64,000 nucleotides of DNA from positions 20,925 through 84,924 of IMG/VR virus record IMGVR_UViG_3300001868_000007; one strand, 5' to 3'. The DNA comes from a virus (lineage: Duplodnaviria > Caudoviricetes). The stretch's first letter is position 1, and every line of letters starts with the position of its first letter. Of this stretch, positions 1 through 64,000 are shown piece by piece. A program made the translations under genes and the position numbers. A model generated the notes under the pieces. The model worked only from the letters and a program-made list of their open reading frames with translations, was not told the DNA's origin and made no database searches.

Positions 1-19
1 AATAACAATTTAACAATTT

Positions 20-53
20 CAGCCCTATCGCATCACGGTCAAGCGAGAATCGT
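20..53 (+). promoter_or_regulatory. Conserved 5' leader hairpin, copy 1 (CAGCCCT..TCGC-ATCACGGTCAA-GCGA)
   Basis: Near-identical element at 3109-3138; both lie directly upstream of the start codons of paralogous genes; stem differs but stays paired. Confidence 0.55.
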
Positions 54-440
54 ATGACAACTAAACAATCGAGCAACAACAAAGTTGCAAAAATGGAAGT
101 CGATCAATTGTGCAAACAGTACAAGAAAGACGAAATGGCAAAAAAAGAACTTCCTATTGTTAAGAAGTTCTTACTAGAGAAAGGAATTGATGTAGCTACT
201 CTTCAAGTAAAGATCGCTCCTCAAGCTAAAGTTTTGACAGTTGAAAATAAAGCTGCCAAATCATTCGACAAATCTGATACAAAATCAGATTGCATGCGTA
301 AATTGATGCTTGCAAAAATGGAAATCAATCTTCACGACATTAATGTAAAATTGACGAAGAAAGGATTTCATCAAGCTTATCCATCTGAAGTGCAACGTGT
401 ACGTAAACAAATCAATCAACACCTTGTCTCATTGAATTAA
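54..440 (+). CDS. Hypothetical basic protein, paralog of the C-terminal domain of 3139..3768
   Basis: Shared motif TKSD.MR.L...I....N..L...GF..AY.SE.QR.R.Q. Confidence 0.75.
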   Translation: MTTKQSSNNKVAKMEVDQLCKQYKKDEMAKKELPIVKKFLLEKGIDVATLQVKIAPQAKVLTVENKAAKSFDKSDTKSDCMRKLMLAKMEINLHDINVKLTKKGFHQAYPSEVQRVRKQINQHLVSLN

Positions 441-455
441 TCAACTCTGAATTGA

Positions 456-500
456 AGAGGGTGAGTATTGCTATAAAACGCAGTCTCACCCTCTCTTTAT
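456..500 (+). terminator. Rho-independent terminator-like hairpin
   Basis: AGAGGGTGAG / CTCACCCTCT 10-bp inverted repeat followed by CTTTAT, just after the 54..440 stop. Confidence 0.6.
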
Positions 501-529
501 GTACTTATGAAAAATAATTCAAAAATGAA

Positions 530-572
530 ACATATTTCTGTTGCTTTGTAGGTAAGTAGGTTGTATCTTTCC
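530..572 (+). promoter_or_regulatory. Early-type promoter motif copy 1 (ACATA-N5-GTTG-N20-TATCTTT)
   Basis: Same spacing found at six intergenic sites; resembles Bacteroidota -33 TTTG / -7 TAnnTTTG. Confidence 0.7.
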
Positions 573-607
573 GACGTCTTAAAACAATTCACTTTAAAAA
601 TCATCTT

Positions 608-727
608 ATGAAAACGCTCAAAATTGACAAATCCTTTATTCCTTTTATAATAGTAGTAATTAGCATACTTATTGCTATTGTTGTTATTTGGTGTAATTTC
701 GATACATCTTTTGGTGGATCTTATTAA
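608..727 (+). CDS. Small 39-aa single-TM protein (not in ORF track)
   Basis: ATG after promoter; MKTLKIDKSFIPFIIVVISILIAIVVIWCNFDTSFGGSY*. Confidence 0.5.
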   Translation: MKTLKIDKSFIPFIIVVISILIAIVVIWCNFDTSFGGSY

Positions 728-746
728 TAATCTTAAATAAATCATC

Positions 747-1385
747 ATGGCTAAAATCAATGAACAGCTTCAAACTAATCTCACTAATGTAGTGAGTAAA
801 ATTTTCACTCTCGCTAAAGATCATTGGGTAAACGCAAAAGATTATCCTATCAGTAAACTATGTGAGGAATATAGTGTCGATCGCAGATATTCTACAGCTA
901 TTGGTAAAGTGCTTAGAGAAAAAGGTTTAATGTTCTCAGAGGGAGAAAAATCTGGAATGAAGTATAAAATTGATTATTTCAGTAATGCTCATATTCCATC
1001 ATATTCTCACCTTGCTGAACTGATTGTCGAGCAATATCGTGCAGATCTTAAAGCTTATAATGATTCTCGCAAATCTGACGATTGCCGCCCTCTTCGTTAT
1101 CCAAAAGAGAAAGTTGAAGTTATGCCTGCAAACTTTACTAAATGTTCAATACCTCATTTAGGAGAAAATAGATTTTGCTTAATTGCAAATAGGATCTTTG
1201 AGTGTAAAATTATAGGCAAAAGACAGTCACATGATGAACACATCCTTTTGTTTGAAGTTGAAGTACCAACTAAAAGTGAAAAAGACGAAAGACTTTTTAT
1301 AGACAATATTACTCTCAACAATCTTTTTGAATCAGTTGACACTCTCCTCATATATCTTTCCAAAAAAGTAACAAAATTCAAATGA
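747..1385 (+). CDS. Hypothetical protein
   Basis: 212-aa ORF, ATGA overlap with next gene. Confidence 0.7.
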   Translation: MAKINEQLQTNLTNVVSKIFTLAKDHWVNAKDYPISKLCEEYSVDRRYSTAIGKVLREKGLMFSEGEKSGMKYKIDYFSNAHIPSYSHLAELIVEQYRADLKAYNDSRKSDDCRPLRYPKEKVEVMPANFTKCSIPHLGENRFCLIANRIFECKIIGKRQSHDEHILLFEVEVPTKSEKDERLFIDNITLNNLFESVDTLLIYLSKKVTKFK

Positions 1386-1672
1386 TATCGTATTCAGTAC
1401 TCCTCCTCAAGAAAGATCTCACATTGATCAACACTGAAAATGAAGTTGAGAAAATTATTGTGCACTCTTATGACTACGTTGGACTGCGGACAGTGAAACA
1501 AAATGATGAAGGAGTATTGTATACAGCTTATAAAATCATAAATAAGAAGTGTTATTGCAGCACCTATAAAATTAAAAACAATCAAACTACTCTGAGTGCT
1601 GGAAGTGGACTAGAGTCGCAAGAAATTCTCGAAGATAAACTTTATTTTAAATATAAACAAAAATCATTATGA
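1382..1672 (+). CDS. Hypothetical protein
   Basis: Coupled by ATGA overlaps on both sides. Confidence 0.6.
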   Translation: MISYSVLLLKKDLTLINTENEVEKIIVHSYDYVGLRTVKQNDEGVLYTAYKIINKKCYCSTYKIKNNQTTLSAGSGLESQEILEDKLYFKYKQKSL

Positions 1673-2100
1673 GAACACTAAAATTATCAATTGTACTTCT
1701 TTTTGTTTCAATATTAAGTTACTCTCAATGTGTGACGCAATTTTTTGGAGCAAAATATACTCAGAACAAAACTATTTCTTTAAATGTATCGCAACTAAAT
1801 CCTGACTATTCATATTCTGGACTACAAGCTACAATGCCTTTATTCGATAGTAAAACATTTCTAGCAAACGCTGAAGTAGGTAGAGGAATTGTAATTAATA
1901 AAGTTGGCTTCATTGGATATGGAGTCATAGGTTTGTATATCTATGATTTTGGTGATTGGAAACTCAATTATGGAATAGGATTTCAAACATTTTACAAGAA
2001 TGTTTTCGTCGGAGTAAATTGCACCAATAAAGAACATTTAGGCATTAAATTGGGGATTTGTTTTAATTCAATGTTGTGTCCAATAAAATATCATAAATAA
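1669..2100 (+). CDS. Secreted/outer-membrane beta-strand-rich protein
   Basis: Signal peptide MRTLKLSIVLLFVSILSYSQ; alternating aromatic/Gly beta strands. Confidence 0.5.
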   Translation: MRTLKLSIVLLFVSILSYSQCVTQFFGAKYTQNKTISLNVSQLNPDYSYSGLQATMPLFDSKTFLANAEVGRGIVINKVGFIGYGVIGLYIYDFGDWKLNYGIGFQTFYKNVFVGVNCTNKEHLGIKLGICFNSMLCPIKYHK

Positions 2101-2102
2101 CT

Positions 2103-2555
2103 ATGAAAATTAAAATCGGTAGCACTCGTATTTGTTTTATGTTCTCTAAAGTTGCAGTAAAGATTCCTATCTTCTTCTCATGGAGAAGATTTATCGCTGG
2201 AGTAGCTTCTAATTATAGTGAAGCCCTGACTTGGGAACAAACCACCTTAGATCTAATCAACGGAGAAGAGAATCAACAATATCTTTGTGAGGTTTATGAG
2301 AATCTCGGAGGATTACTTCTAATCGCTGAAAGAGTTCATCAGTTATCTGATCTTGAATTCCTACAGATACCTCTCTATGTTCACGACAAACTTCTTCGTC
2401 TCGCCTCAGATAAGTCAGAATTCGTTAATCAGAATGTAGGTAGAATTGAAATCGATGAAACTACTCACTATAAACTTCTTGATTACGGAACCAACATCTT
2501 GATTCAATCTTCTAAAAGAAACTGGATCGTCAGGTATTTAAAGATTCTTCGCTAG
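2103..2555 (+). CDS. Minimal protein-kinase-like fold protein
   Basis: GSTR Gly-loop, VAVK Lys, N.SE helix C Glu, D....NQN catalytic-loop-like segment, LLDYG (DFG equivalent). Confidence 0.5.
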   Translation: MKIKIGSTRICFMFSKVAVKIPIFFSWRRFIAGVASNYSEALTWEQTTLDLINGEENQQYLCEVYENLGGLLLIAERVHQLSDLEFLQIPLYVHDKLLRLASDKSEFVNQNVGRIEIDETTHYKLLDYGTNILIQSSKRNWIVRYLKILR

Positions 2556-2612
2556 GAATTCAGCATGAATCCTTAATAGATCATAAAAGATCGCATGGGT
2601 CGGAGAAATACT

Positions 2613-2678
2613 ACATACTTTTGTTGTTTCGCGTTGTGGGTAGGGGTATCTTCGCAGTGTAATTAAAAACAGAAGATT
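2613..2678 (+). promoter_or_regulatory. Early-type promoter motif copy 2 with leader duplicated at 22163-22200
   Basis: ACATA CTTTT GTTG N20 TATCTTCG, then GTAATTAAAAACAGAAGATTATGAAA. Confidence 0.7.
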
Positions 2679-2891
2679 ATGAAAACGACACTGATTACCG
2701 TAGTTAATGGTTCAATTGAAAGTGAAATTCTTGAATACTTAGGAGCAACAGAATTAAATTATAGAGCTTATTTAACATCTAAGAAATTGATCGATACTCA
2801 ATGCTATCTTTATGGTTCATGTGGATTTTCAATGTTCGATGTAATTTGCACTAAACTCGATAAATTAACCGCTGAAACTCTCAACAAATGA
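2679..2891 (+). CDS. Hypothetical protein
   Basis: First gene after promoter copy 2. Confidence 0.6.
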   Translation: MKTTLITVVNGSIESEILEYLGATELNYRAYLTSKKLIDTQCYLYGSCGFSMFDVICTKLDKLTAETLNK

Positions 2892-3103
2892 ACCTCACCA
2901 AAGTCATAGAAGCACAATCCACTCATTCAGGAACACTACCTTCGGTACTGTTCGATGAAGTAGCTGAATTCGTAGATAAAAATCTGCATCAATCAACTCA
3001 TGTAGATTTAATCAAAAATCCTCAATCCATTAAGAGATCGGAAAATTTTCAGTATCTCGTAGACGGATTATCCTACACAGTAATCAATAAATTCTTTAAA
3101 TAA
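2888..3103 (+). CDS. Hypothetical protein
   Basis: ATGA overlap. Confidence 0.55.
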   Translation: MNLTKVIEAQSTHSGTLPSVLFDEVAEFVDKNLHQSTHVDLIKNPQSIKRSENFQYLVDGLSYTVINKFFK

Positions 3104-3108
3104 ATACT

Positions 3109-3138
3109 CAGCCCTCGACATCACGGTAAGTCAGCATT
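3109..3138 (+). promoter_or_regulatory. Conserved 5' leader hairpin, copy 2 (CAGCCCT.GAC-ATCACGGTAA-GTCAG)
   Basis: See copy 1. Confidence 0.55.
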
Positions 3139-3768
3139 ATGTCACTAACCAATGAAGATCAAAAAAAGATTTCAAAAATCGGCACATCAGCGTTAACAGT
3201 CAGAGTTCAGCTTGGTAAATTCGAAGGCGAAGAGCTTGAGTACGCTATTTCTCTCCTTAAAAAACGTCACATAGATATTGATTTAATTCTTGCGAAAAAA
3301 GCTACAAAAGTAGTAGAACTTGAAGTAGCTTTAAATAAAGCTGTGATCGAGTCGCCTAAAGAAGTTTATGTTGAAGAAGAACCTTTCCAATCAGAAGATC
3401 TGCCGGAGTTATTTTTTCTACCTGAAAACGACGGTCCTCAATCGCAAGAAGAATACGATGCTCTTCAAACCATTGAAAACACTCAAGATCCTTTGATCGA
3501 AGAAGTAGCTTTTGTTCCGGTAAAAAAAGAAAAGAAAGCGAAAGCTGTGAAGAAATCCAGCAAACATGAGAAAAAAATCTATACTGACGCTAACGGTAAA
3601 GAAATGACCAAATCTGATCTGATGCGTCGCTTAATCCGTCTCAAAAACAATATCAAACCAAAAGAACTCAACGAACAACTTATTGATGCAGGTTTTGAGA
3701 AAGCTTATTACAGTGAAATTCAACGTTGTCGTCAACAAATGGGTGTAACTCCTGAAGCGAAAGAATAG
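3139..3768 (+). CDS. Hypothetical protein with C-terminal domain paralogous to 54..440
   Basis: TKSDLMRRL...GFEKAYYSEIQRCRQQ; acidic linker and Lys-rich segment. Confidence 0.75.
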   Translation: MSLTNEDQKKISKIGTSALTVRVQLGKFEGEELEYAISLLKKRHIDIDLILAKKATKVVELEVALNKAVIESPKEVYVEEEPFQSEDLPELFFLPENDGPQSQEEYDALQTIENTQDPLIEEVAFVPVKKEKKAKAVKKSSKHEKKIYTDANGKEMTKSDLMRRLIRLKNNIKPKELNEQLIDAGFEKAYYSEIQRCRQQMGVTPEAKE

Positions 3769-3772
3769 CATC

Positions 3773-3967
3773 ATGTTAACAGTACAGACCGACGTTACCT
3801 ATTTAAGTATAGGAGATTTGAAGAGAGAGTATCAAGATATCTCTATTGTTATTAGCGAATTAACTCTTAATCACTTTAAAAGTGACGATCCTAGAGATTG
3901 GCGACTAAAAAGTGTCATTATTTTCAGAAAAGGAAAAGAAACCAAAGTATTAAAATCTCGTTTTTAA
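3773..3967 (+). CDS. Hypothetical protein
   Basis: 64-aa ORF filling the gap. Confidence 0.5.
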   Translation: MLTVQTDVTYLSIGDLKREYQDISIVISELTLNHFKSDDPRDWRLKSVIIFRKGKETKVLKSRF

Positions 3968-3974
3968 TAAAATT

Positions 3975-4613
3975 ATGAAGAAAGCAATAGTAATTTCCAC
4001 ATTTGGTTCACCTGCTTATATTGCCTTACAAATAGAATCAGCTCGACGTTTCTCTCCTGATTCCTCGATATTGATCTACGACGACATGAGTAATAATATT
4101 GGTCTTCGCGATCTCTGTAAACAGCAACGTATTGAGCTTTACTCTAACCATTCCCGAATGGGACATTTCTTAGGCGACTTGAATTCCTACATCGTAGGAC
4201 TGGAGTTTGCAAAAAATATCGGAGCAGAACAACTCATCAAAATATCGCGAAGATTCTTACCAATCACTTCGTGGGAAAACATTCCTTTCGACACAACTGT
4301 TGGGAATTCAGATGTAGCCTTTAATTGGAATCTACGAACTGAATTTGTTGGCTTTAATGTAGAAATGTGGCATAAGCAACTATCATTAAAAGATTACGCA
4401 GGAGGTTTCATTGAGAATCATATAGCTGAGAAAGCACAAAAAATTGGATCAATAACACAATTTGATTGGTTAGGTGCAACTAGATATCGAGATAATGGTA
4501 ACTTTCTATGGTACAACTTCGCTACTCCTTTAGACTATGTCAATAAAGGTTTAGAGTGGGGACTAGAATTCACAGAATCAGATTTTAATACATCACCAAA
4601 TTGGGAACAATAA
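3975..4613 (+). CDS. GT-A fold (GT2-like) glycosyltransferase candidate
   Basis: N-terminal AIVISTFG...YIALQIESA...ILIYDDMS pattern matches the GT2 nucleotide-sugar binding start; no canonical DxD later. Confidence 0.5.
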   Translation: MKKAIVISTFGSPAYIALQIESARRFSPDSSILIYDDMSNNIGLRDLCKQQRIELYSNHSRMGHFLGDLNSYIVGLEFAKNIGAEQLIKISRRFLPITSWENIPFDTTVGNSDVAFNWNLRTEFVGFNVEMWHKQLSLKDYAGGFIENHIAEKAQKIGSITQFDWLGATRYRDNGNFLWYNFATPLDYVNKGLEWGLEFTESDFNTSPNWEQ

Positions 4614-4630
4614 TTAATACTTAATCACAT

Positions 4631-4810
4631 ATGAAAACTGTAAGAATAGAACTCAATCTTCCTAACGGAAGCTCTCAAGAACTCGAATTCCCTGAAGGAA
4701 CAATGGTTACGGTAAAAACGAAAACGTTAAAGAAAGTTATCTTCGAGCCTAAAGAAGAGTTAAAGATTGAAGAAGTCATTATTCCCAAAACTTATTCATA
4801 CGAAGGATGA
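4631..4810 (+). CDS. Hypothetical 59-aa protein (not in ORF track)
   Basis: ATG..TGA, MKTVRIELNLPNGSSQELEFPEG... Confidence 0.5.
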   Translation: MKTVRIELNLPNGSSQELEFPEGTMVTVKTKTLKKVIFEPKEELKIEEVIIPKTYSYEG

Positions 4811-4814
4811 TATT

Positions 4815-5153
4815 ATGAAAGATCTCAAGGTTTCATACGAAATTACTTGCCAATTCGCAGAATCTCACTTACTCAGTGAAGAGAAATTGGAAAACATGAG
4901 AAAGCGTTATATATCTCAGCTTTTTGTAAAAAAAATATGTGAAGAAGGTTTATTCGAAATTAAATCAAGTAAGGTTCCATCTAAACAAACAGATACTTAC
5001 GAAGCTCAGTTTTTCGTTCAAACTACTGAAGAGTATAACGAAATGATTAACGCTCTCAGACATCTTGAAGGAACAATCATGGGATTGACTTCAGCTAACA
5101 CTCAAGAAACTCTTTTACAACAACTTGATAAACTTAAAGAAATACTGAAATGA
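4815..5153 (+). CDS. Hypothetical protein (start revised from 4767)
   Basis: ATG at 4815 follows the upstream stop. Confidence 0.55.
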   Translation: MKDLKVSYEITCQFAESHLLSEEKLENMRKRYISQLFVKKICEEGLFEIKSSKVPSKQTDTYEAQFFVQTTEEYNEMINALRHLEGTIMGLTSANTQETLLQQLDKLKEILK

Positions 5154-5545
5154 ATATACTAAACGATAAAACAGATCAGAATCACGTTGTTCTCAACCAA
5201 ATGGAGCATGTAGAACAAGAGAAAATGGAATACAAGTTGATTGATACATTTCTCCGTACACCAGGTTTAAAACTATGGTTCTACAATCCTGAGACAGAAG
5301 TGGTTGCTGAGGTGATTGAAAAAGAAGTTGAGAAAGGAACTGCTCAAATGGTGATAACTAGTGAGAAAGACTACGTAATCGAAGACCATGAACGCAAATC
5401 AATCAACGTTGATTCTCGTAATATCTATTTTGAAGCTCTACATTGGAAGAGTGCAGAAAATCGAGTAAAAAAATATACATCTGGCAAAATCAAAACACTT
5501 TGTAATTTACGTAAACCGACAGGAATGTCACTTAAACTTTGGTAA
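5150..5545 (+). CDS. Hypothetical protein
   Basis: 131-aa ORF, ATGA overlap. Confidence 0.65.
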   Translation: MNILNDKTDQNHVVLNQMEHVEQEKMEYKLIDTFLRTPGLKLWFYNPETEVVAEVIEKEVEKGTAQMVITSEKDYVIEDHERKSINVDSRNIYFEALHWKSAENRVKKYTSGKIKTLCNLRKPTGMSLKLW

Positions 5546-5547
5546 TC

Positions 5548-6240
5548 ATGCAATCAAATATCCCTTTCAAATGTCCTCATGGAGAATTTACATGTATAGA
5601 TGTAGATCCTAACGGAGTCCTCAGTCCAGAATGTAGTGAATGTGAACACTCTAAAAATATAGATCCTCGCAAAGCAGCAATTGCTTCAGTTAATTATGAT
5701 TTGAACGAAAACATAAAAATAGGAGCAAAACTGTTTTATAGAGATATGACATTTGCTGGAATTGAAGATAGTATTATTGTGTCATTTGAGACTGGTGCTA
5801 AATCTCAACAAGCAAAAGAGTATTGGTATAATCGATTCAAACAAGATTATTTTGCTTCAGATCAAAACGCTAACGATTTGATTGATAATCATAGAGCAAT
5901 TGGTATTATTGGTCATAATCCAAAAGTAATACTATGTAGTAGTGGTAGAATTGATGGAAAGTCTCAACTTTTTGAAGCAATCGGGAAAGCTCATAAAGAA
6001 GGAATCGAAGTAGTAGTTATTAATTCACCAAACTACAGACCTCCTCTTGAAGTTCCTGATTTCAACAATGAGATAAAAGAGATGGAGATACAATCAAATC
6101 GTAGACCAGAAATCTTTGAGTTACATAATTATGATATGGTTGGAGAATGTCGTATTGTTGAAGAACCTAAATCCTACGACAGAAAATCAATGCCAGGTAA
6201 GATGAATACTTATAAATCAAAGAGGAGAAACAAACGGTAG
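5548..6240 (+). CDS. Hypothetical protein with N-terminal Cys/His zinc-finger-like motif
   Basis: CPH..C...C..C near N-terminus. Confidence 0.55.
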   Translation: MQSNIPFKCPHGEFTCIDVDPNGVLSPECSECEHSKNIDPRKAAIASVNYDLNENIKIGAKLFYRDMTFAGIEDSIIVSFETGAKSQQAKEYWYNRFKQDYFASDQNANDLIDNHRAIGIIGHNPKVILCSSGRIDGKSQLFEAIGKAHKEGIEVVVINSPNYRPPLEVPDFNNEIKEMEIQSNRRPEIFELHNYDMVGECRIVEEPKSYDRKSMPGKMNTYKSKRRNKR

Positions 6241-6362
6241 TGTGTAGTTTTTAAAATTAAGGAGCGAACGCAGTTCGCAATTTATTTCTTATGAATGTAA
6301 TGAATAAGAAATATTACTCTATTCCTTGATTCTTATTTATTAACTCTTATTTTATTATATCG

Positions 6363-6423
6363 CGGGATTACCGCCACGTATGCCGTGATTACCGCCATGT
6401 AAAACTCCACTAAACTACACTAA
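6363..6423. repeat. Iteron/operator-like direct repeats after an AT-rich stretch
   Basis: CG(G/T)GATTACCGCCA(C/T)GTA x2 with 21-bp period (6363, 6384), then AAACT(C/A)CACT x2. Confidence 0.6.
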
Positions 6424-6501
6424 AAATCTTTTTTGAATTATGAAGGGAGCGAAAGAGTTATTCTCTCAAACATCGATAGTATCTTTACGAAAAAATTAAC
6501 A

Positions 6502-6867
6502 ATGGATAGTACAACGATACTTCTGCAACAAAATGGATACTGGCAATTGAACTATGATCTAGTTGCAGAGTTTGGATTCTCCAAAGCTGCAGTCTTAACC
6601 GATTTGATTGTAAAATTCAATTTCTTCGAAAGAACAAATCAACTCATTGAAAAGAAATGGTTTTTCTATAGACGAGAAGATATGTCTCAGAGGTGGAAGA
6701 TGCAAGTAGACGCTCAAAGAAAAGTTCTCAAGGAACTTAGAGATCTCAACTTGATTGATTTTCAATTAAGAGGAATTTCTCCTCAAAAACAATTCTACAC
6801 AATTAATAGAGTAGAGGTAGATCAATTATTATTTTCTCTTCATAAAAAATATAAAAATGAGCGCTAA
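6502..6867 (+). CDS. Winged-helix DNA-binding protein, replication-initiator N-terminal-like (paralog 1)
   Basis: L...FG.SKA.VLTDLI.K...F......KKWFFY.RE......KELRDLNLIDFQ.RG. Confidence 0.55.
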   Translation: MDSTTILLQQNGYWQLNYDLVAEFGFSKAAVLTDLIVKFNFFERTNQLIEKKWFFYRREDMSQRWKMQVDAQRKVLKELRDLNLIDFQLRGISPQKQFYTINRVEVDQLLFSLHKKYKNER

Positions 6868-7261
6868 CGCAACTGTACATTTTCTGTCACCAGATAGCTT
6901 TTATAGATTAAGTAAAGCTCTTGTTCATCATCTTGGATTAACCAAAGCTTTTGCCTTAACAGATTTACTTGATAAATATGAAGATTTGGAGACTAGTAAT
7001 CTTCTACCTGAAGACAAATGGTTCACATATACTCGACCAGAGATCAGTAAGAGTTGGGGAGTTCATTTCAAATTACAACGAGATATTCTTGCTGAATTCA
7101 AGCAGCTTGGATTAATAGATTTTGAAAAAAGAGGAATAATTCCTCAAAGAAATCACTTTAAGTTAAATTTTTCAAAGATAGATGAGCTTCTTGATATTGC
7201 TGTAGAGTCTTATATAAAAGATTGTCAAGAACAATATACAAATCACATCAATCGTAACTAA
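6857..7261 (+). CDS. Winged-helix DNA-binding protein (paralog 2, tandem duplicate)
   Basis: LGLTKAFALTDLLDKY...DKWFTYTR.E......EFKQLGLIDFEKRG aligns with paralog 1. Confidence 0.55.
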   Translation: MSANATVHFLSPDSFYRLSKALVHHLGLTKAFALTDLLDKYEDLETSNLLPEDKWFTYTRPEISKSWGVHFKLQRDILAEFKQLGLIDFEKRGIIPQRNHFKLNFSKIDELLDIAVESYIKDCQEQYTNHINRN

Positions 7262-7278
7262 CAAAACAAAATCGCAAA

Positions 7279-8724
7279 ATGAACTTTAGTCCATATCAAA
7301 TCGACATTTTTAAAGCAGTTCAAACTACACAGAATCACATATGTGTTGAAGCAACCGCAGGTGCAGGTAAAACATCAACGATTCTGGAGGCTTTGAAGCT
7401 AATTCCTCGAATGAAGAAAAGTATATTTTTATCATTTAGTAACACAATTGTAAACGAATTAAAATCTCGAGTACCTGATTATGTAAAAGCTTCAACACTT
7501 CACTCTCTTGGTTGTAGAATGATTATGAAGCAGTATAGAGGAGTAAAAATCGATAACGATAAATGGTTTAAAATATTAGTAAATGATCTCAAAGCTGAAG
7601 ATAAAAACAAAGCTAATTTTAGAATTTGCGGTCAAACTTCCGATGTTATCAATTACGCTCGAATGACATTGACTCGACCAAGCGTTATAGATTTGTCGAC
7701 AATGTGTGATCATTATGGTTTAGAGTGGACTACTGAGATTATTTATAAAGCTATGAAGTTTCTCAATGAGCAAGAAAAACACTTGAAGATGATTGATTTT
7801 ACTGACATGATCTATTTACCTGCAACCTCAACCAGACTTATTGATGAACAATTTGATTTTGTATTCTTGGACGAGGCACAGGATTTGAATAATGCTCAGA
7901 GAACATTTATTGAAAAGATATTGAGACCAAATGGAAGATTAGTGGCTGTAGGGGACTCAAAACAAAGCATATATTCTTTTTCGGGAAGTTCCATAGATTC
8001 TTTTGATAAATTGAAACAGAGACCGAATACAACAGAATTACCGCTATCAATTAGTTATCGTTGTGCTAAAAATATTGTTATTGAAGCTCAGAAAATATTT
8101 GATACAATTCAACCTTTTGAAGGAGCTATCGATGGTATAGTTCGGAAAGGTGATCTCGAAGAAGCAAAAGCTGGAGATATGGTGCTATGTCGCAAAACAG
8201 CTCCACTCATACTTGCATTCTTCTATTTGCTGAGAAAAGGAATCAAATCGACAGTGATCGGTAAAGATATTGAGGTCGGATTACTTGATCTTGCAGCTAA
8301 AGTTCAGACAACAGATAAGGAGCGAACACTACTTCGCATTGAGGATCAAAAGGAAGTTTTGAGAGAGGAGTTAATCAAATTGAAATTTCATAATCCTCTT
8401 GTTCATCCTAGATACCTTGCTCTACTTGATAAGGTGGAAGTTCTACACTTAATTATCCATCAATCGAACGATCCTGGCAATCTCTCAGCAACGATCAGAG
8501 AACTCTTTAGAGAGGATAAAAAAGCAATACGACTGATGACGATTCATCGAAGCAAAGGACTTGAGAATGATCGCGTATTCATAATCGACAAATTCAACGG
8601 AACAAAAACAATACCTTCTCCTTTCGCAACTAAAGATTGGGAAAAAGTTCAAGAGAAGAATCTTTTGTTTGTTGCAATAACGAGAGCTAAAAAAGAGTTG
8701 ATTTATATTAATTTAGATGAGTAA
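7279..8724 (+). CDS. SF1 UvrD/Rep-like helicase
   Basis: Walker A ATAGAGKT, Walker B LDEAQD, VGD.KQSIY, SYRC, MTIHRSKGLE, FVAITRAK. Confidence 0.92.
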   Translation: MNFSPYQIDIFKAVQTTQNHICVEATAGAGKTSTILEALKLIPRMKKSIFLSFSNTIVNELKSRVPDYVKASTLHSLGCRMIMKQYRGVKIDNDKWFKILVNDLKAEDKNKANFRICGQTSDVINYARMTLTRPSVIDLSTMCDHYGLEWTTEIIYKAMKFLNEQEKHLKMIDFTDMIYLPATSTRLIDEQFDFVFLDEAQDLNNAQRTFIEKILRPNGRLVAVGDSKQSIYSFSGSSIDSFDKLKQRPNTTELPLSISYRCAKNIVIEAQKIFDTIQPFEGAIDGIVRKGDLEEAKAGDMVLCRKTAPLILAFFYLLRKGIKSTVIGKDIEVGLLDLAAKVQTTDKERTLLRIEDQKEVLREELIKLKFHNPLVHPRYLALLDKVEVLHLIIHQSNDPGNLSATIRELFREDKKAIRLMTIHRSKGLENDRVFIIDKFNGTKTIPSPFATKDWEKVQEKNLLFVAITRAKKELIYINLDE

Positions 8725-9191
8725 TGTCTAAAGCCGAAGTTGAGTATTTTAAAAGTGCAGAACAAAGGAGAAGAATAATATCGGAAGTATTAGAAAAAAT
8801 GCTGGCAGGAGAAGCCTTTCGAGATATTGAAGATTATCTGCTTGATAAATACGATCTACCGAAAGAATACTCTCGCCATAATCTTTTAAATTCAGCTAAG
8901 AACGAAGCAGCAAAAATCACAGCACAACAAGCTGATTTAATTATTCCTTCTCACATTATGATTTACGAGGAGCTTTATAAGTATTTCAGTGACATGGGTC
9001 ACACTCCTGGTAAAATGAAGGCTTTGAAACTAAAAGAAAAGCTCTTAGGGCTTCATAAAGTTGATAATACTATTGAAATAAACAATAAAAGAACGACCAT
9101 CATTGAGCGCGATGTGGTGTACGAAATCAGCAAGTTAGATGTGCGAGAGCAAAGTAGATTGGATTATTTACTAAGTAAAGCGAAAAAATAA
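8724..9191 (+). CDS. Terminase small subunit-like protein (paralog of 15447..16535 core)
   Basis: KEKLLGLH...INNKRTTII...ISKLD..E...L..LL.K shared with 15447..16535. Confidence 0.4.
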   Translation: MSKAEVEYFKSAEQRRRIISEVLEKMLAGEAFRDIEDYLLDKYDLPKEYSRHNLLNSAKNEAAKITAQQADLIIPSHIMIYEELYKYFSDMGHTPGKMKALKLKEKLLGLHKVDNTIEINNKRTTIIERDVVYEISKLDVREQSRLDYLLSKAKK

Positions 9192-9233
9192 CATACTTTT
9201 GTTGCTAAATAGAAATAAAGGTAGTACTTTCCC
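9191..9233 (+). promoter_or_regulatory. Early-type promoter motif copy 3
   Basis: ACATA CTTTT GTTG N20 TACTTTCC. Confidence 0.6.
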
Positions 9234-9378
9234 AACATCAAACAAATCGCAATTATTTATTCTTAAAAATCGACAACATTATGAAGATTAAAACAGCATT
9301 CTTAGGAGCTAGAGCTTATTACAGATTATCTACAGGTAGATTATTTACAGAATCGAAAGTGAAAACTTTTATCACATC

Positions 9379-9642
9379 TTGTTATATTTTTCTATCATGT
9401 ATAACGAGATCATCAGTATGTCAAAACTAATCCAATATGCAGTAATAACTGCTACAGAAGAACAACTTCAAGAACAAGGACTCAGAACGCTTCACTCAAA
9501 ACAAAAAGTAGTAGTAGAAGATTTTTTACTCAACATTAAACTCTGTATTGTGAGAACGAACGAAAGCACAAAATCTTTTCACATAATGAACAGATCTCAA
9601 CTCAGAATCATCGAGAATCAACAATTAACACTTCAATTTTAA
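9379..9642 (+). CDS. Hypothetical protein (true start probably an internal ATG)
   Basis: ORF track; abuts next gene. Confidence 0.45.
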   Translation: MLYFSIMYNEIISMSKLIQYAVITATEEQLQEQGLRTLHSKQKVVVEDFLLNIKLCIVRTNESTKSFHIMNRSQLRIIENQQLTLQF

Positions 9643-9643
9643 T

Positions 9644-10051
9644 ATGATCATTGCTGTAGATTTCGACGGAACCATTGTAGAAAATAAATTTCCTAAAATA
9701 GGAGAATTCAAACCGGGAGCAAAAGAAACTCTTGCAAAGCTTTATAGTGAAGGTCACTATATCATAATTTGGACTTGTCGTTCAGGTATCAAATGTAGTG
9801 CATGTGAAAAGTTTCTCAAGATTAATAATGTGAAGTATCACGTTATCAATCAACAGAATCCAGAGAATTTAGCCTTCCATAAAGGACTTGATACTCGTAA
9901 AGTGTTTGCCGACATCTATGTTGACGATAAACATCTTGGATTCAAAGTTGATTGGAAGAAAAATTATAAAGAGATTCAAAAGTTAAACAGAACCTATATT
10001 CCATACTGGAAGCAACTCATCTACTGGTTCATTGAATATATAAAGAAGTAA
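9644..10051 (+). CDS. HAD-superfamily phosphatase-like protein
   Basis: IIAVDFDGTIV motif I, IIWTCR motif II, K..AD.YVDD motifs III/IV. Confidence 0.8.
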   Translation: MIIAVDFDGTIVENKFPKIGEFKPGAKETLAKLYSEGHYIIIWTCRSGIKCSACEKFLKINNVKYHVINQQNPENLAFHKGLDTRKVFADIYVDDKHLGFKVDWKKNYKEIQKLNRTYIPYWKQLIYWFIEYIKK

Positions 10052-10086
10052 ACTATTAATAACACCAATTTCTGATTTTGAATAAA

Positions 10087-10443
10087 ATGAAAAAACTTAT
10101 TTACATTGTTGAAATACTTATGTTGTTAATTTCGTGTACTGACGATCAATTCATTACATCAACATGGAAAGTGCATTCTATTGAAACAATAGATATATGT
10201 GAATATATTAATAATGAATGGGTTATTAATCAGTGTCCTTCTAAATTGGTTCTTGATGTTACACAAATATATATGCCTCAGGATGAACAGACACTGTTAA
10301 ATAAAATACAAGATACGATATATACTACATACTCAGGCGATCTACAACATAAACTTATTCACGATGTAAAGTATCTATCACATGAATTGAATCTACATAG
10401 TGATACTACTTATATAACGATTACTAAATACAGATTAGATTAA
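10087..10443 (+). CDS. Putative lipoprotein
   Basis: MKKLIYIVEILMLLISC-TDD: signal peptide with lipobox Cys. Confidence 0.55.
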   Translation: MKKLIYIVEILMLLISCTDDQFITSTWKVHSIETIDICEYINNEWVINQCPSKLVLDVTQIYMPQDEQTLLNKIQDTIYTTYSGDLQHKLIHDVKYLSHELNLHSDTTYITITKYRLD

Positions 10444-10545
10444 AACAAAACTATTAGTAACGGTTTGCTTTCAACTGAATTCGAACGGATTAAAGAAACT
10501 TATAATAATGGCACTCGAAAGAAGGAATAAAATTCTTATTAGATT

Positions 10546-10743
10546 ATGAAAAATTTGAAGCAGACTTCCGCAAATTTGCAGGGCTCGGAGAACTCAAAAC
10601 AGAGTAGGCTCCGAACGTTAATCGCAACAAAAGAACGAAGTTTACCAAGAAAAGAACTCTACTCGAAAGAAATAGAGGAATTTCTCGAAAGTAAACCGAA
10701 AACAAAGAGAGAAAAAGAAATAGATAAAGATTATACTTTTTAA
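10546..10743 (+). CDS. Hypothetical basic protein
   Basis: ORF track. Confidence 0.45.
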   Translation: MKNLKQTSANLQGSENSKQSRLRTLIATKERSLPRKELYSKEIEEFLESKPKTKREKEIDKDYTF

Positions 10744-10897
10744 AGAAAATCGCTATGATAATTCCATATAATTTCCGAGAAGATCAACGGACTCGAGAAG
10801 AAAGAAAATCTGACTTCGAGAGAATTAAATCGTACAAGAAACATCTTCAAACTTGTGCTAAAAATAAATCAAAAAGAAAATCTAAAAAGAAACAAAA

Positions 10898-11158
10898 ATG
10901 ATAAAACCAATCGGATCGAGAGTAACTCTCAAAGCAATTGAATTAGCTGAAAGAAAATCAGAAAGTGGATTAATTCTTCCGGACGACAATTCTCAGAAAA
11001 TAATCACAGGACAAGTTATGTCTTGTGGAGTGAAAACAACCGAAGTGAAAGAAGGAGATTTCGTGCTATTCAACAAGTATTCAGGGATCAAACTTGAAGT
11101 CGAAAGACAATCACTCATTCTTGTTGAAGAAGTGGAGATACTCGTTATAATCCAGTAA
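10898..11158 (+). CDS. groES: Co-chaperonin GroES (Cpn10)
   Basis: MIKPIGSRV, mobile loop SESGLILPD, VKEGD.VLFNKYSG, ILVII. Confidence 0.9.
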   Translation: MIKPIGSRVTLKAIELAERKSESGLILPDDNSQKIITGQVMSCGVKTTEVKEGDFVLFNKYSGIKLEVERQSLILVEEVEILVIIQ

Positions 11159-11171
11159 AAATCGAAAGAAA

Positions 11172-11651
11172 ATGAAAAGAATCGAGTTTAAAGAAAAGTA
11201 TAGCAACTCAAATATTATTATATCAAATTTAACTCTCAACATCAGAGATAAGATAAATTATCTTGAAGAGGTCTGTGTTGGACAGCTAGGTTGCTTATTA
11301 GAGAGAGTTGTAAATACTACTACTTCAGAAGGAATAATTCTCATCTATGATCCAAAAGGTCAATACAAGAATTGTCTTGTCTCATACCCTATCGAAGTTT
11401 TCTTCTCAGATTGGGAATTAGTTTGTAACAAACAGGAACAAGAAGAATACAAAGAGATCAAAGAAGCTCTTCGTCGACTCAGTATTGAAACAGAAAAGAT
11501 CAAAAAGATAGAGAGTAATCTCGGTCCAGAGTATTGGACCAAGCAAGGATTCATCCAAAGTACCACAACTAAAACTATTTCGCTCTGGTGGCATATTGAC
11601 GGCAGAAGAGTAGCTTTTATGTACAATAAAGGTATATTCGAACTTGATTAA
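11172..11651 (+). CDS. Hypothetical protein
   Basis: 159-aa ORF. Confidence 0.6.
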   Translation: MKRIEFKEKYSNSNIIISNLTLNIRDKINYLEEVCVGQLGCLLERVVNTTTSEGIILIYDPKGQYKNCLVSYPIEVFFSDWELVCNKQEQEEYKEIKEALRRLSIETEKIKKIESNLGPEYWTKQGFIQSTTTKTISLWWHIDGRRVAFMYNKGIFELD

Positions 11652-11836
11652 AAAGAAAACGACAACATGAAAGATATTGAAATGATAAATTGGTGGGCAA
11701 AGATCACAGTAAGCGAAGTAGTAGCTATGAGAAATTGGTTACAAGATCTCTTCCCACATCACTATGACGTAATGTCAGTCGAAGAGAAAATTGGTATTAT
11801 TTATTTCAACTTCCACAAATCAATAAAATAATAAAA

Positions 11837-12064
11837 ATGAGAACATTTAAAGATTATCCCTCAGGAAAACGCTTCATATCTGAAGGACAAATTGTAAAAG
11901 CAGTAGACAATTACACACATAAATTAGGTTGTAGTGATTGTCTATTTAGTGGCGAAAACTCTATCAGTAAAAGATGCTTTGATCACGCCTGTAGTCATCG
12001 CATCTTCAAGCTCTCTCGACTAAATAAATTAATCTTCTGGAAAAAGAAAATCAACAAGAAATAA
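11837..12064 (+). CDS. Hypothetical Cys-rich protein
   Basis: C..C..F......C...AC pattern. Confidence 0.55.
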   Translation: MRTFKDYPSGKRFISEGQIVKAVDNYTHKLGCSDCLFSGENSISKRCFDHACSHRIFKLSRLNKLIFWKKKINKK

Positions 12065-12256
12065 AAATCGATTATGGAGAATAACGTAAAAACACGACAA
12101 CTACAACACGATTTCGCATTCTTAACTAAAGAAGAAGTGGAAACAGCAATCTCGATAGTAGAAGCCAAAACATCATTGGTAGAGACAGTTATGGAAACAA
12201 CAAGATTATTCATCAACTCTTGTCTTACTAATCGAATCTTAATGAATTAAGAAATT

Positions 12257-12649
12257 ATGGAAGATAAAAATGAATGGGTAAAATTCCAAGAGATTGAATG
12301 GTCTGATCCGAAATACAATGTATTCAGTATAGACACAAGAGACTTCTGTGTAGGATATCGCTTTGAAAAGAAAAATCATCAAGATCTCGAAACATTAAAG
12401 AAATATCTTCAAAAATTCTTCCATACAGAAGAAGAAATAAAAACACTCATTCAGAGATACTTTGAAGAGTCAGGAGGAGTAGGTGAATGGAGAATGTTCT
12501 CTCTTGAGAAAATGGATAACTGGGGAATGAAATACGTTCGCATTTGGAGAAGTGAAGAAGGTTTTGTAGTCTGTAATTCAGACAACAGAGCGCTACCAAA
12601 GTCACTATTATCTAATAAGGTACTTCAAGAACATTTGAATCATTATTGA
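12257..12649 (+). CDS. Hypothetical protein
   Basis: 130-aa ORF. Confidence 0.65.
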   Translation: MEDKNEWVKFQEIEWSDPKYNVFSIDTRDFCVGYRFEKKNHQDLETLKKYLQKFFHTEEEIKTLIQRYFEESGGVGEWRMFSLEKMDNWGMKYVRIWRSEEGFVVCNSDNRALPKSLLSNKVLQEHLNHY

Positions 12650-12659
12650 AAAAGAAAAA

Positions 12660-12941
12660 ATGACAATGGAAGAGATTAAACTAAATCTCATCGAGGATAT
12701 TGATCTCGTAAAAGAGAAAGGTGACGCAATCATGGTTCTCAGTAGACATTCTCAAACAGGAGAACAAATTCAACAATTAATAATATGTTGTCCAGGTTGT
12801 GGGAAGAGATCGGGAAGTGCTGGCAATCATGTGTTTGATCCTACTACACAAAATTACACACCTTCTATCATACACGATAAGAGTCTAGGAGGATGTGGTT
12901 AGCATGGTTGGTTGAAGAATGGAATATTCAAACAAGTGTAA
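12660..12941 (+). pseudogene. Zn-binding (DUF6527-like) protein interrupted by in-frame TAG at 12900-12902
   Basis: CCPGCG...PSII...GGCG*HGWLKNGIFKQV*; the conserved CxxH/W motif continues past the amber codon. Confidence 0.55.
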
Positions 12942-12962
12942 AAAGAAAAACAACAAACAGGA

Positions 12963-13193
12963 ATGAAACATAGAAAGTGTCCACATTGCAAATCAACCAA
13001 AGGCTTCAGAATAAACTATGAAGTATTTGGTCACGGTACTGAGGACAGAAGCTTCAAAGGAGTTGTGATCGATGCTGATAGGGAGGTTGTTGAGAACGTA
13101 GACAACTATGTTGAGTGTCTTAGTTGTGGAGAGAAGATTGATCGAGAGTGTGTAAGAACTGATGAGTTTGAAGCTAAGAGTGTAGAGAGCTAA
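12963..13193 (+). CDS. Zinc-ribbon protein
   Basis: CPHC ... CLSC. Confidence 0.6.
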   Translation: MKHRKCPHCKSTKGFRINYEVFGHGTEDRSFKGVVIDADREVVENVDNYVECLSCGEKIDRECVRTDEFEAKSVES

Positions 13194-13285
13194 GTTAAAG
13201 AGTTGATATTGAGAGAGTTGAGGAGAGAATTGTATTAATGTTTATTGAAGATCGTTAATGTTTGTTAAGGAAAAGTTGGTGAATT

Positions 13286-15169
13286 GTGGCAAAGAGTAAG
13301 CAAATTAGAAATTCTATAGACAGAGACCTGGAGTTGGAACTTAAACGATTGATATTCACGGATTCGTATTTTGAATTTTTCAAATGGTCGTTTTTTTTAT
13401 TGTTCCCAAATGAGAAGTTTGAAGACACCTTCCACATCAGGTATCTATGTGATTTATACCAAGTTGAGATAGAAAGGGTCATTAGAAAAGAGGAAAGGAC
13501 TACCGACCTAATCGTCAACATCCCCCCACGTACTTCTAAATCACTCATCACATCAGTGTCGCTCCTAGCATGGATGTGGATAAAACAACCGTCGCTACCG
13601 ATGATCTCTATCTCGTTCGATGAGGATCTGTCGCTTCTAAACGCACAGTATTCAAAGGATATAATCAAGAGCGACGAGTATCAAGAGTTGTTCGGACACC
13701 TATTTCAAATCAGAGGCGACGCTGATAGCAAAAGTTACTTTATGAATGACAAAGGTGGGTTCAGACTGTCGAAGACGACTGGAAGCAATATAACTGGACA
13801 CAAAGGTACAGTTTGCTTTCCTAAAGGACAAATGATCTCTACAAGTACAGGAGAGCTCGACATAGCTGATGTTGTAGAGAGACAATTACAAGTACCGATA
13901 CTTTCTTTCAATGAGAAGAGTAGAGTTGGAGAATTCAAACCAATAGTACACTATCTTAAATCGAACTACATTGGACGACTGTACACTATTCAAACTACTA
14001 CCAGACGACTGATATGTACAAGTGAGCATCCCATTTATGTAGTTGATAAGGGTTGGGTAGAAGCCAGTAAGGTTCCAAAGAACGGTAGCGTACTATTAAA
14101 GAGAGGTAGCGAAACAGAGAGTCAAAAGATTCGATCAATATCTTTCAAGGAAGTTGAGAATTTAGAAGTGTACAATTTAGAAGTCAAAGACAACAACAAC
14201 TACTATATCGATGGAGTTTTAGTTCACAACTGTATCGTCGACGATCCCCAGAATCCCAAGACATCAGAGAGTGAGCTCAGTAGAAAAGTAGTAATAGAAT
14301 ACTACACTCGAGCGCTGTACAATCGACTCACACCTATCAACCTTGGGATAAGAATTATCATCATGCAACGACTACATGAGAACGATCTGACTGGATTCTT
14401 ACTTGCAACTAATCCTGAACAGTACAGACATATATGTCTACCTGCAGAAGTGTCCGACATAGTCAAACCTATTGAATTAAAAGAAAAGTACACAAACGGA
14501 CTACTCGATCCTACTCGACTCTCAGCGATGATCTTGAGTGGGTTTAGAAAGACTCTTGGGTTGAGAGGTTACACTGGACAGTACGAGCAACGACCAAGTC
14601 CAGACGAAGGTGGAATCATAAAGCGTACATGGTTCGATATACTACTACCTGAGATGATTCTAAGAAAAACAGAACAGAGTCCAATCCACTTCTTTATTGA
14701 CTCAGCATACACAGCTAAAACAGAAAATGATCCAACAGGTATTTTAACGTGTTTTGTACAAGACAATTTCCTTTATGTGTTGGATTTCACAGAAAAATGG
14801 TTAGAGTTCCCAGAACTGTGTAAAAACATCATAATTCACACCAATGGATATCAGTACACTCACCTAAGTAAAATTTTCATTGAACCTAAGGCAAGTGGAA
14901 AGAGTATAGTACAACAACTACGTTCAGTCACTTCACTGAATGTGATCGAAGCTGAGAATCCTGAAAAAGATAAAGTGACAAGAGCTCATTCTATCGCACC
15001 AACCTTAGAATCAAGGAGAGTTCGACTGATTCAAGGTCAGTACGTGGAACACTTCTTAGATTTGTTAGGATCTTTCCCAAGTGGTAATCACGATGAAGCT
15101 ATTGATACACTTGTGATGGCTGTACGAGAATTACTGATTGATAATAATCCAGATTTTATGTTTATATAA
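13286..15169 (+). CDS. terL: Terminase large subunit containing a mini-intein
   Basis: NIPPRTSKS Walker A, TV|CIVDDPQ Walker B split by intein, IMQRLHE.DL, nuclease motifs FIDSAY and HDEAID. Confidence 0.93.
   Translation: MAKSKQIRNSIDRDLELELKRLIFTDSYFEFFKWSFFLLFPNEKFEDTFHIRYLCDLYQVEIERVIRKEERTTDLIVNIPPRTSKSLITSVSLLAWMWIKQPSLPMISISFDEDLSLLNAQYSKDIIKSDEYQELFGHLFQIRGDADSKSYFMNDKGGFRLSKTTGSNITGHKGTVCFPKGQMISTSTGELDIADVVERQLQVPILSFNEKSRVGEFKPIVHYLKSNYIGRLYTIQTTTRRLICTSEHPIYVVDKGWVEASKVPKNGSVLLKRGSETESQKIRSISFKEVENLEVYNLEVKDNNNYYIDGVLVHNCIVDDPQNPKTSESELSRKVVIEYYTRALYNRLTPINLGIRIIIMQRLHENDLTGFLLATNPEQYRHICLPAEVSDIVKPIELKEKYTNGLLDPTRLSAMILSGFRKTLGLRGYTGQYEQRPSPDEGGIIKRTWFDILLPEMILRKTEQSPIHFFIDSAYTAKTENDPTGILTCFVQDNFLYVLDFTEKWLEFPELCKNIIIHTNGYQYTHLSKIFIEPKASGKSIVQQLRSVTSLNVIEAENPEKDKVTRAHSIAPTLESRRVRLIQGQYVEHFLDLLGSFPSGNHDEAIDTLVMAVRELLIDNNPDFMFI
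13814..14230 (+). mobile_element. Mini-intein (139 aa, no homing endonuclease) in TerL
   Basis: N-term CFPKG, block B T.EHP, block F VYNLEV, C-term VHN followed by +1 Cys. Confidence 0.9.
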
Positions 15170-15190
15170 ATATTAAATAAAATAAATAGC

Positions 15191-15463
15191 ATGTGGTGGA
15201 TAATAAGTATTATAGTTTGGTTCATAGTCGGATTAGTCTCTACGTTAATTGGAGCTCATGTAGCTATGACTGAGAGAGGTGGAATGACACTCTCTGATTG
15301 TTTAGTAGGATTGATGTGGTTGTTGATTGGACCACTTCTATGGCTATCTATAGGTTATACAAGTTTAAGAGATTGGATTGATAATAACAGTACCAAGATG
15401 ATCTTCAAAGCAAAGTGGCCTCAGAAATGGAATAATAAAAAATCAGATGTGGACCAAGTTTAG
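15191..15463 (+). CDS. Two-TM membrane protein
   Basis: Two hydrophobic segments. Confidence 0.6.
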   Translation: MWWIISIIVWFIVGLVSTLIGAHVAMTERGGMTLSDCLVGLMWLLIGPLLWLSIGYTSLRDWIDNNSTKMIFKAKWPQKWNNKKSDVDQV

Positions 15464-16535
15464 TAAACAATTACCTCCAAATAGATCATCGATAATGGTG
15501 AAATTCGGAGATTTAAGGATTGTTAAAGGAAGAGTTAATGGTAGTTGTGTAGATTATAGTCCAAACCTTAAACTTACTCCTCAAACCATAACTTCAGGAC
15601 AAAAAGAATGGTCTATGGTTCAAAAAAAAGATAATCGAGGAAGAGCTAAAAAACCAAGACGAAAAGGTAGAGAAGCAATCAAAGATCCAAAGATGGTTGA
15701 TCCAAAAAATAGACCAACAAAGGAGGAAATTGAGAAGAAAGGTCAAGGAGGAGTAGCAGGTAACATGGAGCGACTAGTCTACAGAATGATCGATCAGATC
15801 AAGTCTGGAATGAGTATCGATAGTTGTAAAACACTTCTTGAAGATGAGATTAATCCAAACACAAAAAGAGTATATGCTCCTCGATTTGTTCAAGATATCT
15901 CTATCAAAGCAAATACTCTCATTAAACAGGATTATGAACTACAGAGATCAGAAGTGGTTTCAATTCACACTCAACGGTACGATAGAGAGATCCAAGAATT
16001 ACTCACATATCAAGCTCCCTACAACGATCGTAAACCATGGTTGCAAGATGAGATGAATAACGCTGCTAGAATGAATTGTCTTGGAGTTCTACATCAAAAA
16101 GAAGAGTTGTTAGGAATGCATCGTAAATCATTCAAACTAATCATTAACAACGAGGATACAACCGTCATAAGAACTACAAAGACCAATATTGATCTCTCTA
16201 AACTTACTCTTGAAGAAAAGATCGAACTGAATCAGCTGATGGAGAAGAGTAGAAGGACCGACGATGAGATAGGTGGAGTAATTCTCAGATCAGAACAAGC
16301 CAGAGTGATTGAGGATGTTGAACACGAAGTAGTTGAAGAGAGATTGAATATTGATCGAATGGAAAATAAACAACCAAAAGAGATCATACAGCCTCATCCT
16401 CAAGACATGGCTTTGTTAAGTATTCAAGAGAAAATGAGACTAGCTCTCAGAAAGAAAGCAAAAGAGGAGCTTGAAAGAGTAGGTAGTAAGACAGTAGAAT
16501 TCGATAATCCAGAACATCAGGTACCACAACGATGA
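15447..16535 (+). CDS. Terminase small subunit-like / TerL-associated protein
   Basis: Near terL; KEELLGMH...IDLSKLTLEEK motif typical of TerS-like C-termini; paralog of 8724..9191. Confidence 0.45.
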   Translation: MWTKFSKQLPPNRSSIMVKFGDLRIVKGRVNGSCVDYSPNLKLTPQTITSGQKEWSMVQKKDNRGRAKKPRRKGREAIKDPKMVDPKNRPTKEEIEKKGQGGVAGNMERLVYRMIDQIKSGMSIDSCKTLLEDEINPNTKRVYAPRFVQDISIKANTLIKQDYELQRSEVVSIHTQRYDREIQELLTYQAPYNDRKPWLQDEMNNAARMNCLGVLHQKEELLGMHRKSFKLIINNEDTTVIRTTKTNIDLSKLTLEEKIELNQLMEKSRRTDDEIGGVILRSEQARVIEDVEHEVVEERLNIDRMENKQPKEIIQPHPQDMALLSIQEKMRLALRKKAKEELERVGSKTVEFDNPEHQVPQR

Positions 16536-16741
16536 AGACATTTGAAACTCAATATATAATTTACTTCACAAATAAACCTCAAGAATCTCACACTATCAAA
16601 GTGAAGAATTGTATGAGTGATCTTCACGCTAAAGTAAAACTTGAAGACTACCTAAAAAGAAAACATAAAGACTTTGAAAAGTTAGTAGTTGTGAGTTGCG
16701 TAAAGGATATATTCAGTATCTTTGGAGGATTGTTTAATTAA
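16532..16741 (+). CDS. Hypothetical protein
   Basis: ATGA overlap. Confidence 0.55.
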   Translation: MKTFETQYIIYFTNKPQESHTIKVKNCMSDLHAKVKLEDYLKRKHKDFEKLVVVSCVKDIFSIFGGLFN

Positions 16742-16851
16742 TAAATCAAAATGAAATTCACATCAACATCAACTCAATCAAACCTTCACTATTTTGAAGA
16801 TGTAACTTGGACTAGGTTTCCAAAATATACTCAACCAACATTATCTCGATT

Positions 16852-17112
16852 ATGTGTACGAAATTAGTTCAAGAGAGAATACACCTCCCAATTGGAAGTG
16901 AAGTTCAGATTTATTCAGTAGCTTGGTATATGTTAAACGAGGATCGTACAATAGGTATAGTTGATGTAGGACCAGGCTTCACAATCGAAATGAGAGAATA
17001 CTGTAGCAAGACAACAAAAATTGTAGCATACGACGAATTCACACATACATACGAATTAGCTATTGATAAAGGACAGAATCGTTGGAGTGAAGAAATGTTT
17101 AAAAAGAAGTAA
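16852..17112 (+). CDS. Hypothetical protein
   Basis: ORF track. Confidence 0.5.
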   Translation: MCTKLVQERIHLPIGSEVQIYSVAWYMLNEDRTIGIVDVGPGFTIEMREYCSKTTKIVAYDEFTHTYELAIDKGQNRWSEEMFKKK

Positions 17113-17283
17113 TTATGAATATAAAATTAAAAACATTAAAAAGTGGAGAAGTAGTTCTTCATTTACATGGTCCATTTAGAATTTCACAAGGAGGATATTG
17201 GCATTTTGGGATATTGACACTTAGTATAAGTAAAGAAGGGTGTGGCTTTCAGGTTCTTGGAATATCGATAGGAGTAGGTTGGT

Positions 17284-17916
17284 ATGAGTGAACCTTGTAG
17301 CAAATGTCTAAAATCGAAACCAATTGAAAATAGATCAAAGTGGTTATGTTCAGATTGCAATTTCGAAAGACTTCACAATGGAGTGAGTAGAGCTCAAGTC
17401 TACAAGGAGAGAGCTTCTGAAAGAGTAGAAGCTAAAGTGCCACGAACGATCAGAGCAAAATTCAAACCCATTAAGCAACAAACCTCAAACGAAGCCGAAA
17501 CAAAAAAGAAGCTACATGAACTCAAATTATTAATTGAGCAAAAAGCAATTAATAATGGAGTCTATTATTGTTGGGGATGTGGCAAGAGTGAAGGAGGATT
17601 AGATAAATCTCACATCCTCTCAGTGAAACAGAGAAAGGATCTTGAGTTAGATGAGAACAACATTGATCTATTCTGTCGAACTTGCCATGAATCGTGGGAA
17701 TCAGGAATTATCGAGAAGATGATAATCCTCAACACATTTGAAAGCGATCTACTCTACATTCAAAAGCACGATTCAAAACGGTACAATAAAATCCTACTGA
17801 TGATTGAAAATTACAGCGAGAGAATGTTTGATCTAATTATTGACGGATTAGGACCTAAAGAAGTTGTTGAAAAAATAAGGTACTTTAGTGAGCGTTACGA
17901 ATATATTTTGACATAA
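17284..17916 (+). CDS. NinG/HNH-like nuclease
   Basis: N-terminal C..C/C..C; CWGCG...LDKSHILS...NIDLFCRTCH beta-beta-alpha-metal pattern. Confidence 0.7.
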   Translation: MSEPCSKCLKSKPIENRSKWLCSDCNFERLHNGVSRAQVYKERASERVEAKVPRTIRAKFKPIKQQTSNEAETKKKLHELKLLIEQKAINNGVYYCWGCGKSEGGLDKSHILSVKQRKDLELDENNIDLFCRTCHESWESGIIEKMIILNTFESDLLYIQKHDSKRYNKILLMIENYSERMFDLIIDGLGPKEVVEKIRYFSERYEYILT

Positions 17917-17930
17917 GACAGAATATAGAT

Positions 17931-17939
17931 TATCTTTAC
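17931..17939 (+). promoter_or_regulatory. Late-type -7 box TATCTTTAC
   Basis: Same box upstream of 26023, portal, 33942 and baseplate J. Confidence 0.5.
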
Positions 17940-17962
17940 ATTTTAAAATAAACATACTCAGA

Positions 17963-18337
17963 ATGGCAACAACTACAGAAGAAGGAATAATTAAACTCGA
18001 TACTATCTATCAAGGTTCAACATTCTATGGTACTGAATGCGATTTCGTAGAAGTACTTGATGATGGATCTGAAGTTCCAGTAGATCTTACAGGAGCAAAT
18101 ATCAAAATCGATATGATAAAGAGTAGTCAAGTGTACGATACTTATTCAAGTGAATTTGAAGACAACAGTCTAAAAAAACTCACTATTACTAACAACAAAT
18201 TCACATTTGCAGAACATATTCCAACTCTTCCTTCAGGAATATACACTTTTGACATCAAAGTGATATTCGCTAACGAAATCGTTGAAACTGGTATTGGTCG
18301 TGGACAATGGACTATTCTTAATCCTTCAACTAAATAA
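17963..18337 (+). CDS. BppU N-terminal-like (fibre anchor) protein
   Basis: IYQGSTF...PVDLTGA.I...G.Y.FDIKV pattern typical of BppU-like Ig modules. Confidence 0.55.
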   Translation: MATTTEEGIIKLDTIYQGSTFYGTECDFVEVLDDGSEVPVDLTGANIKIDMIKSSQVYDTYSSEFEDNSLKKLTITNNKFTFAEHIPTLPSGIYTFDIKVIFANEIVETGIGRGQWTILNPSTK

Positions 18338-18338
18338 C

Positions 18339-19178
18339 ATGAGAACATTCAAAGTAACAGTCATTAAGACAGTTAGAACTTTTCTGATTCGCTATAGCGG
18401 AATCAAATGGAAAAGTATGGAGGGAGGAGACGTTTCAGCAGACAGTATCGATACAGCAATGAACAACTACACTCTTGTCGAAACCATAACCGATGCAGAA
18501 AAAATAATTGTAAAAGGGAAGAAGTTACTCTCTTTTGGAGATCTTAAAACTCTTATTCAAACAGCATTTACTTCTATTTTTCAATCCAAAAAAGCGGATA
18601 CAGAACTATATGTAGATGAAACTGAAAAAGCTTTGATTGCTACGATCAGCGATAAAATAAACCGAAGCGAAACACTCACAGCCGTTGAAATTCAGTTGTT
18701 GATTACTAACTTAATAGATAGTTCCCCAGAGTTCCTTAATACACTCAACGAACTTTCTAATGCTATAGCAAACGACCCCAATTTTGCAACCACAATGGCT
18801 ACGGAGCTATCAAAGAAGGTTACGGCTATTGTAGGCTATTCTCTTACAAAGAATGACCTTACAGACTTACTGAAAGCAGCGTATGACGATGCAGTTACGG
18901 CAATTCCAAACAAAGCAATTAAAACTACACAAGTAACCGAATTAACATTAACCGCTGCTAATTGGACACTAGTAAGCGGGTTGTACGAATATAACTTAGC
19001 AAATGTGAATATTACGGCATTAAATTTTGTAGAAGTGATACCAGATAATGCAACCATTGAAATAACTAAGTCGGCTCAATTACTTCCAACAAATGTAAGT
19101 AGCGCAGGAAGCGTTAAAATATACGCTACAAATTTACCAACAGGTGACATAGTAGTAACCATAAATATCTACGAATAA
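18339..19178 (+). CDS. Accessory tail fibre protein (start revised from 18282)
   Basis: SPEFLNTLNELSNAIANDPNFATT matches the common fibre motif APxxLDTLxELAxALGNDPNFATT. Confidence 0.7.
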   Translation: MRTFKVTVIKTVRTFLIRYSGIKWKSMEGGDVSADSIDTAMNNYTLVETITDAEKIIVKGKKLLSFGDLKTLIQTAFTSIFQSKKADTELYVDETEKALIATISDKINRSETLTAVEIQLLITNLIDSSPEFLNTLNELSNAIANDPNFATTMATELSKKVTAIVGYSLTKNDLTDLLKAAYDDAVTAIPNKAIKTTQVTELTLTAANWTLVSGLYEYNLANVNITALNFVEVIPDNATIEITKSAQLLPTNVSSAGSVKIYATNLPTGDIVVTINIYE

Positions 19179-20350
19179 TGATAGGAAAAACGATTTTACC
19201 CTATAGTAGTGGCAGTGCCGGAACTATCATTGTGGGCACCGGGAAGTATGCAGTGAAATTCATTGACTACGATGGAACGATTTTAAAAATTCATAATGTA
19301 AATGCAGGAGAATCAGCTATCAAACCAGCTAATCCGACATTGACAAATTGCACTTTCAACGGGTGGATTGGAGACTATACAAATATTCAGTATGCTACAG
19401 TAATCGGAGCAAGTTATAACTCAGCGCATACTTATTTAGACTTGACTATTAATGCAAACCACGGATTAACACCAACATTGTATTTAACGAAGACAAATAC
19501 AACAGCGTTAAATGTCTATAATGATTCGACAAATGCCTTGATGGCTACAACCTCTACAGCAGGAACTGTGGCTATTCCGTTAACTTTTGCAAGTGCAGGG
19601 CAGTATATATTAAGAATAGAAGCCACAGCAAATTACTCTTTCAGTACTTATATTTTTGGTATTAACAATTTATATCAAATTTATGCTTTAAAAAATGTGA
19701 TATTAGGGAATAGAGTGACTTCAATTGGTCTTTCTGCATTCTCCCCCTGCTACTCCCTTCAATCAGTAGTTATACCAAATTCAGTGACTTCAATTGGGTC
19801 TTCTGCATTCAGTGCCTGCTCCGCCCTTCAATCAGTAGTTATACCAAATTCAGTGACTTCAATTGGTCTTTCTGCATTCTCCCCCTGCTACTCCCTTCAA
19901 TCAGTAGTTATACCAAATTCAGTGACTTCAATTGGGTCTCAATCATTCAGTGGCTGCTCCTCCCTTCAATCAGTAGTTATACCAAATTCAGTGACTTCAA
20001 TTGGTGTTTCTGCATTCTCCACCTGCTCCTCCCTTCAATCAGTAGTTATACCAAATTCAGTGACTTCAATTGGGTCTTCTGCATTCTTTGCCTGCTACTC
20101 CCTTCAATCAGTAGTTATACCAAATTCAGTGACTTCAATTGGTACTCAATCATTCAGTGGCTGCACGAGATTTTATGAATATATAATTCAATCTACGACT
20201 CCACCATCTTTAACCAGTATAAATGCTTTTACAGGTATCCCAGCCTATTGTAAGCTATACGTTCCTGATGCAATCGTTGCAGATACTAAGGCGGGAACCA
20301 ATTGGTCGTTTTATTCTTCACAAATTTACGCAATTAGCACACGATTATGA
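19178..20350 (+). CDS. BspA-type leucine-rich repeat (LRR_5) adhesin / receptor-binding protein
   Basis: Seven 23-aa repeats VIPNSVTSIGxxAFxxCxxLQSV; N-terminal VKFIDYDGT.L repeat; C-terminal YVPD...GTNWS cap. Confidence 0.9.
   Translation: MIGKTILPYSSGSAGTIIVGTGKYAVKFIDYDGTILKIHNVNAGESAIKPANPTLTNCTFNGWIGDYTNIQYATVIGASYNSAHTYLDLTINANHGLTPTLYLTKTNTTALNVYNDSTNALMATTSTAGTVAIPLTFASAGQYILRIEATANYSFSTYIFGINNLYQIYALKNVILGNRVTSIGLSAFSPCYSLQSVVIPNSVTSIGSSAFSACSALQSVVIPNSVTSIGLSAFSPCYSLQSVVIPNSVTSIGSQSFSGCSSLQSVVIPNSVTSIGVSAFSTCSSLQSVVIPNSVTSIGSSAFFACYSLQSVVIPNSVTSIGTQSFSGCTRFYEYIIQSTTPPSLTSINAFTGIPAYCKLYVPDAIVADTKAGTNWSFYSSQIYAISTRL
19715..20170 (+). repeat. 69-bp tandem repeat x~6.6 with invariant framework and hypervariable codons
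   Basis: Framework CTTCAATCAGTAGTTATACCAAATTCAGTGACTTCAATTGG identical in each unit; units 1 and 3 identical. Confidence 0.95.
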
Positions 20351-20514
20351 AAAAGATAACAGCACAAATAGGAAAGGTATTCATACGAATACACGATGGT
20401 ATGTTTTTCGGAAGCGAAATATATCTCGGATATGACTATTCAACAGGTCTTAAAAGAGATGATTTACCCCAATATTACGAAGAAATTGACGAACATGTAG
20501 AAGTAGATGCTTAA
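20347..20514 (+). CDS. Small fibre-associated protein, 55 aa (not in ORF track)
   Basis: MKKITAQIGKVFIRIHDGMFFGSEIYLGYDY...YEEI; ATGA overlap with the LRR gene. Confidence 0.65.
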   Translation: MKKITAQIGKVFIRIHDGMFFGSEIYLGYDYSTGLKRDDLPQYYEEIDEHVEVDA

Positions 20515-20632
20515 TTTAAAATAAATAGATAAAAATGGAAAATAATTATGATAATAAACAAAACAAAACAACAATAAACAAATTTAGTATTCCCGAAATG
20601 TTCAGTGATTTGAGTAACAGAAAACAAAAATA

Positions 20633-20675
20633 ACATACGATCGTTGCTAAATCGAATTAACAGTAGTATCTTTCC
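20633..20675 (+). promoter_or_regulatory. Early-type promoter motif copy 4, driving the RNA cluster
   Basis: ACATA CGATC GTTG N20 TATCTTTCC. Confidence 0.7.
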
Positions 20676-20699
20676 AAAGTCAAACGAGACAAATAAATC

Positions 20700-20774
20700 A
20701 CTAAGATAGCTTAAATGGAATAGAGTGCTAGTCTTAAAAGACTGGAGATGGTAGTTCGAGCCTGCCTCAAGGTG
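20700..20774 (+). tRNA. Aberrant tRNA with 8-nt anticodon loop CTTAAAAG and two A:A acceptor-stem mismatches
   Basis: D arm GCTT/GAGT, anticodon stem CTAGT/ACTGG, short variable loop AGAT, T arm GGTAG-TTCGAGC-CTGCC. Confidence 0.7.
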
Positions 20775-20895
20775 CAAAAATACAACACGCACGAATCAAT
20801 TAGATGTAGCTTAGGCAGAATAATTTCGTAGTTCTTTAAGTTGGTAGCAGATAAATGTGACTCTGCAAATTTTAAAAAGAGTTCTTTGAAAATAC

Positions 20896-21272
20896 GGGGG
20901 TATATGATTTTGACAGCAGGTAGAAGCTGTATTGGAATAGCACGAGTTTGATAAGGTCTCGTTTCAAAAGATCACAAAATTAATTGACAACAAAATCAAC
21001 CGCATGATTGATGAAGTACTAGTAATCAATTTTGCACAACGTGTAGCAATGAAAAATGCTGCATAATGTAGTCAGAAGTTTATTGAAGAGTTTGCTTGTT
21101 TAGATAAAATGAGATGGTGGAGCTGGAGGAAACTTCAGCCTAAAAGTTTGTTAGTTTGAAGCTTATAGATGCAAAATTAACTAATGTATTGATGTGAATT
21201 ATCAATTAAAGCTATAATCAATTCCAATATAGATTCCTTGTTTGGACGAGGGTTTGACTCCCTCTACCTCCA
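20896..21272 (+). ncRNA. ssrA: tmRNA; tag (A)DNKINRMIDEVLVINFAQRVAMKNAA* at 20986-21066
   Basis: 5' GGGGGTA pairs with 3' TACCTCC-A giving the G3:U70 Ala identity pair; TTTGAC near 5' end; T arm GAGGG-TTTGACT-CCCTC; internal ORF ending in AA*. Confidence 0.92.
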
Positions 21273-21321
21273 CAAAACTGCGGCTTTCCGCATATTATGA
21301 ACATTTAAAAATCGAGTCATT

Positions 21322-21504
21322 ATGACAAACATTCAACAAGGATTTAGCGATCTAGTTTTAGCTGGAGTAATCATTTTAGTTTTCTTTTTTGCGATTTTAC
21401 TAACAAAAGTATTGTGGAAGATCATCGATCTGATCATTTACAAGATCAAAATCAATCTTGAGTTAAAGAAAGATCACTTGAGAAGTTTAGGATTAAAGAA
21501 ATAA
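21322..21504 (+). CDS. Single-TM membrane protein
   Basis: Hydrophobic LVLAGVIILVFFFAILLT. Confidence 0.55.
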   Translation: MTNIQQGFSDLVLAGVIILVFFFAILLTKVLWKIIDLIIYKIKINLELKKDHLRSLGLKK

Positions 21505-21509
21505 TATAT

Positions 21510-21581
21510 CGCGAGGGTGGAGCAATTGGTAGCTTACGAGACTCATAACCTTGAGACGCAGTTCGAATTTGACGCTCGCAA
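21510..21581 (+). tRNA. Degenerate initiator-like tRNA-Met(CAT)
   Basis: CGCGAGG 5' end with C1:A72 mismatch, D arm GAGC-AATTGGT-AGCT, loop CTCATAA, TTCGAAT; imperfect anticodon and T stems. Confidence 0.7.
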
Positions 21582-21586
21582 CATAA

Positions 21587-21673
21587 TAGCAGAAGTAGAA
21601 ATTCAAAAGTGAACCAATCTAACCTTCGTTGGACAGAGGGAGACAAGGGTGAGGAAATCCACTAAACTGCTAC
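21587..21673 (+). ncRNA. Candidate structured RNA
   Basis: Closing helix TAGCAG/CTGCTA, hairpins TCTAAC-CTTC-GTTGGA and GTG(A)GG-AAAT-CCCAC. Confidence 0.3.
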
Positions 21674-21689
21674 TAACACATAAAATCGA

Positions 21690-22001
21690 ATGAAAAGGTC
21701 AACTCTATTGTTAATCATCTACTTAGCACTCTCAAACTGTTCGATCAGTATTGAGAGCAAGTCGAAACAAACCTCTGAAAAGAAGGTTTGGTTGAGCAAA
21801 GGTGAACAGAGAACTGACTACAATTCATTCGAACAAACCCAAGCTATCACTGGTGGAGGACAATTAACCGTTAAGGGGAGAGAAGTTGATATCGTTCCGT
21901 TGTCCGTTGAAAGAGTGAAGCTAGTTAACAAGAAGCTATTCAATTTTAGACTCTGGCAATTAGCCTGGACATTCGGTATAGAAACACAAGTCCTCGTATG
22001 A
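21690..22001 (+). CDS. Putative lipoprotein / secreted protein
   Basis: MKRSTLLLIIYLALSNC signal peptide with Cys. Confidence 0.45.
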   Translation: MKRSTLLLIIYLALSNCSISIESKSKQTSEKKVWLSKGEQRTDYNSFEQTQAITGGGQLTVKGREVDIVPLSVERVKLVNKKLFNFRLWQLAWTFGIETQVLV

Positions 22002-22051
22002 GTCAGAAATCATACCGAATTGATATCAAAAAACAAAACTCACACATAACA

Positions 22052-22100
22052 AAGCTTCATTCGTACCCTTGCAATCATGGGAGAATGAAGCTTTCTTCTT
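22052..22100 (+). terminator. Terminator-like hairpin ending the RNA cluster
   Basis: AAAGCTTCATTC / GAATGAAGCTTT 12-bp perfect stem followed by CTTCTT. Confidence 0.6.
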
Positions 22101-22128
22101 GAAGTAATGTTAAAAAATATTAAAAGAA

Positions 22129-22194
22129 ACATACTCTTGTTGCTTTATCGAAATGTAGGTCGTATCTTCGTAGCGTAATTAAAAACAGAAGATT
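22129..22194 (+). promoter_or_regulatory. Early-type promoter motif copy 5
   Basis: ACATA CTCTT GTTG N20 TATCTTCG; leader near-identical to copy 2. Confidence 0.7.
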
Positions 22195-22407
22195 ATGAAA
22201 TCAACATTGAAACATAGAGATGTAGTTGTAGTAGAATTACCAAATATCACTCCTTTCAAAACAACTATCAGAGGATATCCATTTGAAGGATCAGAAGGTG
22301 AAATGGTTCGTATTAAAACAGGAGATCAATTAGTTGATGTTGAGTGTGTTACTAAAGTAGCACCAGGAATAAAGGAGTGGAAAGGTCAAAAATTAATAGC
22401 ATGGTGA
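22195..22407 (+). CDS. Hypothetical protein (SH3-like length and pattern)
   Basis: First gene after promoter copy 5. Confidence 0.55.
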   Translation: MKSTLKHRDVVVVELPNITPFKTTIRGYPFEGSEGEMVRIKTGDQLVDVECVTKVAPGIKEWKGQKLIAW

Positions 22408-24392
22408 AAGAAATAGAACTTAGAGACTATCAAAAATCCGACATAGAAAGAATCGAATCAGCTTGGACTGAATACAACTCAATCCTCTACCAACTTCCAA
22501 CTGGTGGAGGAAAGTCTGTGATCATATCTAAGATAATCAGTAATCACAAAATAGAGAAGATCATAATTTTTGCTCACAAACGTAGACTGCTCAAACAACT
22601 CAAAGAACATCTCTCAAACGTAGGAATCAAAGCTGGATTACTCATAGCTAACATCGCTGAGAATATGGATAGTAATATTGTAATTGTTTCAATTCGTACA
22701 GCAGTTAAAGATGCACGACTAGATAAGTTGCTTGAGAGAGATTGGGATATGGTAGTGATTGACGAAGCTCGTCACTCAAGAACCAATTCTTATGACAAAG
22801 TTCTTAAAGCAATAGAAGCTAACAATCTAAATATCAAGAAATTAGGGGTAGATGCAACTCCTTTCCGCAAAGACAAAAAGAGATTAGATGAGCATTTCGA
22901 ATGTATGGTGTGTAGCACTGAAACTACTGCTTCACTTATCGAGAAAGGTTATCTTGCTAAATATAAAACATATGTCGCTCCGATTGGAGAGATCGAAAAA
23001 GAAGTTGATGAGGTAGCTAACGACTTTCAACAACAACAACTCTCTCACTACATGAGAAACCCCGAATATCTTCATTATGTAGTAGAAATGTACAAGCAGT
23101 ATGGAGACAATCATCAAGCAATCGTTTTTGCTGTCGATAAAGAGCATGCTCGTAGTTTAAAGAAAACGTTTGTAGAACAGAAGATAAAAGGTGTAGAACA
23201 GATTGATTCATCCTTATCTGTAGATGAAGTTGAGAGTATAGTCAAATCTTATGAAGAAAAAGAAACACAGATCCTCATAAACGTTGAGATGTTGACTGAA
23301 GGAGTCGATCTACCTGATACTGGAGTAATCGTTGGAGCTCGTCCAACCAAATCACTTACTCTCTATCTACAAATGGTTGGTAGAGGAACAAGACTAAAAG
23401 GAGATGGTTCTCACCTTATAGTACTTGACTGTTGCGGTTGGACTGAAGCATTTGGTCAATTAAGTAGCCCAAAACACTGGTCACTCAATCCTGAGATCGA
23501 TCCAAATAATCCTCGATTGAATAATAGAGTAGTTGGGAAAAGAGAAAACGGTACGATCGAAGAAGATCTGTCTGATTTCATTGGTGAGGTAATTGAACTC
23601 ACTCCTGAAGAATATCTCAACAGTGTGCAGAATGGTCTTGAAAAAGCAACCAAACTGAACGAGAAGATCGATTTCAACAAACTCGCTTTATTTGAAAAAA
23701 TATATGAATTGTGGAGTAATTCTGTAAAGAGTAAGTTGAGTGAGTGTTGTTACATAGTTGAAGCTCGAGATAGAGATATGACTCAACAAATAACTATATT
23801 TGATATTCGCAAAAAAGAATCAAAAGAGAGTGATTGGCAAAGATTCAGAGTAATTATCAAATTCTCACTTGAAAGAAGGCTATATGCAGCGTTCGAAGGA
23901 CCAAACACGCAACCTGGCGAAGAAGGTAGAATCGTTGAAATGATGAGAATGTCACAAGTGTTTGCTGAGCTCAACAATATGTTTTTCACTCAGTCAAAAA
24001 TAGAAATACAGACATTGGAGCTATATGAACAGATTCTCGATCTCGAGAAGACGAAAATAGATCTGAAAGCAATTCAAAACAAAGCAACAGAATTTAACGA
24101 AGAACAGTGGAGAAAAAGTGTAGAAGATCACTTTGTAGCGAACGATGGATTGTTTACGTTAGAGAGAGAGCAACGAAGAGATAGTTGGTTCAAAGGTTAT
24201 AGTAGCGATCGATTCTCAAACATTAAAATACTCGGATCAACTCTTAATTCATACAGCAACACACTTGAGATCTCAATGATAAATGGATGGAGAAGAGAAG
24301 AAGTTAAAACAGAAATCAAAAGCTACATCAAAGCTGAAAAGATATATGAAATCTTAAAAGCAGGCAAGTGGAACGAAATAATTGAAAAATAA
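22401..24392 (+). CDS. SF2 DExH helicase (RadD/YejH/IRC3-like)
   Basis: LRDYQ, PTGGGKS, DEARH, DATP, LTEGVD.P, RPT.SL.LY.QMVGRG.R. Confidence 0.9.
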   Translation: MVKEIELRDYQKSDIERIESAWTEYNSILYQLPTGGGKSVIISKIISNHKIEKIIIFAHKRRLLKQLKEHLSNVGIKAGLLIANIAENMDSNIVIVSIRTAVKDARLDKLLERDWDMVVIDEARHSRTNSYDKVLKAIEANNLNIKKLGVDATPFRKDKKRLDEHFECMVCSTETTASLIEKGYLAKYKTYVAPIGEIEKEVDEVANDFQQQQLSHYMRNPEYLHYVVEMYKQYGDNHQAIVFAVDKEHARSLKKTFVEQKIKGVEQIDSSLSVDEVESIVKSYEEKETQILINVEMLTEGVDLPDTGVIVGARPTKSLTLYLQMVGRGTRLKGDGSHLIVLDCCGWTEAFGQLSSPKHWSLNPEIDPNNPRLNNRVVGKRENGTIEEDLSDFIGEVIELTPEEYLNSVQNGLEKATKLNEKIDFNKLALFEKIYELWSNSVKSKLSECCYIVEARDRDMTQQITIFDIRKKESKESDWQRFRVIIKFSLERRLYAAFEGPNTQPGEEGRIVEMMRMSQVFAELNNMFFTQSKIEIQTLELYEQILDLEKTKIDLKAIQNKATEFNEEQWRKSVEDHFVANDGLFTLEREQRRDSWFKGYSSDRFSNIKILGSTLNSYSNTLEISMINGWRREEVKTEIKSYIKAEKIYEILKAGKWNEIIEK

Positions 24393-24393
24393 A

Positions 24394-24436
24394 ACATACT
24401 TTTGTTGTTTAATTGAAATATTCAATAGACCTTTAC
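24394..24436 (+). promoter_or_regulatory. Early-type promoter motif copy 6
   Basis: ACATA CTTTT GTTG N20 GACCTTTAC. Confidence 0.6.
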
Positions 24437-24459
24437 GGAAAATTTAAAAAGATCGAATT

Positions 24460-24645
24460 ATGGATAATCCAAGATTAAAACCAGAAGAACAAGACATCAA
24501 TCTTATTGGTGTGAAATTTCGAGTTGAAGGTTATGTGTGGGTAGTGAAAACCTCAGGAATCAAAGATCGTTGGGGTTGTGAAAGCACAAGAACATCAGCT
24601 TTCTCAACTTTCGATACAGAAGAAATTCAGAAAAATCGTTTATAA
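24460..24645 (+). CDS. Hypothetical protein
   Basis: After promoter copy 6; TAATG overlap. Confidence 0.55.
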   Translation: MDNPRLKPEEQDINLIGVKFRVEGYVWVVKTSGIKDRWGCESTRTSAFSTFDTEEIQKNRL

Positions 24646-25394
24646 TGGAAGCAAAGCAAAACGCAATCATATCTCGCATCAAGAAACTGATGCGACATGC
24701 AGAGTCAGCCAAACAACTTGGATCTCTCGAAGAAGCAGAAACCTTCTCAGCAAAAGTCGAGGAATTGATGATCGAGTACAATATAGAGCTCAGTCAAGTC
24801 AAACTCGAAGAGAACGAAGGAGAATTCGATAAATGGATGTATAGTGAAAAAGTGTCGTATAAAGATAATCAAGCTGGACAGAGATGGAGACTCCACTTAG
24901 TTGAAGTACTATGTGAACACAATTTCTGTAGCTATATTTGGAACTCATATTCAAAAACCTTTGAAGTGTACGGTAGAATGGAGAACGTAGATACAGTAGT
25001 TTGGATGTATAATTTTCTTTCTATTGGACTACTCAGACTTGCTCAAGAAGCTCATGTTGATCGAGGTTGGGAGAGTAAGTTAATCTACGGTGAACGTCGC
25101 TACGCTTTTTTGAAAGATTGGTTGATTGGAGCAACAGTAGGATTAGATAGGAAATTTCAAAGACAAAGAGAGGAATCGGCTCATGCTGATCAGATCGGAG
25201 GATTGGTGTTATTCAATAAAGAAGCTTTAGCTAAGTTTTTAAAGACGCAAGATCCAAAAGTCAAAACAGTAAAAATGAAACCAGTATATGTTGGACCAGC
25301 CTATGAAAATGGAATCAAAGCTGGTGAAAACTACAGTATTAATCCACCTCTGAAACACAAAGAGGTTAAACAGATTGGACAATGGAAACGTTAA
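24645..25394 (+). CDS. DUF2786-domain protein
   Basis: IISRIKKLM..AES....EEAE.F..K..ELM.EYNI N-terminus. Confidence 0.7.
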   Translation: MEAKQNAIISRIKKLMRHAESAKQLGSLEEAETFSAKVEELMIEYNIELSQVKLEENEGEFDKWMYSEKVSYKDNQAGQRWRLHLVEVLCEHNFCSYIWNSYSKTFEVYGRMENVDTVVWMYNFLSIGLLRLAQEAHVDRGWESKLIYGERRYAFLKDWLIGATVGLDRKFQRQREESAHADQIGGLVLFNKEALAKFLKTQDPKVKTVKMKPVYVGPAYENGIKAGENYSINPPLKHKEVKQIGQWKR

Positions 25395-25633
25395 AAGTTA
25401 AATTCAAAGCCATTGGATTAAGAGGTGAGTCAGTAAGATTCACTCAAAAGATCCAATGTCCAGATTTTGAAGAGTATGAAAGCGATATTGGTCAATTTGT
25501 TGATAGTAAATTGATTCGAGATGGAATTATCAACTCAAAGATCACTATTGAAGAACAACAAGAAGAGTGGTTATCTGATTTCAACAAATGGGATATAATG
25601 ATTGATAAGGATATTCAATCAATCATTAATTAG
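25382..25633 (+). CDS. Hypothetical protein
   Basis: ORF track. Confidence 0.55.
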   Translation: METLKVKFKAIGLRGESVRFTQKIQCPDFEEYESDIGQFVDSKLIRDGIINSKITIEEQQEEWLSDFNKWDIMIDKDIQSIIN

Positions 25634-25657
25634 ACCATCGTCAGAAAGAAGGAGAAA

Positions 25658-25951
25658 GTGAATTATGAAGAAATCAAATTTGAAGCTTTAAAAGTAAAGT
25701 TATTAGAAATTTGGCCAAATCAACCTGATAGAGTAGCAGATTTTCTCAGTATTTATCAAGAGATGTTTCCAAAAATAAAAAGATTCTCTTTGATCAAAAG
25801 ATTCGAGATTGTTTTACAATCGTATGTGGTTGCTGTGAAAGCTACAACGACATTCGCTGAGAGAATTACAGCAACCTTGAGAGGAGAAGGTTTAACAGAA
25901 GAGCAACAACAGAGAAGGCGAGAAATATTGCCACAATGGAAGAAAAGCTAA
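25658..25951 (+). CDS. Hypothetical protein (GTG start)
   Basis: ORF track; in frame with the upstream ORF across a TAG. Confidence 0.45.
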   Translation: MNYEEIKFEALKVKLLEIWPNQPDRVADFLSIYQEMFPKIKRFSLIKRFEIVLQSYVVAVKATTTFAERITATLRGEGLTEEQQQRRREILPQWKKS

Positions 25952-26022
25952 TCAATAGGTACCAAAAGCAACAGAAGTATGTAAAGAGATAGTATCTTTA
26001 CTGTCTCAAAAATAAAACAACA

Positions 26023-26289
26023 ATGGCAAAATTAGTATTAAGTAAAAACGAACATACTGTAGAAACTCTTCTTCAGCATGTTAAAAAACAACACAATCAG
26101 AAGATGAATGGATCTCCATTTAGCAAATCTGATATTCATGACTGGGCAAACAAAGGACGAATTCCAAAAGCTTATGGTGGACAGTTCTTAAAAATTCAAA
26201 AGATCGGACCATTGAAAGTGTTAGAGCTTTCAGTTACACCTTTCATCAACAACGATGAGACAGTATTAAAAATCGAAAAAGAAAAATAA
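26023..26289 (+). CDS. Hypothetical protein (possible HTH)
   Basis: Follows TATCTTTAC box at 25993; ...SDIHDWANKGRIP. Confidence 0.55.
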   Translation: MAKLVLSKNEHTVETLLQHVKKQHNQKMNGSPFSKSDIHDWANKGRIPKAYGGQFLKIQKIGPLKVLELSVTPFINNDETVLKIEKEK

Positions 26290-26292
26290 ATA

Positions 26293-27036
26293 GTGGCCGG
26301 ATACAATAACAGTAAACCTCAAGAACCAAACTCATTCGTGGTATTTGACTTCGAGACTGGAGGATTAGATTCAAATAAGAATCCAGCAACAGAGATCGCA
26401 TTAATCGCCATAAAAGGTGACGCTTCGCTAGATGAGATTGGACGTTATCAAGAACTCATTAAACCGTATGACTATGATCTTCAATATGAAGAGAAGGCTG
26501 CGAAAGTCTCAGGGATCACTTTTGAGCTAGTAGAGGACGAAGGTAAAGAGTTGTTCGAGGTAGTTGATAAAATAGTTGAACTGCTGAGATTAGCAAACGC
26601 TACCAACGCTCGAAATAGTCCAGGATTACGTCCAGTATTAGTTGGTCACAATGTAGGATTCGATATCAACTTCCTTCACTCCATCTTTGATTATCGCTTC
26701 AAAAACGAAAAGAAAACAAACGGACAAGATCAACTTGAATCACTGCTACACGGTCGAAGAGATCACTTTGGTAATTTCAGTCCATCATCTATCGATACTT
26801 GGTCCTTAGGTAAGATGTGGTTCGGAGGAGATCAAGAGCTACCAAATTTCCAACTTGGAACCTTAGTAGAGAAAGCTGGTGTAGAACTAAGTGACGCTCA
26901 CAGAGCGATGAATGACGTTATCGCCACTACAGATCTATTGAGAACAGTAATAAGAAACTTGAGAAGCGGATATGGTCTTGGAGAAGGGTCAAACAGCTTC
27001 CGAGCAAAAAGAGAGGGATTTCAATTTCCAATTTAA
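26293..27036 (+). CDS. DEDDh 3'-5' exonuclease (DnaQ/RNase T-like)
   Basis: VFDFETGGL, VGHNVGFD, HRAMND. Confidence 0.9.
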   Translation: MAGYNNSKPQEPNSFVVFDFETGGLDSNKNPATEIALIAIKGDASLDEIGRYQELIKPYDYDLQYEEKAAKVSGITFELVEDEGKELFEVVDKIVELLRLANATNARNSPGLRPVLVGHNVGFDINFLHSIFDYRFKNEKKTNGQDQLESLLHGRRDHFGNFSPSSIDTWSLGKMWFGGDQELPNFQLGTLVEKAGVELSDAHRAMNDVIATTDLLRTVIRNLRSGYGLGEGSNSFRAKREGFQFPI

Positions 27037-27040
27037 TAAA

Positions 27041-27556
27041 ATGAAGATTGCTAAAATATTCAGCGACGGGGCTGCAAACAATCATCTTGGAAAACCATCG
27101 ATGGGATATGGAGTAGCTGTCTTTTTAGAAGGAGTCTATACTGAAGAATTATGTCGAGCAGTTCATGTCGCTGCAGAGTCAAGAGAAGAGAAATTAACAA
27201 GTAACGTCGCTGAATGGTACGCTTGCATTGAAGCTATGAAAGTAGCAGTAGGATTACGACAAGATGGTTACACAGTATTTGCTTATTCAGACTCTCAAGT
27301 GATTGTAAACCAATTTAACGGCGATTTCTACATTAATAAACCAGAATTCAGAGAAGCATTCACAACAGCTCATCACTATGCTCAGAAGGCAGGAGTATCG
27401 AAAATTAAATGGATTCCTCGAGAAGAGAATCAAGAAGCTGACGATCTTTCCAAACTTGGACTATACGGTGAAGATTGGAGAAACAGAAAGAAGAATAAAA
27501 GAAAAGCAAAGATTGACCTTCAAAACACAGACGACTGTTGCTTAGTAAAAGTTTAA
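27041..27556 (+). CDS. rnhA: Ribonuclease HI-like protein (start revised from 26972)
   Basis: FSDGA, TSNVAEW, YSDSQVIVNQ, WIPREENQEADDLS. Confidence 0.88.
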   Translation: MKIAKIFSDGAANNHLGKPSMGYGVAVFLEGVYTEELCRAVHVAAESREEKLTSNVAEWYACIEAMKVAVGLRQDGYTVFAYSDSQVIVNQFNGDFYINKPEFREAFTTAHHYAQKAGVSKIKWIPREENQEADDLSKLGLYGEDWRNRKKNKRKAKIDLQNTDDCCLVKV

Positions 27557-27667
27557 AGTCTACTTTTCCAATCCAAAGTTAAAAGAAACATGATTTAAAA
27601 CAACATCAGTAATTCAAAATCAATCAAAGTATGAAAAAGAATTGGTAATTAGTGAATGATTTTCAGA

Positions 27668-27710
27668 ACGGTCGGACCAGTAATCGAAAGATTTATCCGA
27701 CCGTAATTTT
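27668..27710 (+). terminator. Hairpin with GAAA tetraloop
   Basis: ACGGTCGGA/TCCGACCGT 9-bp stem enclosing AATC-GAAA-GATT, then AATTTT. Confidence 0.45.
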
Positions 27711-27734
27711 AAATTCAAATCAATAAATTGCAAA

Positions 27735-28118
27735 ATGGCAGATCAAGAAATTCCAAACCTCACAGACGAGGAAGTAGTAAAAGCTTACATAAGCAATCCC
27801 AAGAACAAAGAGATGCATATAGCGATGGCTTATACTCTTAAAGAAGCTTTCAAAGATAAATGGTTTCGAGTAAAAGAAATCAATCAAAAGACAGGAGTTA
27901 AGAGTTCTCAAGAAGCAGCTCGAATGATGGTTGGACTTCAATTATTTGGATTATGTACATCAAGAGAATACAAAGGAGAAGCTCAATTCAAAATCACTCT
28001 CACTATTGAGGAAAAATTGAAGGTCCTGGAGGGATACAAGCAAAATCACATCAAACAGATTGAGTTACTTGATCAAGAGATCGAAAAATTGAAATCGGAA
28101 GTAGAAATCGAAAAATAA
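27735..28118 (+). CDS. Hypothetical protein upstream of portal
   Basis: 127-aa ORF with coiled-coil C-terminus. Confidence 0.65.
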   Translation: MADQEIPNLTDEEVVKAYISNPKNKEMHIAMAYTLKEAFKDKWFRVKEINQKTGVKSSQEAARMMVGLQLFGLCTSREYKGEAQFKITLTIEEKLKVLEGYKQNHIKQIELLDQEIEKLKSEVEIEK

Positions 28119-28147
28119 TTTCTTACCTTTACGAAAATTTATCGACT

Positions 28148-29734
28148 TTGGCAAAGCAATCATCAACCCTAGACAGTGTACTTCTACAAGAACAAAAGCT
28201 TCAAATCGAGAAGACTTTAGCTCTTGAAAAAGCGTTCAAATCAAACGATGTGAACGAAATAATGAAGGCTCAACAATATCTTAAAGGAATAGAGAAGAGA
28301 GAGGATATCGATTTCAAATCGATTATCGTCGATCCTCTCGACATGACCACTGCTTTAGGATATAAGCAAAAGCCATATAATCTTAGCTTTGATGTGTTAA
28401 GAGGAATGGGAAGAACTCCAATTGTGAAGGCGATAGTTGAGACCAGAAAAGAACAAATAATGTCTTTCTGTGAGCCTCAATCAAACAAATATGCTACTGG
28501 ATTCGTTATCTCAAAAAAGAAAGGATATAGAGTTCAACAAGATCAAGAAGTCAAACTGACTAAAGCTGAAGAAGCTAAAGTTGACGAGCTCTACTCATTT
28601 ATAATGAATTGTGGAGCGACTGGGAACTACTGGTCACAAGATTCATTCGATGTTTGGGTAAATAAGATCATGGGAGACTCACTTATCCTTGACCAAACCA
28701 CATCGGAGATTATTCGCAACAGACGTGGAGTTCCAGTGAATTTCTTTGCAACAGATGGAGCTACTTATCGCATTGCTGATTCTTACGAACAAGATGATTA
28801 TACAAAGGGAGAAAAAGAAATCTCAGGCTACACTCCATCATACGTTCAAATCTACCAAAGCAAAGTTTTAGCAGAATTCTATCCTTGGGAACTTATGTTT
28901 GGAGTTCGCAATCCTCAAACCGACATTCGATTAAATGGATACGGTAAGAGTGAACTTGAAGATATGATTCAGACTGTTACTGCACTCTTAAACGCTGATT
29001 TCTACAACGCAAACTTCTTTAAAGTAGGATCCGCTCCAAAAGGAATACTTCGTTATTCTGGCAATATAAATCCGAATACAGTCGAAGACTTCAAGCGTCA
29101 ATGGGTAGCTCAAGTAGCTGGTGTACAGAATATGCACAAAATTCCGATGATCAACGCAGATAAGTTGGATTTCATCAATACTCAACAATCAAATAAAGAT
29201 ATGGAGTGGTCTAGATATCAAGAGTTCTTGATAAAGATTACTTGCGCCATGTACAAGATTGATCCATCAGAGATTGGTTTTCCAATGTCAGGATCAGCAG
29301 AGTCACACCCAATGTTTGAAGGCAACAATGAAGCTCGACTACAGTATTCAAAGGACAAAGGATTAAAACCTCTTCTGAAGAGATTACAATTTTGGATTAA
29401 TAAATATCTAATTTCTCAAATAGATCCTGCTTATGAATTCAGATTTGTTGGTATAGAAGGAGAGGTAGATGCTAACACAGAGCTCGATAACGATATTAAA
29501 GGACTACAGAACTTTTCTACATTGAATGAGATTCGTGCAAAACGAAACTTACCGTTGCTTCCAAATGGAGATGTACCATTAAATCCAATGTATATTCAAC
29601 TTATGATGTCATCTATGGAAGGTGGAGAAGAAGGAGGAGGTCAACAACAGGAAGAAGATACTCAGAAAGCTGAAGAAAATAATCCGATAATGAAAGCTTT
29701 AGAGAACGATTTAGAAAAACTTTTATGTGAATAA
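28148..29734 (+). CDS. Portal protein
   Basis: FFATDGATYRI, YG.SELE, PKGIL, F.RQW...V.G..N..KIP, F.IDPSEIGF, TLNE.RA: SPO1/K-type portal. Confidence 0.9.
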   Translation: MAKQSSTLDSVLLQEQKLQIEKTLALEKAFKSNDVNEIMKAQQYLKGIEKREDIDFKSIIVDPLDMTTALGYKQKPYNLSFDVLRGMGRTPIVKAIVETRKEQIMSFCEPQSNKYATGFVISKKKGYRVQQDQEVKLTKAEEAKVDELYSFIMNCGATGNYWSQDSFDVWVNKIMGDSLILDQTTSEIIRNRRGVPVNFFATDGATYRIADSYEQDDYTKGEKEISGYTPSYVQIYQSKVLAEFYPWELMFGVRNPQTDIRLNGYGKSELEDMIQTVTALLNADFYNANFFKVGSAPKGILRYSGNINPNTVEDFKRQWVAQVAGVQNMHKIPMINADKLDFINTQQSNKDMEWSRYQEFLIKITCAMYKIDPSEIGFPMSGSAESHPMFEGNNEARLQYSKDKGLKPLLKRLQFWINKYLISQIDPAYEFRFVGIEGEVDANTELDNDIKGLQNFSTLNEIRAKRNLPLLPNGDVPLNPMYIQLMMSSMEGGEEGGGQQQEEDTQKAEENNPIMKALENDLEKLLCE

Positions 29735-29736
29735 TT

Positions 29737-29976
29737 ATGGAAACAGCAAAATCAAAATTTGGAACATTAAAAACATTTGACTTCTGGAAAGGACTAATCG
29801 TTGCTATTTTAACAGCAGGCATCACTTCTTTAGAAAGCGTTATTAGTTCAGCGACAGACTTTGTTTCTTTCAATTGGCAAGGTGTTGTATTAGCTGCAGC
29901 AGGAGCATTCGTTGCTTATATTATTAAACAATTCATTACGAATTCAGACGGACAGATTCTTAAAAAAGAAAATTGA
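29737..29976 (+). CDS. Holin-like membrane protein
   Basis: Two TM segments, basic termini. Confidence 0.55.
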   Translation: METAKSKFGTLKTFDFWKGLIVAILTAGITSLESVISSATDFVSFNWQGVVLAAAGAFVAYIIKQFITNSDGQILKKEN

Positions 29977-30668
29977 TCATGGGAAAAATAAAAGAATTTT
30001 TGAGTAAGAATTGGTTTCCAGTCATTTTAGTTAGTATATTAGTTTCTCTCGCCTTGTTCAATGCAATAGACAATCATCGATCAAACAAAGCAAAACAACT
30101 TGTAGAACAAACGCAAATCGATCAATGGTGGCATCATTATAAAGATTCTATCGATTTATCTTATTTGAAGATAGATAATATAAAAATTGATAGCATAAAG
30201 AGAGTAGATTCGATCAAAACTGAATTTCATAAGAAAAGAGCCGACGGTCTTCAGGTAGTAGTTAATAGACAAGACAAAACAATCAAAAAACTACAAGGAG
30301 AAGCGAATAATGCTGTAAGTGACTATCAAAGCGATACTACAGTTCATTCTGAGAAATGTGATTCTGCTATCTCAAAACTACAACAAGTTAACGATTCACT
30401 CTACACTCAGACAGACTCTTTGAAAACAGAATGCAAAGATTTGAATCAAGAGGCAGAAGGATACAGTAGACAATTATATGAGTCTAATCTTCAACTCATG
30501 AATAAGCAAAAAGAAATCTTTATAAAAGATGACGCTATATTAGAGAGCGAGAGGATTAGTAAGCAGCTTAGAGATCAAATTAAAAAAGATAATAATTGGT
30601 GGCGTCGAAATGAGAAATGGCTCTATTTGGGTGCTGGAGTGGTAGCAACTGGATTAATTCTCAAATAA
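29973..30668 (+). CDS. Spanin-like membrane-anchored coiled-coil protein
   Basis: N-terminal TM, long coiled coil, hydrophobic C-terminus WLYLGAGVVATGLILK. Confidence 0.55.
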   Translation: MIMGKIKEFLSKNWFPVILVSILVSLALFNAIDNHRSNKAKQLVEQTQIDQWWHHYKDSIDLSYLKIDNIKIDSIKRVDSIKTEFHKKRADGLQVVVNRQDKTIKKLQGEANNAVSDYQSDTTVHSEKCDSAISKLQQVNDSLYTQTDSLKTECKDLNQEAEGYSRQLYESNLQLMNKQKEIFIKDDAILESERISKQLRDQIKKDNNWWRRNEKWLYLGAGVVATGLILK

Positions 30669-30907
30669 TGCTTAACAAAGATGGCGACATAGTAGTTGGT
30701 AAATTTTTAGCGACACCTCAGAAGAATGGCACATTTCTCTATAAAGCGAATAATGTACCTACTTCTTTCTCAGTAGTTAAACCAATTCATAAAGAGAAAC
30801 CTCAATATCCCTTAATAGAGCAATACGAAAACGTTGCAAAAGAGAGATATAAAGAGGAGCTTTCCACTACAGTTTTAGATATAGTAAAATTCCTCAAAAC
30901 AATATAA
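30668..30907 (+). CDS. Hypothetical protein (start revised from 30617)
   Basis: TAATG overlap. Confidence 0.5.
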   Translation: MLNKDGDIVVGKFLATPQKNGTFLYKANNVPTSFSVVKPIHKEKPQYPLIEQYENVAKERYKEELSTTVLDIVKFLKTI

Positions 30908-30910
30908 TTT

Positions 30911-31654
30911 ATGCCTAACTTCGAAGAAATTCAAAAAGCTAGAATACTCAATTCTTTCAATATTGACGAGGGATTAAGTGAACTCACCAAAGCCGAAATT
31001 CTTGATATTGAAAAAGGAGGGAAGCGTGCATTAATCGGGGAGAAACGTACCTTTGCAGGAAGGGAATACATCAAAACTACAGACGGTTGGAAGTTTCATG
31101 GGAAAGGAACTGGAGCTAAAGCACAATCTCACATTGCTGGCGCATTAGAGCATCATGTTGGAGAGAAGAAAGAGAGTGAAGAAGTTGGTTCTACACAAGC
31201 GGATTATGGTACATATTTAGATAGATCTAAAGTAACGAAAGAGGATGTTGAGAAATTCGATAACTCTTTGTCAGAAGAAGATCGAAATCTTATTGAAGTA
31301 GCTATGAAGGATTATCGAACTCAAGGAGGAGTTTTCCATTCTCCTGGAGACATATTAGCTTTTAAAAAGAAAACTTTACAAAAAGAATCTACATCTACTC
31401 ACAAAGATGAAGATTCAAAGGAATCTCACGAAAAGAGAGGTTTTAAAGAAGAGTCGGGAGATGAAGATATAACTAGTAAAAGTGAAATTGTTACCGATTC
31501 TTCTGAAAAACAACGACTCAGAAACGGGATAAGAGAGGGTGAAATGATTCTTCAATCTAAGAGATCAGCTACCGGAAGAAAAATGCATGAAGATGAATTA
31601 GGTGCAGTTAGAAGATCTGTTGAAAACTCAAAAAAGAAGTTAGGTGAAAAATAA
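30911..31654 (+). CDS. Putative internal head protein (leader family, KRTFxGREYIK module)
   Basis: EEIQKARILNSF leader; 43-aa module 35/43 identical to a segment of the Nudix protein. Confidence 0.65.
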   Translation: MPNFEEIQKARILNSFNIDEGLSELTKAEILDIEKGGKRALIGEKRTFAGREYIKTTDGWKFHGKGTGAKAQSHIAGALEHHVGEKKESEEVGSTQADYGTYLDRSKVTKEDVEKFDNSLSEEDRNLIEVAMKDYRTQGGVFHSPGDILAFKKKTLQKESTSTHKDEDSKESHEKRGFKEESGDEDITSKSEIVTDSSEKQRLRNGIREGEMILQSKRSATGRKMHEDELGAVRRSVENSKKKLGEK

Positions 31655-31713
31655 AGAAGAATAAACAATCGCAACAAACAAATCGAAAAACTTAATCTTC
31701 AATTATTGAAATA

Positions 31714-32001
31714 ATGGTAAAGAAAGTGTCGAGTTGGTTTGGTGAAAACCAAATAATAGTCGGATCAATAATCACTTTATTGATATATGGGATCGGTCTT
31801 TACATTGCAGTAAGCGATAAAGTTTCAGCAAACACAACCAAAGACGCTGTCTATCAAGAAAAAGTTGATCAGCACGATAAACGAATCAACAGTATCGAAG
31901 CTACACTCAAAGATATCAATGACGCTGTTAATCGTATCGATAAGAATGTAGTTGAGATTAAGACAGAGGTAAAGTATAAAAAGGATAAAGGAGATAAATA
32001 A
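31714..32001 (+). CDS. Holin/antiholin-like protein (TM + coiled coil)
   Basis: One TM followed by coiled coil, directly upstream of endolysin. Confidence 0.5.
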   Translation: MVKKVSSWFGENQIIVGSIITLLIYGIGLYIAVSDKVSANTTKDAVYQEKVDQHDKRINSIEATLKDINDAVNRIDKNVVEIKTEVKYKKDKGDK

Positions 32002-32639
32002 TGAGGTTAATCAAAGATTTTCAAACGAAATACGGATTAGTCCCTGACGGACAAATTGGTAAGAAAACTCTTTTGAAAATCAAAGAGGTTCTGTTAATTC
32101 CAACCATCGAAGCATTATCTCATTATATGGGACAATGTGATCATGAAAGTATGACTTTCACTCAGTTAGTAGAGAATCTTAATTATTCATCTCAAGGATT
32201 ACTTGGAACCTTTGGTAAGTATTTCGACGATAAAACAGCTCCACTCTATCAACGCAATCCTGAAAAGATAGCAAATAGAGTTTACGCTAATCGAATGGGG
32301 AACGGTAACGAAATGAGCGGAGACGGATGGAGACATCGAGGTTTTGGTCCGATTCAATTAACTGGAAAAACAAATCAAGATGCGTTTGCAAAAAAGATTA
32401 GCGATCCACTTATAGTTGATAATCCCTCTTTAATTGCAGCCAAATATGCTTTTGAATCAGCTAAATTTTTCTTTGATGATAGGAGTTTATGGAGTTATTG
32501 TAAAAAAGTAGATGTTGCTTCGATCACTAAAGTATCTAAACTAATCAATCAAGGGAATTTGAAAGCAAAAGGAGATCCAAATGGACTTCAAGAACGTATT
32601 GAGAAAACAAATCATTATTATAAAATTCTAACAACATAA
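32001..32639 (+). CDS. Endolysin, glycoside hydrolase family 19 with N-terminal peptidoglycan-binding motif
   Basis: FQ..YGL.PDG.IG..T; Q..HES...ENLNYS, ANRVYANRMGNG, DGWRHRG.GPIQLTG. Confidence 0.92.
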   Translation: MRLIKDFQTKYGLVPDGQIGKKTLLKIKEVLLIPTIEALSHYMGQCDHESMTFTQLVENLNYSSQGLLGTFGKYFDDKTAPLYQRNPEKIANRVYANRMGNGNEMSGDGWRHRGFGPIQLTGKTNQDAFAKKISDPLIVDNPSLIAAKYAFESAKFFFDDRSLWSYCKKVDVASITKVSKLINQGNLKAKGDPNGLQERIEKTNHYYKILTT

Positions 32640-32644
32640 CGAAT

Positions 32645-32974
32645 ATGAAATCATTAATTTTTACAAACGGAGCAAACATTCGTGTTGAATATGTAGTTGA
32701 TCAATTAGGAACCAACACAGGCAACATCACAGTAATGGAAATCAAAGGTTTGGATACAGCAGAAGAAGCTTTATTCCAGGGTTTTCAAAAACTTCCAACA
32801 AATCTTGCAGCCTTCAAAGCGTTCGCTACAGCGAATCACATGCAACTGACAGAAGCTGATCAAGATGCTTCAACATCGTTGATTAATGCTACCACAACGA
32901 CAACCACTGCAGCTCCAACTACTACGACCACGACTGCCGCTCCTACAACTACTACAACAACTACTGCCGGATAA
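32645..32974 (+). CDS. Putative virion protein with C-terminal poly-Thr tail
   Basis: Ends TTTTTTAAPTTTTTTAAPTTTTTTTAG. Confidence 0.65.
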   Translation: MKSLIFTNGANIRVEYVVDQLGTNTGNITVMEIKGLDTAEEALFQGFQKLPTNLAAFKAFATANHMQLTEADQDASTSLINATTTTTTAAPTTTTTTAAPTTTTTTTAG

Positions 32975-32977
32975 TAA

Positions 32978-33919
32978 ATGTTTCAGCTCACGCCAGAAAA
33001 TACGAACGAACTCCTTAACATCATTGATCGCAATCAATGCGTAATGGTAGCTAAGGAATTTGGACCCAACTTTTTAACGGAGTATGATAAATCACTTCTA
33101 AGCGATTATGGAGTGAAAGTAGATGAATTATACCAATTAGAGAACGATACTGTATTCTCGAGCTTCCATTTCGGCTTATTAAGCGATTCATTGGAAGCGA
33201 TAAGATCTGTTAGCAAAGTAACATATGACGATCTTAAAGAATACATCAAAGGTGGAAATTATATTCCACTAACTGAACAAGAGAAAGCGACCATTAATCA
33301 CATCAAAACTCAAAACCTAAGTTCATTGAAAGGGTTAGGGGGGAAGATTTTCCAAGATGTGAATGGGATACTCGACGACAACTCAAGAACAGCTCAAGAA
33401 GAATTCTTGAAGAGAGAAGTAGTTGAAGGAACACTGAAGAAACAAACAATTCGACAAATTGCTAATGAGATAGCAAGTAAAACAGGAGACTGGAGTCGAA
33501 ATTTTGATCGTATAGTTGAATATATGTCACAATCAGCATTTGAGAGTGGTAAAGCTGCAGCGATTGAAAGACAAGTAAGTGGTGATCCTCTTGTATTTAA
33601 GCGAGTTTTCAATGGTGCTTGTAAAAATTGTATCAGACTATACCTTACAAAAGGATTAGGTAGTGAGCCGAGAATCTTCAAGTTAAGTGAACTAAAAGCG
33701 AACGGAGATAATATCGGAAGAAAAACTGCAGATTGGAAGGCTACTCTAGGAAGTTTGCACCCATTTTGCAGATGTTCACTTCACCACAAAACTCCAGGAT
33801 ACGCTTTTGATCCAAAAACGAACAACTTCAGTATCTACGATGAAAAAGAAAGACCGCAACTTAAAAGAGCTCGTGAAAAAATAAAAGCGATAATAGGTGG
33901 AGTTGAGGTCTGGGTATAA
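32978..33919 (+). CDS. MuF/gp7-like head morphogenesis protein
   Basis: AC..C..LY, HPFCRC motif; located in head module. Confidence 0.8.
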   Translation: MFQLTPENTNELLNIIDRNQCVMVAKEFGPNFLTEYDKSLLSDYGVKVDELYQLENDTVFSSFHFGLLSDSLEAIRSVSKVTYDDLKEYIKGGNYIPLTEQEKATINHIKTQNLSSLKGLGGKIFQDVNGILDDNSRTAQEEFLKREVVEGTLKKQTIRQIANEIASKTGDWSRNFDRIVEYMSQSAFESGKAAAIERQVSGDPLVFKRVFNGACKNCIRLYLTKGLGSEPRIFKLSELKANGDNIGRKTADWKATLGSLHPFCRCSLHHKTPGYAFDPKTNNFSIYDEKERPQLKRAREKIKAIIGGVEVWV

Positions 33920-33941
33920 TTAATTGAACTATCTTTAGAAA

Positions 33942-34268
33942 ATGAAGCTAATCATATTCACAAGACAAGATAATATTGAAGTCAAATTTAAAACCTCTAT
34001 TAAAGATGTTAATAATTTGGATGAGAATTTTGTGATTAGTGATATCAAACTCAACACATATCTTGAACAAAGTCTTTTTTATAGTTTCGATAAGAAACAG
34101 TGGACTTTGAATGAGATGTTGTTTTTCGCAGCAAACAATTTAATGTTAGTTGAGATTTATGATGAAATAGGAATAACTTTATTAAAAACGTATGATTGTA
34201 CTTCAGGAACAGTACCCACAACAACTACCACTACTACAATTTCTACAACTACAACAACCACAGTATAA
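33942..34268 (+). CDS. Putative virion protein with C-terminal poly-Thr tail
   Basis: Ends VPTTTTTTISTTTTTTV; TATCTTTAG box at 33930. Confidence 0.6.
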   Translation: MKLIIFTRQDNIEVKFKTSIKDVNNLDENFVISDIKLNTYLEQSLFYSFDKKQWTLNEMLFFAANNLMLVEIYDEIGITLLKTYDCTSGTVPTTTTTTTISTTTTTTV

Positions 34269-35473
34269 TGTTTCAAAAAACACTAGATAGAATCGGACAA
34301 CTTCTTGCTTTAAAGAAGAATAAAACTCACTACTCTGATTGTGTGATTAGAGATGAGAAAGGTAGAATTTGTTTACTTCATCGATCATATCAAGCTGATT
34401 TTGAACCAGGTAAATGGTGTTTACCTGGAGGACATATCGAAGAAGGGGAAGAACCAATAGTTGCAGCAGCTCGCGAACTTGAAGAAGAAACTGGTTATAA
34501 AGACATACCATTGTCTTATATTGACAAGATTGATCGTAAAGATAGTGTTAGTCTGTACTACGAAGGATTCGTTTGGAGTGGAACAGCAGTTCTTCTTGAT
34601 AACGACGAGCATTATCGAATTCAATGGGTTAGATCAGAAGATCTCGATGATTATGAACTATTATGTGATCTCAAAGATATACTCGCAAAATTACCGTTGT
34701 CTCCAGTTCCTACACTTCCAGAAGTAGCTCCGGCAGGAGAAGATTTATATACTTCGTGGCAAAACAACTTCGCATCATTTGATGAAGGCAAAATCAACGA
34801 AGCAACATTCTTTAAAACTATTGAAATCCACAAAGCTGTCGCTGCTTACGAATTAGTAACCAGAGCTTTTGATAATGACGAAATCACGCCGGAAGAATTC
34901 AGTAGAGTTCATAGAGTCGAAAAAGCAGAAGGATTCGATCAAGCTCTTGAGCTTGCAAAAGAAACTGACACTGAAGTGTTGGAGGATATCGTGAAGGGTG
35001 GAAGAAAAGCTATGATCGGCGAAAAGAGAACTTTTGGTGGCAGAGAATATATTAAGACAGTCGATGGTTGGAAGTTTCATGGGAAAGGAACTGGCTCAAA
35101 AGCTCAAGAGCATGTAAAGAACAGCTCTGAGAAGAAAGAAGATAATTCTGATATTCAAGATAAATTGGATTATTTTAAAGAACTTTCACCAGAAGAGCAA
35201 ACTCAATATCATAAAACTCTTACTGAAAAATGGATTCCTGAAACAGAAGAGAGTCTTAAAAATGCTTCAGGAGCTTCGAAAGAAATCTACGAAAAACAAA
35301 GCAAATTTGAGCAACAACTTCTCTTATCGATTGAAAAAATTATAAAAGATGATAAAGTTGAAAAAATGGACACAGGATCTGTTCCTGGAGCTGAGACAGT
35401 AACTGAAAACGGAAAGTTAGTAAAAAGCGAAGATAAAGAAATAACTAAAGCAGATCATACAAAATGGCTATAA
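34268..35473 (+). CDS. Nudix hydrolase fused to the putative head-cargo module (start revised from 34196)
   Basis: Nudix box GGHIEEGEEPIVAAARELEEETG; internal DIVKGGRKAMIGEKRTFGGREYIK module; TAATG start overlap. Confidence 0.85.
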   Translation: MFQKTLDRIGQLLALKKNKTHYSDCVIRDEKGRICLLHRSYQADFEPGKWCLPGGHIEEGEEPIVAAARELEEETGYKDIPLSYIDKIDRKDSVSLYYEGFVWSGTAVLLDNDEHYRIQWVRSEDLDDYELLCDLKDILAKLPLSPVPTLPEVAPAGEDLYTSWQNNFASFDEGKINEATFFKTIEIHKAVAAYELVTRAFDNDEITPEEFSRVHRVEKAEGFDQALELAKETDTEVLEDIVKGGRKAMIGEKRTFGGREYIKTVDGWKFHGKGTGSKAQEHVKNSSEKKEDNSDIQDKLDYFKELSPEEQTQYHKTLTEKWIPETEESLKNASGASKEIYEKQSKFEQQLLLSIEKIIKDDKVEKMDTGSVPGAETVTENGKLVKSEDKEITKADHTKWL

Positions 35474-35955
35474 TATCAAATAAGGCGATCGAGTTACTCA
35501 ACTACAGAATAGCTCAAGAAGAAGCAAGCTCACGACTATACAAGTCAATGGCAGTATGGTTAGATTACAACGGTTACTCAGGAGCAGCTTCTTTATGGCA
35601 GAAATACTCCGATGAAGAATTAGTTCATGCAGGATTCTCCTACGACTATCTACTCGATTTGAACATCAAACCTACAGTACCGGTAATCGAGAAACCAACT
35701 GGAGAATTCAGAGATTTGCCCCAGATCATAGCTGCCTCTTTTCAGCACGAAGTTGAAATTACAAATCAATGTAAAGTTTTAGCGAAGAGTGTAGCAGATG
35801 AAGACGATTACATGACACTAACCTTAGCTCAGAAATACCTTTCAGAACAGGTGGATGAGCTCAAAAAAACGCAATTCTTAGTAGACCAACTCAACATCTT
35901 TGGAACAGATAAAATCGCTCTACAATTACTCGATACTAAATTAGGAGAGCTATAA
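35464..35955 (+). CDS. ftn: Non-heme ferritin
   Basis: QEEASSRLY.SMA.W......GAA......EE..HA, HE..IT, YL.EQVDE ferroxidase pattern. Confidence 0.88.
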   Translation: MAIISNKAIELLNYRIAQEEASSRLYKSMAVWLDYNGYSGAASLWQKYSDEELVHAGFSYDYLLDLNIKPTVPVIEKPTGEFRDLPQIIAASFQHEVEITNQCKVLAKSVADEDDYMTLTLAQKYLSEQVDELKKTQFLVDQLNIFGTDKIALQLLDTKLGEL

Positions 35956-35956
35956 C

Positions 35957-37627
35957 ATGAACACAACAAGCAACAAATTTAATTTCTTCGTACCGTTAAG
36001 CTTTGAAAAAGGAACAGACGGTAAGGGAGCGTCAGTTGTAAAGATAAAAGGTGTTGCTTCTTCAGAAGCGGAAGACTCTGATGGAGAGACATTAATTCCA
36101 GCAGGATTTGATTTTGGACCACTACTGAAGACAGGATTCTTAAATTGGAATCATCAAGCGGGAAAATCAGCGAAAGCAATTTGTGGAGAACCAACAAGCG
36201 CTAAAATCATCAACAACGGAAAAGATTTCTACATTGAAGGATTTCTCTATCCAAACGCTCAAGGTAAAGAGGTAGCAGATTTAGCAGAGACTCTTGAGAT
36301 GTATTCTCCAAACAGACGTCTTGGATTCTCTATCGAAGGACAAGCAACTGAAAAAGATCCAATGAATGAAAAAAGGATTACTAAAGCTCGCATCACTGGA
36401 GTAGCAATTACACAGAGTCCAAAAAATCCAAACACACTCATGTCAATCATCAAAGGAGAAACAGATGATCTCTATATTGAAGATGAAGAGTTAACTGACG
36501 AAGAAAAGAAAAAACAAGAAGAAGAAAAAAAGAAAAAAGAAGGTACGACTGAGAAGGCCATGGATACTGAGGCGATGACCCCAGCTATGCCTGAGTCAGT
36601 CGAACATAAAGAAAAGCCCACTGTTGGGTTATCGTTAAACAAAAGTGAAGTTTACATTCAAATCTACGATCGGTATACAACTGACGTAATCAAAGCAAAA
36701 GAAATTTTCAATTTTATATCAAACGTCAACGAAAAACTTTTCAATATGACAAAAGGTGAAAAAATAACTGAAGAAACTCTTCAGAAATCTTTCGAGATTC
36801 TCGATGGACTTGTAAAAGGTAAAGAAGACACAGAAGAAGGTGTTAACAAGATCAAAGAAAAAGAAGAGGAAGAAGATGAAGAAAAAACTGAACCTGCAAC
36901 TTCTGGTAAAGAAGTAGCTGAAGAAGAAACTGAAGAAGTAAAAAAAGCGAAAGCTTGCACCTCAATGGCGAAAAGTTTATTGTCTACCGGTATGGCTCAA
37001 GGCGACGTTGTGAAAGCAATGACTGCTGTAGGAGTGGATCTAACAATGGCAGAAACATCTTGTCAAGCTTGTATTTCTCAAGCAGAAGCTTTGAAAGAAA
37101 ACGGTGGAACTATAACAACTGAAACAGCTCCTATCGTTAAGGGAGAAGAGTCAGTTATTTTAGAATCAACTCCAGATCCAGTTCTTGACCTTGTAAAAGG
37201 TTTACAAAACGGTTTAGGAGAAGGATTCAAAGCTATTGGCGTAATTCTGAAATCAGTAGTTGATGAAAGAAACGATTTGAAAGAAACTCTCAACACTCTT
37301 CAAAAAGGTTTCGATGATCTTTCAGATGACTTCGAAAAACTTGCAGAAACTCCAGCAGCTCCAAAATCAAAACGTACAGTCAAGTCAATCGAACGTTTTG
37401 AAAAAGGAGAAGAAGAAGGCAACGAAGATATGTATTGTATTAATAACGCAGCAGACGTAAAACGTTTAGGTGACCGTATCATGGGTCATGTCGAAATTTT
37501 GAAATCAAAAGGACAAGAAGATTTACAACTTGAAAAAGCAATAGCTGATCTTGAGATCAGTAAATCAACCGACTATACAGCAATAGCTCCTAAATTAAGA
37601 GCATTGAACATCACATTAGTGAAGTAA
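35957..37627 (+). CDS. Prohead protease with C-terminal scaffold region
   Basis: IKGVAS...D.DGE.LIP.G, NWNH, GFSIEG, VAIT..P.NP.T; acidic/helical C-terminus; directly upstream of MCP. Confidence 0.88.
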   Translation: MNTTSNKFNFFVPLSFEKGTDGKGASVVKIKGVASSEAEDSDGETLIPAGFDFGPLLKTGFLNWNHQAGKSAKAICGEPTSAKIINNGKDFYIEGFLYPNAQGKEVADLAETLEMYSPNRRLGFSIEGQATEKDPMNEKRITKARITGVAITQSPKNPNTLMSIIKGETDDLYIEDEELTDEEKKKQEEEKKKKEGTTEKAMDTEAMTPAMPESVEHKEKPTVGLSLNKSEVYIQIYDRYTTDVIKAKEIFNFISNVNEKLFNMTKGEKITEETLQKSFEILDGLVKGKEDTEEGVNKIKEKEEEEDEEKTEPATSGKEVAEEETEEVKKAKACTSMAKSLLSTGMAQGDVVKAMTAVGVDLTMAETSCQACISQAEALKENGGTITTETAPIVKGEESVILESTPDPVLDLVKGLQNGLGEGFKAIGVILKSVVDERNDLKETLNTLQKGFDDLSDDFEKLAETPAAPKSKRTVKSIERFEKGEEEGNEDMYCINNAADVKRLGDRIMGHVEILKSKGQEDLQLEKAIADLEISKSTDYTAIAPKLRALNITLVK

Positions 37628-37687
37628 TCAAATCGTGAATCGCATTTAGAGATCGTTAATCGCAAAATTACAAACAAAAATACAATC

Positions 37688-39154
37688 ATGGTAGGATTAA
37701 ATGACTATGTTGATGGTTTTGGTGGAACCGAGCAAGAAGGTCAATTAGAGTTGCAAAAAGCAATGTCTGCAGGCCAAATTACCGGTAGAGAAACCACAGG
37801 TTTATCATTAACTCAAGAACCTCTGAAAGCAGAGTCTCTTGAAAAAACACTGAAATTACTTGAATTTCGGACAACGGATATCAAATTATTCAACGCTATT
37901 CCTAAGCTAACAGCTTATAACACTGTTGAAGAATTCTTGCAATTATCAAGTTACGGTTCTCAACGCGGAGGTTTCTATAATGAAGGCGAACTTTCAGATG
38001 TAGAAGATTCTAAATATATCCGTCGGTCTGAGTTGATAAAATACATGCAGGTTACCGGTGAAGTAACAATGCAGGCTCAAATGGTACGTTCGTACGTTGA
38101 TGCAATGCGTAAGGAAGTTGAAAACAAAATGATGTGGATCATGCGTTTAGCCAACACAACTTTGACAAAAGGTGACGCTGACATTATTCCTCAGGAATTC
38201 AACTCTATCTACAAACAACACGCAAGTATTGGCGCAACACAAGATTTCTTGTATCCAACTTTCGAAGCTTACTACAACAGTGGTACAGTAGTTGATTTAC
38301 GCGGAAAGAGTTTGAAACAATCTGATGTTGAAAATGGCGCTATCAAAGTAGATGAAAACTACGGTACAATCTCTCACTTGGCTGCTCCAACAACTGTTCT
38401 TTCAGCTTTAGCTCAAGACTATTTCGAAACTCAACGCATCATCCAAAACGGTACTGGATTTGAAGGTAAAATTGGAGTTGTTCCAAAAGTGATCTCAACA
38501 ACTATGGGAGACGCAGCTTTGATGGGTGACAAATTTATGAAGGCAGATCCTTCAAAAAATTCAGCTACTCCTTCAACTTCTACGAAAGCTCCTTCTGCTC
38601 CAACGATCTCTACAGTTGCAACTGCTGCTGACGCGTTATCGAAATATGTAACCGGTGAATTGGGTGACTGTTTCTATGCAGTATCTGCAATCAATCGTTA
38701 CGGTGAATCAAACTTAGCTATCCACGCTACTCCAATCACATTGGCTGCTGGTTATTCTGTGGATTTGACTTTTGTTGCTGGTGCTGGATCAAACGTAACT
38801 AACGGTTATGTGATCTTCCGCACGAAAATCACTACTGCTACTACTCCTGCAGGTTTAGAATTTTATCCTATCTTCCGAGTTGGCTCTGCAAATCTTTCTG
38901 CAGGATTCAATAACGGAGCTCCCGGTACAATTCGCGACGCTGGATATTTCTTACCAAACACTGAACAAGCATTCTTGACTCAGATTGATGAAGAAGTTGT
39001 AGCATTCAAACAATTGGCTCCAATCTCGAAATTGGACTTAGCTGTATTGTCTATGAGCCGCAGATTTATTACATTTTTATTCGGAACGACCCAGGTGTAT
39101 GCGCCAAAAAAGATCATACGTTACATCAACGTAGGGAAAACTTTAACAGCTTAA
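37688..39154 (+). CDS. Major capsid protein
   Basis: L..ESLE..L, FN.IPK..AYNTVEEF, F.E.E.....DS...R: SPO1/K-type MCP; followed by strong terminator. Confidence 0.92.
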   Translation: MVGLNDYVDGFGGTEQEGQLELQKAMSAGQITGRETTGLSLTQEPLKAESLEKTLKLLEFRTTDIKLFNAIPKLTAYNTVEEFLQLSSYGSQRGGFYNEGELSDVEDSKYIRRSELIKYMQVTGEVTMQAQMVRSYVDAMRKEVENKMMWIMRLANTTLTKGDADIIPQEFNSIYKQHASIGATQDFLYPTFEAYYNSGTVVDLRGKSLKQSDVENGAIKVDENYGTISHLAAPTTVLSALAQDYFETQRIIQNGTGFEGKIGVVPKVISTTMGDAALMGDKFMKADPSKNSATPSTSTKAPSAPTISTVATAADALSKYVTGELGDCFYAVSAINRYGESNLAIHATPITLAAGYSVDLTFVAGAGSNVTNGYVIFRTKITTATTPAGLEFYPIFRVGSANLSAGFNNGAPGTIRDAGYFLPNTEQAFLTQIDEEVVAFKQLAPISKLDLAVLSMSRRFITFLFGTTQVYAPKKIIRYINVGKTLTA

Positions 39155-39175
39155 TTGTTGTTTAAATATATAATT

Positions 39176-39212
39176 AAGAAGCGTCGCCTATATTGTGCGA
39201 CGCTTCTTTTGC
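39176..39212 (+). terminator. Rho-independent terminator after MCP
   Basis: AAGAAGCGTCGC/GCGACGCTTCTT stem followed by TT. Confidence 0.85.
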
Positions 39213-39262
39213 TTTAAGGAAATAGTTTACTGATATTTACGCAAATTATAAACATTTTAAAG

Positions 39263-39724
39263 ATGGTATTATTAAAAACAACACTGCAACACAAATGGGG
39301 TAGAAACGCCTGCCTTCCAATCATTGGAGATGTAACTATCTCAGAAGAAGGAACTATCGAAGTAGAATCTGAAGAGATTGCTCAACAGATTGAAGATCTT
39401 GAAATTGGTTTCAGTATAGCTGAAGAGGTAGAAATAACTACTACCACAACCGAAGCGACAACAACAACTACCACTACCGAGTTGATCGTAGAGAAAGTTG
39501 AAAAAGACGAACTCAATCCTGAAAGCGAAACCGAACTTCATAAAGAAAGTCAAGGCGACGAAACCGATCTAATCTCTCAACTTGAAAAAGAAATCTTCTT
39601 TGCTTCGCTTGAAGAAAAGAAGCTTGAAGAATTGAAAGAGTTAGCAAAAGACTTTCCTGGTAAAGAATGGAGAGCTTTGAAAAAAGAAGATTTGATCATT
39701 TATTTGAAAGAAAAATTAGCTTAA
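39263..39724 (+). CDS. Hypothetical virion protein with internal poly-Thr tract
   Basis: EITTTTTEATTTTTTTE; C-terminal Rho-N-like L..K.L.ELKELAK...LKK.DLI..L. Confidence 0.65.
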   Translation: MVLLKTTLQHKWGRNACLPIIGDVTISEEGTIEVESEEIAQQIEDLEIGFSIAEEVEITTTTTEATTTTTTTELIVEKVEKDELNPESETELHKESQGDETDLISQLEKEIFFASLEEKKLEELKELAKDFPGKEWRALKKEDLIIYLKEKLA

Positions 39725-39730
39725 TACAAC

Positions 39731-40579
39731 ATGCCTCAAATAAACTTTAGTATAATAATTAATAAGAGCACTCGACAGATTTTATCTGTTGAAGAGTTCA
39801 AACAGAAGTATTTGTTTGGTCTACCCCTTGAAAAAGATGGAGTACTCATACCAGCAGAGATCTATGAGCACTATCTAAGTGCAGCTAAGGAACAAGTTGA
39901 GGATTTATTGAATTTAAGACTAAACAGAGAAATTATCAGAGAGCAAAAAGACTTCTTCTACGACGATTGGGTACATTGGAGTTACACGAAAGCGACTTAT
40001 CCGGTAGTGTACCCAATTGCGTTGAAAGGTTATCTCGGCACAACTAAACAAGTTGATTATCCTCGTTCATGGTTACAAGCTCGCAAAACAAGCGATAATA
40101 AATTGTATAGTCGACTTCTTTACATGGTCCCAACTTACAATTCAGTCACAAGTCAGAACTCAATTATCTTCTCAGGAGTAATGCCTAATCTGAATTGGTT
40201 CGCTTCTTACGGAGCTAACGGTCAAATTCCATCGTATTGGAACCAAGAATACATCACAGGGTTCGATAAAATTCCATCAGACATTATTCATGTTATTGGA
40301 ATGCTCGCTAGCATCTCTTTTTTGGCAGTTCTAAGTGATATGCTGATGGGAAATCGTCAAGCTGGGGAAACTGGCTCAGGAATAGGTTGGGGTTTAAATT
40401 CAAAGAGTATTTCGATAGACGGATTATCACAATCGTTGTCAAGTGGAGCGACAAGCGGTATCTTTAAGGCACGGATCCAACAATATCAACAAACTCTTGG
40501 AGATCTTAGAGGTCAAAAATCCGGAGAATTGCAACGATTGATCGATTATTATAACGGTATTTTAATGATTTGCGCATAA
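39731..40579 (+). CDS. Head-tail adaptor / head completion protein
   Basis: Position after MCP; Y...A...VE..LN, SKS.SIDGLSQS. Confidence 0.65.
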   Translation: MPQINFSIIINKSTRQILSVEEFKQKYLFGLPLEKDGVLIPAEIYEHYLSAAKEQVEDLLNLRLNREIIREQKDFFYDDWVHWSYTKATYPVVYPIALKGYLGTTKQVDYPRSWLQARKTSDNKLYSRLLYMVPTYNSVTSQNSIIFSGVMPNLNWFASYGANGQIPSYWNQEYITGFDKIPSDIIHVIGMLASISFLAVLSDMLMGNRQAGETGSGIGWGLNSKSISIDGLSQSLSSGATSGIFKARIQQYQQTLGDLRGQKSGELQRLIDYYNGILMICA

Positions 40580-40581
40580 TT

Positions 40582-41061
40582 ATGAATGAATTTCAAAAAG
40601 CTCAGAGCGAGCGTATTTTAGGTTGTTACGGCGAAAGTTCGGAAACTCTTTTAGAAAAAGGTGGAGAAGGTGCTCGTGGCGGAAAGGTTATCGGTCACAC
40701 AAAATCAGGTAAACCAGTATATGCAAATCTAAAAGCTGACCACGAGAATTATAAACATTTCACTTCAACAGATCATAAAGAAGCTGCAAGCCTTCACAAT
40801 GACGCTAAGCAATTCCTTCACCCTCGTGAAAACGCAGGAGAGATGGATAAGCACCGTAGTGCATCAGAGAGTCACATTGAAACAAGTCATCGCCCCTACA
40901 AGAATCATTCAAAAGAAGAATTACACAAACTTGCAGATAAGAAAGCTGGAAGGGATCGTGCTGACGCAGTAGATGAATTAGCTAATCGCTACAGAGAGTC
41001 TCATCCAGGACAGACAGCTAACACATCGGCTTTAGATAGATCTGATCCCAAAACACATTAA
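40582..41061 (+). CDS. Putative internal head protein (leader + GGKVIGHTKSGKPVY + His-rich module)
   Basis: MNEFQKAQSERILGCYGE...LEKG; start revised from 40570. Confidence 0.7.
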   Translation: MNEFQKAQSERILGCYGESSETLLEKGGEGARGGKVIGHTKSGKPVYANLKADHENYKHFTSTDHKEAASLHNDAKQFLHPRENAGEMDKHRSASESHIETSHRPYKNHSKEELHKLADKKAGRDRADAVDELANRYRESHPGQTANTSALDRSDPKTH

Positions 41062-41064
41062 CCA

Positions 41065-41826
41065 ATGCCACTTCAACCAACTAACCTTCCGCCTCCAAGA
41101 GCTGATCTCGACAAAGCTGAGTTCGAAAAGCTTATTGATCAAAAAGGTGGAGATGTGATCTTTGAAAAAGCACTTGAATGTCCTTGTAAATCAAAATCTA
41201 CCAATCAACAAAGTGACTGTAAAAACTGCGGAGGAACTGGATGGGTATTCATTAATCCAGTACAGACACGAATGATCTTGACTGCAATCAATATCGTAAC
41301 AGATTTCAAGGCATGGTCAGAGGAAATGAGAGGAACTGTCAACATTACTTGTAAAGCTGAAGAGCAACTTTCAGTGATGGATAAAATAACCGTTCTAAAC
41401 GGAGAAGCTATTTTCAATGAAGTACTCTTTTTGAGAAAGAAGGGCGAAGAAGTTTTTTGCTACACTACGTACGCTGTAAAGGAGATTTTATATGTAGGCA
41501 TGTTCGTAGCAACAGACGAACCATTACTAAGATTGATTGAGGGCGCTGATTTCACAATTGAAGGCAGCATTTTCAAATTAACAAATCTCGATCTTCTTGG
41601 AAGTGACTCAACTGGTGAGAATACATCTTTCACAATAAGATATAAACACGCTCCTGAGTTTCACGTAATTGAAATGCGGAGAGAAACAATGCAAACATTC
41701 GAGTGGCGAGGAACTGAAAGACTTCAAAGCATGCCAGTTTCAGCAATAGCTCGAAGAGCACATTATCAACTAAAAGCAAACAATCTCCTTGGAGATAGAT
41801 TAATCGATAATTCATATATAGAATAA
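41065..41826 (+). CDS. Head closure / neck protein
   Basis: CPC...C..C.GTGW motif typical of K/SPO1-type neck protein. Confidence 0.7.
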   Translation: MPLQPTNLPPPRADLDKAEFEKLIDQKGGDVIFEKALECPCKSKSTNQQSDCKNCGGTGWVFINPVQTRMILTAINIVTDFKAWSEEMRGTVNITCKAEEQLSVMDKITVLNGEAIFNEVLFLRKKGEEVFCYTTYAVKEILYVGMFVATDEPLLRLIEGADFTIEGSIFKLTNLDLLGSDSTGENTSFTIRYKHAPEFHVIEMRRETMQTFEWRGTERLQSMPVSAIARRAHYQLKANNLLGDRLIDNSYIE

Positions 41827-41827
41827 T

Positions 41828-42199
41828 ATGCTAAACGAAATCCAAAAAGCACAAAGTGCACGCATTCTTGCTACTTATGGCGAAACTTCAGAAAGTATTC
41901 TTGAAAAGAGTGGCGAAGGCTCCAAAGGTGGCAAAATCATAGGACATACTAAATCCGGGAAACCCATTTATGAACACTCGATACATACTTCAAAAGATTT
42001 TACTGCGGAAGATCACAGTGATGCAACGAGTGCTCATATGAAAGCTGCAAAATCAGCGAACGAAAAGAAGCAATTTCTTCACCCAAAAGAAAACGCAGGA
42101 GAGATGGAAAAATTGCGGAATCAATCTCAACATCATTCTTCAATGGCTGAGCTACATTCAAATGCAATAAATCAGAAATATGACGAAAAGAAAGACTAA
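41828..42199 (+). CDS. Putative internal head protein (leader family)
   Basis: MLNEIQKAQSARILATYGE...LEKSGEGSKGGKIIGHTKSGKPIY. Confidence 0.7.
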   Translation: MLNEIQKAQSARILATYGETSESILEKSGEGSKGGKIIGHTKSGKPIYEHSIHTSKDFTAEDHSDATSAHMKAAKSANEKKQFLHPKENAGEMEKLRNQSQHHSSMAELHSNAINQKYDEKKD

Positions 42200-43009
42200 A
42201 TGATCGTACCAATTATCATAGATGGATCAGCTTTACAGCAACAGTTTGCTCTCAGTTCAGATCAAATTGAATCCATTTGCGATAATATAGCCAAAACCCT
42301 TGCAGTACGCTACGCACAACAACTAGAGCAAGAAGCAAATAACGCACTTCACTCCACTAGGCAACGCTATATTAAAAGTGTACACGTAGTTGATTCTGGA
42401 AGAGCGGAAAGTATGGTAGTTCTTGACTACTCAAAAGATAAGTTGATTCAAATGCTTGAAGAAGGTGCAAGTCCCTTCGACGAAAAAACAAAATTATTAG
42501 CAAGCACAAAAGCTAAGATTGGTAAAAATGGAGGAAGATATATAACTGTTCCAATGCGTTGGGGAACTCCTGGTATAGTAGGAGAGAGTGACGTATTCAC
42601 AGGGATACTACCACAACAAGTTTACGATGTTGTAAAAGCAAAGTCTACAAATATTCCAGTAAGTGGAGGAGGTTCAAGAAGTGCTGGATTAAGCGCAGGA
42701 GAAATTCCTAGTCCGTTTAACGCGATAGGAAGCAGAGCTCCAATAGTAGATTCAGTAGGAAAAGTACTTTTCAACGAATACCAACACAAGACCTCAATTT
42801 ATCAAGGAGTCTCAAAGAAAACAGATCTATCTACTGGACAAAATACATATAACTCATTCCGTAGAGTAAGTGAAAATAGCGATAAAGACGCTTTCATTCA
42901 CCCAGGAATTGAGCAATACAACTTAATTCAGCGTGCTTTAGACAACTTCGATAGAGATAATATTGTATCAATAGCTATAGATCAAGAATTAATCAATTTA
43001 GGTTTTTAA
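42200..43009 (+). CDS. Neck / tail completion protein
   Basis: Synteny; GRYITVP, FRRVSENS...FIHPG. Confidence 0.6.
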   Translation: MIVPIIIDGSALQQQFALSSDQIESICDNIAKTLAVRYAQQLEQEANNALHSTRQRYIKSVHVVDSGRAESMVVLDYSKDKLIQMLEEGASPFDEKTKLLASTKAKIGKNGGRYITVPMRWGTPGIVGESDVFTGILPQQVYDVVKAKSTNIPVSGGGSRSAGLSAGEIPSPFNAIGSRAPIVDSVGKVLFNEYQHKTSIYQGVSKKTDLSTGQNTYNSFRRVSENSDKDAFIHPGIEQYNLIQRALDNFDRDNIVSIAIDQELINLGF

Positions 43010-43011
43010 AA

Positions 43012-43743
43012 ATGCAGACATTAATCGTTCCAGAAACTATTATACTTGATTCTCTTGAAAAAGCGTTACAATTTGTTCGTACTGATTACGCAACGAATAT
43101 AGCTGCAAATACAGAACAAGATTCATATCTTTATCGAATTCTTCAGGGAGTAGGAATAGAGCGATATACTTACTTCACTCAAGGAAAGAAAGTATTTCTT
43201 GCAGCAGAGGATGATCCTCGCTTATTGAATATTGATCTTGTTTACAACATGAATGTTAACAAGGTACCAAGCGTTTACATAGCTTTAGCTAACGAACAAA
43301 ACGGTCAAAACGGATTAGGGTTAGATGAAGGATATCAACAGGATCTTGAGAATGAAGACGGAACAGCTCTATCAGTCTTTACTCGCAGAAAAAATACTTC
43401 ATATAACATAATGATTACAAGCGACAATTCAAACGAAGTCGTTATGATTTATCATTTCTTGTACGCTTTATTAACATCACTTACTCCTCACATGAATATG
43501 CGAGGATTAGAAAATATTTCAATTGGAGGACAAGATCTGCAACTAAGAGGAGATTTGATTCCTAAGAGCATTTTCATGCGAGCTCTAGCGATCAATCTTC
43601 AGTACGAGATATCAGTTCCTGATCTAAGTAGAAATCCAACTGCTGGAGATATATTCTTTTCTGGAAGTCCAGTAGAGGAAATTACTCCAACTACTACGAC
43701 TACAACAATATCAGTCACCACAACCACAACAACTATAATTTAA
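43012..43743 (+). CDS. Tail terminator-like protein with C-terminal poly-Thr tail
   Basis: Synteny upstream of sheath; ends ITPTTTTTTISVTTTTTTII. Confidence 0.6.
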   Translation: MQTLIVPETIILDSLEKALQFVRTDYATNIAANTEQDSYLYRILQGVGIERYTYFTQGKKVFLAAEDDPRLLNIDLVYNMNVNKVPSVYIALANEQNGQNGLGLDEGYQQDLENEDGTALSVFTRRKNTSYNIMITSDNSNEVVMIYHFLYALLTSLTPHMNMRGLENISIGGQDLQLRGDLIPKSIFMRALAINLQYEISVPDLSRNPTAGDIFFSGSPVEEITPTTTTTTISVTTTTTTII

Positions 43744-43748
43744 GAAAT

Positions 43749-43964
43749 ATGGCAAAGCAAAAAGAAGATCAACCTTTTTCTGAGGGTCAAGAAGGAACAA
43801 CTACTACTACAACCAAAGCTCCTAAAAAAATAGACCTACAAAATTATTTGGATAGTTTATCTTTAATGAGAGCGGAACGAACGTATTACGAAAGGACTTA
43901 TGGTCAAGTTCGAATCTCGAAGACCTATGAGGAGTGGAAAAAAGAAATCAAGATCGTTCATTAA
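43749..43964 (+). CDS. Small protein upstream of sheath with poly-Thr tract
   Basis: EGTTTTTTKAP; equivalent small gene precedes the sheath in K-like phages. Confidence 0.55.
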   Translation: MAKQKEDQPFSEGQEGTTTTTTKAPKKIDLQNYLDSLSLMRAERTYYERTYGQVRISKTYEEWKKEIKIVH

Positions 43965-44022
43965 TCAGATAAAATGACTATTTTTATCTCGTTGAATTCA
44001 AATAACATCTTAACAGAATAAT

Positions 44023-45975
44023 ATGGCAACAGTAATAAGTGTTAACGGCAAAACGGTCACTAGACCAGGTGTTTACGCTCTAACTAAATCAGGAGTTAAA
44101 AATCCTTCACCAAATTTAGCATACGGCAATATATGTATTATCGACGACGGTCTTGGCGCTATGTGGGGAGGTGGTTCAGGTGTTAGTGGAACGTTAAAAT
44201 CAGGCGTAGACGCTGTTTATGAATTAGCTACTATTCAACAATTCAGAGATTTTGTAAAAGGTGGTGAATTATGGAATCTTGCGAAACCATTGTTTAAACC
44301 TGCTGGAGACGGAATTAATGGTACCTCTAAGGTATTTTTAGTACGTGCTTGTGAAACCACACCTGCAACTATGTCTTACACTTTTGATGCTGGTTCAATA
44401 ACATTTCAAACTCTTGATGAGGGAGTGAATACAAACGGTGTATTAGCTGGAAGCATTCTGAATAAAGGCTATGCTTGTAAGATTGTGAAAAACGTAGCAA
44501 CAAGCAAATACGCTATTCAATTCTATGCCGGATCTTATAAAGGAATCGATCCTTTGAATCGTGTTTCTTATGACGGAATGACTCAGGTTACTGCGTTAGC
44601 AAACAACTTCTTATCATCTAAAGAATGCGCAACAGTACAAGAATTGATTGATTGGTGCAATACTTCAAATGAATTCAAAGCAGTTTTCAATTTAACAGTA
44701 GGAACTACTTCTTCTAATACTGCAGCAGCAGCAACTTTTGATTGTACTGCGTTAGCAACTATTCTCGATACTCCTATCACTTTAAGAATCAACGATCCAG
44801 TATTGGGATTGATTGAATTGGGTTCTTCTACCTTCACTACTGGAGCAACAGGAGCTGCTATTGCAGCAGTTTTTAAAGCAATTATAAATACTTACGCTCA
44901 TGGTTATTCAGCAGATAATACTGGAGCTAGCTTAGTAACTACTGCTCCAGCTACTTACGGAGCAAGTATTAATGGAAACGCTTTAGGATTTTACTATGCA
45001 ACAGGATCAGCTTCTGCCAGTTTTGCAGCAGGTGCAGATGTAGCAAGCTCATTCATTGATGCAGATGTAAGTGGGAATACAGGTTATCAATTGGCTACCG
45101 GAGGAACAGAAGTTTACACATCTGCAGCTTTTGATGCAGCTATTGAAGCAATCAAAGAAACAGATAATACTTTCTTTTTAGCTACTTCTTATGGAGTAAC
45201 TAACGCGATTGGATTAAACAGCACTAAGATCTTTGACTATCTTGAAAATGATTCGAAATACGAAAAATTCATGGTAGTTGGTGCTGGTTATGACAAATCT
45301 GAATTTGCTGGAGCTTCTGGAACTTCTGAAGCAGTTGCAAAATATTATAATTCAGACAAAGTCATCATTGTACATGGTGCTGCAAAAGAAACTTCCAAAG
45401 CCGGATTCTTGGTTCGTAGTCAACTTTACAAAGCTGCTGCTGTATTGGGTCGTTTAGCTGGAGTTGCTCCACAGACACCTCTTACATTCAAGAATATCGC
45501 TATCGATGGAGAGATTCATTCGTTAACAGATACTGAAAAAGAATACGCTTTATCTGTAGGAATTTTAACTACACATTTCGATTCTGAACTTGGATACTAT
45601 GTTATTCAACAAGGCGTAAATTCTTTGCAGAACAATCAGTATTTGATCAATGAAGACGCTTCTTCTTTCGACATAGCAGTTAAGCGAATTGAAGCGCAGT
45701 TAAACAAAGAAATTTGCATTCGCGCAAAACAAGTTTTCTTCGCTAAAGATTCTACTGGACCAAATCGAACTACAGTTAGCGAAGAAAATGTAAAAGCGTG
45801 GCTAGATGGTTTTTTGCACAATAAAGTAGCAACATCTTTGACTGATAATTTGATTTTGAGATTTGGTAATATTAACGTCGAATATCAAAGTGACAATATC
45901 TACGTGACATACGAATTCGTTCCAAATTTCTCAATTTCAAAAGCGATTTTCACAGGTACATTGCTCGACAAATAA
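44023..45975 (+). CDS. Tail sheath protein
   Basis: TRPGVY N-terminus, AAAVLGRLAG, LTFK, YVIQQGVN. Confidence 0.92.
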   Translation: MATVISVNGKTVTRPGVYALTKSGVKNPSPNLAYGNICIIDDGLGAMWGGGSGVSGTLKSGVDAVYELATIQQFRDFVKGGELWNLAKPLFKPAGDGINGTSKVFLVRACETTPATMSYTFDAGSITFQTLDEGVNTNGVLAGSILNKGYACKIVKNVATSKYAIQFYAGSYKGIDPLNRVSYDGMTQVTALANNFLSSKECATVQELIDWCNTSNEFKAVFNLTVGTTSSNTAAAATFDCTALATILDTPITLRINDPVLGLIELGSSTFTTGATGAAIAAVFKAIINTYAHGYSADNTGASLVTTAPATYGASINGNALGFYYATGSASASFAAGADVASSFIDADVSGNTGYQLATGGTEVYTSAAFDAAIEAIKETDNTFFLATSYGVTNAIGLNSTKIFDYLENDSKYEKFMVVGAGYDKSEFAGASGTSEAVAKYYNSDKVIIVHGAAKETSKAGFLVRSQLYKAAAVLGRLAGVAPQTPLTFKNIAIDGEIHSLTDTEKEYALSVGILTTHFDSELGYYVIQQGVNSLQNNQYLINEDASSFDIAVKRIEAQLNKEICIRAKQVFFAKDSTGPNRTTVSEENVKAWLDGFLHNKVATSLTDNLILRFGNINVEYQSDNIYVTYEFVPNFSISKAIFTGTLLDK

Positions 45976-45991
45976 TAAATAAGACATAATT

Positions 45992-46504
45992 ATGGCTAAC
46001 GAAAAAGACAATAAGACCTTAACCGGTGCCATCGCCTTGATTTTGGTGGGAGATCAGGTGATTGGTAAAATGAAAAGTGTACGCTGTCAGGAAAACATAC
46101 GACGTCTTCCAGTGCGTGGAATAGGAACTATCTTACCTTCTGAACAAGCAGTTATTGAATGGGAAGGAACATTAAGTTGTGAATTCATGGAAGTGAATTT
46201 TACTAAAACAGGAATCACCAATGCTATTCGTAGAGCACTCCCAAATATCGCTTCACAAGTGTTAGATGGAGTAGCTTCATTCGAGGACCAATTAATCCTT
46301 GACATAGAAGGAGTACAGGTGAACATCTTCAAGAAAATCTCTGACGTAGTTGGAGCTAACGGTATCATTAAACCTAAACTGACTCCTTACGCTATTGTGA
46401 AGAATTGTCTGATTGAATCAGACAGCTTTGATATTTCAGAAGGATCTATTGCCGGTCACTCACAATCTTTCAAGTACTTAGTTCCACTAACTCAATTAAC
46501 ATAA
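45992..46504 (+). CDS. Tail tube protein
   Basis: Follows sheath; V.GIG...P.E...EWEGTLS, C.I.S.SF.I. Confidence 0.85.
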   Translation: MANEKDNKTLTGAIALILVGDQVIGKMKSVRCQENIRRLPVRGIGTILPSEQAVIEWEGTLSCEFMEVNFTKTGITNAIRRALPNIASQVLDGVASFEDQLILDIEGVQVNIFKKISDVVGANGIIKPKLTPYAIVKNCLIESDSFDISEGSIAGHSQSFKYLVPLTQLT

Positions 46505-46505
46505 G

Positions 46506-47108
46506 ATGAACGCACAAGAATTTCAAAAAGCTCAGAAAACGAAGCTTCTCGCATGTTATGGTGAAACTCCAGAATCTTTGATTGAGAAAGCTCAGATTGA
46601 GAACGATCTTGAGAAGGGTGGTGAAGGTTCAAAGGGCGGCAAGATCATTGGTCATACCAAATCCGGTAAGCCAGTATATGAAAGTTCAGATCATTCTAAA
46701 CTTTCAGTAGCAGAGCATCGTGAAAGAGGTAGTAGTTTAAACTCTTACAATGAAGGAGCTCCTTCTCGAGATTCAGAAGAGGGACAAAAGAATCTAATTC
46801 TTTCAACTCATCATCGCCAATCTATTCTAGATCATTCTACAGATAAGGGTGAACATATTGGTCGCACGGAAAGTGGTAAATCAATATATTCGGAAGCAAA
46901 TCATCCGTCTCACGCTAATTTTACTCAAAAAGATCACAAAGACGCTGCAAGTCTACATCAAAGTCTACAGCGCGATCAAAATGCTCCCTCAAGAGACATG
47001 GAAGGAAGTTTAAAAGCAAGACATCATTACGATCAAGGTTATGCACATTCAGAAGCTTCTAAATCAAAAAAGAATCATAATAACTTATACGGAATCAATC
47101 AAGACTAA
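46506..47108 (+). CDS. Putative internal head protein (leader family, duplicated G.T.SGK..Y module)
   Basis: QEFQKAQKTKLLACYGE...IEKA...LEKGGEGSKGGKIIGHTKSGKPVY; second HIGRTESGKSIY. Confidence 0.7.
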   Translation: MNAQEFQKAQKTKLLACYGETPESLIEKAQIENDLEKGGEGSKGGKIIGHTKSGKPVYESSDHSKLSVAEHRERGSSLNSYNEGAPSRDSEEGQKNLILSTHHRQSILDHSTDKGEHIGRTESGKSIYSEANHPSHANFTQKDHKDAASLHQSLQRDQNAPSRDMEGSLKARHHYDQGYAHSEASKSKKNHNNLYGINQD

Positions 47109-47153
47109 AACGATGCTTTTAAGCAATTAATCTTCATATTTAAAACCACACAG

Positions 47154-47192
47154 AAAGAGTCTTACATTTAAAATCTGTAAGGCTCTTTTGTT
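47154..47192 (+). terminator. Rho-independent terminator
   Basis: AAAGAGTCTTACA/TGTAAGGCTCTTT stem followed by TGTTT. Confidence 0.7.
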
Positions 47193-47251
47193 TATAAACA
47201 AGAAAAAAGAGCTATTTTTAGGTTCACTTAAAACAAATTAAATTCATCGCA

Positions 47252-47638
47252 ATGGAAACAAAAACATCGCCTTTAAAAAGAAGTACAACTATTGTTATCA
47301 AAAACAATAACTATGACGTAACTTATCCAAACACCGGACAATCAATGGATATCGCTCTTCTTATAGCGAAAATCTCTGACGGCAATTACGACACTTTACG
47401 TTTCAGTACAAGTTCACTGCTTCAGGAACAAGCAGACAAAGTCGACATGATTGCTGTATTCAATACACTCATTCCTCAATTGAAACAAGATCTTACAGTA
47501 AAGTCACTATTCGATTTATCTGAAGAGCAATCAGATGAGTTACTTGTTGTTTACAAGGAGCAATTTTTGACTTGGTTCAGTCCAATCAAAGATGCTATCA
47601 AGAATCCAAAATCTCAAATTGCAAAAGATGAAAAATAA
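47252..47638 (+). CDS. Tail assembly chaperone
   Basis: Between tube and tape measure. Confidence 0.6.
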   Translation: METKTSPLKRSTTIVIKNNNYDVTYPNTGQSMDIALLIAKISDGNYDTLRFSTSSLLQEQADKVDMIAVFNTLIPQLKQDLTVKSLFDLSEEQSDELLVVYKEQFLTWFSPIKDAIKNPKSQIAKDEK

Positions 47639-47958
47639 TGGGATCCGAGCTAAAAACCTTTATGATAAGGTGGAGCAACGATCATCCCTTAGATAGGGGA
47701 TTTCGAGAGAAATACAAGATTTCTTTCAATTCACCACAACATCGAGAAATCAATCAATTTGACATTCTTCTTGAGTACTTAGAGAATGTTCTAATGCAAG
47801 AGTATGAAGAAAGGGTTGAATTAGACGTTAAGAATAGAGAACTGTACAACAAAGGTGTATGGCTTAACGAAAACGTCACAGAAGAAGAAAACGAAAGTTT
47901 CTTTGACAATCTTGATATTTCATCGATAAACGATAATTCTCAGCTACAAATAGAATAA
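47638..47958 (+). CDS. Second tail assembly chaperone (GT-like)
   Basis: In -1 frame to upstream gene, TAATG overlap; directly before tape measure. Confidence 0.55.
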   Translation: MGSELKTFMIRWSNDHPLDRGFREKYKISFNSPQHREINQFDILLEYLENVLMQEYEERVELDVKNRELYNKGVWLNENVTEEENESFFDNLDISSINDNSQLQIE

Positions 47959-50043
47959 ATGAGCAACTCAGTTAATGTCAATTTTAAGGTAGGTGGCGGC
48001 GATCTGCAGTCTTACATGAGCAATGTAAAACAGAAAGCTGATCAGTTATCTAATAGCATGATTGAGAACGCTAAAAAAGAAAATAGCGTAGCAAAAGATC
48101 AATTGCGTTCTTACGAGAAGCAAATAGCTGCCTTAGAGCGCAAAGCTCGTCTTCAAGTCACTCATTCCACTCAGGGAGCAGAACTTTCACGAACTTCTGG
48201 ATTATCTGAAATTACTTCTGATCTCAAAGAGCGATACGCTGAGATAAGTAGACAGCAAGCTGCCGGGAAAATTGATCCTCGCAAAGCTATGTCTCTCAGA
48301 GCTAACGCTTTAGAAGGATCATATCAACGAAAAGAAGAAACTGAAGACACTTATAAAGATGAGTTAAAACGCGTTAAAGACGAACAACGTGACGCTCAGA
48401 CTCTCATTAGAACGATGAGAGAAAACGTCGACACAGTAAAAGCAACATCTCAACAACAGTTGGGACAAATGCGAAAAGGCGATGAGTCTCTCGTTGATGC
48501 TGTAGAAGAAGGAGCGGATCCGTCAGCGAGATTAGCAAATCAACTTGCATCCCAAAAACATGCTGATGAATTAGCGAAAGAAGAGAAAAAGAAAGAAGTT
48601 AAGGATCAATCCACAAGTCAATTCGGACCATTCTTGAAAGCCTTAGCTTTTGAGAGAGTTGGTGGAATGGTAGCTGGAATGCCGGCAGCTAAAAACGAGC
48701 TCGACTACGCAAAACCAATGATGGCAGCAGCCGGAATGGCTTTGGGTGGATTAGCTGGTAATTTGATTGACGCTTTAAATGTAAAAGTTCTTGGAAGTGG
48801 TCTTGGTAATACAAGTTTTGGTGCACTAGGAGCTCAATTTGGAGAAAAGATTGGTGAATTTGCTGGTTCAGCTATTGAACGCTCTTATCGTAGTCGAGAC
48901 GAACTAACTACCTCAAATTTTAGACTTCAAGCTTTAACCGGAATGAATTTCGGAGTTAACGGAGTACAAGCTGATGGAGCTGGAGGAACTGGTTTATCAT
49001 CAATCACTAAAGACTTAGTTGAATACGGTTTGGACTTCAAAGAAACCGCTGCACTACAATTGAGATTAGCTCAAGCTCAAGGAACTGGTCGTAATTTAGG
49101 TAGTGGAGCAGAAAATGCATTAGCTGCAGAAGCTGGTTTAGGAGTAGCGACAGAAAGTTTCATGGGATTAACTGAGTTACTCAGATCCTCAATGAAAGAT
49201 AACAGAGATGTATTGAGATTGATGGGTGGAGTAGCAACTGCTGGGAAAGGAAACATATTTAAAGACGATAGAACGTTTTTAAACGAGTTCTTAACAAAGA
49301 ATTTCACTCAACTACAAAAGACATTACTTCAAACTCAAAATGCGGTAGCTTCCGGCACAACATTCGATATACTCAAACGATTTGATGCTGTCGGCGGACC
49401 TTTCGCTGCAAGAGATACTCGTTCGGGAGGATTAGTAAATACTATTCAAGGAGCGCTTGTAAGTCCAGGATCAGATAATTTGAAAGCTCTCTCCACAATT
49501 ATGTTGAGAAGAACTAATCCAAATATGGATTTCTTCGAACTTGAAAAGGAAAAGCAAAAAGGATTAGGCTCAGGAACATATCTGAAAAGTATGATTCAAG
49601 CTGTTCAAGGAATGGGTGGAACAGAATCTATGCAAAAGATGAACTTCGCCAATATGACTGGACTAAGCGGTAATTTAGCTGCAGCAGAATTATTATGGAG
49701 TAAGCGAAGCGGCATAATGAGTGGTAAGATTTCTGGACAAGAATTAGCTCCAGGAGGAGAATTTGGTGAAGGATCTATCCGAACTCTCGCCAAAGGTCAA
49801 ACTTCTGTTTACTCAAAAAGTACAGCTCAAATTGAGAATGCTTACATTGAAGATGCGGTCAAGGGAATCGGATTAATGAGTGAGAAAATGACGGGATTAT
49901 TTGGCAAAATGATGGATGGAGTAGCAATATACATTGATGAAAAAATGAAAGGATTATTGCACCAAACCACAGCGCCTGAGCCAGTTCGCAAAAATCAAAC
50001 AGTTAGGCCGATGGTATGCGGCAGTCGTCAATCGATTCAATAA
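47959..50043 (+). CDS. Tape measure protein
   Basis: Helical Ala/Gly/Leu-rich 694-aa ORF in the expected position. Confidence 0.7.
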   Translation: MSNSVNVNFKVGGGDLQSYMSNVKQKADQLSNSMIENAKKENSVAKDQLRSYEKQIAALERKARLQVTHSTQGAELSRTSGLSEITSDLKERYAEISRQQAAGKIDPRKAMSLRANALEGSYQRKEETEDTYKDELKRVKDEQRDAQTLIRTMRENVDTVKATSQQQLGQMRKGDESLVDAVEEGADPSARLANQLASQKHADELAKEEKKKEVKDQSTSQFGPFLKALAFERVGGMVAGMPAAKNELDYAKPMMAAAGMALGGLAGNLIDALNVKVLGSGLGNTSFGALGAQFGEKIGEFAGSAIERSYRSRDELTTSNFRLQALTGMNFGVNGVQADGAGGTGLSSITKDLVEYGLDFKETAALQLRLAQAQGTGRNLGSGAENALAAEAGLGVATESFMGLTELLRSSMKDNRDVLRLMGGVATAGKGNIFKDDRTFLNEFLTKNFTQLQKTLLQTQNAVASGTTFDILKRFDAVGGPFAARDTRSGGLVNTIQGALVSPGSDNLKALSTIMLRRTNPNMDFFELEKEKQKGLGSGTYLKSMIQAVQGMGGTESMQKMNFANMTGLSGNLAAAELLWSKRSGIMSGKISGQELAPGGEFGEGSIRTLAKGQTSVYSKSTAQIENAYIEDAVKGIGLMSEKMTGLFGKMMDGVAIYIDEKMKGLLHQTTAPEPVRKNQTVRPMVCGSRQSIQ

Positions 50044-50061
50044 TCAAAACAAAAGTAGATT

Positions 50062-53000
50062 GTGTCAGAAAATAAAACTTTAGTATACGAGGTTACGCAC
50101 AGCTCTCCAGAATTCAAAACTGTAGCTGATTATATACAAGACCCAACTTCTCCTGCACACGAATATATAGGAGATATGGACTCGTTTCTTTCTGTATTAC
50201 ATAAAGATGGGAAAACCACCAATAGACAAGTTATTGAAGCAGGATACAAAAAAAAGTGGGAAAAAGCAAAATATACACCTAACAAATCTGCCAATCAATT
50301 ATTTCTTCCTATTGGGACTAAATTAGCTATAGAAACAAACAAAAACGATCGAGGACTTGGATTGCTTACTCAAGGAATCGAGGTAGTAAGCAACGATATT
50401 CCTGTTTTTAAAGCGAGAGCTCTCGCTGAACTCGAAAGCGATAAAAGATATAGACTTATTTCTAAGCCTATTGACGGGAAACTTCAAGGCAAAATGAACG
50501 AAAGGTATCCAGATATGACTGTCTGGATGTGGTGTAGAGCTCTCTCGAACACTCAAGAGAACGAAGGGCAGATTGTCAACATTACTCCCTTTATTCAAAA
50601 AGTAAGTACAAATGTTGATAAAAATGGTGGAAATTTTCAACTTACTCTCCCTCCATTAGTATGCGAATTAGGAGAGAATAAAAAATGGATAATTAAGAAA
50701 AAAAGTTTACAGAATTATCAAACTTCTAAAAACAACTCTCTTCAAGGAGATGGATACGTAGCTGAGGCAAGTCTTTTCAAAATAGGTAAAGATGGAGGAC
50801 TGAAGAGAAATGAGCTCCTTTTCCACAATATTATTAGTTCAAACGATATGGTTTGGATTAGATTCGAAACATTAGAGATTGAAAAAGAACAAAGAGCTAA
50901 AGATAATGTTGATTTTTATATAGATAAATCCAATCTCGCTGGGAGAATTTACGATATGATTGGATTAGTTGATAGCAACATTCAAGTTGTTAATCCTCAA
51001 GATAATGATGTTACTATTCAAGTAAACGGTAGAGATTTAAGTAAACTCTTTATTGAGGATGGTTCGTATTTCTACGCTTTAGAAATGTCACAAGGACAAT
51101 TGAGTTTTGCAGGAGGATCTACACAACAAAACAGTTTGATGCAGAGAGTGTTCTCAGATAATGCTCTACAATATTTCAATTCATACTTCAATAACTCTAT
51201 TGAAAACGTATTAAAGTTCGTTATACAGCAGCTCTCTACCATCAAAGTGGTACCAGATAATTTATTTACTTCCTATGGAAACAGGAGAAATAAAAAATTC
51301 AACGAAGGAGCGCAATCAAAACAACTTAAAGCTCAGAGAGATAGTTTACAAGATATTGAAAAGAAAGCTAAAGAAAGTATCAAAGCTCTTCGAATCGAAG
51401 TTCAATTAACTGAGTCTCAACCCTCTACTGAAAGCAGAGAAATAGATACTATCTGGTATAAATTACTTGATTTTATGAGTGCTTTACGAACTCAAAAAGT
51501 AAGAGAAAATAACGGAACCAATACGACTGGATGGAAATCTTTCGCTTATACAACTTCCTCAGGGAAGGAAGATATAATAGCTAACACTCTTCCTCAATAT
51601 TTCTTCAGCAATCTCCATATTACACTGTATTACACAAAAGCTCAAGTTTTTAAAAAAGTAGAACAGAGTTTATTTAACGACATAGATAAGTATCTAGATC
51701 TGAAAGAATCTCAACCTCAAAATCAGGAACTTTGGACAGAAGATTTAGCTAATGGTGTTTGGCAAATAATAAAATTAGTAATCGACGATGGCGTAACTCA
51801 AAGAAGAATCGTTGATAGCTCTATGTCATCAGCTAATGGATCTCTATTGAATTTTATCAGAAAAGTATGTCAAGAACCCTTCGTTGAGTTCTACATGGAT
51901 ACATACGGCGACACATATAACTTGATAGTTAGAAAGCCACCTTACGATAGAAGTGGAGTAGTGTCGATGTTAAACGGTACAACTAACGTTGAAGGTGATA
52001 GTAGTAAAGAGACTAAGATAACATCAACAGTCATCGATATTGAACCAGAAGATGTTCTTCGTGAAGAATTATCTTACAACGATGGGAACGTTGCTACATG
52101 GTATCACTTGATACCTCAAGCGAATTTTGTTGGCAACTCATCAACTTGGTCTTTATCTTATTTGCCTGCTGTATTTCTTCAAGAATACGCCGATATCTGG
52201 GGATCGAGACCTATGCAATGCATTCATAATTACATGCCTTACATGCTTCTTAATCCTTCAGAAACAACTTTAGATATTTGCGAAAAACAAGCCTTTGAAG
52301 ATTTAAAATATATAGTTGAGTGCAACGCTTATTTACCATTCACTCGCAGAGGAACACTTTCTCTCAATGGAGATCGTCGATTGAAGTATGGAAATATCGT
52401 TCGCTATAAAAGCACAGGAGAAATCTTCTTCATTGATCACGTGCAACAGAATTTCTCTATAAGCGAGAACTCTATCGATCGAACTTCAACTGTTCAAGTA
52501 AGTCGAGGAATGAAAGAGGTTTTGATCAATGGAGTAGCTGTTGTAGACGAGATCTTAGGAGAATCTGGATCAACCTTTAGCTATTTCGATATAGTTAACA
52601 CAAACCTCAATACATCTGTAACTAAAGAGTACACTAAAACAACAACAGAGAAGGTTCAAGTAGGGAGTAAAAAAGAGACTCAAATCAAATCAGAAATTGA
52701 TAATCTTTTCACAAATGTCAACAAATACAAGGGATATAAATGGGTCTTAGGTACTTCAGGAGAAGGAGAGAAAATTGATTGCAGCGGCTTTGTTTCTAAG
52801 GTTCTCCAGTTATCAGGAGTAAAGATCGCTCGCACCACAGCAGAAGAAATTATGAAGAAATCAAAAGATTTGAAACCTGTTGAATTCTTTGACGCTACAA
52901 GCTTACAAGAGGGAGATGTGATTGGATTAGGTACTCAAAAAGATAAAGGAAAGAAAATTTATGGAATAGATCACATAGCCATAGTAGTGAAGAATTCGTC

Positions 53001-53388
53001 CACAGGGAAGTTAGAGTTAGCTGAGAGCGCAAGTAAAGTAGGAGTTAGATCTCGACCTTTAGCTGAGATTCTTCCTCATTATAACGAAATATCTCTTCGT
53101 AAATACGTAGGTAATTTTAGAACACCTATTGAAAACACAATAGTAGAGACACCTATATATGAGACGAGAATAATTACTACAAAGAAAAAAGATATTGATA
53201 GATCGAAAGTTTTTAGTAACTTTAGAGTCTTTAAGAGTTGTTTTAATTTCTTTTTAAGAAGATTAATGAATGATGACCGATTAGTTACTAATTTACTTCA
53301 CGAAGCAAGTGTAACCAATAAAAACATCAATCGCTTCTCAGATGAAGAAATCAAAATGTACAAAGATATATTTAAAATCAATCAATAA
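50062..53388 (+). CDS. Baseplate hub protein with inserted NlpC/P60 peptidase domain
   Basis: V.GRDLSK.F, PF.E.Y.DT hub motifs; Y.W..G....IDCSGFV...DHIAIV NlpC/P60 Cys-His dyad. Confidence 0.85.
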   Translation: MSENKTLVYEVTHSSPEFKTVADYIQDPTSPAHEYIGDMDSFLSVLHKDGKTTNRQVIEAGYKKKWEKAKYTPNKSANQLFLPIGTKLAIETNKNDRGLGLLTQGIEVVSNDIPVFKARALAELESDKRYRLISKPIDGKLQGKMNERYPDMTVWMWCRALSNTQENEGQIVNITPFIQKVSTNVDKNGGNFQLTLPPLVCELGENKKWIIKKKSLQNYQTSKNNSLQGDGYVAEASLFKIGKDGGLKRNELLFHNIISSNDMVWIRFETLEIEKEQRAKDNVDFYIDKSNLAGRIYDMIGLVDSNIQVVNPQDNDVTIQVNGRDLSKLFIEDGSYFYALEMSQGQLSFAGGSTQQNSLMQRVFSDNALQYFNSYFNNSIENVLKFVIQQLSTIKVVPDNLFTSYGNRRNKKFNEGAQSKQLKAQRDSLQDIEKKAKESIKALRIEVQLTESQPSTESREIDTIWYKLLDFMSALRTQKVRENNGTNTTGWKSFAYTTSSGKEDIIANTLPQYFFSNLHITLYYTKAQVFKKVEQSLFNDIDKYLDLKESQPQNQELWTEDLANGVWQIIKLVIDDGVTQRRIVDSSMSSANGSLLNFIRKVCQEPFVEFYMDTYGDTYNLIVRKPPYDRSGVVSMLNGTTNVEGDSSKETKITSTVIDIEPEDVLREELSYNDGNVATWYHLIPQANFVGNSSTWSLSYLPAVFLQEYADIWGSRPMQCIHNYMPYMLLNPSETTLDICEKQAFEDLKYIVECNAYLPFTRRGTLSLNGDRRLKYGNIVRYKSTGEIFFIDHVQQNFSISENSIDRTSTVQVSRGMKEVLINGVAVVDEILGESGSTFSYFDIVNTNLNTSVTKEYTKTTTEKVQVGSKKETQIKSEIDNLFTNVNKYKGYKWVLGTSGEGEKIDCSGFVSKVLQLSGVKIARTTAEEIMKKSKDLKPVEFFDATSLQEGDVIGLGTQKDKGKKIYGIDHIAIVVKNSSTGKLELAESASKVGVRSRPLAEILPHYNEISLRKYVGNFRTPIENTIVETPIYETRIITTKKKDIDRSKVFSNFRVFKSCFNFFLRRLMNDDRLVTNLLHEASVTNKNINRFSDEEIKMYKDIFKINQ

Positions 53389-53409
53389 AACTTAATTAAT
53401 ATATAATTA

Positions 53410-53844
53410 TGAACGATTTTATATCTCATCAAGCAGAAAAGATATTAGCGTGTTACACAGATAATTCGTTAAATTCATGTATAAATAAAGCCGAAGAAAA
53501 ATGATCTTGAAAAGAGTGGCGAAGGCTCCAAAGGTGGCAAAATCATAGGACATACTAAATCCGGGAAACCCATTTACAGCAGCACATATCCTGATGAAAG
53601 TTCACATCTTCATTTTTCAAGAGAAGATCTCACAGATGCAATTCAAGCATATAAAGATTATGATCATTCTTTAATGGTTGAATACGATAATCACGGAAAA
53701 GCAATGAAACAAGCTCTTAAAGAGAAAGATAAAAAATCTCACGCTAAAAGTCAACGAGATAGAGCAGAAGTCAATCGTGAACGAGATTTTCAATGGATGT
53801 TCAAGCAAAAACACGAAGAAACTCTTAAGAATAAAAAGGATTAA
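53410..53844 (+). pseudogene. Leader-family protein split by a frameshift in an A5 run (53496-53501)
   Basis: Frame 1 MNDFISHQAEKILACY...KAEEK*; other frame NDLEKSGEGSKGGKIIGHTKSGKPIY...KD* ending in a TAATG overlap with the next gene; missed by ORF track. Confidence 0.8.
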
Positions 53845-54689
53845 TGAATAACGAATTCAACTCAGTTGGGAAAACTGGCCAATCAGGAGAGCAGTGGTCT
53901 GTAGGAATAGCCTATATAGCTCTTCCTTCAGATGTAGAGAGAGAGATTTATATTAGAGAGTGTTATCAAAACAGTCGTGTCTCAATTTGGTCTGAAGACG
54001 CTGGTTTTCTCAATCGCGTACCAATAGACTCAGATACGATCAACTTCATTGAATTCCCCGAAGTCTTAGAAAAATTCGGAACTGCAGTAGTTTTCGTAAC
54101 TGAACCAATACATAAGCAGCCTATCATCATTGGAAGGTTGCCTAAAACAGATGAATTAGGAGAGTTGAAAGAGAATCAATTCAAAATCAAAAGGAAACTT
54201 GGTAACAAAATTGTTGAAATATCAGGTTCACCAGAAAAGGGAGTTCTTAATTTAATTGTAAACGCAGAGAGTGAAGGTGGCTCCATCAATATCTCTCTTG
54301 TTAACGTAAATGATAACGGAGAACTAAGTTTAAGTGTAGCTGGCGACGTTAAAATAGATGCAACAGGCAATATAGAGTTTCTTCAAAAGAAAAGGTTCTA
54401 TGTAAATACAGTAGGAGAAGATGGAAAGGATGATAGTGAAGCATCTTATGAGCAAACTAGTGAAGAACACAGATTTGGTGGGAAGAAGATAATTGTAAAC
54501 GAAGGAGAAGATCCAATGGTTCTCGGCAATGCATTAAACAAAATTCTTGGACAATTTATAGATAAGGTAGCTGCGATCACTGTTACAACAGTGTTAGGAG
54601 TATCTCCTATTCTCAATGCACCAGATGTTCTTCTTCTTAAAAAAGATCTCAAAAATATTCTTTCTAGCGAAGGATTCTTAAAACAATAA
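53844..54689 (+). CDS. Baseplate spike / gpV-gp45-like protein
   Basis: OB-fold-like FP......GT.VV.V....QP.IIG; beta-repeat C-terminus; PMVLG. Confidence 0.65.
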   Translation: MNNEFNSVGKTGQSGEQWSVGIAYIALPSDVEREIYIRECYQNSRVSIWSEDAGFLNRVPIDSDTINFIEFPEVLEKFGTAVVFVTEPIHKQPIIIGRLPKTDELGELKENQFKIKRKLGNKIVEISGSPEKGVLNLIVNAESEGGSINISLVNVNDNGELSLSVAGDVKIDATGNIEFLQKKRFYVNTVGEDGKDDSEASYEQTSEEHRFGGKKIIVNEGEDPMVLGNALNKILGQFIDKVAAITVTTVLGVSPILNAPDVLLLKKDLKNILSSEGFLKQ

Positions 54690-54691
54690 TT

Positions 54692-55411
54692 ATGGCAAAC
54701 GATATTGTAGATTACGCTAGTCTTTTAGGAGGAGTTGGTAGAGCTGTTTTAAATATTCAATTTCCTAAAGAATTTGAGTTATATATGTGCGCTTTGGAGC
54801 TTATTGATCAAGAAGGAACAACTTTGAGATACTTCATTTTCCCAGTGATGCCTTCAAGCATAGAGGAAACGCAACCTCAGATCACCAATATCAAGAAATC
54901 TTTAGCGGGAATAACTGTTTTATCTAATCCAACTTTTGTACCTGGAGACGTTTCTTTGTCGGGAAATTTTGGTCGGAAATTTAGAATTTTATTAGGAAAT
55001 AATTATGAAGATCTGATTTCGTCTTTTAAACGCAAAGACAGTAGAGAGAAAGCTTTCAAAACTCAAGTATTTGATTCAAGAATCAAAACTGGGTATGGTT
55101 GCTGTAAAATTCTTGAAGAGATTGTTGCTGAGTCGAAAATAGTAGATGAGAAAGGTATTCGAAGATTAATTTTCTATAATCCTGCTTTGGGGAATAATTA
55201 CTTAGTTAAGCCACTAAATTTGAAGTTCTCTATGTCTCAAGAAAGCAATATGATATGGAATTACTCATTAACTCTCAAAACCGTTGCTTCTCTTGAATCT
55301 TTCAATAGTACCTTAGAAACAAAACAAAGCGAAGAAAGATTAGTAACGACAGGATATGCTCAAAAACAAATGGGAAGAGTGTTGAGTGCACTAACTTCAA
55401 TTTTAAGATAA
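54692..55411 (+). CDS. Baseplate/tube initiator-like protein
   Basis: F.FPV.PSS, I.LSG.FG, L.FYN, M.WNYSL.L; synteny. Confidence 0.6.
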   Translation: MANDIVDYASLLGGVGRAVLNIQFPKEFELYMCALELIDQEGTTLRYFIFPVMPSSIEETQPQITNIKKSLAGITVLSNPTFVPGDVSLSGNFGRKFRILLGNNYEDLISSFKRKDSREKAFKTQVFDSRIKTGYGCCKILEEIVAESKIVDEKGIRRLIFYNPALGNNYLVKPLNLKFSMSQESNMIWNYSLTLKTVASLESFNSTLETKQSEERLVTTGYAQKQMGRVLSALTSILR

Positions 55412-55413
55412 AC

Positions 55414-56349
55414 ATGCAACTAACCAAAGAAATACTAAGAGAATTTAAAAAGATAACTTCTAAAGACGTTGAGTTATTTCTACTCAAAGCTCTAAGCTTC
55501 TTCTCAATTGAATATCAAGAAATAGTTTCTTATTACTCAGGAGAATCAACCAATATATCTAGTAAGCCTTTCGAAGTTTTTGAAAAAATAAAAAAAGAAA
55601 GAGATGAGATGTTTTCGACTTTTCAATTACACAGCAAACAATTAAATAATGCAAAATGGTGGTTGTTGCTAGAGCAAATAGAAGAGATTGACAGTAGACT
55701 TAAAACGTTAGATAATATCAATAAGTGGAGTAGGTCTTCGTTAACCAAAGTAGGATTCAGTTCTGATTTATCTGTACAATATACTTTGAAACAGAATCAA
55801 AGTCTAGAAAAAGTGGTTTCAGATGTTTTAAATTCTTCGAATAGCGAAGAATGGGTGAATTTAGCTATTCAAAACGACTTAACTGAAGAACAATACTCAC
55901 TTGAAGGAGGAGTCGATCTTCAGCTTAAATTCCCTCAAGTGAATAGAGGAATCAGAGTCGAGTCTGTAGTAGACATAATGATAAGCAAGAGTATCTACGG
56001 TAAAGATTTGTCGAAAAAATTACAATTCTCCTCCACTCAAGAAGACTTAAAAGTGTTAGGATATGACGAGACGATTACTCAGAGTGTAGATATTTTATCG
56101 CAACTCAAAAAAGAAGACAATCCAGATTTTCCAAACCAAGGATTACAATCGACTATAGCTGTAGGAGCGAATCGAGCAACGTTGAATTTCCCGATCATTC
56201 AAAGGCAGATGAAAGAAACTTTTGCTACTGACGATACATTGAAGGAATTTATTTTGACAGGATTGACTATCGAGCAAGATAATTTATCAATGAGTTATGA
56301 GGTACAGACAAGGTTGAGTGAGACGTATGACGGACAGGTTATTGTTTAA
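55414..56349 (+). CDS. Baseplate wedge protein (LysM-like + gp25-like)
   Basis: Y.LKQ.QSLE.V...W..LA..NDL LysM-like segment; P.FP.QG C-terminal domain. Confidence 0.6.
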   Translation: MQLTKEILREFKKITSKDVELFLLKALSFFSIEYQEIVSYYSGESTNISSKPFEVFEKIKKERDEMFSTFQLHSKQLNNAKWWLLLEQIEEIDSRLKTLDNINKWSRSSLTKVGFSSDLSVQYTLKQNQSLEKVVSDVLNSSNSEEWVNLAIQNDLTEEQYSLEGGVDLQLKFPQVNRGIRVESVVDIMISKSIYGKDLSKKLQFSSTQEDLKVLGYDETITQSVDILSQLKKEDNPDFPNQGLQSTIAVGANRATLNFPIIQRQMKETFATDDTLKEFILTGLTIEQDNLSMSYEVQTRLSETYDGQVIV

Positions 56350-56379
56350 TTTAGTATTTTTACAATTCAAAGCAAAACT

Positions 56380-57591
56380 ATGGCACTAGACATCAAACCA
56401 TCAACCTCGATTGAGAGAAAACTTCTATTTCTCGAAACCCTACTTAATAGTACAAATAAAGTTTCGAAAATATCTGATAATTCAGTGTTATCGGGAGTAG
56501 CTGGTGGAGTTGCAAAGGTAGCAGGTAAAGCAGAAAAAGATATCGTTTTAGCTGTTTCTCAATTATTTCCCGATTCAGCTTTTGCTGATCAATTAGATCA
56601 TGTAGCGCTAAATTTTGGAGTTGCTTCTCGATTTGGAGCTATTGGATCATCTACTTATTTAAGAATTGTAGCTAATCCTGGCACAATTTATTTAACTAAT
56701 ACTCACGTCTTTGTTGCTACTGGAGGAGTTCATTTTGAATTAGAAGCAGATTTGACGATAGGTAGTTTAGGATTCACTTATACAAAGGTTCGTAGTACAA
56801 TTTCTGGAGTCGCAACTAATGTAGATTCGTTGTCAATTTCTCAAGTATCTCCTAAACCATCTGGACACATTAGCGTTGTAAATGAGTATCAAGCAGTTGG
56901 AGGTAGAGATATTGAAGACGACAGTACTTTTAGAGTAAGAATTAAAGATGGCGCGAATATTCTTGCGCGTGGCACTACAGCTATGCTTGAGCAAGTATTT
57001 ATCAATATCAATCCTAAAGTGCTTAAAGTTTTTAATCAAGGTTCTAACTCGAACGGTAAGATTATTTTATCGATAGCGACTCAAAATGGTGTAGATTTAA
57101 CGCAAACAGAATTAGATGAGTTATTGAGCAAATCTGCACAATATTTTTCATTAACAGAAAATAAGTATTTTGGATATAGTTATTATGGAATCTTGTTAAA
57201 GAATATCTCATATCAACCTATTGATATTTCTTTTAGAGTAGATATAGATAACTCTTATAATTCTGATCAAATCAGAATAGCTATTCAAACAAATATCTCT
57301 AAATACTTAGATTTTAGATTTTTTGATTCATCTACTCAGAAAGTAGAGTGGGATAATCTGCTTGAGATAGTCAAATCAACTCCAGGCATCAAATATGTTA
57401 TGGATCAATACTTTTATCCAAGAGTAGATCTTTCTATTGATAATTTTACATTACCAAGAGTGAGAAGTTTTTTGATGCTAAATTTGCAAGGTCAAGTAAT
57501 TAACAATTATAATGGAACATTATCTCCTGTTTATTATCCAAATATTATAGATAAATCTTACCATCAAACTGTTTTAAATAACATTTTTTAA
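56380..57591 (+). CDS. Baseplate J-like protein
   Basis: A...QLD.VA.NFG..R, GG.D.EDD..FR.RI, T...LE. Confidence 0.88.
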   Translation: MALDIKPSTSIERKLLFLETLLNSTNKVSKISDNSVLSGVAGGVAKVAGKAEKDIVLAVSQLFPDSAFADQLDHVALNFGVASRFGAIGSSTYLRIVANPGTIYLTNTHVFVATGGVHFELEADLTIGSLGFTYTKVRSTISGVATNVDSLSISQVSPKPSGHISVVNEYQAVGGRDIEDDSTFRVRIKDGANILARGTTAMLEQVFININPKVLKVFNQGSNSNGKIILSIATQNGVDLTQTELDELLSKSAQYFSLTENKYFGYSYYGILLKNISYQPIDISFRVDIDNSYNSDQIRIAIQTNISKYLDFRFFDSSTQKVEWDNLLEIVKSTPGIKYVMDQYFYPRVDLSIDNFTLPRVRSFLMLNLQGQVINNYNGTLSPVYYPNIIDKSYHQTVLNNIF

Positions 57592-59201
57592 TGACGATAT
57601 CAAACGATAAAATAAGGATCGAAGGTAACTCTTTAGTTATACGCATGCAGCCAGCAACAGGATTGTTAGCTTTAACTTCGTTTATCTCGACTGAAGTAGG
57701 AGTAACAGGAACAGCTTATTTTGAGAAGTACTTCAGATATGCGTTAAACGGAATAATTTTCAACGATTGGCAACCTTTAACTTTATTAGCGATCACAAAT
57801 ATAATTGTTTCATCTACAGACGATTTATTAATAGAATTAAGCTATCAAAAAGTGGATATAACTGAGGGAGAAAGTTCATTGGGAGTTTTATCGGTTGTAA
57901 TAGAAGGAACAAAAGATACATCTATCTCTCAAAACTTCTTTGATAAAACAGTTTTTAAAGAGTTTTTCGAAAGCGACAGTATTGAGATCTTAGGTTGGTA
58001 TTTGAATGTTTTAGACAAACTTTATCAAAAAGGTATAGTCCCCAATTATATTGATCGATTAAACGATTTCGATAGTCCTGACGATTTTTTAGAGTTTTGG
58101 AAATCAATAGCTAAATTTTTCTCATATTACGTAATATATGCTCGTCAATTTCAGAAATTCTACGAAAGCGAATCTTTATTAGATGAGTACGTTAGCGAGC
58201 GAGGATTGAGGACCTCTATTGAAAATACTTTAAGTGAACTCAATCTTTTGATGACTAGTTTTTATCAACAAATAGCTCATCGAGGTACAAATCATATTCA
58301 AGATCTAGTTGAAAGTGGAGCTGCAATTGATGGCGAATTATTGCGATTGATATGGTACAAACCTGAGGACGAATTTCTTTTTAATTTACACAAAAAAGAA
58401 CACTTCGGATGGAATTTAAGTAATTCCTCACCTTTGTATAGAGGATTATATTTGAATGATAACGCAAATAAATACGGAGACAAGAGTTTCGAACCTCAAG
58501 ATATATCTTTATATCCAACTGGAGGAGTTATCGTAGAAGACGAAAGCAAACAAGTTCTATACACAACCAGCACATTAGGTTCATCTGATTATAAGATTAA
58601 AGTGTCACCCGAACTTGATTATGAATTTTCGTTTTTAATCAAAAAAGAGGCTGCAGCTACTTTAACGGTGAGACTAGAAGCTTACGATAAAGATTTAACT
58701 CTTCTTGATTTAGTATCTCATAAAGACGGCTCCACTAAAAACAATTTCTTCACCACCATAGGATTGAGTAGAGATGACAAATATCTACTTATTAAACTAT
58801 TTCTCTTCAACAAAGATAAAAAAGTCTTCGCTGATGATATAACTAACATTCATCAGGGAGAGAATTTAATTTTAGTTGAAAACGTCAATTGGATAACTCC
58901 CTTTATAACGATTGAAGGAGGTTCTGCTAAAATTTATGGAGTTAGATTTATGCCTTTAAACACTCCTTATTCACATGGTTTACTTCAAGTAAATAATTGG
59001 ATTTCATGCTGGTTGAAGAATCGAAATAATTCTTTACAGATCACATCTATTGAAAACTTTATTAAGAAATATCTCATTCCTTACAACAGTCATCTCTCTA
59101 TTGTAGTTATAGAGGAAGGTGTTACTAGTAGTGGAGAAGAGATCGTAACTACGACGACAACTACTGCAGCCACCACTACTACAACTACAACCACAATATA
59201 A
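57591..59201 (+). CDS. Baseplate wedge (gpI/gp7-like) protein with C-terminal poly-Thr tail
   Basis: Follows J; RGT, KYLIPY..H; ends IVTTTTTTAATTTTTTTI. Confidence 0.7.
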   Translation: MTISNDKIRIEGNSLVIRMQPATGLLALTSFISTEVGVTGTAYFEKYFRYALNGIIFNDWQPLTLLAITNIIVSSTDDLLIELSYQKVDITEGESSLGVLSVVIEGTKDTSISQNFFDKTVFKEFFESDSIEILGWYLNVLDKLYQKGIVPNYIDRLNDFDSPDDFLEFWKSIAKFFSYYVIYARQFQKFYESESLLDEYVSERGLRTSIENTLSELNLLMTSFYQQIAHRGTNHIQDLVESGAAIDGELLRLIWYKPEDEFLFNLHKKEHFGWNLSNSSPLYRGLYLNDNANKYGDKSFEPQDISLYPTGGVIVEDESKQVLYTTSTLGSSDYKIKVSPELDYEFSFLIKKEAAATLTVRLEAYDKDLTLLDLVSHKDGSTKNNFFTTIGLSRDDKYLLIKLFLFNKDKKVFADDITNIHQGENLILVENVNWITPFITIEGGSAKIYGVRFMPLNTPYSHGLLQVNNWISCWLKNRNNSLQITSIENFIKKYLIPYNSHLSIVVIEEGVTSSGEEIVTTTTTTAATTTTTTTTI

Positions 59202-59212
59202 ACGATTTAGTA

Positions 59213-59587
59213 ATGAGTAACTCCATTAATTATGTAATATTTACAGAAGCTTTGAGGGGAGCTTTAAGCTCTCAATTAAAACAAGCCAATCAAGCTAAAG
59301 CTCTTGATGGCGTCGCTCAAGGATTAGCTGTTGCCATAGGAGAACAGATTGAGAGAGAAAATGGGCTAATATATACAGAAATTCTTTTAGGAGAAGTTGA
59401 TGGCTCAAATACCATCTTTACTGTATCACAATCTTATATTTCTGACTCTATATCGATTTATATAAATGGATTACAGGAATTCGATTTTATTTGTTTAAAT
59501 GATACTCAAATAAAGCTAGGATTTGCTCCCTTGAATATAGTTTTTATAGATAGAGTAACAGCAACCTATAAAGCAAAAACAACATAA
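59213..59587 (+). CDS. Fibre-associated protein
   Basis: G.VDG.NT.FT....Y...SI.IY.NGL motif. Confidence 0.6.
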   Translation: MSNSINYVIFTEALRGALSSQLKQANQAKALDGVAQGLAVAIGEQIERENGLIYTEILLGEVDGSNTIFTVSQSYISDSISIYINGLQEFDFICLNDTQIKLGFAPLNIVFIDRVTATYKAKTT

Positions 59588-59591
59588 TACT

Positions 59592-61940
59592 GTGGAACGA
59601 ACAACAATAAGAACAAGCACTCAAGTAAAAGTAGATGCAAACTTTGACGTTCTAAGTCATAAAATAATAAACTTATTGCCTGCTACCTCTGCAGGGCAGG
59701 CAATAGAGTATGCTCAACTGAACACTGCTATTGAAGTTGCTTTGGGAGGACTTATAGGAAAAGAAAATACAGGAGTTGCAGCGGGATTAATTGAGGCCTT
59801 GAATTTAGGCAATGTTATCACACATGATATTGAAGAATTTGAAACAGCTTTAGGCTTCACACCTGAAAATTTAGCAAACAAACAAGATAATTTAACCTTT
59901 GATGGCACAGGGGTTAAATTTCCAACCGTAGATGCTGTAAATGCTGGGCTATCTAGTTTACTTATACCTACTTTACAACAGGTATTAGATACTAATAGTT
60001 ATGCTGAATTTGATGGTGGGTATGTAAATCTTTTAAATGGTGACCCTTTCAATAAATACTTTGAGTTTCAAGTTGAAGATGGAGTTGCTTCTCCAAATAA
60101 AAAGTCAAGTTATTTCTATGCAGACCCTAACTTAGTTGAGATTCAAAACGCGTATGGTGGTACATGGGTAGATATGAGTATTTATAATGGAATATTAAAA
60201 TTAAGTCAAAGCGTTACGGGTGGATGCACTACAGATATTACCTTTACACCCCCCACCTCTAGATCTATTATAAAATTTCCTGCACCCCCTATTGCTGGAA
60301 CTTATACATTAGCTTTAACATCTAATATACCTGTAGTAACAGGGCTTGTTCCTTACTATGGAGCAACCGGAGCTGTTAATTTAGGAGCTTATGATTTAAC
60401 TGTCCAAGGTATACAAATTGGGCTTGGAGGTGGCGCTATTCAAGGTAATATAAGGATAGGTAGTGGTAATTTAGGAGCAAATACCACGGGACAGCAAAAT
60501 ACTGCTATAGGTTATAGCGTTTTAGTCTCAAATACTACAGGGAGAGAAAACTCAGTATTAGGTGGGATGAGTATGGTATATAATACCTCAGGTAGGTATA
60601 ATACAGCTTTAGGAAATTATGCAGGAACCTATCTTTCTGATGGGGCTACTTCAAGAACTACAGGAAATCATGGCTTATACTTAGGGTATAATTCTATGGC
60701 AAGTGCAAATGAACTAATAAATGAAATAGTTATTGGGGCAAATGCTGTTGGCAATGGTAGTAATACAGTAACCTTAGGAAGTGATTCTATAACAGACACT
60801 TATTTAAAAGGCACAGTTCATTTTGAAGTAGCTCCTGGGCTGCCTGTTTTAACTTCTGACATAATAGTAAACCTTTCCGGGGGAAAGACTTTTGGAAAAT
60901 ATGTAAGTGGTACAGTAATACCTGCGACAGGTAAAACAGTAGAGGAGGTAATACGTTTAGCAGCATTAGAGTCAATTAATCCAACAGCATCCGTTTCTGC
61001 CTCTGGGACAATTCCTTATAATTCTACTACAGGAACAATAACCATTTCTATGTCAAGTACCTGCAATAACCCCACTCCTGCGACAATTACAAATTATGTT
61101 TTATCTTACAGACGTGGGACAGGTTCATGGGTACAAATTTATTCAGGTGTTGCAAAGAGCTCTCATACTCATGTAGTAGATTCTCTGTTAACAGGTGATA
61201 ATATTACTAGTTTCAACTATCAGTTGATTGCTACTGATTCAATAGGAGCAATTGTTACAGTGGGAACTCCTCCAAGCAACACAGTTACCCCAGCTCTTTA
61301 TTCAGAACCTACTACTACAGTAGCCACAACGCGTCTTACAAGAGAGTTAGGCGATATAAGTACGTTATTTTCTGGAACAATCAGTCAATTGTCTCAAAAC
61401 GGGGTATCTATTTCTACAAGAACTCTACAGTACAGTTTGAACAATTCCGCATGGGTGACTATTTCAACTGGAACTTTGACAAATACAATCAGTTATACTC
61501 ATAATGACTCTTCTTTAATTAATGCCACTGTAATTTATTATAGGTTAGTAATAGAATGTGTTACTCCCTCAGGTACTCAAATCACTTATTTAGGCGTAAA
61601 TCCTATATCCTTTCTCTACAAATCTGTATTTGGTTATGATTCAAGTGCAACTCCTAGTTTAACTACTATCTTATCAATGGGGAATAGTTCCTTAGGAAAT
61701 ACAAAATCAAAAACTGTGGTAGCTACTGCACCTTCTGGAAATTATACTTATTATGCTTATCGTGCAGCAGCAGGCGATTTAACTGGAATAATAATGGATG
61801 GTGTCACTCCGGTTTTAGGCTCATTTACAAAACAGTCAGATATAGCAGGAGTTAACAGTTTTGGAGCAACTGTAACTTACAGAGTTTATAAATCAAATGC
61901 ACCTGCAGCGTTTACTAACAATTCTCTTGTAATCTCATAA
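59592..61940 (+). CDS. Tail fibre protein
   Basis: PTLQQVL..., G..NTA.G trimeric beta repeats (NTAIGY, NSVLGG, NTALGN), Ig/FN3-like C-terminal part. Confidence 0.8.
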   Translation: MERTTIRTSTQVKVDANFDVLSHKIINLLPATSAGQAIEYAQLNTAIEVALGGLIGKENTGVAAGLIEALNLGNVITHDIEEFETALGFTPENLANKQDNLTFDGTGVKFPTVDAVNAGLSSLLIPTLQQVLDTNSYAEFDGGYVNLLNGDPFNKYFEFQVEDGVASPNKKSSYFYADPNLVEIQNAYGGTWVDMSIYNGILKLSQSVTGGCTTDITFTPPTSRSIIKFPAPPIAGTYTLALTSNIPVVTGLVPYYGATGAVNLGAYDLTVQGIQIGLGGGAIQGNIRIGSGNLGANTTGQQNTAIGYSVLVSNTTGRENSVLGGMSMVYNTSGRYNTALGNYAGTYLSDGATSRTTGNHGLYLGYNSMASANELINEIVIGANAVGNGSNTVTLGSDSITDTYLKGTVHFEVAPGLPVLTSDIIVNLSGGKTFGKYVSGTVIPATGKTVEEVIRLAALESINPTASVSASGTIPYNSTTGTITISMSSTCNNPTPATITNYVLSYRRGTGSWVQIYSGVAKSSHTHVVDSLLTGDNITSFNYQLIATDSIGAIVTVGTPPSNTVTPALYSEPTTTVATTRLTRELGDISTLFSGTISQLSQNGVSISTRTLQYSLNNSAWVTISTGTLTNTISYTHNDSSLINATVIYYRLVIECVTPSGTQITYLGVNPISFLYKSVFGYDSSATPSLTTILSMGNSSLGNTKSKTVVATAPSGNYTYYAYRAAAGDLTGIIMDGVTPVLGSFTKQSDIAGVNSFGATVTYRVYKSNAPAAFTNNSLVIS

Positions 61941-61943
61941 ACT

Positions 61944-64000
61944 ATGGCTTTAAGATACCCAGATGTAATGCAGCATAATAATCCCCAATATTCTATTGTG
62001 GATGCAGATTATGTAAGAGGAGGGGCTCGGTTAGTTACTGACTTGACCTCTTTATATGCTTTAGCCTCTAATGTTGACCAGTTAAAGGAACGAGTTACAA
62101 GAGTCTACGTTTTATCTACATCAAGTTATTATAGTCTTATAGACTTGACAAATGTAGATAATTCTACAGGATGGGTAATAGACTCAAGCTCATTATACTC
62201 AGGAGCAACTGCAGACATAGACATGAGCAGTCACAAACTCACAAACTTGTCTATACCTACTGCTAACGGGGACTCAATACGTGCAACAACTAAGATTACA
62301 GAAGTACGGTTAGAAAGTGCAACAGACCATACTTCAAGTACTTTAAATCCTCACTCTGTAACTAAAGCACAGATAACACTAGGAAATGTAGATAATACTA
62401 GTGACGTAAATAAACCAGTAAGTACTGCACAAGCGACGGCAATAGGACTGAAACAAGATTTGTTAGGATTTATACCTGAAGATTCTGCAAACAAGGGAGT
62501 CAATAATGGTTATGTAGGACTTGACAGTAATGCAAAAATAAGTACTTCAAATTTACCAGATGCTATTTTAGGAGCACTCAAATGGAAGGGAACATTTTCA
62601 ATTGTAAGTAATTTAATATCTTCGGATGATTTGACTTTAGATGGAAATCCATTACCTACTTCGACCACTGACACAAACGGATGGTACTTTATTGTTCAAG
62701 ATTTAGGAGATGTAGGGGGTATACATTTTGAAATTGGAGACTGGCTGATTAGTAATGGCTCTGCTGGTTGGAATATAGTAGATAACACAGATGCTGTAAA
62801 GTCTGTAAATGGGCAATATGGTATTGTTTCTTTAGACTACTCTGATGTAGGGGCACAAGTAGCAGGAACTTACTCTACTGACATTCATACAAACATCACT
62901 GCTTTAGACTTAGTTAGTGGCACAAACACAGGTGACCACGCAGTAAATTCAAACTATAGCGGGTTAGTATCATTTCCGGGATTTGGGATTACTCACGTAT
63001 TGACAGCTTATGGAGACCACGACCATTCAGGGGTATATCAACCAATAGCATCAGTTCTAACTGACACTACAGCTTCTTACACTACTACAGAACAGACAAA
63101 ATTAGCTGCGATTACAGGTATAAACACAGGTGACCAAACACTACCAACGCTATCAAGTCTAGGTGCAGCATCCGCCCTCAATAATGAGGGCTTTGGGGTA
63201 GCTTATTTTCAAAATGGAGGAGATGACCTTTCGGCTGATGCAGTGTCAGCAGCAATTAGAGCAGGAAGCGCATACAAGGATTTTGATGGGAATATAATAT
63301 CTGTAACTTACGTTAAAATTGTAGATGCTAGTGTGTACTCAACTGATATTCACTCAAACATCACTGCTTTAGACTTAGTTAGTGGCACAAACACAGGTGA
63401 CCAAGACATGTCCATTTTAGCACCAAAAGTAGACCCTGATATCACTTCATTATCAGTAACTCAACCTCAGTGGCTTCCTGGCACTATCAATGCTATGTTA
63501 AATACTTTTTCTGTAACTGGTAATGGCACACAATTTATTAAAGATTTTAAGATAGGGGATACAATATCTTTTGGGACTTATACAAAGACAATAACGTCTA
63601 TAACATCTAATACTTCAATGGGTGTGACTAAATTAAGTGCTGTCACTTCAGGGGTATATACATATAGTAATACATCATATGGAACTAGATTTGTTGTTTA
63701 TGGGAATGGTAAAGTAGGAATAAACACAGTTTTACCTCAAACAGAACTTGATATAGATGGTAGCATAACCCCCACTGGTTATATTTACCAACACTATCTT
63801 CACATGGGTGACAGTGTTGGTGACAGACGTTCTTGGAACAATACAGGTATTCTGCAATTTGAAAGGTGTACATCTAATAGTGCAGTTAAAGGAGCAGGTA
63901 TGTGGGTAGCAGATATAGTTGTATCAGGTAATGGTGACGCTGGCATTGGAATGATTCCGACGTTTAAATTTGATGTAAATGGTACTCTAGCAATTAGTGT
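61944..64000 (+). CDS. Tail fibre protein, truncated by the window end (not in ORF track)
   Basis: ATG at 61944, MALKIPDVMQHNNP...; NPH.VTKAQI.LGNVDNTSD.NKPVS.AQ, SGTNTGD repeats, GKVGINT..P...LDI.G; I saw no stop where I translated. Confidence 0.85.
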   Translation, partial: MALRYPDVMQHNNPQYSIVDADYVRGGARLVTDLTSLYALASNVDQLKERVTRVYVLSTSSYYSLIDLTNVDNSTGWVIDSSSLYSGATADIDMSSHKLTNLSIPTANGDSIRATTKITEVRLESATDHTSSTLNPHSVTKAQITLGNVDNTSDVNKPVSTAQATAIGLKQDLLGFIPEDSANKGVNNGYVGLDSNAKISTSNLPDAILGALKWKGTFSIVSNLISSDDLTLDGNPLPTSTTDTNGWYFIVQDLGDVGGIHFEIGDWLISNGSAGWNIVDNTDAVKSVNGQYGIVSLDYSDVGAQVAGTYSTDIHTNITALDLVSGTNTGDHAVNSNYSGLVSFPGFGITHVLTAYGDHDHSGVYQPIASVLTDTTASYTTTEQTKLAAITGINTGDQTLPTLSSLGAASALNNEGFGVAYFQNGGDDLSADAVSAAIRAGSAYKDFDGNIISVTYVKIVDASVYSTDIHSNITALDLVSGTNTGDQDMSILAPKVDPDITSLSVTQPQWLPGTINAMLNTFSVTGNGTQFIKDFKIGDTISFGTYTKTITSITSNTSMGVTKLSAVTSGVYTYSNTSYGTRFVVYGNGKVGINTVLPQTELDIDGSITPTGYIYQHYLHMGDSVGDRRSWNNTGILQFERCTSNSAVKGAGMWVADIVVSGNGDAGIGMIPTFKFDVNGTLAIS
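62890..63403 (+). repeat. 49-bp exact direct repeat (62890-62938 and 63355-63403), 465 bp apart, in frame
   Basis: CAAACATCACTGCTTTAGACTTAGTTAGTGGCACAAACACAGGTGACCA x2. Confidence 0.9.

Follow-up and report, generated by a model that had tools for sequence, protein, structure and literature searches.

The window, a 64,000-nt stretch of viral DNA, is derived from a phage of Chryseobacterium type (Bacteroidota) with a head of the SPO1-like lineage. The first-pass annotation of this DNA had described five small genes that share an N-terminal leader. All five were found where it had placed them; g5 is frameshifted, so four are intact (Table 1). The leader is helical and N-terminal in the four intact genes and in the frameshifted one, and ends in (L/I)-E-K-(G/S), as the DIEK↓GG, LLEK↓GG, ILEK↓SG and DLEK↓GG junctions confirm (arrows mark the proposed cut). 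These add-on genes sit within the late virion operon, several of them among tail and baseplate genes. The insertion point of g2 is between a connector-like gene and the gene for a 253-aa virion protein, and that of g4 is after the tail-tube gene.

Table 1. Genes and features of the window discussed in the text.
Feature	Position (nt)	Strand	Description
P0001	30911..31654	+	247 aa; leader aa 1-35, EEIQKARILNSF; junction DIEK↓GG
MuF-like minor head protein	32978..33919	+	313 aa; CxxC...HPFCRC motif
Nudix protein	34196..35473	+	ORF from TTG 34196; NUDIX domain aa 48-151
Leader-like stretch, IVK↓GG junction and module B, internal in Nudix protein	~34898-35299		aa 235-368
Prohead protease fused to acidic scaffold-like region	35957..37627	+	protease aa 1-160
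Major capsid protein	37688..39154	+	conserved L-Q-K↓A, aa 22-25 (nt 37751-37762)
g2 (P0002/P0006)	40582..41061	+	159 aa from ATG; leader NEFQKAQSERILGCYGE; junction LLEK↓GG, then module A
g3 (P0003)	41828..42199	+	123 aa; leader NEIQKAQSARILATYGE; junction ILEK↓SG
g4 (P0004)	46506..47108	+	200 aa; leader QEFQKAQKTKLLACYGE; junctions LIEK↓A and DLEK↓GG
g5	53409..53844	+	frameshifted copy; leader NDFISHQAEKILACY; leader ORF 53409-53504
71-nt exact repeat	41900..41970 = 53506-53576	+	g3 and g5, invariant core

Two modules, A and B, follow the leaders. P0001 continues with module B (GGKRALIGEKRTFAGREYIKTTDGWKFHGKGTG), a helical domain (aa 105-162) and a disordered charged tail, and g4 contains two module-A units. 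Among the neighboring genes, the Nudix protein likely starts at ATG 34268 rather than TTG 34196. For the MuF-like protein, a relative (L080) matches PF04233 with an E-value of 1.6e-5, which falls below Pfam's cut-off, and longer relatives carry fused InPase and Zeta_toxin domains. The protease matches PHROG 1028, 'head maturation protease' (E 4e-35). It had no match in Pfam, NCBIfam or PDB sequence searches, and placement in a MEROPS/Pfam family gave no result.

The leader ORF of g5 stops at 53504, and its module-A frame (DLEK↓SGEGSKGGKIIGHTKSGKPIY...) is +1 and spans 53485-53844. The frame changes at an A5 run near 53497, shorter than the runs known to support transcriptional slippage. An assembly error was dismissed since an independent assembly, L007, carries the identical frameshift; an intact orthologue, P0033, is present in L002. 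g5 is probably a pseudogene, a reading favored because its His motif is degenerate (EDLTDAIQAY).

Exact DNA repeats, also reported in the first-pass annotation, were found. The 71-nt repeat is a gene-conversion tract, and its 5' edge abuts the g5 frameshift. A second exact repeat of 19 nt joins 40588-40606 and 46518-46536. Where g2 and g4 differ from g3, the differences are mostly synonymous and leave the peptide unchanged, a sign of selection on the protein. Chryseobacterium phage MA9V-3, which is the closest relative among cultured phages, has none of the four module-A genes, either at the corresponding junctions or elsewhere in its genome; they are insertions in the window phage. The positions of module-A genes differ between related phages.

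Insertions that are missing from the nearest relative and vary in position, together with a pseudogene copy and a tract of recent gene conversion, would suit morons. Their products would work in the host cytoplasm during infection (for instance in anti-defence, or on metals or nucleic acids) and never be packaged. Recombination between gene boundaries in the late operon would have spread the genes, with LEK-GG as part of the fold and its likeness to the scaffold motif coincidental. We consider this quite unlikely: the genes lie inside the late virion operon, their leaders are common to non-homologous modules, the motif at the junction persists in 80-92% of 275 diverged units, and portal, MuF and protease genes consistently accompany the family, fusion to the protease included. 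Selfish mobile genes of the homing-endonuclease kind, spreading between conserved genes, are extremely unlikely. Intergenic insertion at recurrent junctions and a conserved His-containing beta-hairpin plus helix, faintly like a His-Me finger, speak for them, but Pfam, PHROGs and NCBIfam gave no nuclease family match, no structural match to nucleases was obtained, and multi-copy module arrays in large effector proteins are unlike a homing enzyme.

One leader on two modules

The leader is an acidic amphipathic helix of 25-45 aa with the pattern +-x-(I/L)-(I/L)-x-x-(Y/F)-(G/N). Module A, which is basic, consists of GEGSKGGKIIGHTKSGKPIY followed by a His-rich helical hairpin, and folds as a beta-hairpin and then the helical hairpin. 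Module B (GGKRAxIGEKRTFGGREYIK...GWKFHGKG) is a small beta-sheet and is also present inside the Nudix protein. In the AlphaFold model of g3, the leader helix (aa 2-18) is followed by a low-confidence linker (aa 19-31) containing ILEK↓SG, then by a beta-hairpin (aa 37-48) and a helical hairpin (aa 60-122). The junction of the modelled proteins is likewise a low-confidence linker between the leader helix and the folded module.

g2, g3 and g4 are paralogues (BLASTP, E 1e-21 to 4e-38). P0001 aa 4-138 and Nudix aa 235-368 are 40% identical (BLASTP, E 3e-24). The sharing between P0001 and the Nudix protein had been noticed before; the alignment shows that the shared piece is ~135 aa, not 43 aa, and that it is internal in the Nudix protein. 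Modules A and B were ruled out as diverged homologues by an hhalign probability of 0.4%. A leader-only HMM, which the first-pass annotation had suggested building, was made without P0001-type proteins and still recovered the P0001 N-terminus among 959 ORFs (E 4.6e-4), with no unrelated match below E 1. In 1,455 IMG/VR ORFs the leader pattern had 24 matches, compared with 3.35 in shuffles. Homologues with module B carry g2-type leaders, A and B occur together in one protein, and ∼6 of the proteins bearing the leader pattern, on related IMG/VR contigs, have neither module. Thus one short N-terminal propeptide is shared by proteins of this phage that are otherwise unrelated, and the earlier idea of a leader common to swappable modules holds. 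Leader likeness across module types scored 31.5 within phages and 26.8 between phages, based on 4 loci only.

The leader is the least conserved part of these proteins, the first 20 residues of module A are nearly invariant, and some family members begin directly at module A without a leader. A double-glycine, bacteriocin-type leader was rejected: only half of the units have Gly at P1', and the hydrophobic residues are not spaced accordingly.

Searches for known families were negative. The five proteins had no family match in Pfam, PHROGs or NCBIfam, and modules A and B had no Pfam match at E up to 1, with the caveat that Pfam may not include all of LPD1-40. A PDB profile search with A1 found no match, and an ESM Atlas search returned generic helical matches only. 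Foldseek (PDB, BFVD) and VIA-align wide with both models gave only generic helical hairpins and bundles (Z ≤ 8.4); ferritin-like and encapsulin-cargo hairpins among the structural matches were judged untrustworthy. Searching the literature for the core peptides gave nothing relevant.

The proposed cutting motif

The protease/scaffold protein of the window contains 19 copies of hydrophobic-x-K-(G/S/A), with 3.3 expected. The corresponding counts are 21 vs 2.5 in MA9V-3, 20 vs 3.4 in L002 and 16 vs 2.6 in Bacillus phage SP-10; in each case 0/500 shuffles reached the observed count. Enrichment is thus six- to eight-fold in the window, two relatives and SP-10. Hydrophobic-x-K with a different next residue is depleted in the three closest phages, not in SP-10. 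Partial motifs, T4-type (LxE) and phiKZ-type motifs were not enriched in the protease/scaffold proteins ([LI]-x-E occurs 8 times in the window scaffold, 10.1 expected), and a T4-like or phiKZ-like cleavage motif was discarded. The phiKZ-type motif is (S/A/G)-x-E.

The same motif is present near the N-terminus of the major capsid protein, as L-Q/N-K↓A at ~aa 24 in the window, MA9V-3, DAC19 and SP-10. In the window protein it is a probable maturation site; a search for literature on where SPO1-like capsid proteins are matured found none. The leader thus ends in a motif that the phage's protease/scaffold protein specifically contains in excess and that its capsid protein has near the N-terminus. 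In the four intact proteins all copies of the motif lie inside the leader and 0 in the predicted mature part. K(G/S/A) is found 9-13 residues ahead of the module-A core in 92% of 275 units, and the full motif in 80%. In L005, a second, unrelated module-A phage, the putative protease and scaffold ORFs are also rich in the motif.

From the motif statistics and the example of HK97, we infer that the prohead protease cuts after this Lys. The new N-termini after xEK that had been anticipated are consistent with such a site, and the sequence is also compatible with a cut after Glu of the L/I-E-K↓G/S junction. As the leader ends in a likely head-protease motif, the proteins probably enter the capsid and are trimmed inside it. 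Several points weigh on the other side. Some tail proteins, which would be outside the reach of the head protease, carry the motif near their N-termini too, several of the genes have tail and baseplate genes as neighbors, the leader is less conserved than the cargo and is missing from some family members, and the LEK-GG junction may be no more than a piece of the conserved domain.

Module A in other phages

Module A is in neither Pfam nor PHROGs. Neither tblastn of P0003, P0041 and P0044 nor megablast of 7.2 kb found a match in 50,697 cultured-phage records. More than 2,000 metagenomic protein clusters were matched, mostly with 2-7 copies of module A in large, polyvalent-type proteins adjoining portal/MuF genes. 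Scans of 16 long proteins, the sample surveyed for co-occurring domains, identified LPD1, Zeta_toxin, NUDIX, DUF6582 and intein domains in module-A proteins, which reach 1,953 aa. Internal repeats of long proteins account for 182/275 module-A units; each is preceded by a K↓G/S/A junction and lacks a leader. Leader and module are therefore not simply a tag and an effector, and that part of the earlier proposal is not supported.

Placement near head genes was seen in many phages. Module-A genes adjoin portal genes and ART or SNF2 polyvalent proteins, and 31/66 IMG/VR module-A ORFs are ≤2 ORFs from head genes. When all ORFs of 71 module-A loci were clustered, the recurrent neighbors were MuF-like (34), portal (29), protease (22) and capsid (22) genes, MuF-like being the commonest, and no non-head partner gene recurred. 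That result bears on the idea that the conserved N-terminal region is recognized by a modifying enzyme, like a RiPP or radical-SAM tag. A near-invariant, Gly-rich core with Ser, Thr, Lys and His would suit such an enzyme, but only head genes recur as neighbors in the 71 loci and no maturase-like Pfam domain was seen nearby, which makes it very unlikely.

In four relatives module A lies inside the protease/scaffold ORF. This raises the alternative that module A, not the leader, is an element of the procapsid core, a domain that would co-assemble within the prohead as auxiliary scaffold or core material and be degraded or expelled when the head matures. On this view the small genes encode accessory scaffold proteins rather than cargo, with the leader as a variable N-terminal helix of the domain. 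The far stronger conservation of the first 20 residues of module A than of the leader agrees with this, as do the prevalence of internal repeats and the proteins that begin at the module. Against it, the window scaffold has no module A for homotypic recruitment, and MA9V-3 assembles without any module A, which is therefore unneeded for assembly. Fusion to effector-type domains (Zeta_toxin, NUDIX, LPD1) is also unexpected for a core element, and the absence of further cutting motifs from the predicted mature parts fits survival, not degradation. We judge this alternative unlikely.

A proposed route into the head

With moderate confidence we favor the view that the add-on genes encode accessory head-internal proteins, with the leader as targeting signal, clipping by the protease and probable ejection, an analogue of the T4 system with a Lys-type site. 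Each protein would consist of a leader helix, a flexible linker ending in hydrophobic-x-K↓(G/S/A), and a cargo module. It would be synthesized late, alongside the virion genes, and the leader would dock it onto the protease/scaffold core of the procapsid. The prohead protease would then remove the leader while digesting its own scaffold and trimming the capsid protein at the same motif. Mature proteins would remain with the DNA and probably be delivered to the host during infection. Other modules stand behind this leader in relatives, and in other phages modules of the same kind occur in series as polyproteins, linked through the same motif. Presumed steps of this scheme are that targeting is done by the leader and not by the module, that the proteins remain in the head and are then ejected, and that modules A and B serve as cargo.

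The general idea is not new: capsid targeting sequences and head-packaged polyvalent proteins have been described (PMC9026906, PMC9024508, PMC5512222). In T4, IPI, IPII, IPIII and Alt have a capsid targeting sequence that is removed by the prohead protease gp21 (PMC9026906). The window resembles T4 in having a short N-terminal propeptide, ending in a likely protease motif, on unrelated, variable and partly basic proteins, and in the quick turnover of the genes between related phages. The analogy drawn in the first-pass annotation is sound in this respect, and the predicted site differs: it is hydrophobic-x-K↓G/S/A, like that of HK97, not the gp21 consensus L/I-x-E. In contrast to T4, the window leaders reach a greater length (25-45 aa) and are both helical and acidic. 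Their genes are dispersed among those for neck and tail, the head is of the SPO1-like lineage, and packaging is predicted from sequence.

The gp4 protease of HK97 cuts gp5 at F-N-K103↓S104. The predicted site of the window is of the same type, with L-Q-K↓A in its capsid protein and many copies in the scaffold. Its protease is unlike that of HK97 in being fused to a separate long scaffold and in having no family match by Pfam, NCBIfam or PDB sequence search. We know of no loading of extra cargo by N-terminal leaders in HK97.

Polyvalent proteins of phages and conjugative elements are MuF-headed, capsid-packaged and contain 2-15 effector-type domains (Iyer et al. 2017, PMC5512222). Module-A homologues are similarly multi-domain and multi-copy and lie next to portal, MuF, ART and SNF2 genes; the window genes are also encoded beside virion genes, with InPase and Zeta_toxin on relatives of the MuF-like protein. 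The window genes differ in being solo forms of one or two modules (123-247 aa), and their modules match no Pfam LPD family. The proposed cutting is by the prohead protease at the inter-module Lys, not by the embedded metallopeptidases of that paper (PMC5512222).

In P1, a ∼30-residue N-terminal stretch directs the anti-restriction protein DarB into the head, and accessory head proteins are brought in with the DNA, according to the portion of the account concerned with DarB, which shows the signal for DarB only and not for a protein family, and describes no removal at a defined protease site (PMC9024508). The window leaders have no sequence similarity to it. In the phiKZ-like phage SPN3US, trimming by the prohead protease and ejection into the host are described for many head-internal proteins (PMC10052503, PMC5694885). 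SPN3US belongs to a jumbo lineage without a shared leader of this kind, and the phiKZ-type motif is unenriched in the window scaffold.

Proteins injected by phages include anti-restriction and host-takeover factors. To our knowledge, the rules by which they are loaded are largely unknown outside T4, P1 and the phiKZ group. For SPO1-like phages of Bacteroidota and Bacillota, the proposal gives a testable loading rule, in which an amphipathic leader precedes hydrophobic-x-K↓G/S/A, and ties this rule to two uncharacterised modules, one with >2,000 metagenomic clusters. If true, the injected proteome of many uncultured phages could be predicted from sequence alone, the cutting of polyvalent polyproteins into units would be explained, and a tag for loading foreign proteins into such capsids would be available. 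Ordinary tryptic proteomics would be blind to the cut, because it is proposed to follow Lys.

A further reading, which we hold to be doubtful, is that the start of module A (GEGS-K/R-GG-K-I/V-IGHTKSGKPIY), once exposed by the head protease, is itself a portable element for capsid retention or delivery across many unrelated phage lineages, and so a widespread, undescribed packaging domain. Each piece of a cut polyprotein would keep its own copy, stay in the head and leave with the DNA, with the conserved His and Asp possibly binding DNA or metal. If this is true, the module could be used to engineer cargo-loaded phages. In these searches the near-invariant start of module A was seen only in uncultured phages.

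Gene order and the five leader-bearing genes

The window covers 64 kb of a viral contig from IMG/VR that measures 84.9 kb and is estimated to be 82% complete; essentially all genes are carried on the + strand. The capsid protein shares 70% identity with its counterpart in Chryseobacterium phage MA9V-3, 36-38% with those of Bacteroides phages DAC and SJC, and ~30% with those of SPO1-like Bacillus phages. Gene order was assigned using PHROGs and Pfam.

Coordinates of window genes and of selected genes in related loci
Feature	Coordinates	Basis
Portal	28148-29734	PHROGs/Pfam
P0001 (leader, module B)	30911-31654	
Lysozyme-like protein	32001-32639	PHROGs/Pfam
MuF-like protein	32978	PHROGs/Pfam
Nudix protein	34196	PHROGs/Pfam
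Ferritin	35464-35955	PHROGs/Pfam
Protease/scaffold	35957-37627	PHROGs/Pfam
Capsid protein	37688-39154	PHROGs/Pfam
Neck genes	39263-43964	PHROGs/Pfam
g2 (leader, module A)	40582-41061	
g3 = P0003 (leader, module A)	41828-42199	
Sheath	44023	PHROGs/Pfam
Tube	45992	PHROGs/Pfam
g4 (leader, module A)	46506-47108	
Chaperones	47252-47958	PHROGs/Pfam
Tape measure	47959	PHROGs/Pfam
Tail lysin	50062	PHROGs/Pfam
g5 (leader, module A)	53409-53844	
Baseplate	from 53844	PHROGs/Pfam
Poly-Thr proteins	32645-32974; 33942-34268; 39263-39724; 43012-43743; 43749-43964; 57591-59201	
Module A in protease/scaffold ORF	L022:9356-10552; L042:8771-10726; L056:944-4240; L066:33-1652	
Extended MuF-like proteins	L079:8069-10570; L082:13946-16972; L064:4175-7165	

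The first-pass annotation described five small genes, each beginning with an N-terminal leader that ends in (L/I)-E-K-(G/S). All five genes and their leaders are present as described, with a frameshift in g5. The genes g2, g3 and g4 are paralogues. In g5 a +1 frameshift lies at an A5 run (~53497), and the His motif downstream of it is degenerate. The lesion recurs in L007, an independent assembly, and one related contig carries an intact orthologue. A 71-nt exact tract is common to g3 and g5 over the invariant core of module A. Since the 5' edge of this tract coincides with the g5 frameshift, gene conversion with g3 may have created the lesion. The same peptide is encoded by different codons in g2 and g4, so the core is maintained by selection acting on the protein, and one recent gene conversion has been superimposed. 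In MA9V-3, the closest cultured relative, the flanking genes are the same but abut directly with no module A between them, and module A was not found anywhere in that genome. The module-A genes of the window are therefore insertions.

Several other features of this region were observed. The gene immediately 5' of the prohead protease gene, which it abuts, encodes a ferritin (PF00210, E 9e-23), and this arrangement recurs in L002, L014 and L067, three related contigs. The presence of a ferritin in a phage head-assembly cluster is reminiscent of encapsulin cargo. The ferritin itself lacks the type of leader found on the five genes. The 212-aa lysozyme-like product shows a weak peptidoglycan-binding motif and similarity to phrog_181, a PHROG of endolysin type (E 4.5e-51). 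Because its gene lies between portal and protease, the enzyme may be ejected and degrade the wall instead of acting in lysis. Threonine runs occur in six virion-module proteins, two of which (32645 and 33942) are paralogues with 36% identity. The TTG start listed for the Nudix ORF lies within the poly-Thr region of the preceding gene, and translation probably begins at the ATG codon at 34268. The L002 Nudix protein has 939 aa and an additional DUF3626-like region, and in other relatives the Nudix protein is fused to module A. In MA9V-3 the place of the window's small head-module genes is taken by a 1,459-aa protein (9609-13988) without a Pfam match; a second protein, of 520 aa (6371-7933), carries a doubled leader-like N-terminus ahead of module B.

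The leader and its downstream modules

The module common to P0001 and the Nudix protein, module B, had been described as 43 aa. The sharing holds, but the shared stretch spans ~135 aa including the leader, and in the Nudix protein it is internal. AlphaFold models of P0003 and P0001 were built with alignments. In the P0003 model (pLDDT 81) a helix at aa 2-18 is joined to a beta-hairpin by a low-confidence linker (aa 19-31) containing ILEK|SG, where the bar marks the proposed cut, and a confident helical hairpin follows. In the P0001 model DIEK|GG lies in a linker of lower confidence that joins two leader helices to a three-stranded sheet; next come a helical domain and a disordered tail. Structure searches with the module models returned generic helical matches only.

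A leader HMM built from 87 family leaders detected P0001 at its N-terminus (E 4.6e-4), the orthologue of P0001 in L002 and the 520-aa module-B protein of MA9V-3, and no further ORF. Metagenomic module-B homologues carry several leader classes, one of them g2-type (MNEFQKAQ.AKIL.CY), and one metagenomic protein contains both modules, each after an ELxK|GG junction. Comparison by hhalign showed no homology between modules A and B. Across related IMG/VR loci (1,455 ORFs) the leader pattern matched 24 times, compared with 3.35 in shuffles, and ~6 of the 24 lack both modules. The leader is therefore common to different downstream modules, as the first-pass annotation proposed.

The proposed cutting motif and a candidate processing system

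The motif hydrophobic-x-K-(G/S/A) was counted in protease/scaffold proteins and in 500 shuffles. It was observed 19 times in the window (3.3 expected), 21 times in MA9V-3 (2.5), 20 times in L002 (3.4) and 16 times in Bacillus phage SP-10, where the protease plus the next ORF were used (2.6). The observed count was reached by 0/500 shuffles in each of the four phages. The control, hydrophobic-x-K followed by any other residue, was depleted in the three closest phages (window, 4 vs 12.4 expected) and not in SP-10 (8 vs 8.8). No enrichment in these proteins was found for non-hydrophobic-x-K-(G/S/A) or the Arg version, and T4 (L/I-x-E) and phiKZ (S/A/G-x-E) types were not clearly enriched, the latter being marginally high only in MA9V-3 (17 vs 12.1). 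The putative protease and scaffold ORFs of L005, a module-A phage unrelated to the window phage, are also motif-rich.

L-Q/N-K|A occurs at about residue 24 of the capsid protein in all four lineages examined, and HK97 gp5 matures at the same type of site, F-N-K103|S104 (PDB sequences). Motif-bearing N-termini were found in 14/24 ORFs of the head-to-tail-proximal module and 18/96 elsewhere (Fisher p 2e-4, with paralogues among the ORFs not independent). We infer that the motif Lys is the residue after which the prohead protease would cut in this lineage; Pfam, NCBIfam and PDB sequence searches placed this protease in no family.

K(G/S/A) stands 9-13 residues upstream in 92% of 275 distinct module-A units and the full motif in 80%; P3 is Leu or Ile in 67%, and P1' is Gly, Ala or Ser. 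The units are internal in 182/275 cases. The predicted mature parts of the four intact proteins have no internal motif copies; these mature parts have pI 7.4-9.0, with ~9% His in intact module-A proteins.

The simplest account would be a system resembling the capsid targeting and processing of T4 (PMC9026906), from which it would differ in its HK97/SPO1-type Lys site. The leader would dock the protein within the procapsid core and be taken off by the protease, and the mature protein would remain with the DNA. Alternatively, module A itself may be the core-binding element, a reading favored by the leader being less conserved than the module.

The underlying principle has precedents in T4 (PMC9026906), P1, the phiKZ group and the polyvalent proteins (PMC5512222). 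Searches turned up no database family, no paper and, within the cultured-phage records covered, no tblastn match for three elements: a Lys-type leader system of SPO1-like phages, the two modules, and their dual use as solo cassettes and protease-jointed repeats.

Distribution and neighbors of module A

A module-A profile (36 homologues) matched 2,008 clusters among 1.84 billion representatives at E of at most 1e-3. The top matches are mostly long proteins that contain 2-7 units and reach 1,953 aa. Domains fused to module A include LPD1, Zeta_toxin, NUDIX, DUF6582 and inteins, and among its neighbors are portal genes and giant proteins of the ART or SNF2 type. This is the setting described for polyvalent proteins by Iyer et al. 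(PMC5512222).

In 71 IMG/VR loci, 66 distinct module-A ORFs occupy many different junctions: 31/66 lie within two ORFs of head genes, 8/66 beside neck genes, 5/66 beside tail or baseplate genes and 1/66 at a neck/tail junction. In four related phages module A lies within the protease/scaffold ORF itself; the L056 protein of this type has 1,098 aa and ends in a P-loop (GTGGLGKT) domain. No recurrent partner other than head-type genes was found near module A in the 71 loci. The commonest neighbor there is the MuF-like family, one member of which hits PF04233 with E 1.6e-5, short of the curated cut-off. Longer members contain InPase and Zeta_toxin domains; in L079, L082 and L064 an InPase, Zeta_toxin or intein extension makes the MuF-like protein a typical MuF-headed polyvalent protein.

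Follow-up and report, generated by a model that had tools for sequence, protein, structure and literature searches.

Threonine runs are confined to six proteins of the virion module

Several proteins encoded in the virion module of this phage carry tracts of consecutive threonines, which raises the question of whether these tracts are acceptor sites for a sugar coat on the particle and, if so, which enzyme would build it. We addressed this in a 64,000-nucleotide stretch (the window) of an 85-kb viral record, from which about 18 kb of the phage genome at the tail-fibre end is absent. There are 12 threonine runs of 5–8 residues in six plus strand ORFs of the virion module, here called A to F. 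The six tracts described in the earlier note lie at the positions that it gave, all in frame, and its readings of their sequences are generally right, except that B has T7IST6 rather than T6IST6 and F ends in T8 rather than T7. By comparison, the expected number of runs of five or more threonines is 0.024 based on composition, or 0.16 with a maximum of 3 in 2000 within-protein shuffles, and the only homopolymer of at least five residues other than threonine across the proteome of the 85-kb record is a single D5. At the DNA level the pattern ACNx6 gives 16 matches, all on the coding strand, with 0 on the other strand and 0 for a reversed control pattern. In the five Bacteroidota genomes closest by RecA this pattern gives 1–5 matches per 2.2–7.2 Mb, which does not exceed the control. 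The tags are real, far above chance and present in the virion module only, where they are attached to conserved cores.

The claim that early genes are free of tracts is correct in that none occurs in the window upstream of 32.6 kb, nor in the 21 kb that precede the window in the record, but this region is not exclusively early, as it also contains structural genes for terminase (13286-15169), a tail fibre (18282-19178) and an LRR protein (19178-20350). Within the virion module itself, the major capsid protein (MCP; 37688..39154, plus strand; phrog_752, E 5e-60) has no run of four or more threonines in its reading frame, and no Thr run is present in the other large structural ORFs or the tube proteins, leaving A to F alone as tagged.

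Selection acts on threonine itself

Protein A (109 aa; 32645..32974, plus strand) ends in T6AAPT6AAPT7AG (DNA 32891-32965). Its AF2 model, with an overall pLDDT of 73, shows a small alpha/beta N-domain at residues 1–80 (core pLDDT about 70–86) followed by a predicted disordered tail that lacks secondary structure (pLDDT 53–56). All four Thr codons are mixed in the runs, in proportions similar to those outside the runs, from which it had been argued that selection operates on the protein. This is borne out by a comparison of A with its counterpart in L004, a relative with 94% MCP identity. Specifically, in the tail 10 codons are identical, 14 differ synonymously and none differs non-synonymously, versus 47 identical, 18 synonymous and 17 non-synonymous codons in the folded core (hypergeometric p about 7e-4, calculated from those counts). 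The occurrence of 14 synonymous changes with no non-synonymous change indicates that threonine itself is selected and is kept by purifying selection in the A tail.

The tracts are portable additions to conserved cores

Protein B (108 aa; 33942..34268, plus strand) is a paralogue of A with about 35% identity that ends in T7IST6V (DNA 34218-34262). Its homologues in L004 and in Chryseobacterium phage MA9V-3, the closest cultured relative (MCP 70% identical; host Chryseobacterium indologenes), have different, non-Thr C-termini. Overall, A, B and their homologues share a conserved N-domain, whereas the C-terminus varies: some homologues have a Thr tail or an acidic tail, others an Ig-like domain or a large module. 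For example, homologues of A have 2 or 3 Thr runs with AAP or AEP spacers or, in some cases, acidic tails instead; L006 has an A-type N-domain followed by an Ig/cadherin-like module, and the N-domain recurs fused to other unrelated C-terminal modules, such as the large module of a 495-aa BFVD protein. Note that the gene between A and B (32978..33919, plus strand) has no Pfam or PHROG match; based on an HPFCRC motif we take it to be a MuF/SPP1 gp7-like minor head protein and not a glycosyltransferase.

Protein C (153 aa; 39263..39724, plus strand), encoded directly 3' of the major capsid gene, has an internal T5EAT7 (DNA 39437-39478) within a variable linker that reads TSTTTEAPVT6VEET6 in L004 and T5SST6EAPSST7 in MA9V-3 and that is without Thr runs in L002, L003, L005 and L008. 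Protein D (243 aa; 43012..43743, plus strand) is a conserved virion protein that has no match in PHROG, Pfam or PDB profiles; its gene is located two genes before the putative sheath gene. It ends in TPT6ISVT6II (DNA 43684-43734), and its more than 30 homologues stop at about residue 222 without this tail. Protein E (71 aa; 43749..43964, plus strand) has T6 at residues 17–22 (DNA 43797-43814), and the MA9V-3 protein at the same position begins MSTTTTTTA. Finally, protein F (536 aa; 57591..59201, plus strand) ends in T6AAT8I (DNA 59148-59195) and is encoded directly after a baseplate wedge (Baseplate_J-like) gene (56380-57591) that matches phrog_6; its MA9V-3 homologue aligns up to residue 509, after which a Cys-rich extension replaces the tail. 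The earlier note's assignment of 'neck/tail terminator' and 'baseplate' roles is not upheld, as it was based on gene order only.

The tags are short, disordered, portable additions to virion-module proteins, located at the C-terminus of A, B, D and F as previously claimed, in a linker of C and near the N-terminus of E. The earlier description of a portable tag agrees with the tail-less homologues of D and F, with the variable repeat number in A and with the tagging of different virion proteins in relatives. Specifically, MA9V-3 has poly-Thr on the proteins at the A, C and E positions as well as on two further proteins of the tail region, with the tract forming an inter-domain linker in two of the MA9V-3 proteins.

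The main rival to glycosylation is that the tracts are unmodified disordered hydrophilic tails or linkers, functioning as spacers or 'bristles' for solubility, spacing or surface properties, with the phage glycosyltransferase candidate used otherwise. The predicted disorder of the A tail, the linker location of the tracts in C and in the two MA9V-3 proteins, and the acidic tails that occupy the same place in some A homologues are all congruent with this explanation. However, plain spacers usually drift, yet in the A tail all 14 codon changes retain threonine. The runs are also pure Thr with no mixture of polar residues, four of the tracts are terminal with nothing to space, and one format is repeated on unrelated proteins in a single module. 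Overall we consider it rather unlikely that the tails are unmodified. A second alternative is that A and B are capsid-internal 'cargo' whose tails would function within the head, e.g. during loading or by contacting DNA, as could be suggested by the fusion of the A N-domain to unrelated modules and by a C-terminal motif of C that may resemble the DNA-binding HeH motif. This appears improbable given that the N-domain plus Ig-like module of L006 is organised as in known outer decoration proteins, and that D and F, being tail-side proteins, cannot be carried within the head.

An early gene codes for a candidate glycosyltransferase with a GT-A fold

We next consider the protein that had been proposed as the phage glycosyltransferase (212 aa; 3975..4613, plus strand). 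It has no Pfam (E<=0.01), PHROG or PDB-sequence match. Atlas, an AF2 model (pLDDT 96.2, pTM 0.92), Foldseek and VIA-align all point to a GT-A glycosyltransferase fold, in support of the proposal, and we have high confidence in this predicted fold, which makes the protein a candidate glycosyltransferase. Foldseek gives at least 500 matches with E<=1e-3, and all among the matches listed are GT-A glycosyltransferases. VIA-align gives Z scores of 12–14.3 to protein-glycosylating GT-A enzymes such as GlyE, glycogenin, AgtA, PBCV-1 A64R and GalNAc-T1, and the fold is also similar to that of sugar nucleotidyltransferases (Z 12.5–13.3). The family has at least 365 homologues (cluster representatives) and no Pfam model; members are often found fused to other GT domains (GT9, GT2 and GT25), with only these partners matching Pfam GT families.

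In an alignment of 56 sequences, D37 is invariant and D36 nearly so, and this pair is located at the end of the strand formed by residues 31–36, i.e. after strand 2, as is the 'DD' of GT-A glycosyltransferases. The candidate differs from these enzymes in its sequence (identity <=17% among the matches listed) and in having K89-I-S91-R92-R93, all invariant or nearly so, instead of the DxD motif after strand 4, and a metal-independent mechanism is possible. In regards to fold, it resembles both the metal-independent GT-A enzyme BoGT6a (4ayl; Foldseek E 1e-7, TMq 0.58) and the PBCV-1 capsid glycosyltransferase A64R (2p6w; Z 13.2). A GT-A family with neither a Pfam model nor a DxD motif deserves characterisation in its own right.

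The candidate enzyme and the tags do not co-occur among relatives

The 3975-4613 gene sits among early genes, 28 kb from the nearest tag, and its product could have a different substrate. MA9V-3 is tagged, and the 3975-4613 family was not found in its complete genome (hmmsearch E>10, no match in a genome search, hhalign <=7%), nor is there a Pfam GT among 20 MA9V-3 proteins of unknown function. The reverse is seen in three records that are at least 90% complete (G007, G009 and G011), which carry a family member and have no T6 run. Of the nine other viral records in which a member of the family occurs, only G001, an unrelated complete phage, has a Thr cluster: one of its proteins contains a Thr/Ser tract some 45 residues long. 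Directly after this tract protein come two ORFs, one with GT2-like motifs (DDDD) and the other with a GT-B-like motif, as judged by reading the sequences, and we count G001 as an independent case in favour of glycosylation. The co-occurrence of poly-Thr proteins with a glycosyltransferase that the earlier note had looked to is therefore not found among relatives, with G001 alone having both, and its assignment of 3975-4613 as the enzyme acting on the tags is not sustained. We also found no paper on poly-Thr plus GT pairing in phages. The tracts in MA9V-3 that occur without this GT family, and the frequent occurrence of the family without Thr runs, are additional points in favour of unmodified tails.

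In the available sequence, MA9V-3 and this phage have no GT in common, which also raises the possibility that the host, and not a phage enzyme, glycosylates or binds the tracts. Bacteroidota possess a general O-glycosylation system (PMC12871550), which shares the host phylum and a Thr acceptor with the case at hand and differs in that its sequon, D-(S/T)-(A/I/L/V/M/T), is missing from all six tracts. Specifically, the residues preceding the runs are NA, VP, EI, TP, EG and IV, with Asp before none, which agrees with what had been reported for these tracts, and there is no poly-Thr habit in the Bacteroidota genomes closest by RecA. Furthermore, general O-glycosylation in Bacteroidota is extracytoplasmic and acts on exported proteins, whereas virions are assembled in the cytoplasm. 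Modification by the host thus seems quite improbable.

Phosphorylation of the tracts by a phage Ser/Thr kinase, resulting in charged tails, is more improbable still. The protein put forward for this role (150 aa; 2103..2555, plus strand) belongs to PHROG 4301, a family of unknown function, and has no Pfam match and no PDB sequence match. Its nearest named Atlas clusters are Phage_T7_kinase (61% of members, 171 shared features) and Kinase-PolyVal, with a score of 0.91 that is in a range sometimes reached by chance, so that a T7-kinase-like identity is a weak lead and is all that is left of the kinase proposal. The acidic tails of some A homologues could be read as phospho-mimics. However, a counterpart of 2103..2555 was not found in MA9V-3 despite its tracts, and the targets of T7-type kinases, early in infection, are host proteins; virion proteins are not known to be among them.

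A tentative model for O-glycosylation of the virion

We favour the explanation that the Thr tags are O-glycosylation acceptor sites, with a probability that we estimate at roughly 45%. According to this model a glycosyltransferase encoded by the phage would glycosylate the tagged proteins in the cytoplasm of the infected cell, either ahead of assembly or while it proceeds, with nucleotide-sugars taken from the host. This enzyme could be 3975-4613 or could be coded by a gene within the about 18 kb absent from the record, and the tags would presumably be on the exterior of the particle. A sugar coat might, at a guess, protect against proteases, reduce sticking and aggregation or bind polysaccharide matrices. 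The mucus binding and immune evasion that had been suggested are speculation, and immune evasion in animals is less likely because MA9V-3, the nearest cultured relative, is a wastewater isolate whose host is a plant-root bacterium (PMC13120357). Counting against glycosylation are the missing DxD motif of the GT candidate and the similarity of its fold to sugar nucleotidyltransferases, the distant location of its gene, the acidic tails in some A homologues and the untagged MCP and tube proteins.

We are more doubtful about a general version of this model, in which phages of Bacteroidota and many others would have O-sugar-coated particles by means of a movable pure-Thr tag and unannotated GTs, with the K-x-S-R-R family being one of them. 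If glycosylation is correct, then a portable Thr tag would make glycosylated phages recognisable from sequence alone, would bear on the stability and adsorption of phages and on how antibodies recognise them, and would provide a natural handle for particle decoration. As the cultured phage MA9V-3 carries tags, the question is testable at the bench now.

Comparison with known systems

T4 Hoc and T5 pb10 bind the capsid by an N-domain and display a C-terminal module, and A and B likewise have a small conserved N-domain and a variable C-terminal module. In contrast to this shared layout, the A model (pLDDT 73) matched no solved decoration protein in the PDB, the best Z of 4.7 being to an unrelated chain. 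A likeness is also evident to mucin-like or PT-type linkers, in which short stretches of Ser/Thr are clustered within disordered segments, as exemplified by the Ser/Thr-rich disordered regions that are O-glycan acceptors in streptococcal membrane proteins (PMC12041528). These linkers are extracytoplasmic and are modified by machinery associated with the membrane, whereas the phage tags are pure Thr with 2-3-residue spacers on particles that are assembled in the cytoplasm.

To our knowledge, phage virion glycosylation has been experimentally shown in a few mycobacteriophages only. Specifically, the mycobacteriophages Che8, Corndog and Myrna, which serve as a precedent, are described as using GTs of their own to O-glycosylate the capsid and the tail tube (Freeman et al. 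2023, as summarised in PMC12363180). The modified proteins of these phages are the major capsid and tail-tube subunits, while the system described here has pure-Thr tags on six minor or accessory proteins instead, and involves a Bacteroidota host and an unannotated candidate GT without DxD. Both systems combine a phage-encoded GT-fold enzyme with virion proteins that have extra acceptor-like segments, and modification would be cytoplasmic and independent of a host sequon.

Six poly-threonine tracts in virion-module proteins

An earlier note on this phage had placed poly-Thr tracts in six proteins of the virion module. All six were recovered where it had put them, in frame and in ORFs of the plus strand, namely in proteins A (32645-32974), B (33942-34268), C (39263-39724), D (43012-43743), E (43749-43964) and F (57591-59201), and its run lengths needed just two small corrections, with B reading T7IST6 and F reading T6AAT8. 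The tracts form C-terminal tails in A, B, D and F, an internal linker in C, and a segment near the N-terminus in E. Twelve Thr runs of at least five residues were observed versus 0.024 expected from composition, and 2000 within-protein shuffles gave an expectation of 0.16 with a maximum of 3. Apart from these runs, the entire 85-kb proteome contains one homopolymer of at least five residues, a D5. The tail-fibre-like and LRR proteins encoded at 17963-20350 contain 11-13% Thr, yet they have no pure Thr runs.

Thr codons inside the runs are mixed at roughly genomic proportions, which indicates that the tracts are not a DNA microsatellite, as had been argued from the sequence. A pattern of six consecutive ACN triplets matched 16 times on the coding strand, with no match on the other strand or with a reversed control. 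When five Bacteroidota genomes nearest by RecA were searched with this pattern there were 1-5 matches per 2.2-7.2 Mb, at or below the control level. The lack of any excess in these genomes indicates that the tracts belong to the phage lineage and are not a feature of host-phylum proteins.

Selection on threonine in the tail of protein A

We compared protein A codon by codon with its homologue in L004, a relative with 94% identity in the major capsid protein. The tail has 10 identical, 14 synonymous and no non-synonymous codons, versus 47 identical, 18 synonymous and 17 non-synonymous codons in the folded core. By our arithmetic from these tail and core counts, the probability that all 14 tail changes would be synonymous is about 7e-4. 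This result, the strongest single one of the analysis, indicates that Thr itself is kept. It bears directly on the main rival reading, in which the tags are unmodified disordered tails. A model of the A tail has a pLDDT of 53-56 and no secondary structure, which is what such a tail would look like, but this retention of Thr is unusual for a disordered tail, and we regard the rival as unlikely, if still to be reckoned with. Our preferred reading is that the tags are acceptor sites for O-glycosylation.

The tags are add-ons

The source record is a linear IMG/VR sequence of 84,924 bp (CheckV completeness 82%), of which positions 20925-84924 are considered here; its G+C content is about 35% and nearly all genes are on the plus strand. 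The major capsid protein (37688-39154, plus strand; phrog_752, E 5e-60) shares 70% identity with its counterpart in Chryseobacterium phage MA9V-3, a cultured myovirus of 103 kb that came from wastewater (PMC13120357) and grows on Chryseobacterium indologenes MA9, and 38% with the capsid proteins of Bacteroides DAC phages. The nearest relatives of the phage RecA come from Cryomorphaceae, other Flavobacteriales and Cytophagales, indicating that the host is a member of the Bacteroidota.

Over 30 related contigs encode homologues of protein D that stop near residue 222, just ahead of the tail. In MA9V-3, the counterpart of F can be aligned up to residue 509, after which a Cys-rich extension replaces the Thr tail. 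For B, the homologues in L004 and in MA9V-3 have C-termini unrelated to the one seen here. Every homologue of A with 65-86% identity terminates in two or three Thr runs with AAP or AEP spacers, two more distant ones end in acidic tails, and in the homologue of relative L006 an Ig/cadherin-like domain replaces the tail. Thr runs of differing length also occur in the C linker of L004 and of MA9V-3, and this linker has no such run in L002, L003, L005 and L008. The idea that relatives at 70% capsid identity lack tracts does not hold for MA9V-3. Five of its proteins carry Thr tracts, three of them in the positions of A, C and E and the other two from the tail region, without a tagged counterpart in our phage. 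Four of the MA9V-3 tract proteins lie at L039 8913-9275, 17969-18424, 21581-21778 and 36190-36927. No Thr tracts were found in the portions of L002, L003 and L005-L008 that were compared. The absence of tails from D, F and B homologues and the different set of tagged proteins in MA9V-3 bear out the portable tag that had been proposed. Overall, the tags are genuine, can be moved between proteins, are under selection and are confined to the virion module.

An internal-cargo role is a minor rival. The C-terminus of protein C, ELKELAKDFPGKEWRALKKEDLIIYLKEKL, may resemble a Rho_N/HeH-type DNA-binding motif. A PDB profile search on the role of D and fold searches with the N-domain of A gave nothing usable. 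Separately, the N-domain shared by A and B, 80 residues long, was found in other phages joined to unrelated C-terminal modules, including the Ig/cadherin-like domain (L006 1339-1884) and, in BFVD, the 495-aa ‘cellulase’ from an uncultured siphovirus.

Genome context

Protein A and the candidate glycosyltransferase (3975-4613) are both encoded in identical form on a contig of 103,092 bp in the protein collection, which suggests that about 18 kb of the genome is absent from the record. By synteny with MA9V-3, the absent part would sit between the truncated tail-fibre ORF at the window end and the N-terminal part of dnaE. Scans of viral contigs with protein F and with the two last ORFs did not find a close relative.

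Several other genes were observed. PHROG profiles match the large terminase subunit (13286-15169) in two separated stretches, 20-174 and 316-623, and some protein of its search batch matched intein/HINT Pfam models, so that an intein within the terminase is probable. The ‘early’ region, far from the main tail module, includes a tail-fibre-like gene (18282-19178) and the gene of a BspA-type LRR protein that has a Listeria-Bacteroides repeat (19178-20350). ARAGORN predicted a tRNA at 20700-20775, whose anticodon has four bases (taaa), and a tmRNA at 20896-21273; a tmRNA is also annotated in MA9V-3. Within the head module, a NUDIX-domain protein (34196-35473, E 1.6e-21) lies upstream of the ORF at 35957-37627, which is probably the portal gene. 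Finally, the record bases before the window (L037 4001-12410) encode GTP cyclohydrolase I, PTPS/QueD and a radical-SAM QueE-like protein, which point to 7-deazaguanine DNA modification, with ThyX, RecA, a B12-type RNR, DNA ligase, an acyl-carrier protein and MazG nearby.

A GT-A fold for the candidate glycosyltransferase

The 212-aa product of the plus-strand ORF at 3975-4613, named in the earlier note as a candidate glycosyltransferase, had no Pfam, PHROG or PDB-sequence match. In the ESM Atlas its neighbour is a cluster labelled ‘putative glycosyltransferase’ (score 0.97, with 204 features in common), and TM values to GT2-type models are 0.66-0.85. A full HMMER search defined a family of 365 cluster representatives at E≤1e-3, in which longer proteins carry the domain fused to Glyco_transf_9, Glycos_transf_2, Glyco_transf_25, methyltransferase or Erv1/Alr domains. 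AlphaFold2 with a 56-sequence alignment gave a pLDDT of 96.2 and a pTM of 0.92. At least 500 PDB matches at E≤1e-3 were obtained with Foldseek, all of those listed being GT-A glycosyltransferases, and the best included a Leptospira glycosyltransferase, the metal-independent BoGT6a, SpsA and TarP. An exhaustive structural scan gave Z scores of 12-14.3 to GlyE, LgtC, AgtA, glycogenin, TarP, the PBCV-1 capsid glycosyltransferase A64R and GalNAc-T1, and also of 12.5-13.3 to sugar nucleotidyltransferases. The Atlas, fusions, predicted model and structural matches thus all point to a GT-A enzyme, in agreement with the original proposal of a glycosyltransferase.

Conserved residues of the family include D36/D37 after strand 2, G67-D68, E147 and Y188. 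After strand 4, where GT-A enzymes normally have DxD, the family conserves K89-x-S91-R92-R93, and these basic residues may stand in for the metal, in the manner of GT-A enzymes known to be metal-independent. The family, of GT-A type, unannotated and comprising at least 365 cluster representatives with an invariant or nearly invariant K-x-S-R-R in place of DxD, is an observation in its own right.

Pfam searches of all ORFs of at least 70 aa in the 85 kb gave no glycosyltransferase or kinase among the matches listed (25 of 30 families for one batch), and neither was found by PHROGs on 20 unknown proteins. Modification by the host instead of a phage enzyme is a minor rival. Phosphorylation of the Thr residues is likewise a minor rival. 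The kinase candidate put forward for it (2103-2555, plus strand, 150 aa) retained an Atlas lead, weak at a score of 0.91, to Phage_T7_kinase and Kinase-PolyVal clusters, and had no Pfam kinase match. We also considered the ORF between A and B (32978-33919) as a hidden glycosyltransferase and rejected it, as the HPFCRC motif in its product suggests a putative minor head protein of the MuF/gp7 type.

Is the GT-A enzyme tied to the tags?

The proposed link between this enzyme and the tags fared less well. MA9V-3, a complete and tagged genome, has no member of the family (hmmsearch E>10, an empty genome search and hhalign values of at most 7%), and Pfam on 20 of its unexplained proteins revealed no glycosyltransferase. 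Nine other IMG/VR records have a family member and only one of them, G001, has a poly-Thr cluster; three that are 90-100% complete have zero T6 runs and two have two isolated runs each. Together with the MA9V-3 result, these counts show that membership of this particular enzyme family is not what tagged phages share. No family member was found in untagged relatives G003-G005, records that are just 35-56% complete. In the test for co-occurrence of enzyme and tags, a search of metagenome contigs gave no match, and a homologue of the candidate was not found in the ‘phages’ collection. We consider it doubtful, more so than glycosylation itself, that the product of 3975-4613 performs the modification.

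Glycosylation stays attractive because of two other arrangements. G001 (IMGVR_UViG_3300005617_000004) is a complete, unrelated phage of 109.5 kb and 65% G+C. Its locus L076 6011-9279 encodes a 252-aa protein, rich in Cys, whose Thr/Ser tract is about 45 residues long; directly after this gene come an ORF with apparent GT2-like motifs (DDDD) and one with a GT-B-like motif, as judged by eye. In the tail-fibre region of MA9V-3, a 301-aa protein (L042 13714-14619, record 63714-64619, minus strand) comes directly after a 428-aa Thr-tract protein. It has no Pfam match and an hhalign value of 4% to the GT-A family, and with its ‘FYHDSDIIF’ motif it may be another glycosyltransferase. By synteny, this region would be part of the stretch absent from our record. 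A further provirus fragment (G002, 59% G+C) has a largely serine 375-aa ORF (L075 15234-16361) that lies 6 kb from the family member and could be an alternative-frame artefact.

Comparison with known systems

We found no paper on poly-Thr tags of phage particles, nor any joining ‘poly-threonine’ or ‘polythreonine’ with phage glycosylation, and the MA9V-3 paper (PMC13120357) makes no mention of glycosylation or threonine. O-glycosylation is nevertheless the best single reading of the tags, to which we give a probability of roughly 0.45, because of the strict retention of Thr, the format of the tags, the presence of a GT-fold enzyme, the arrangement in G001 and the precedent of the mycobacteriophages (PMC12363180).
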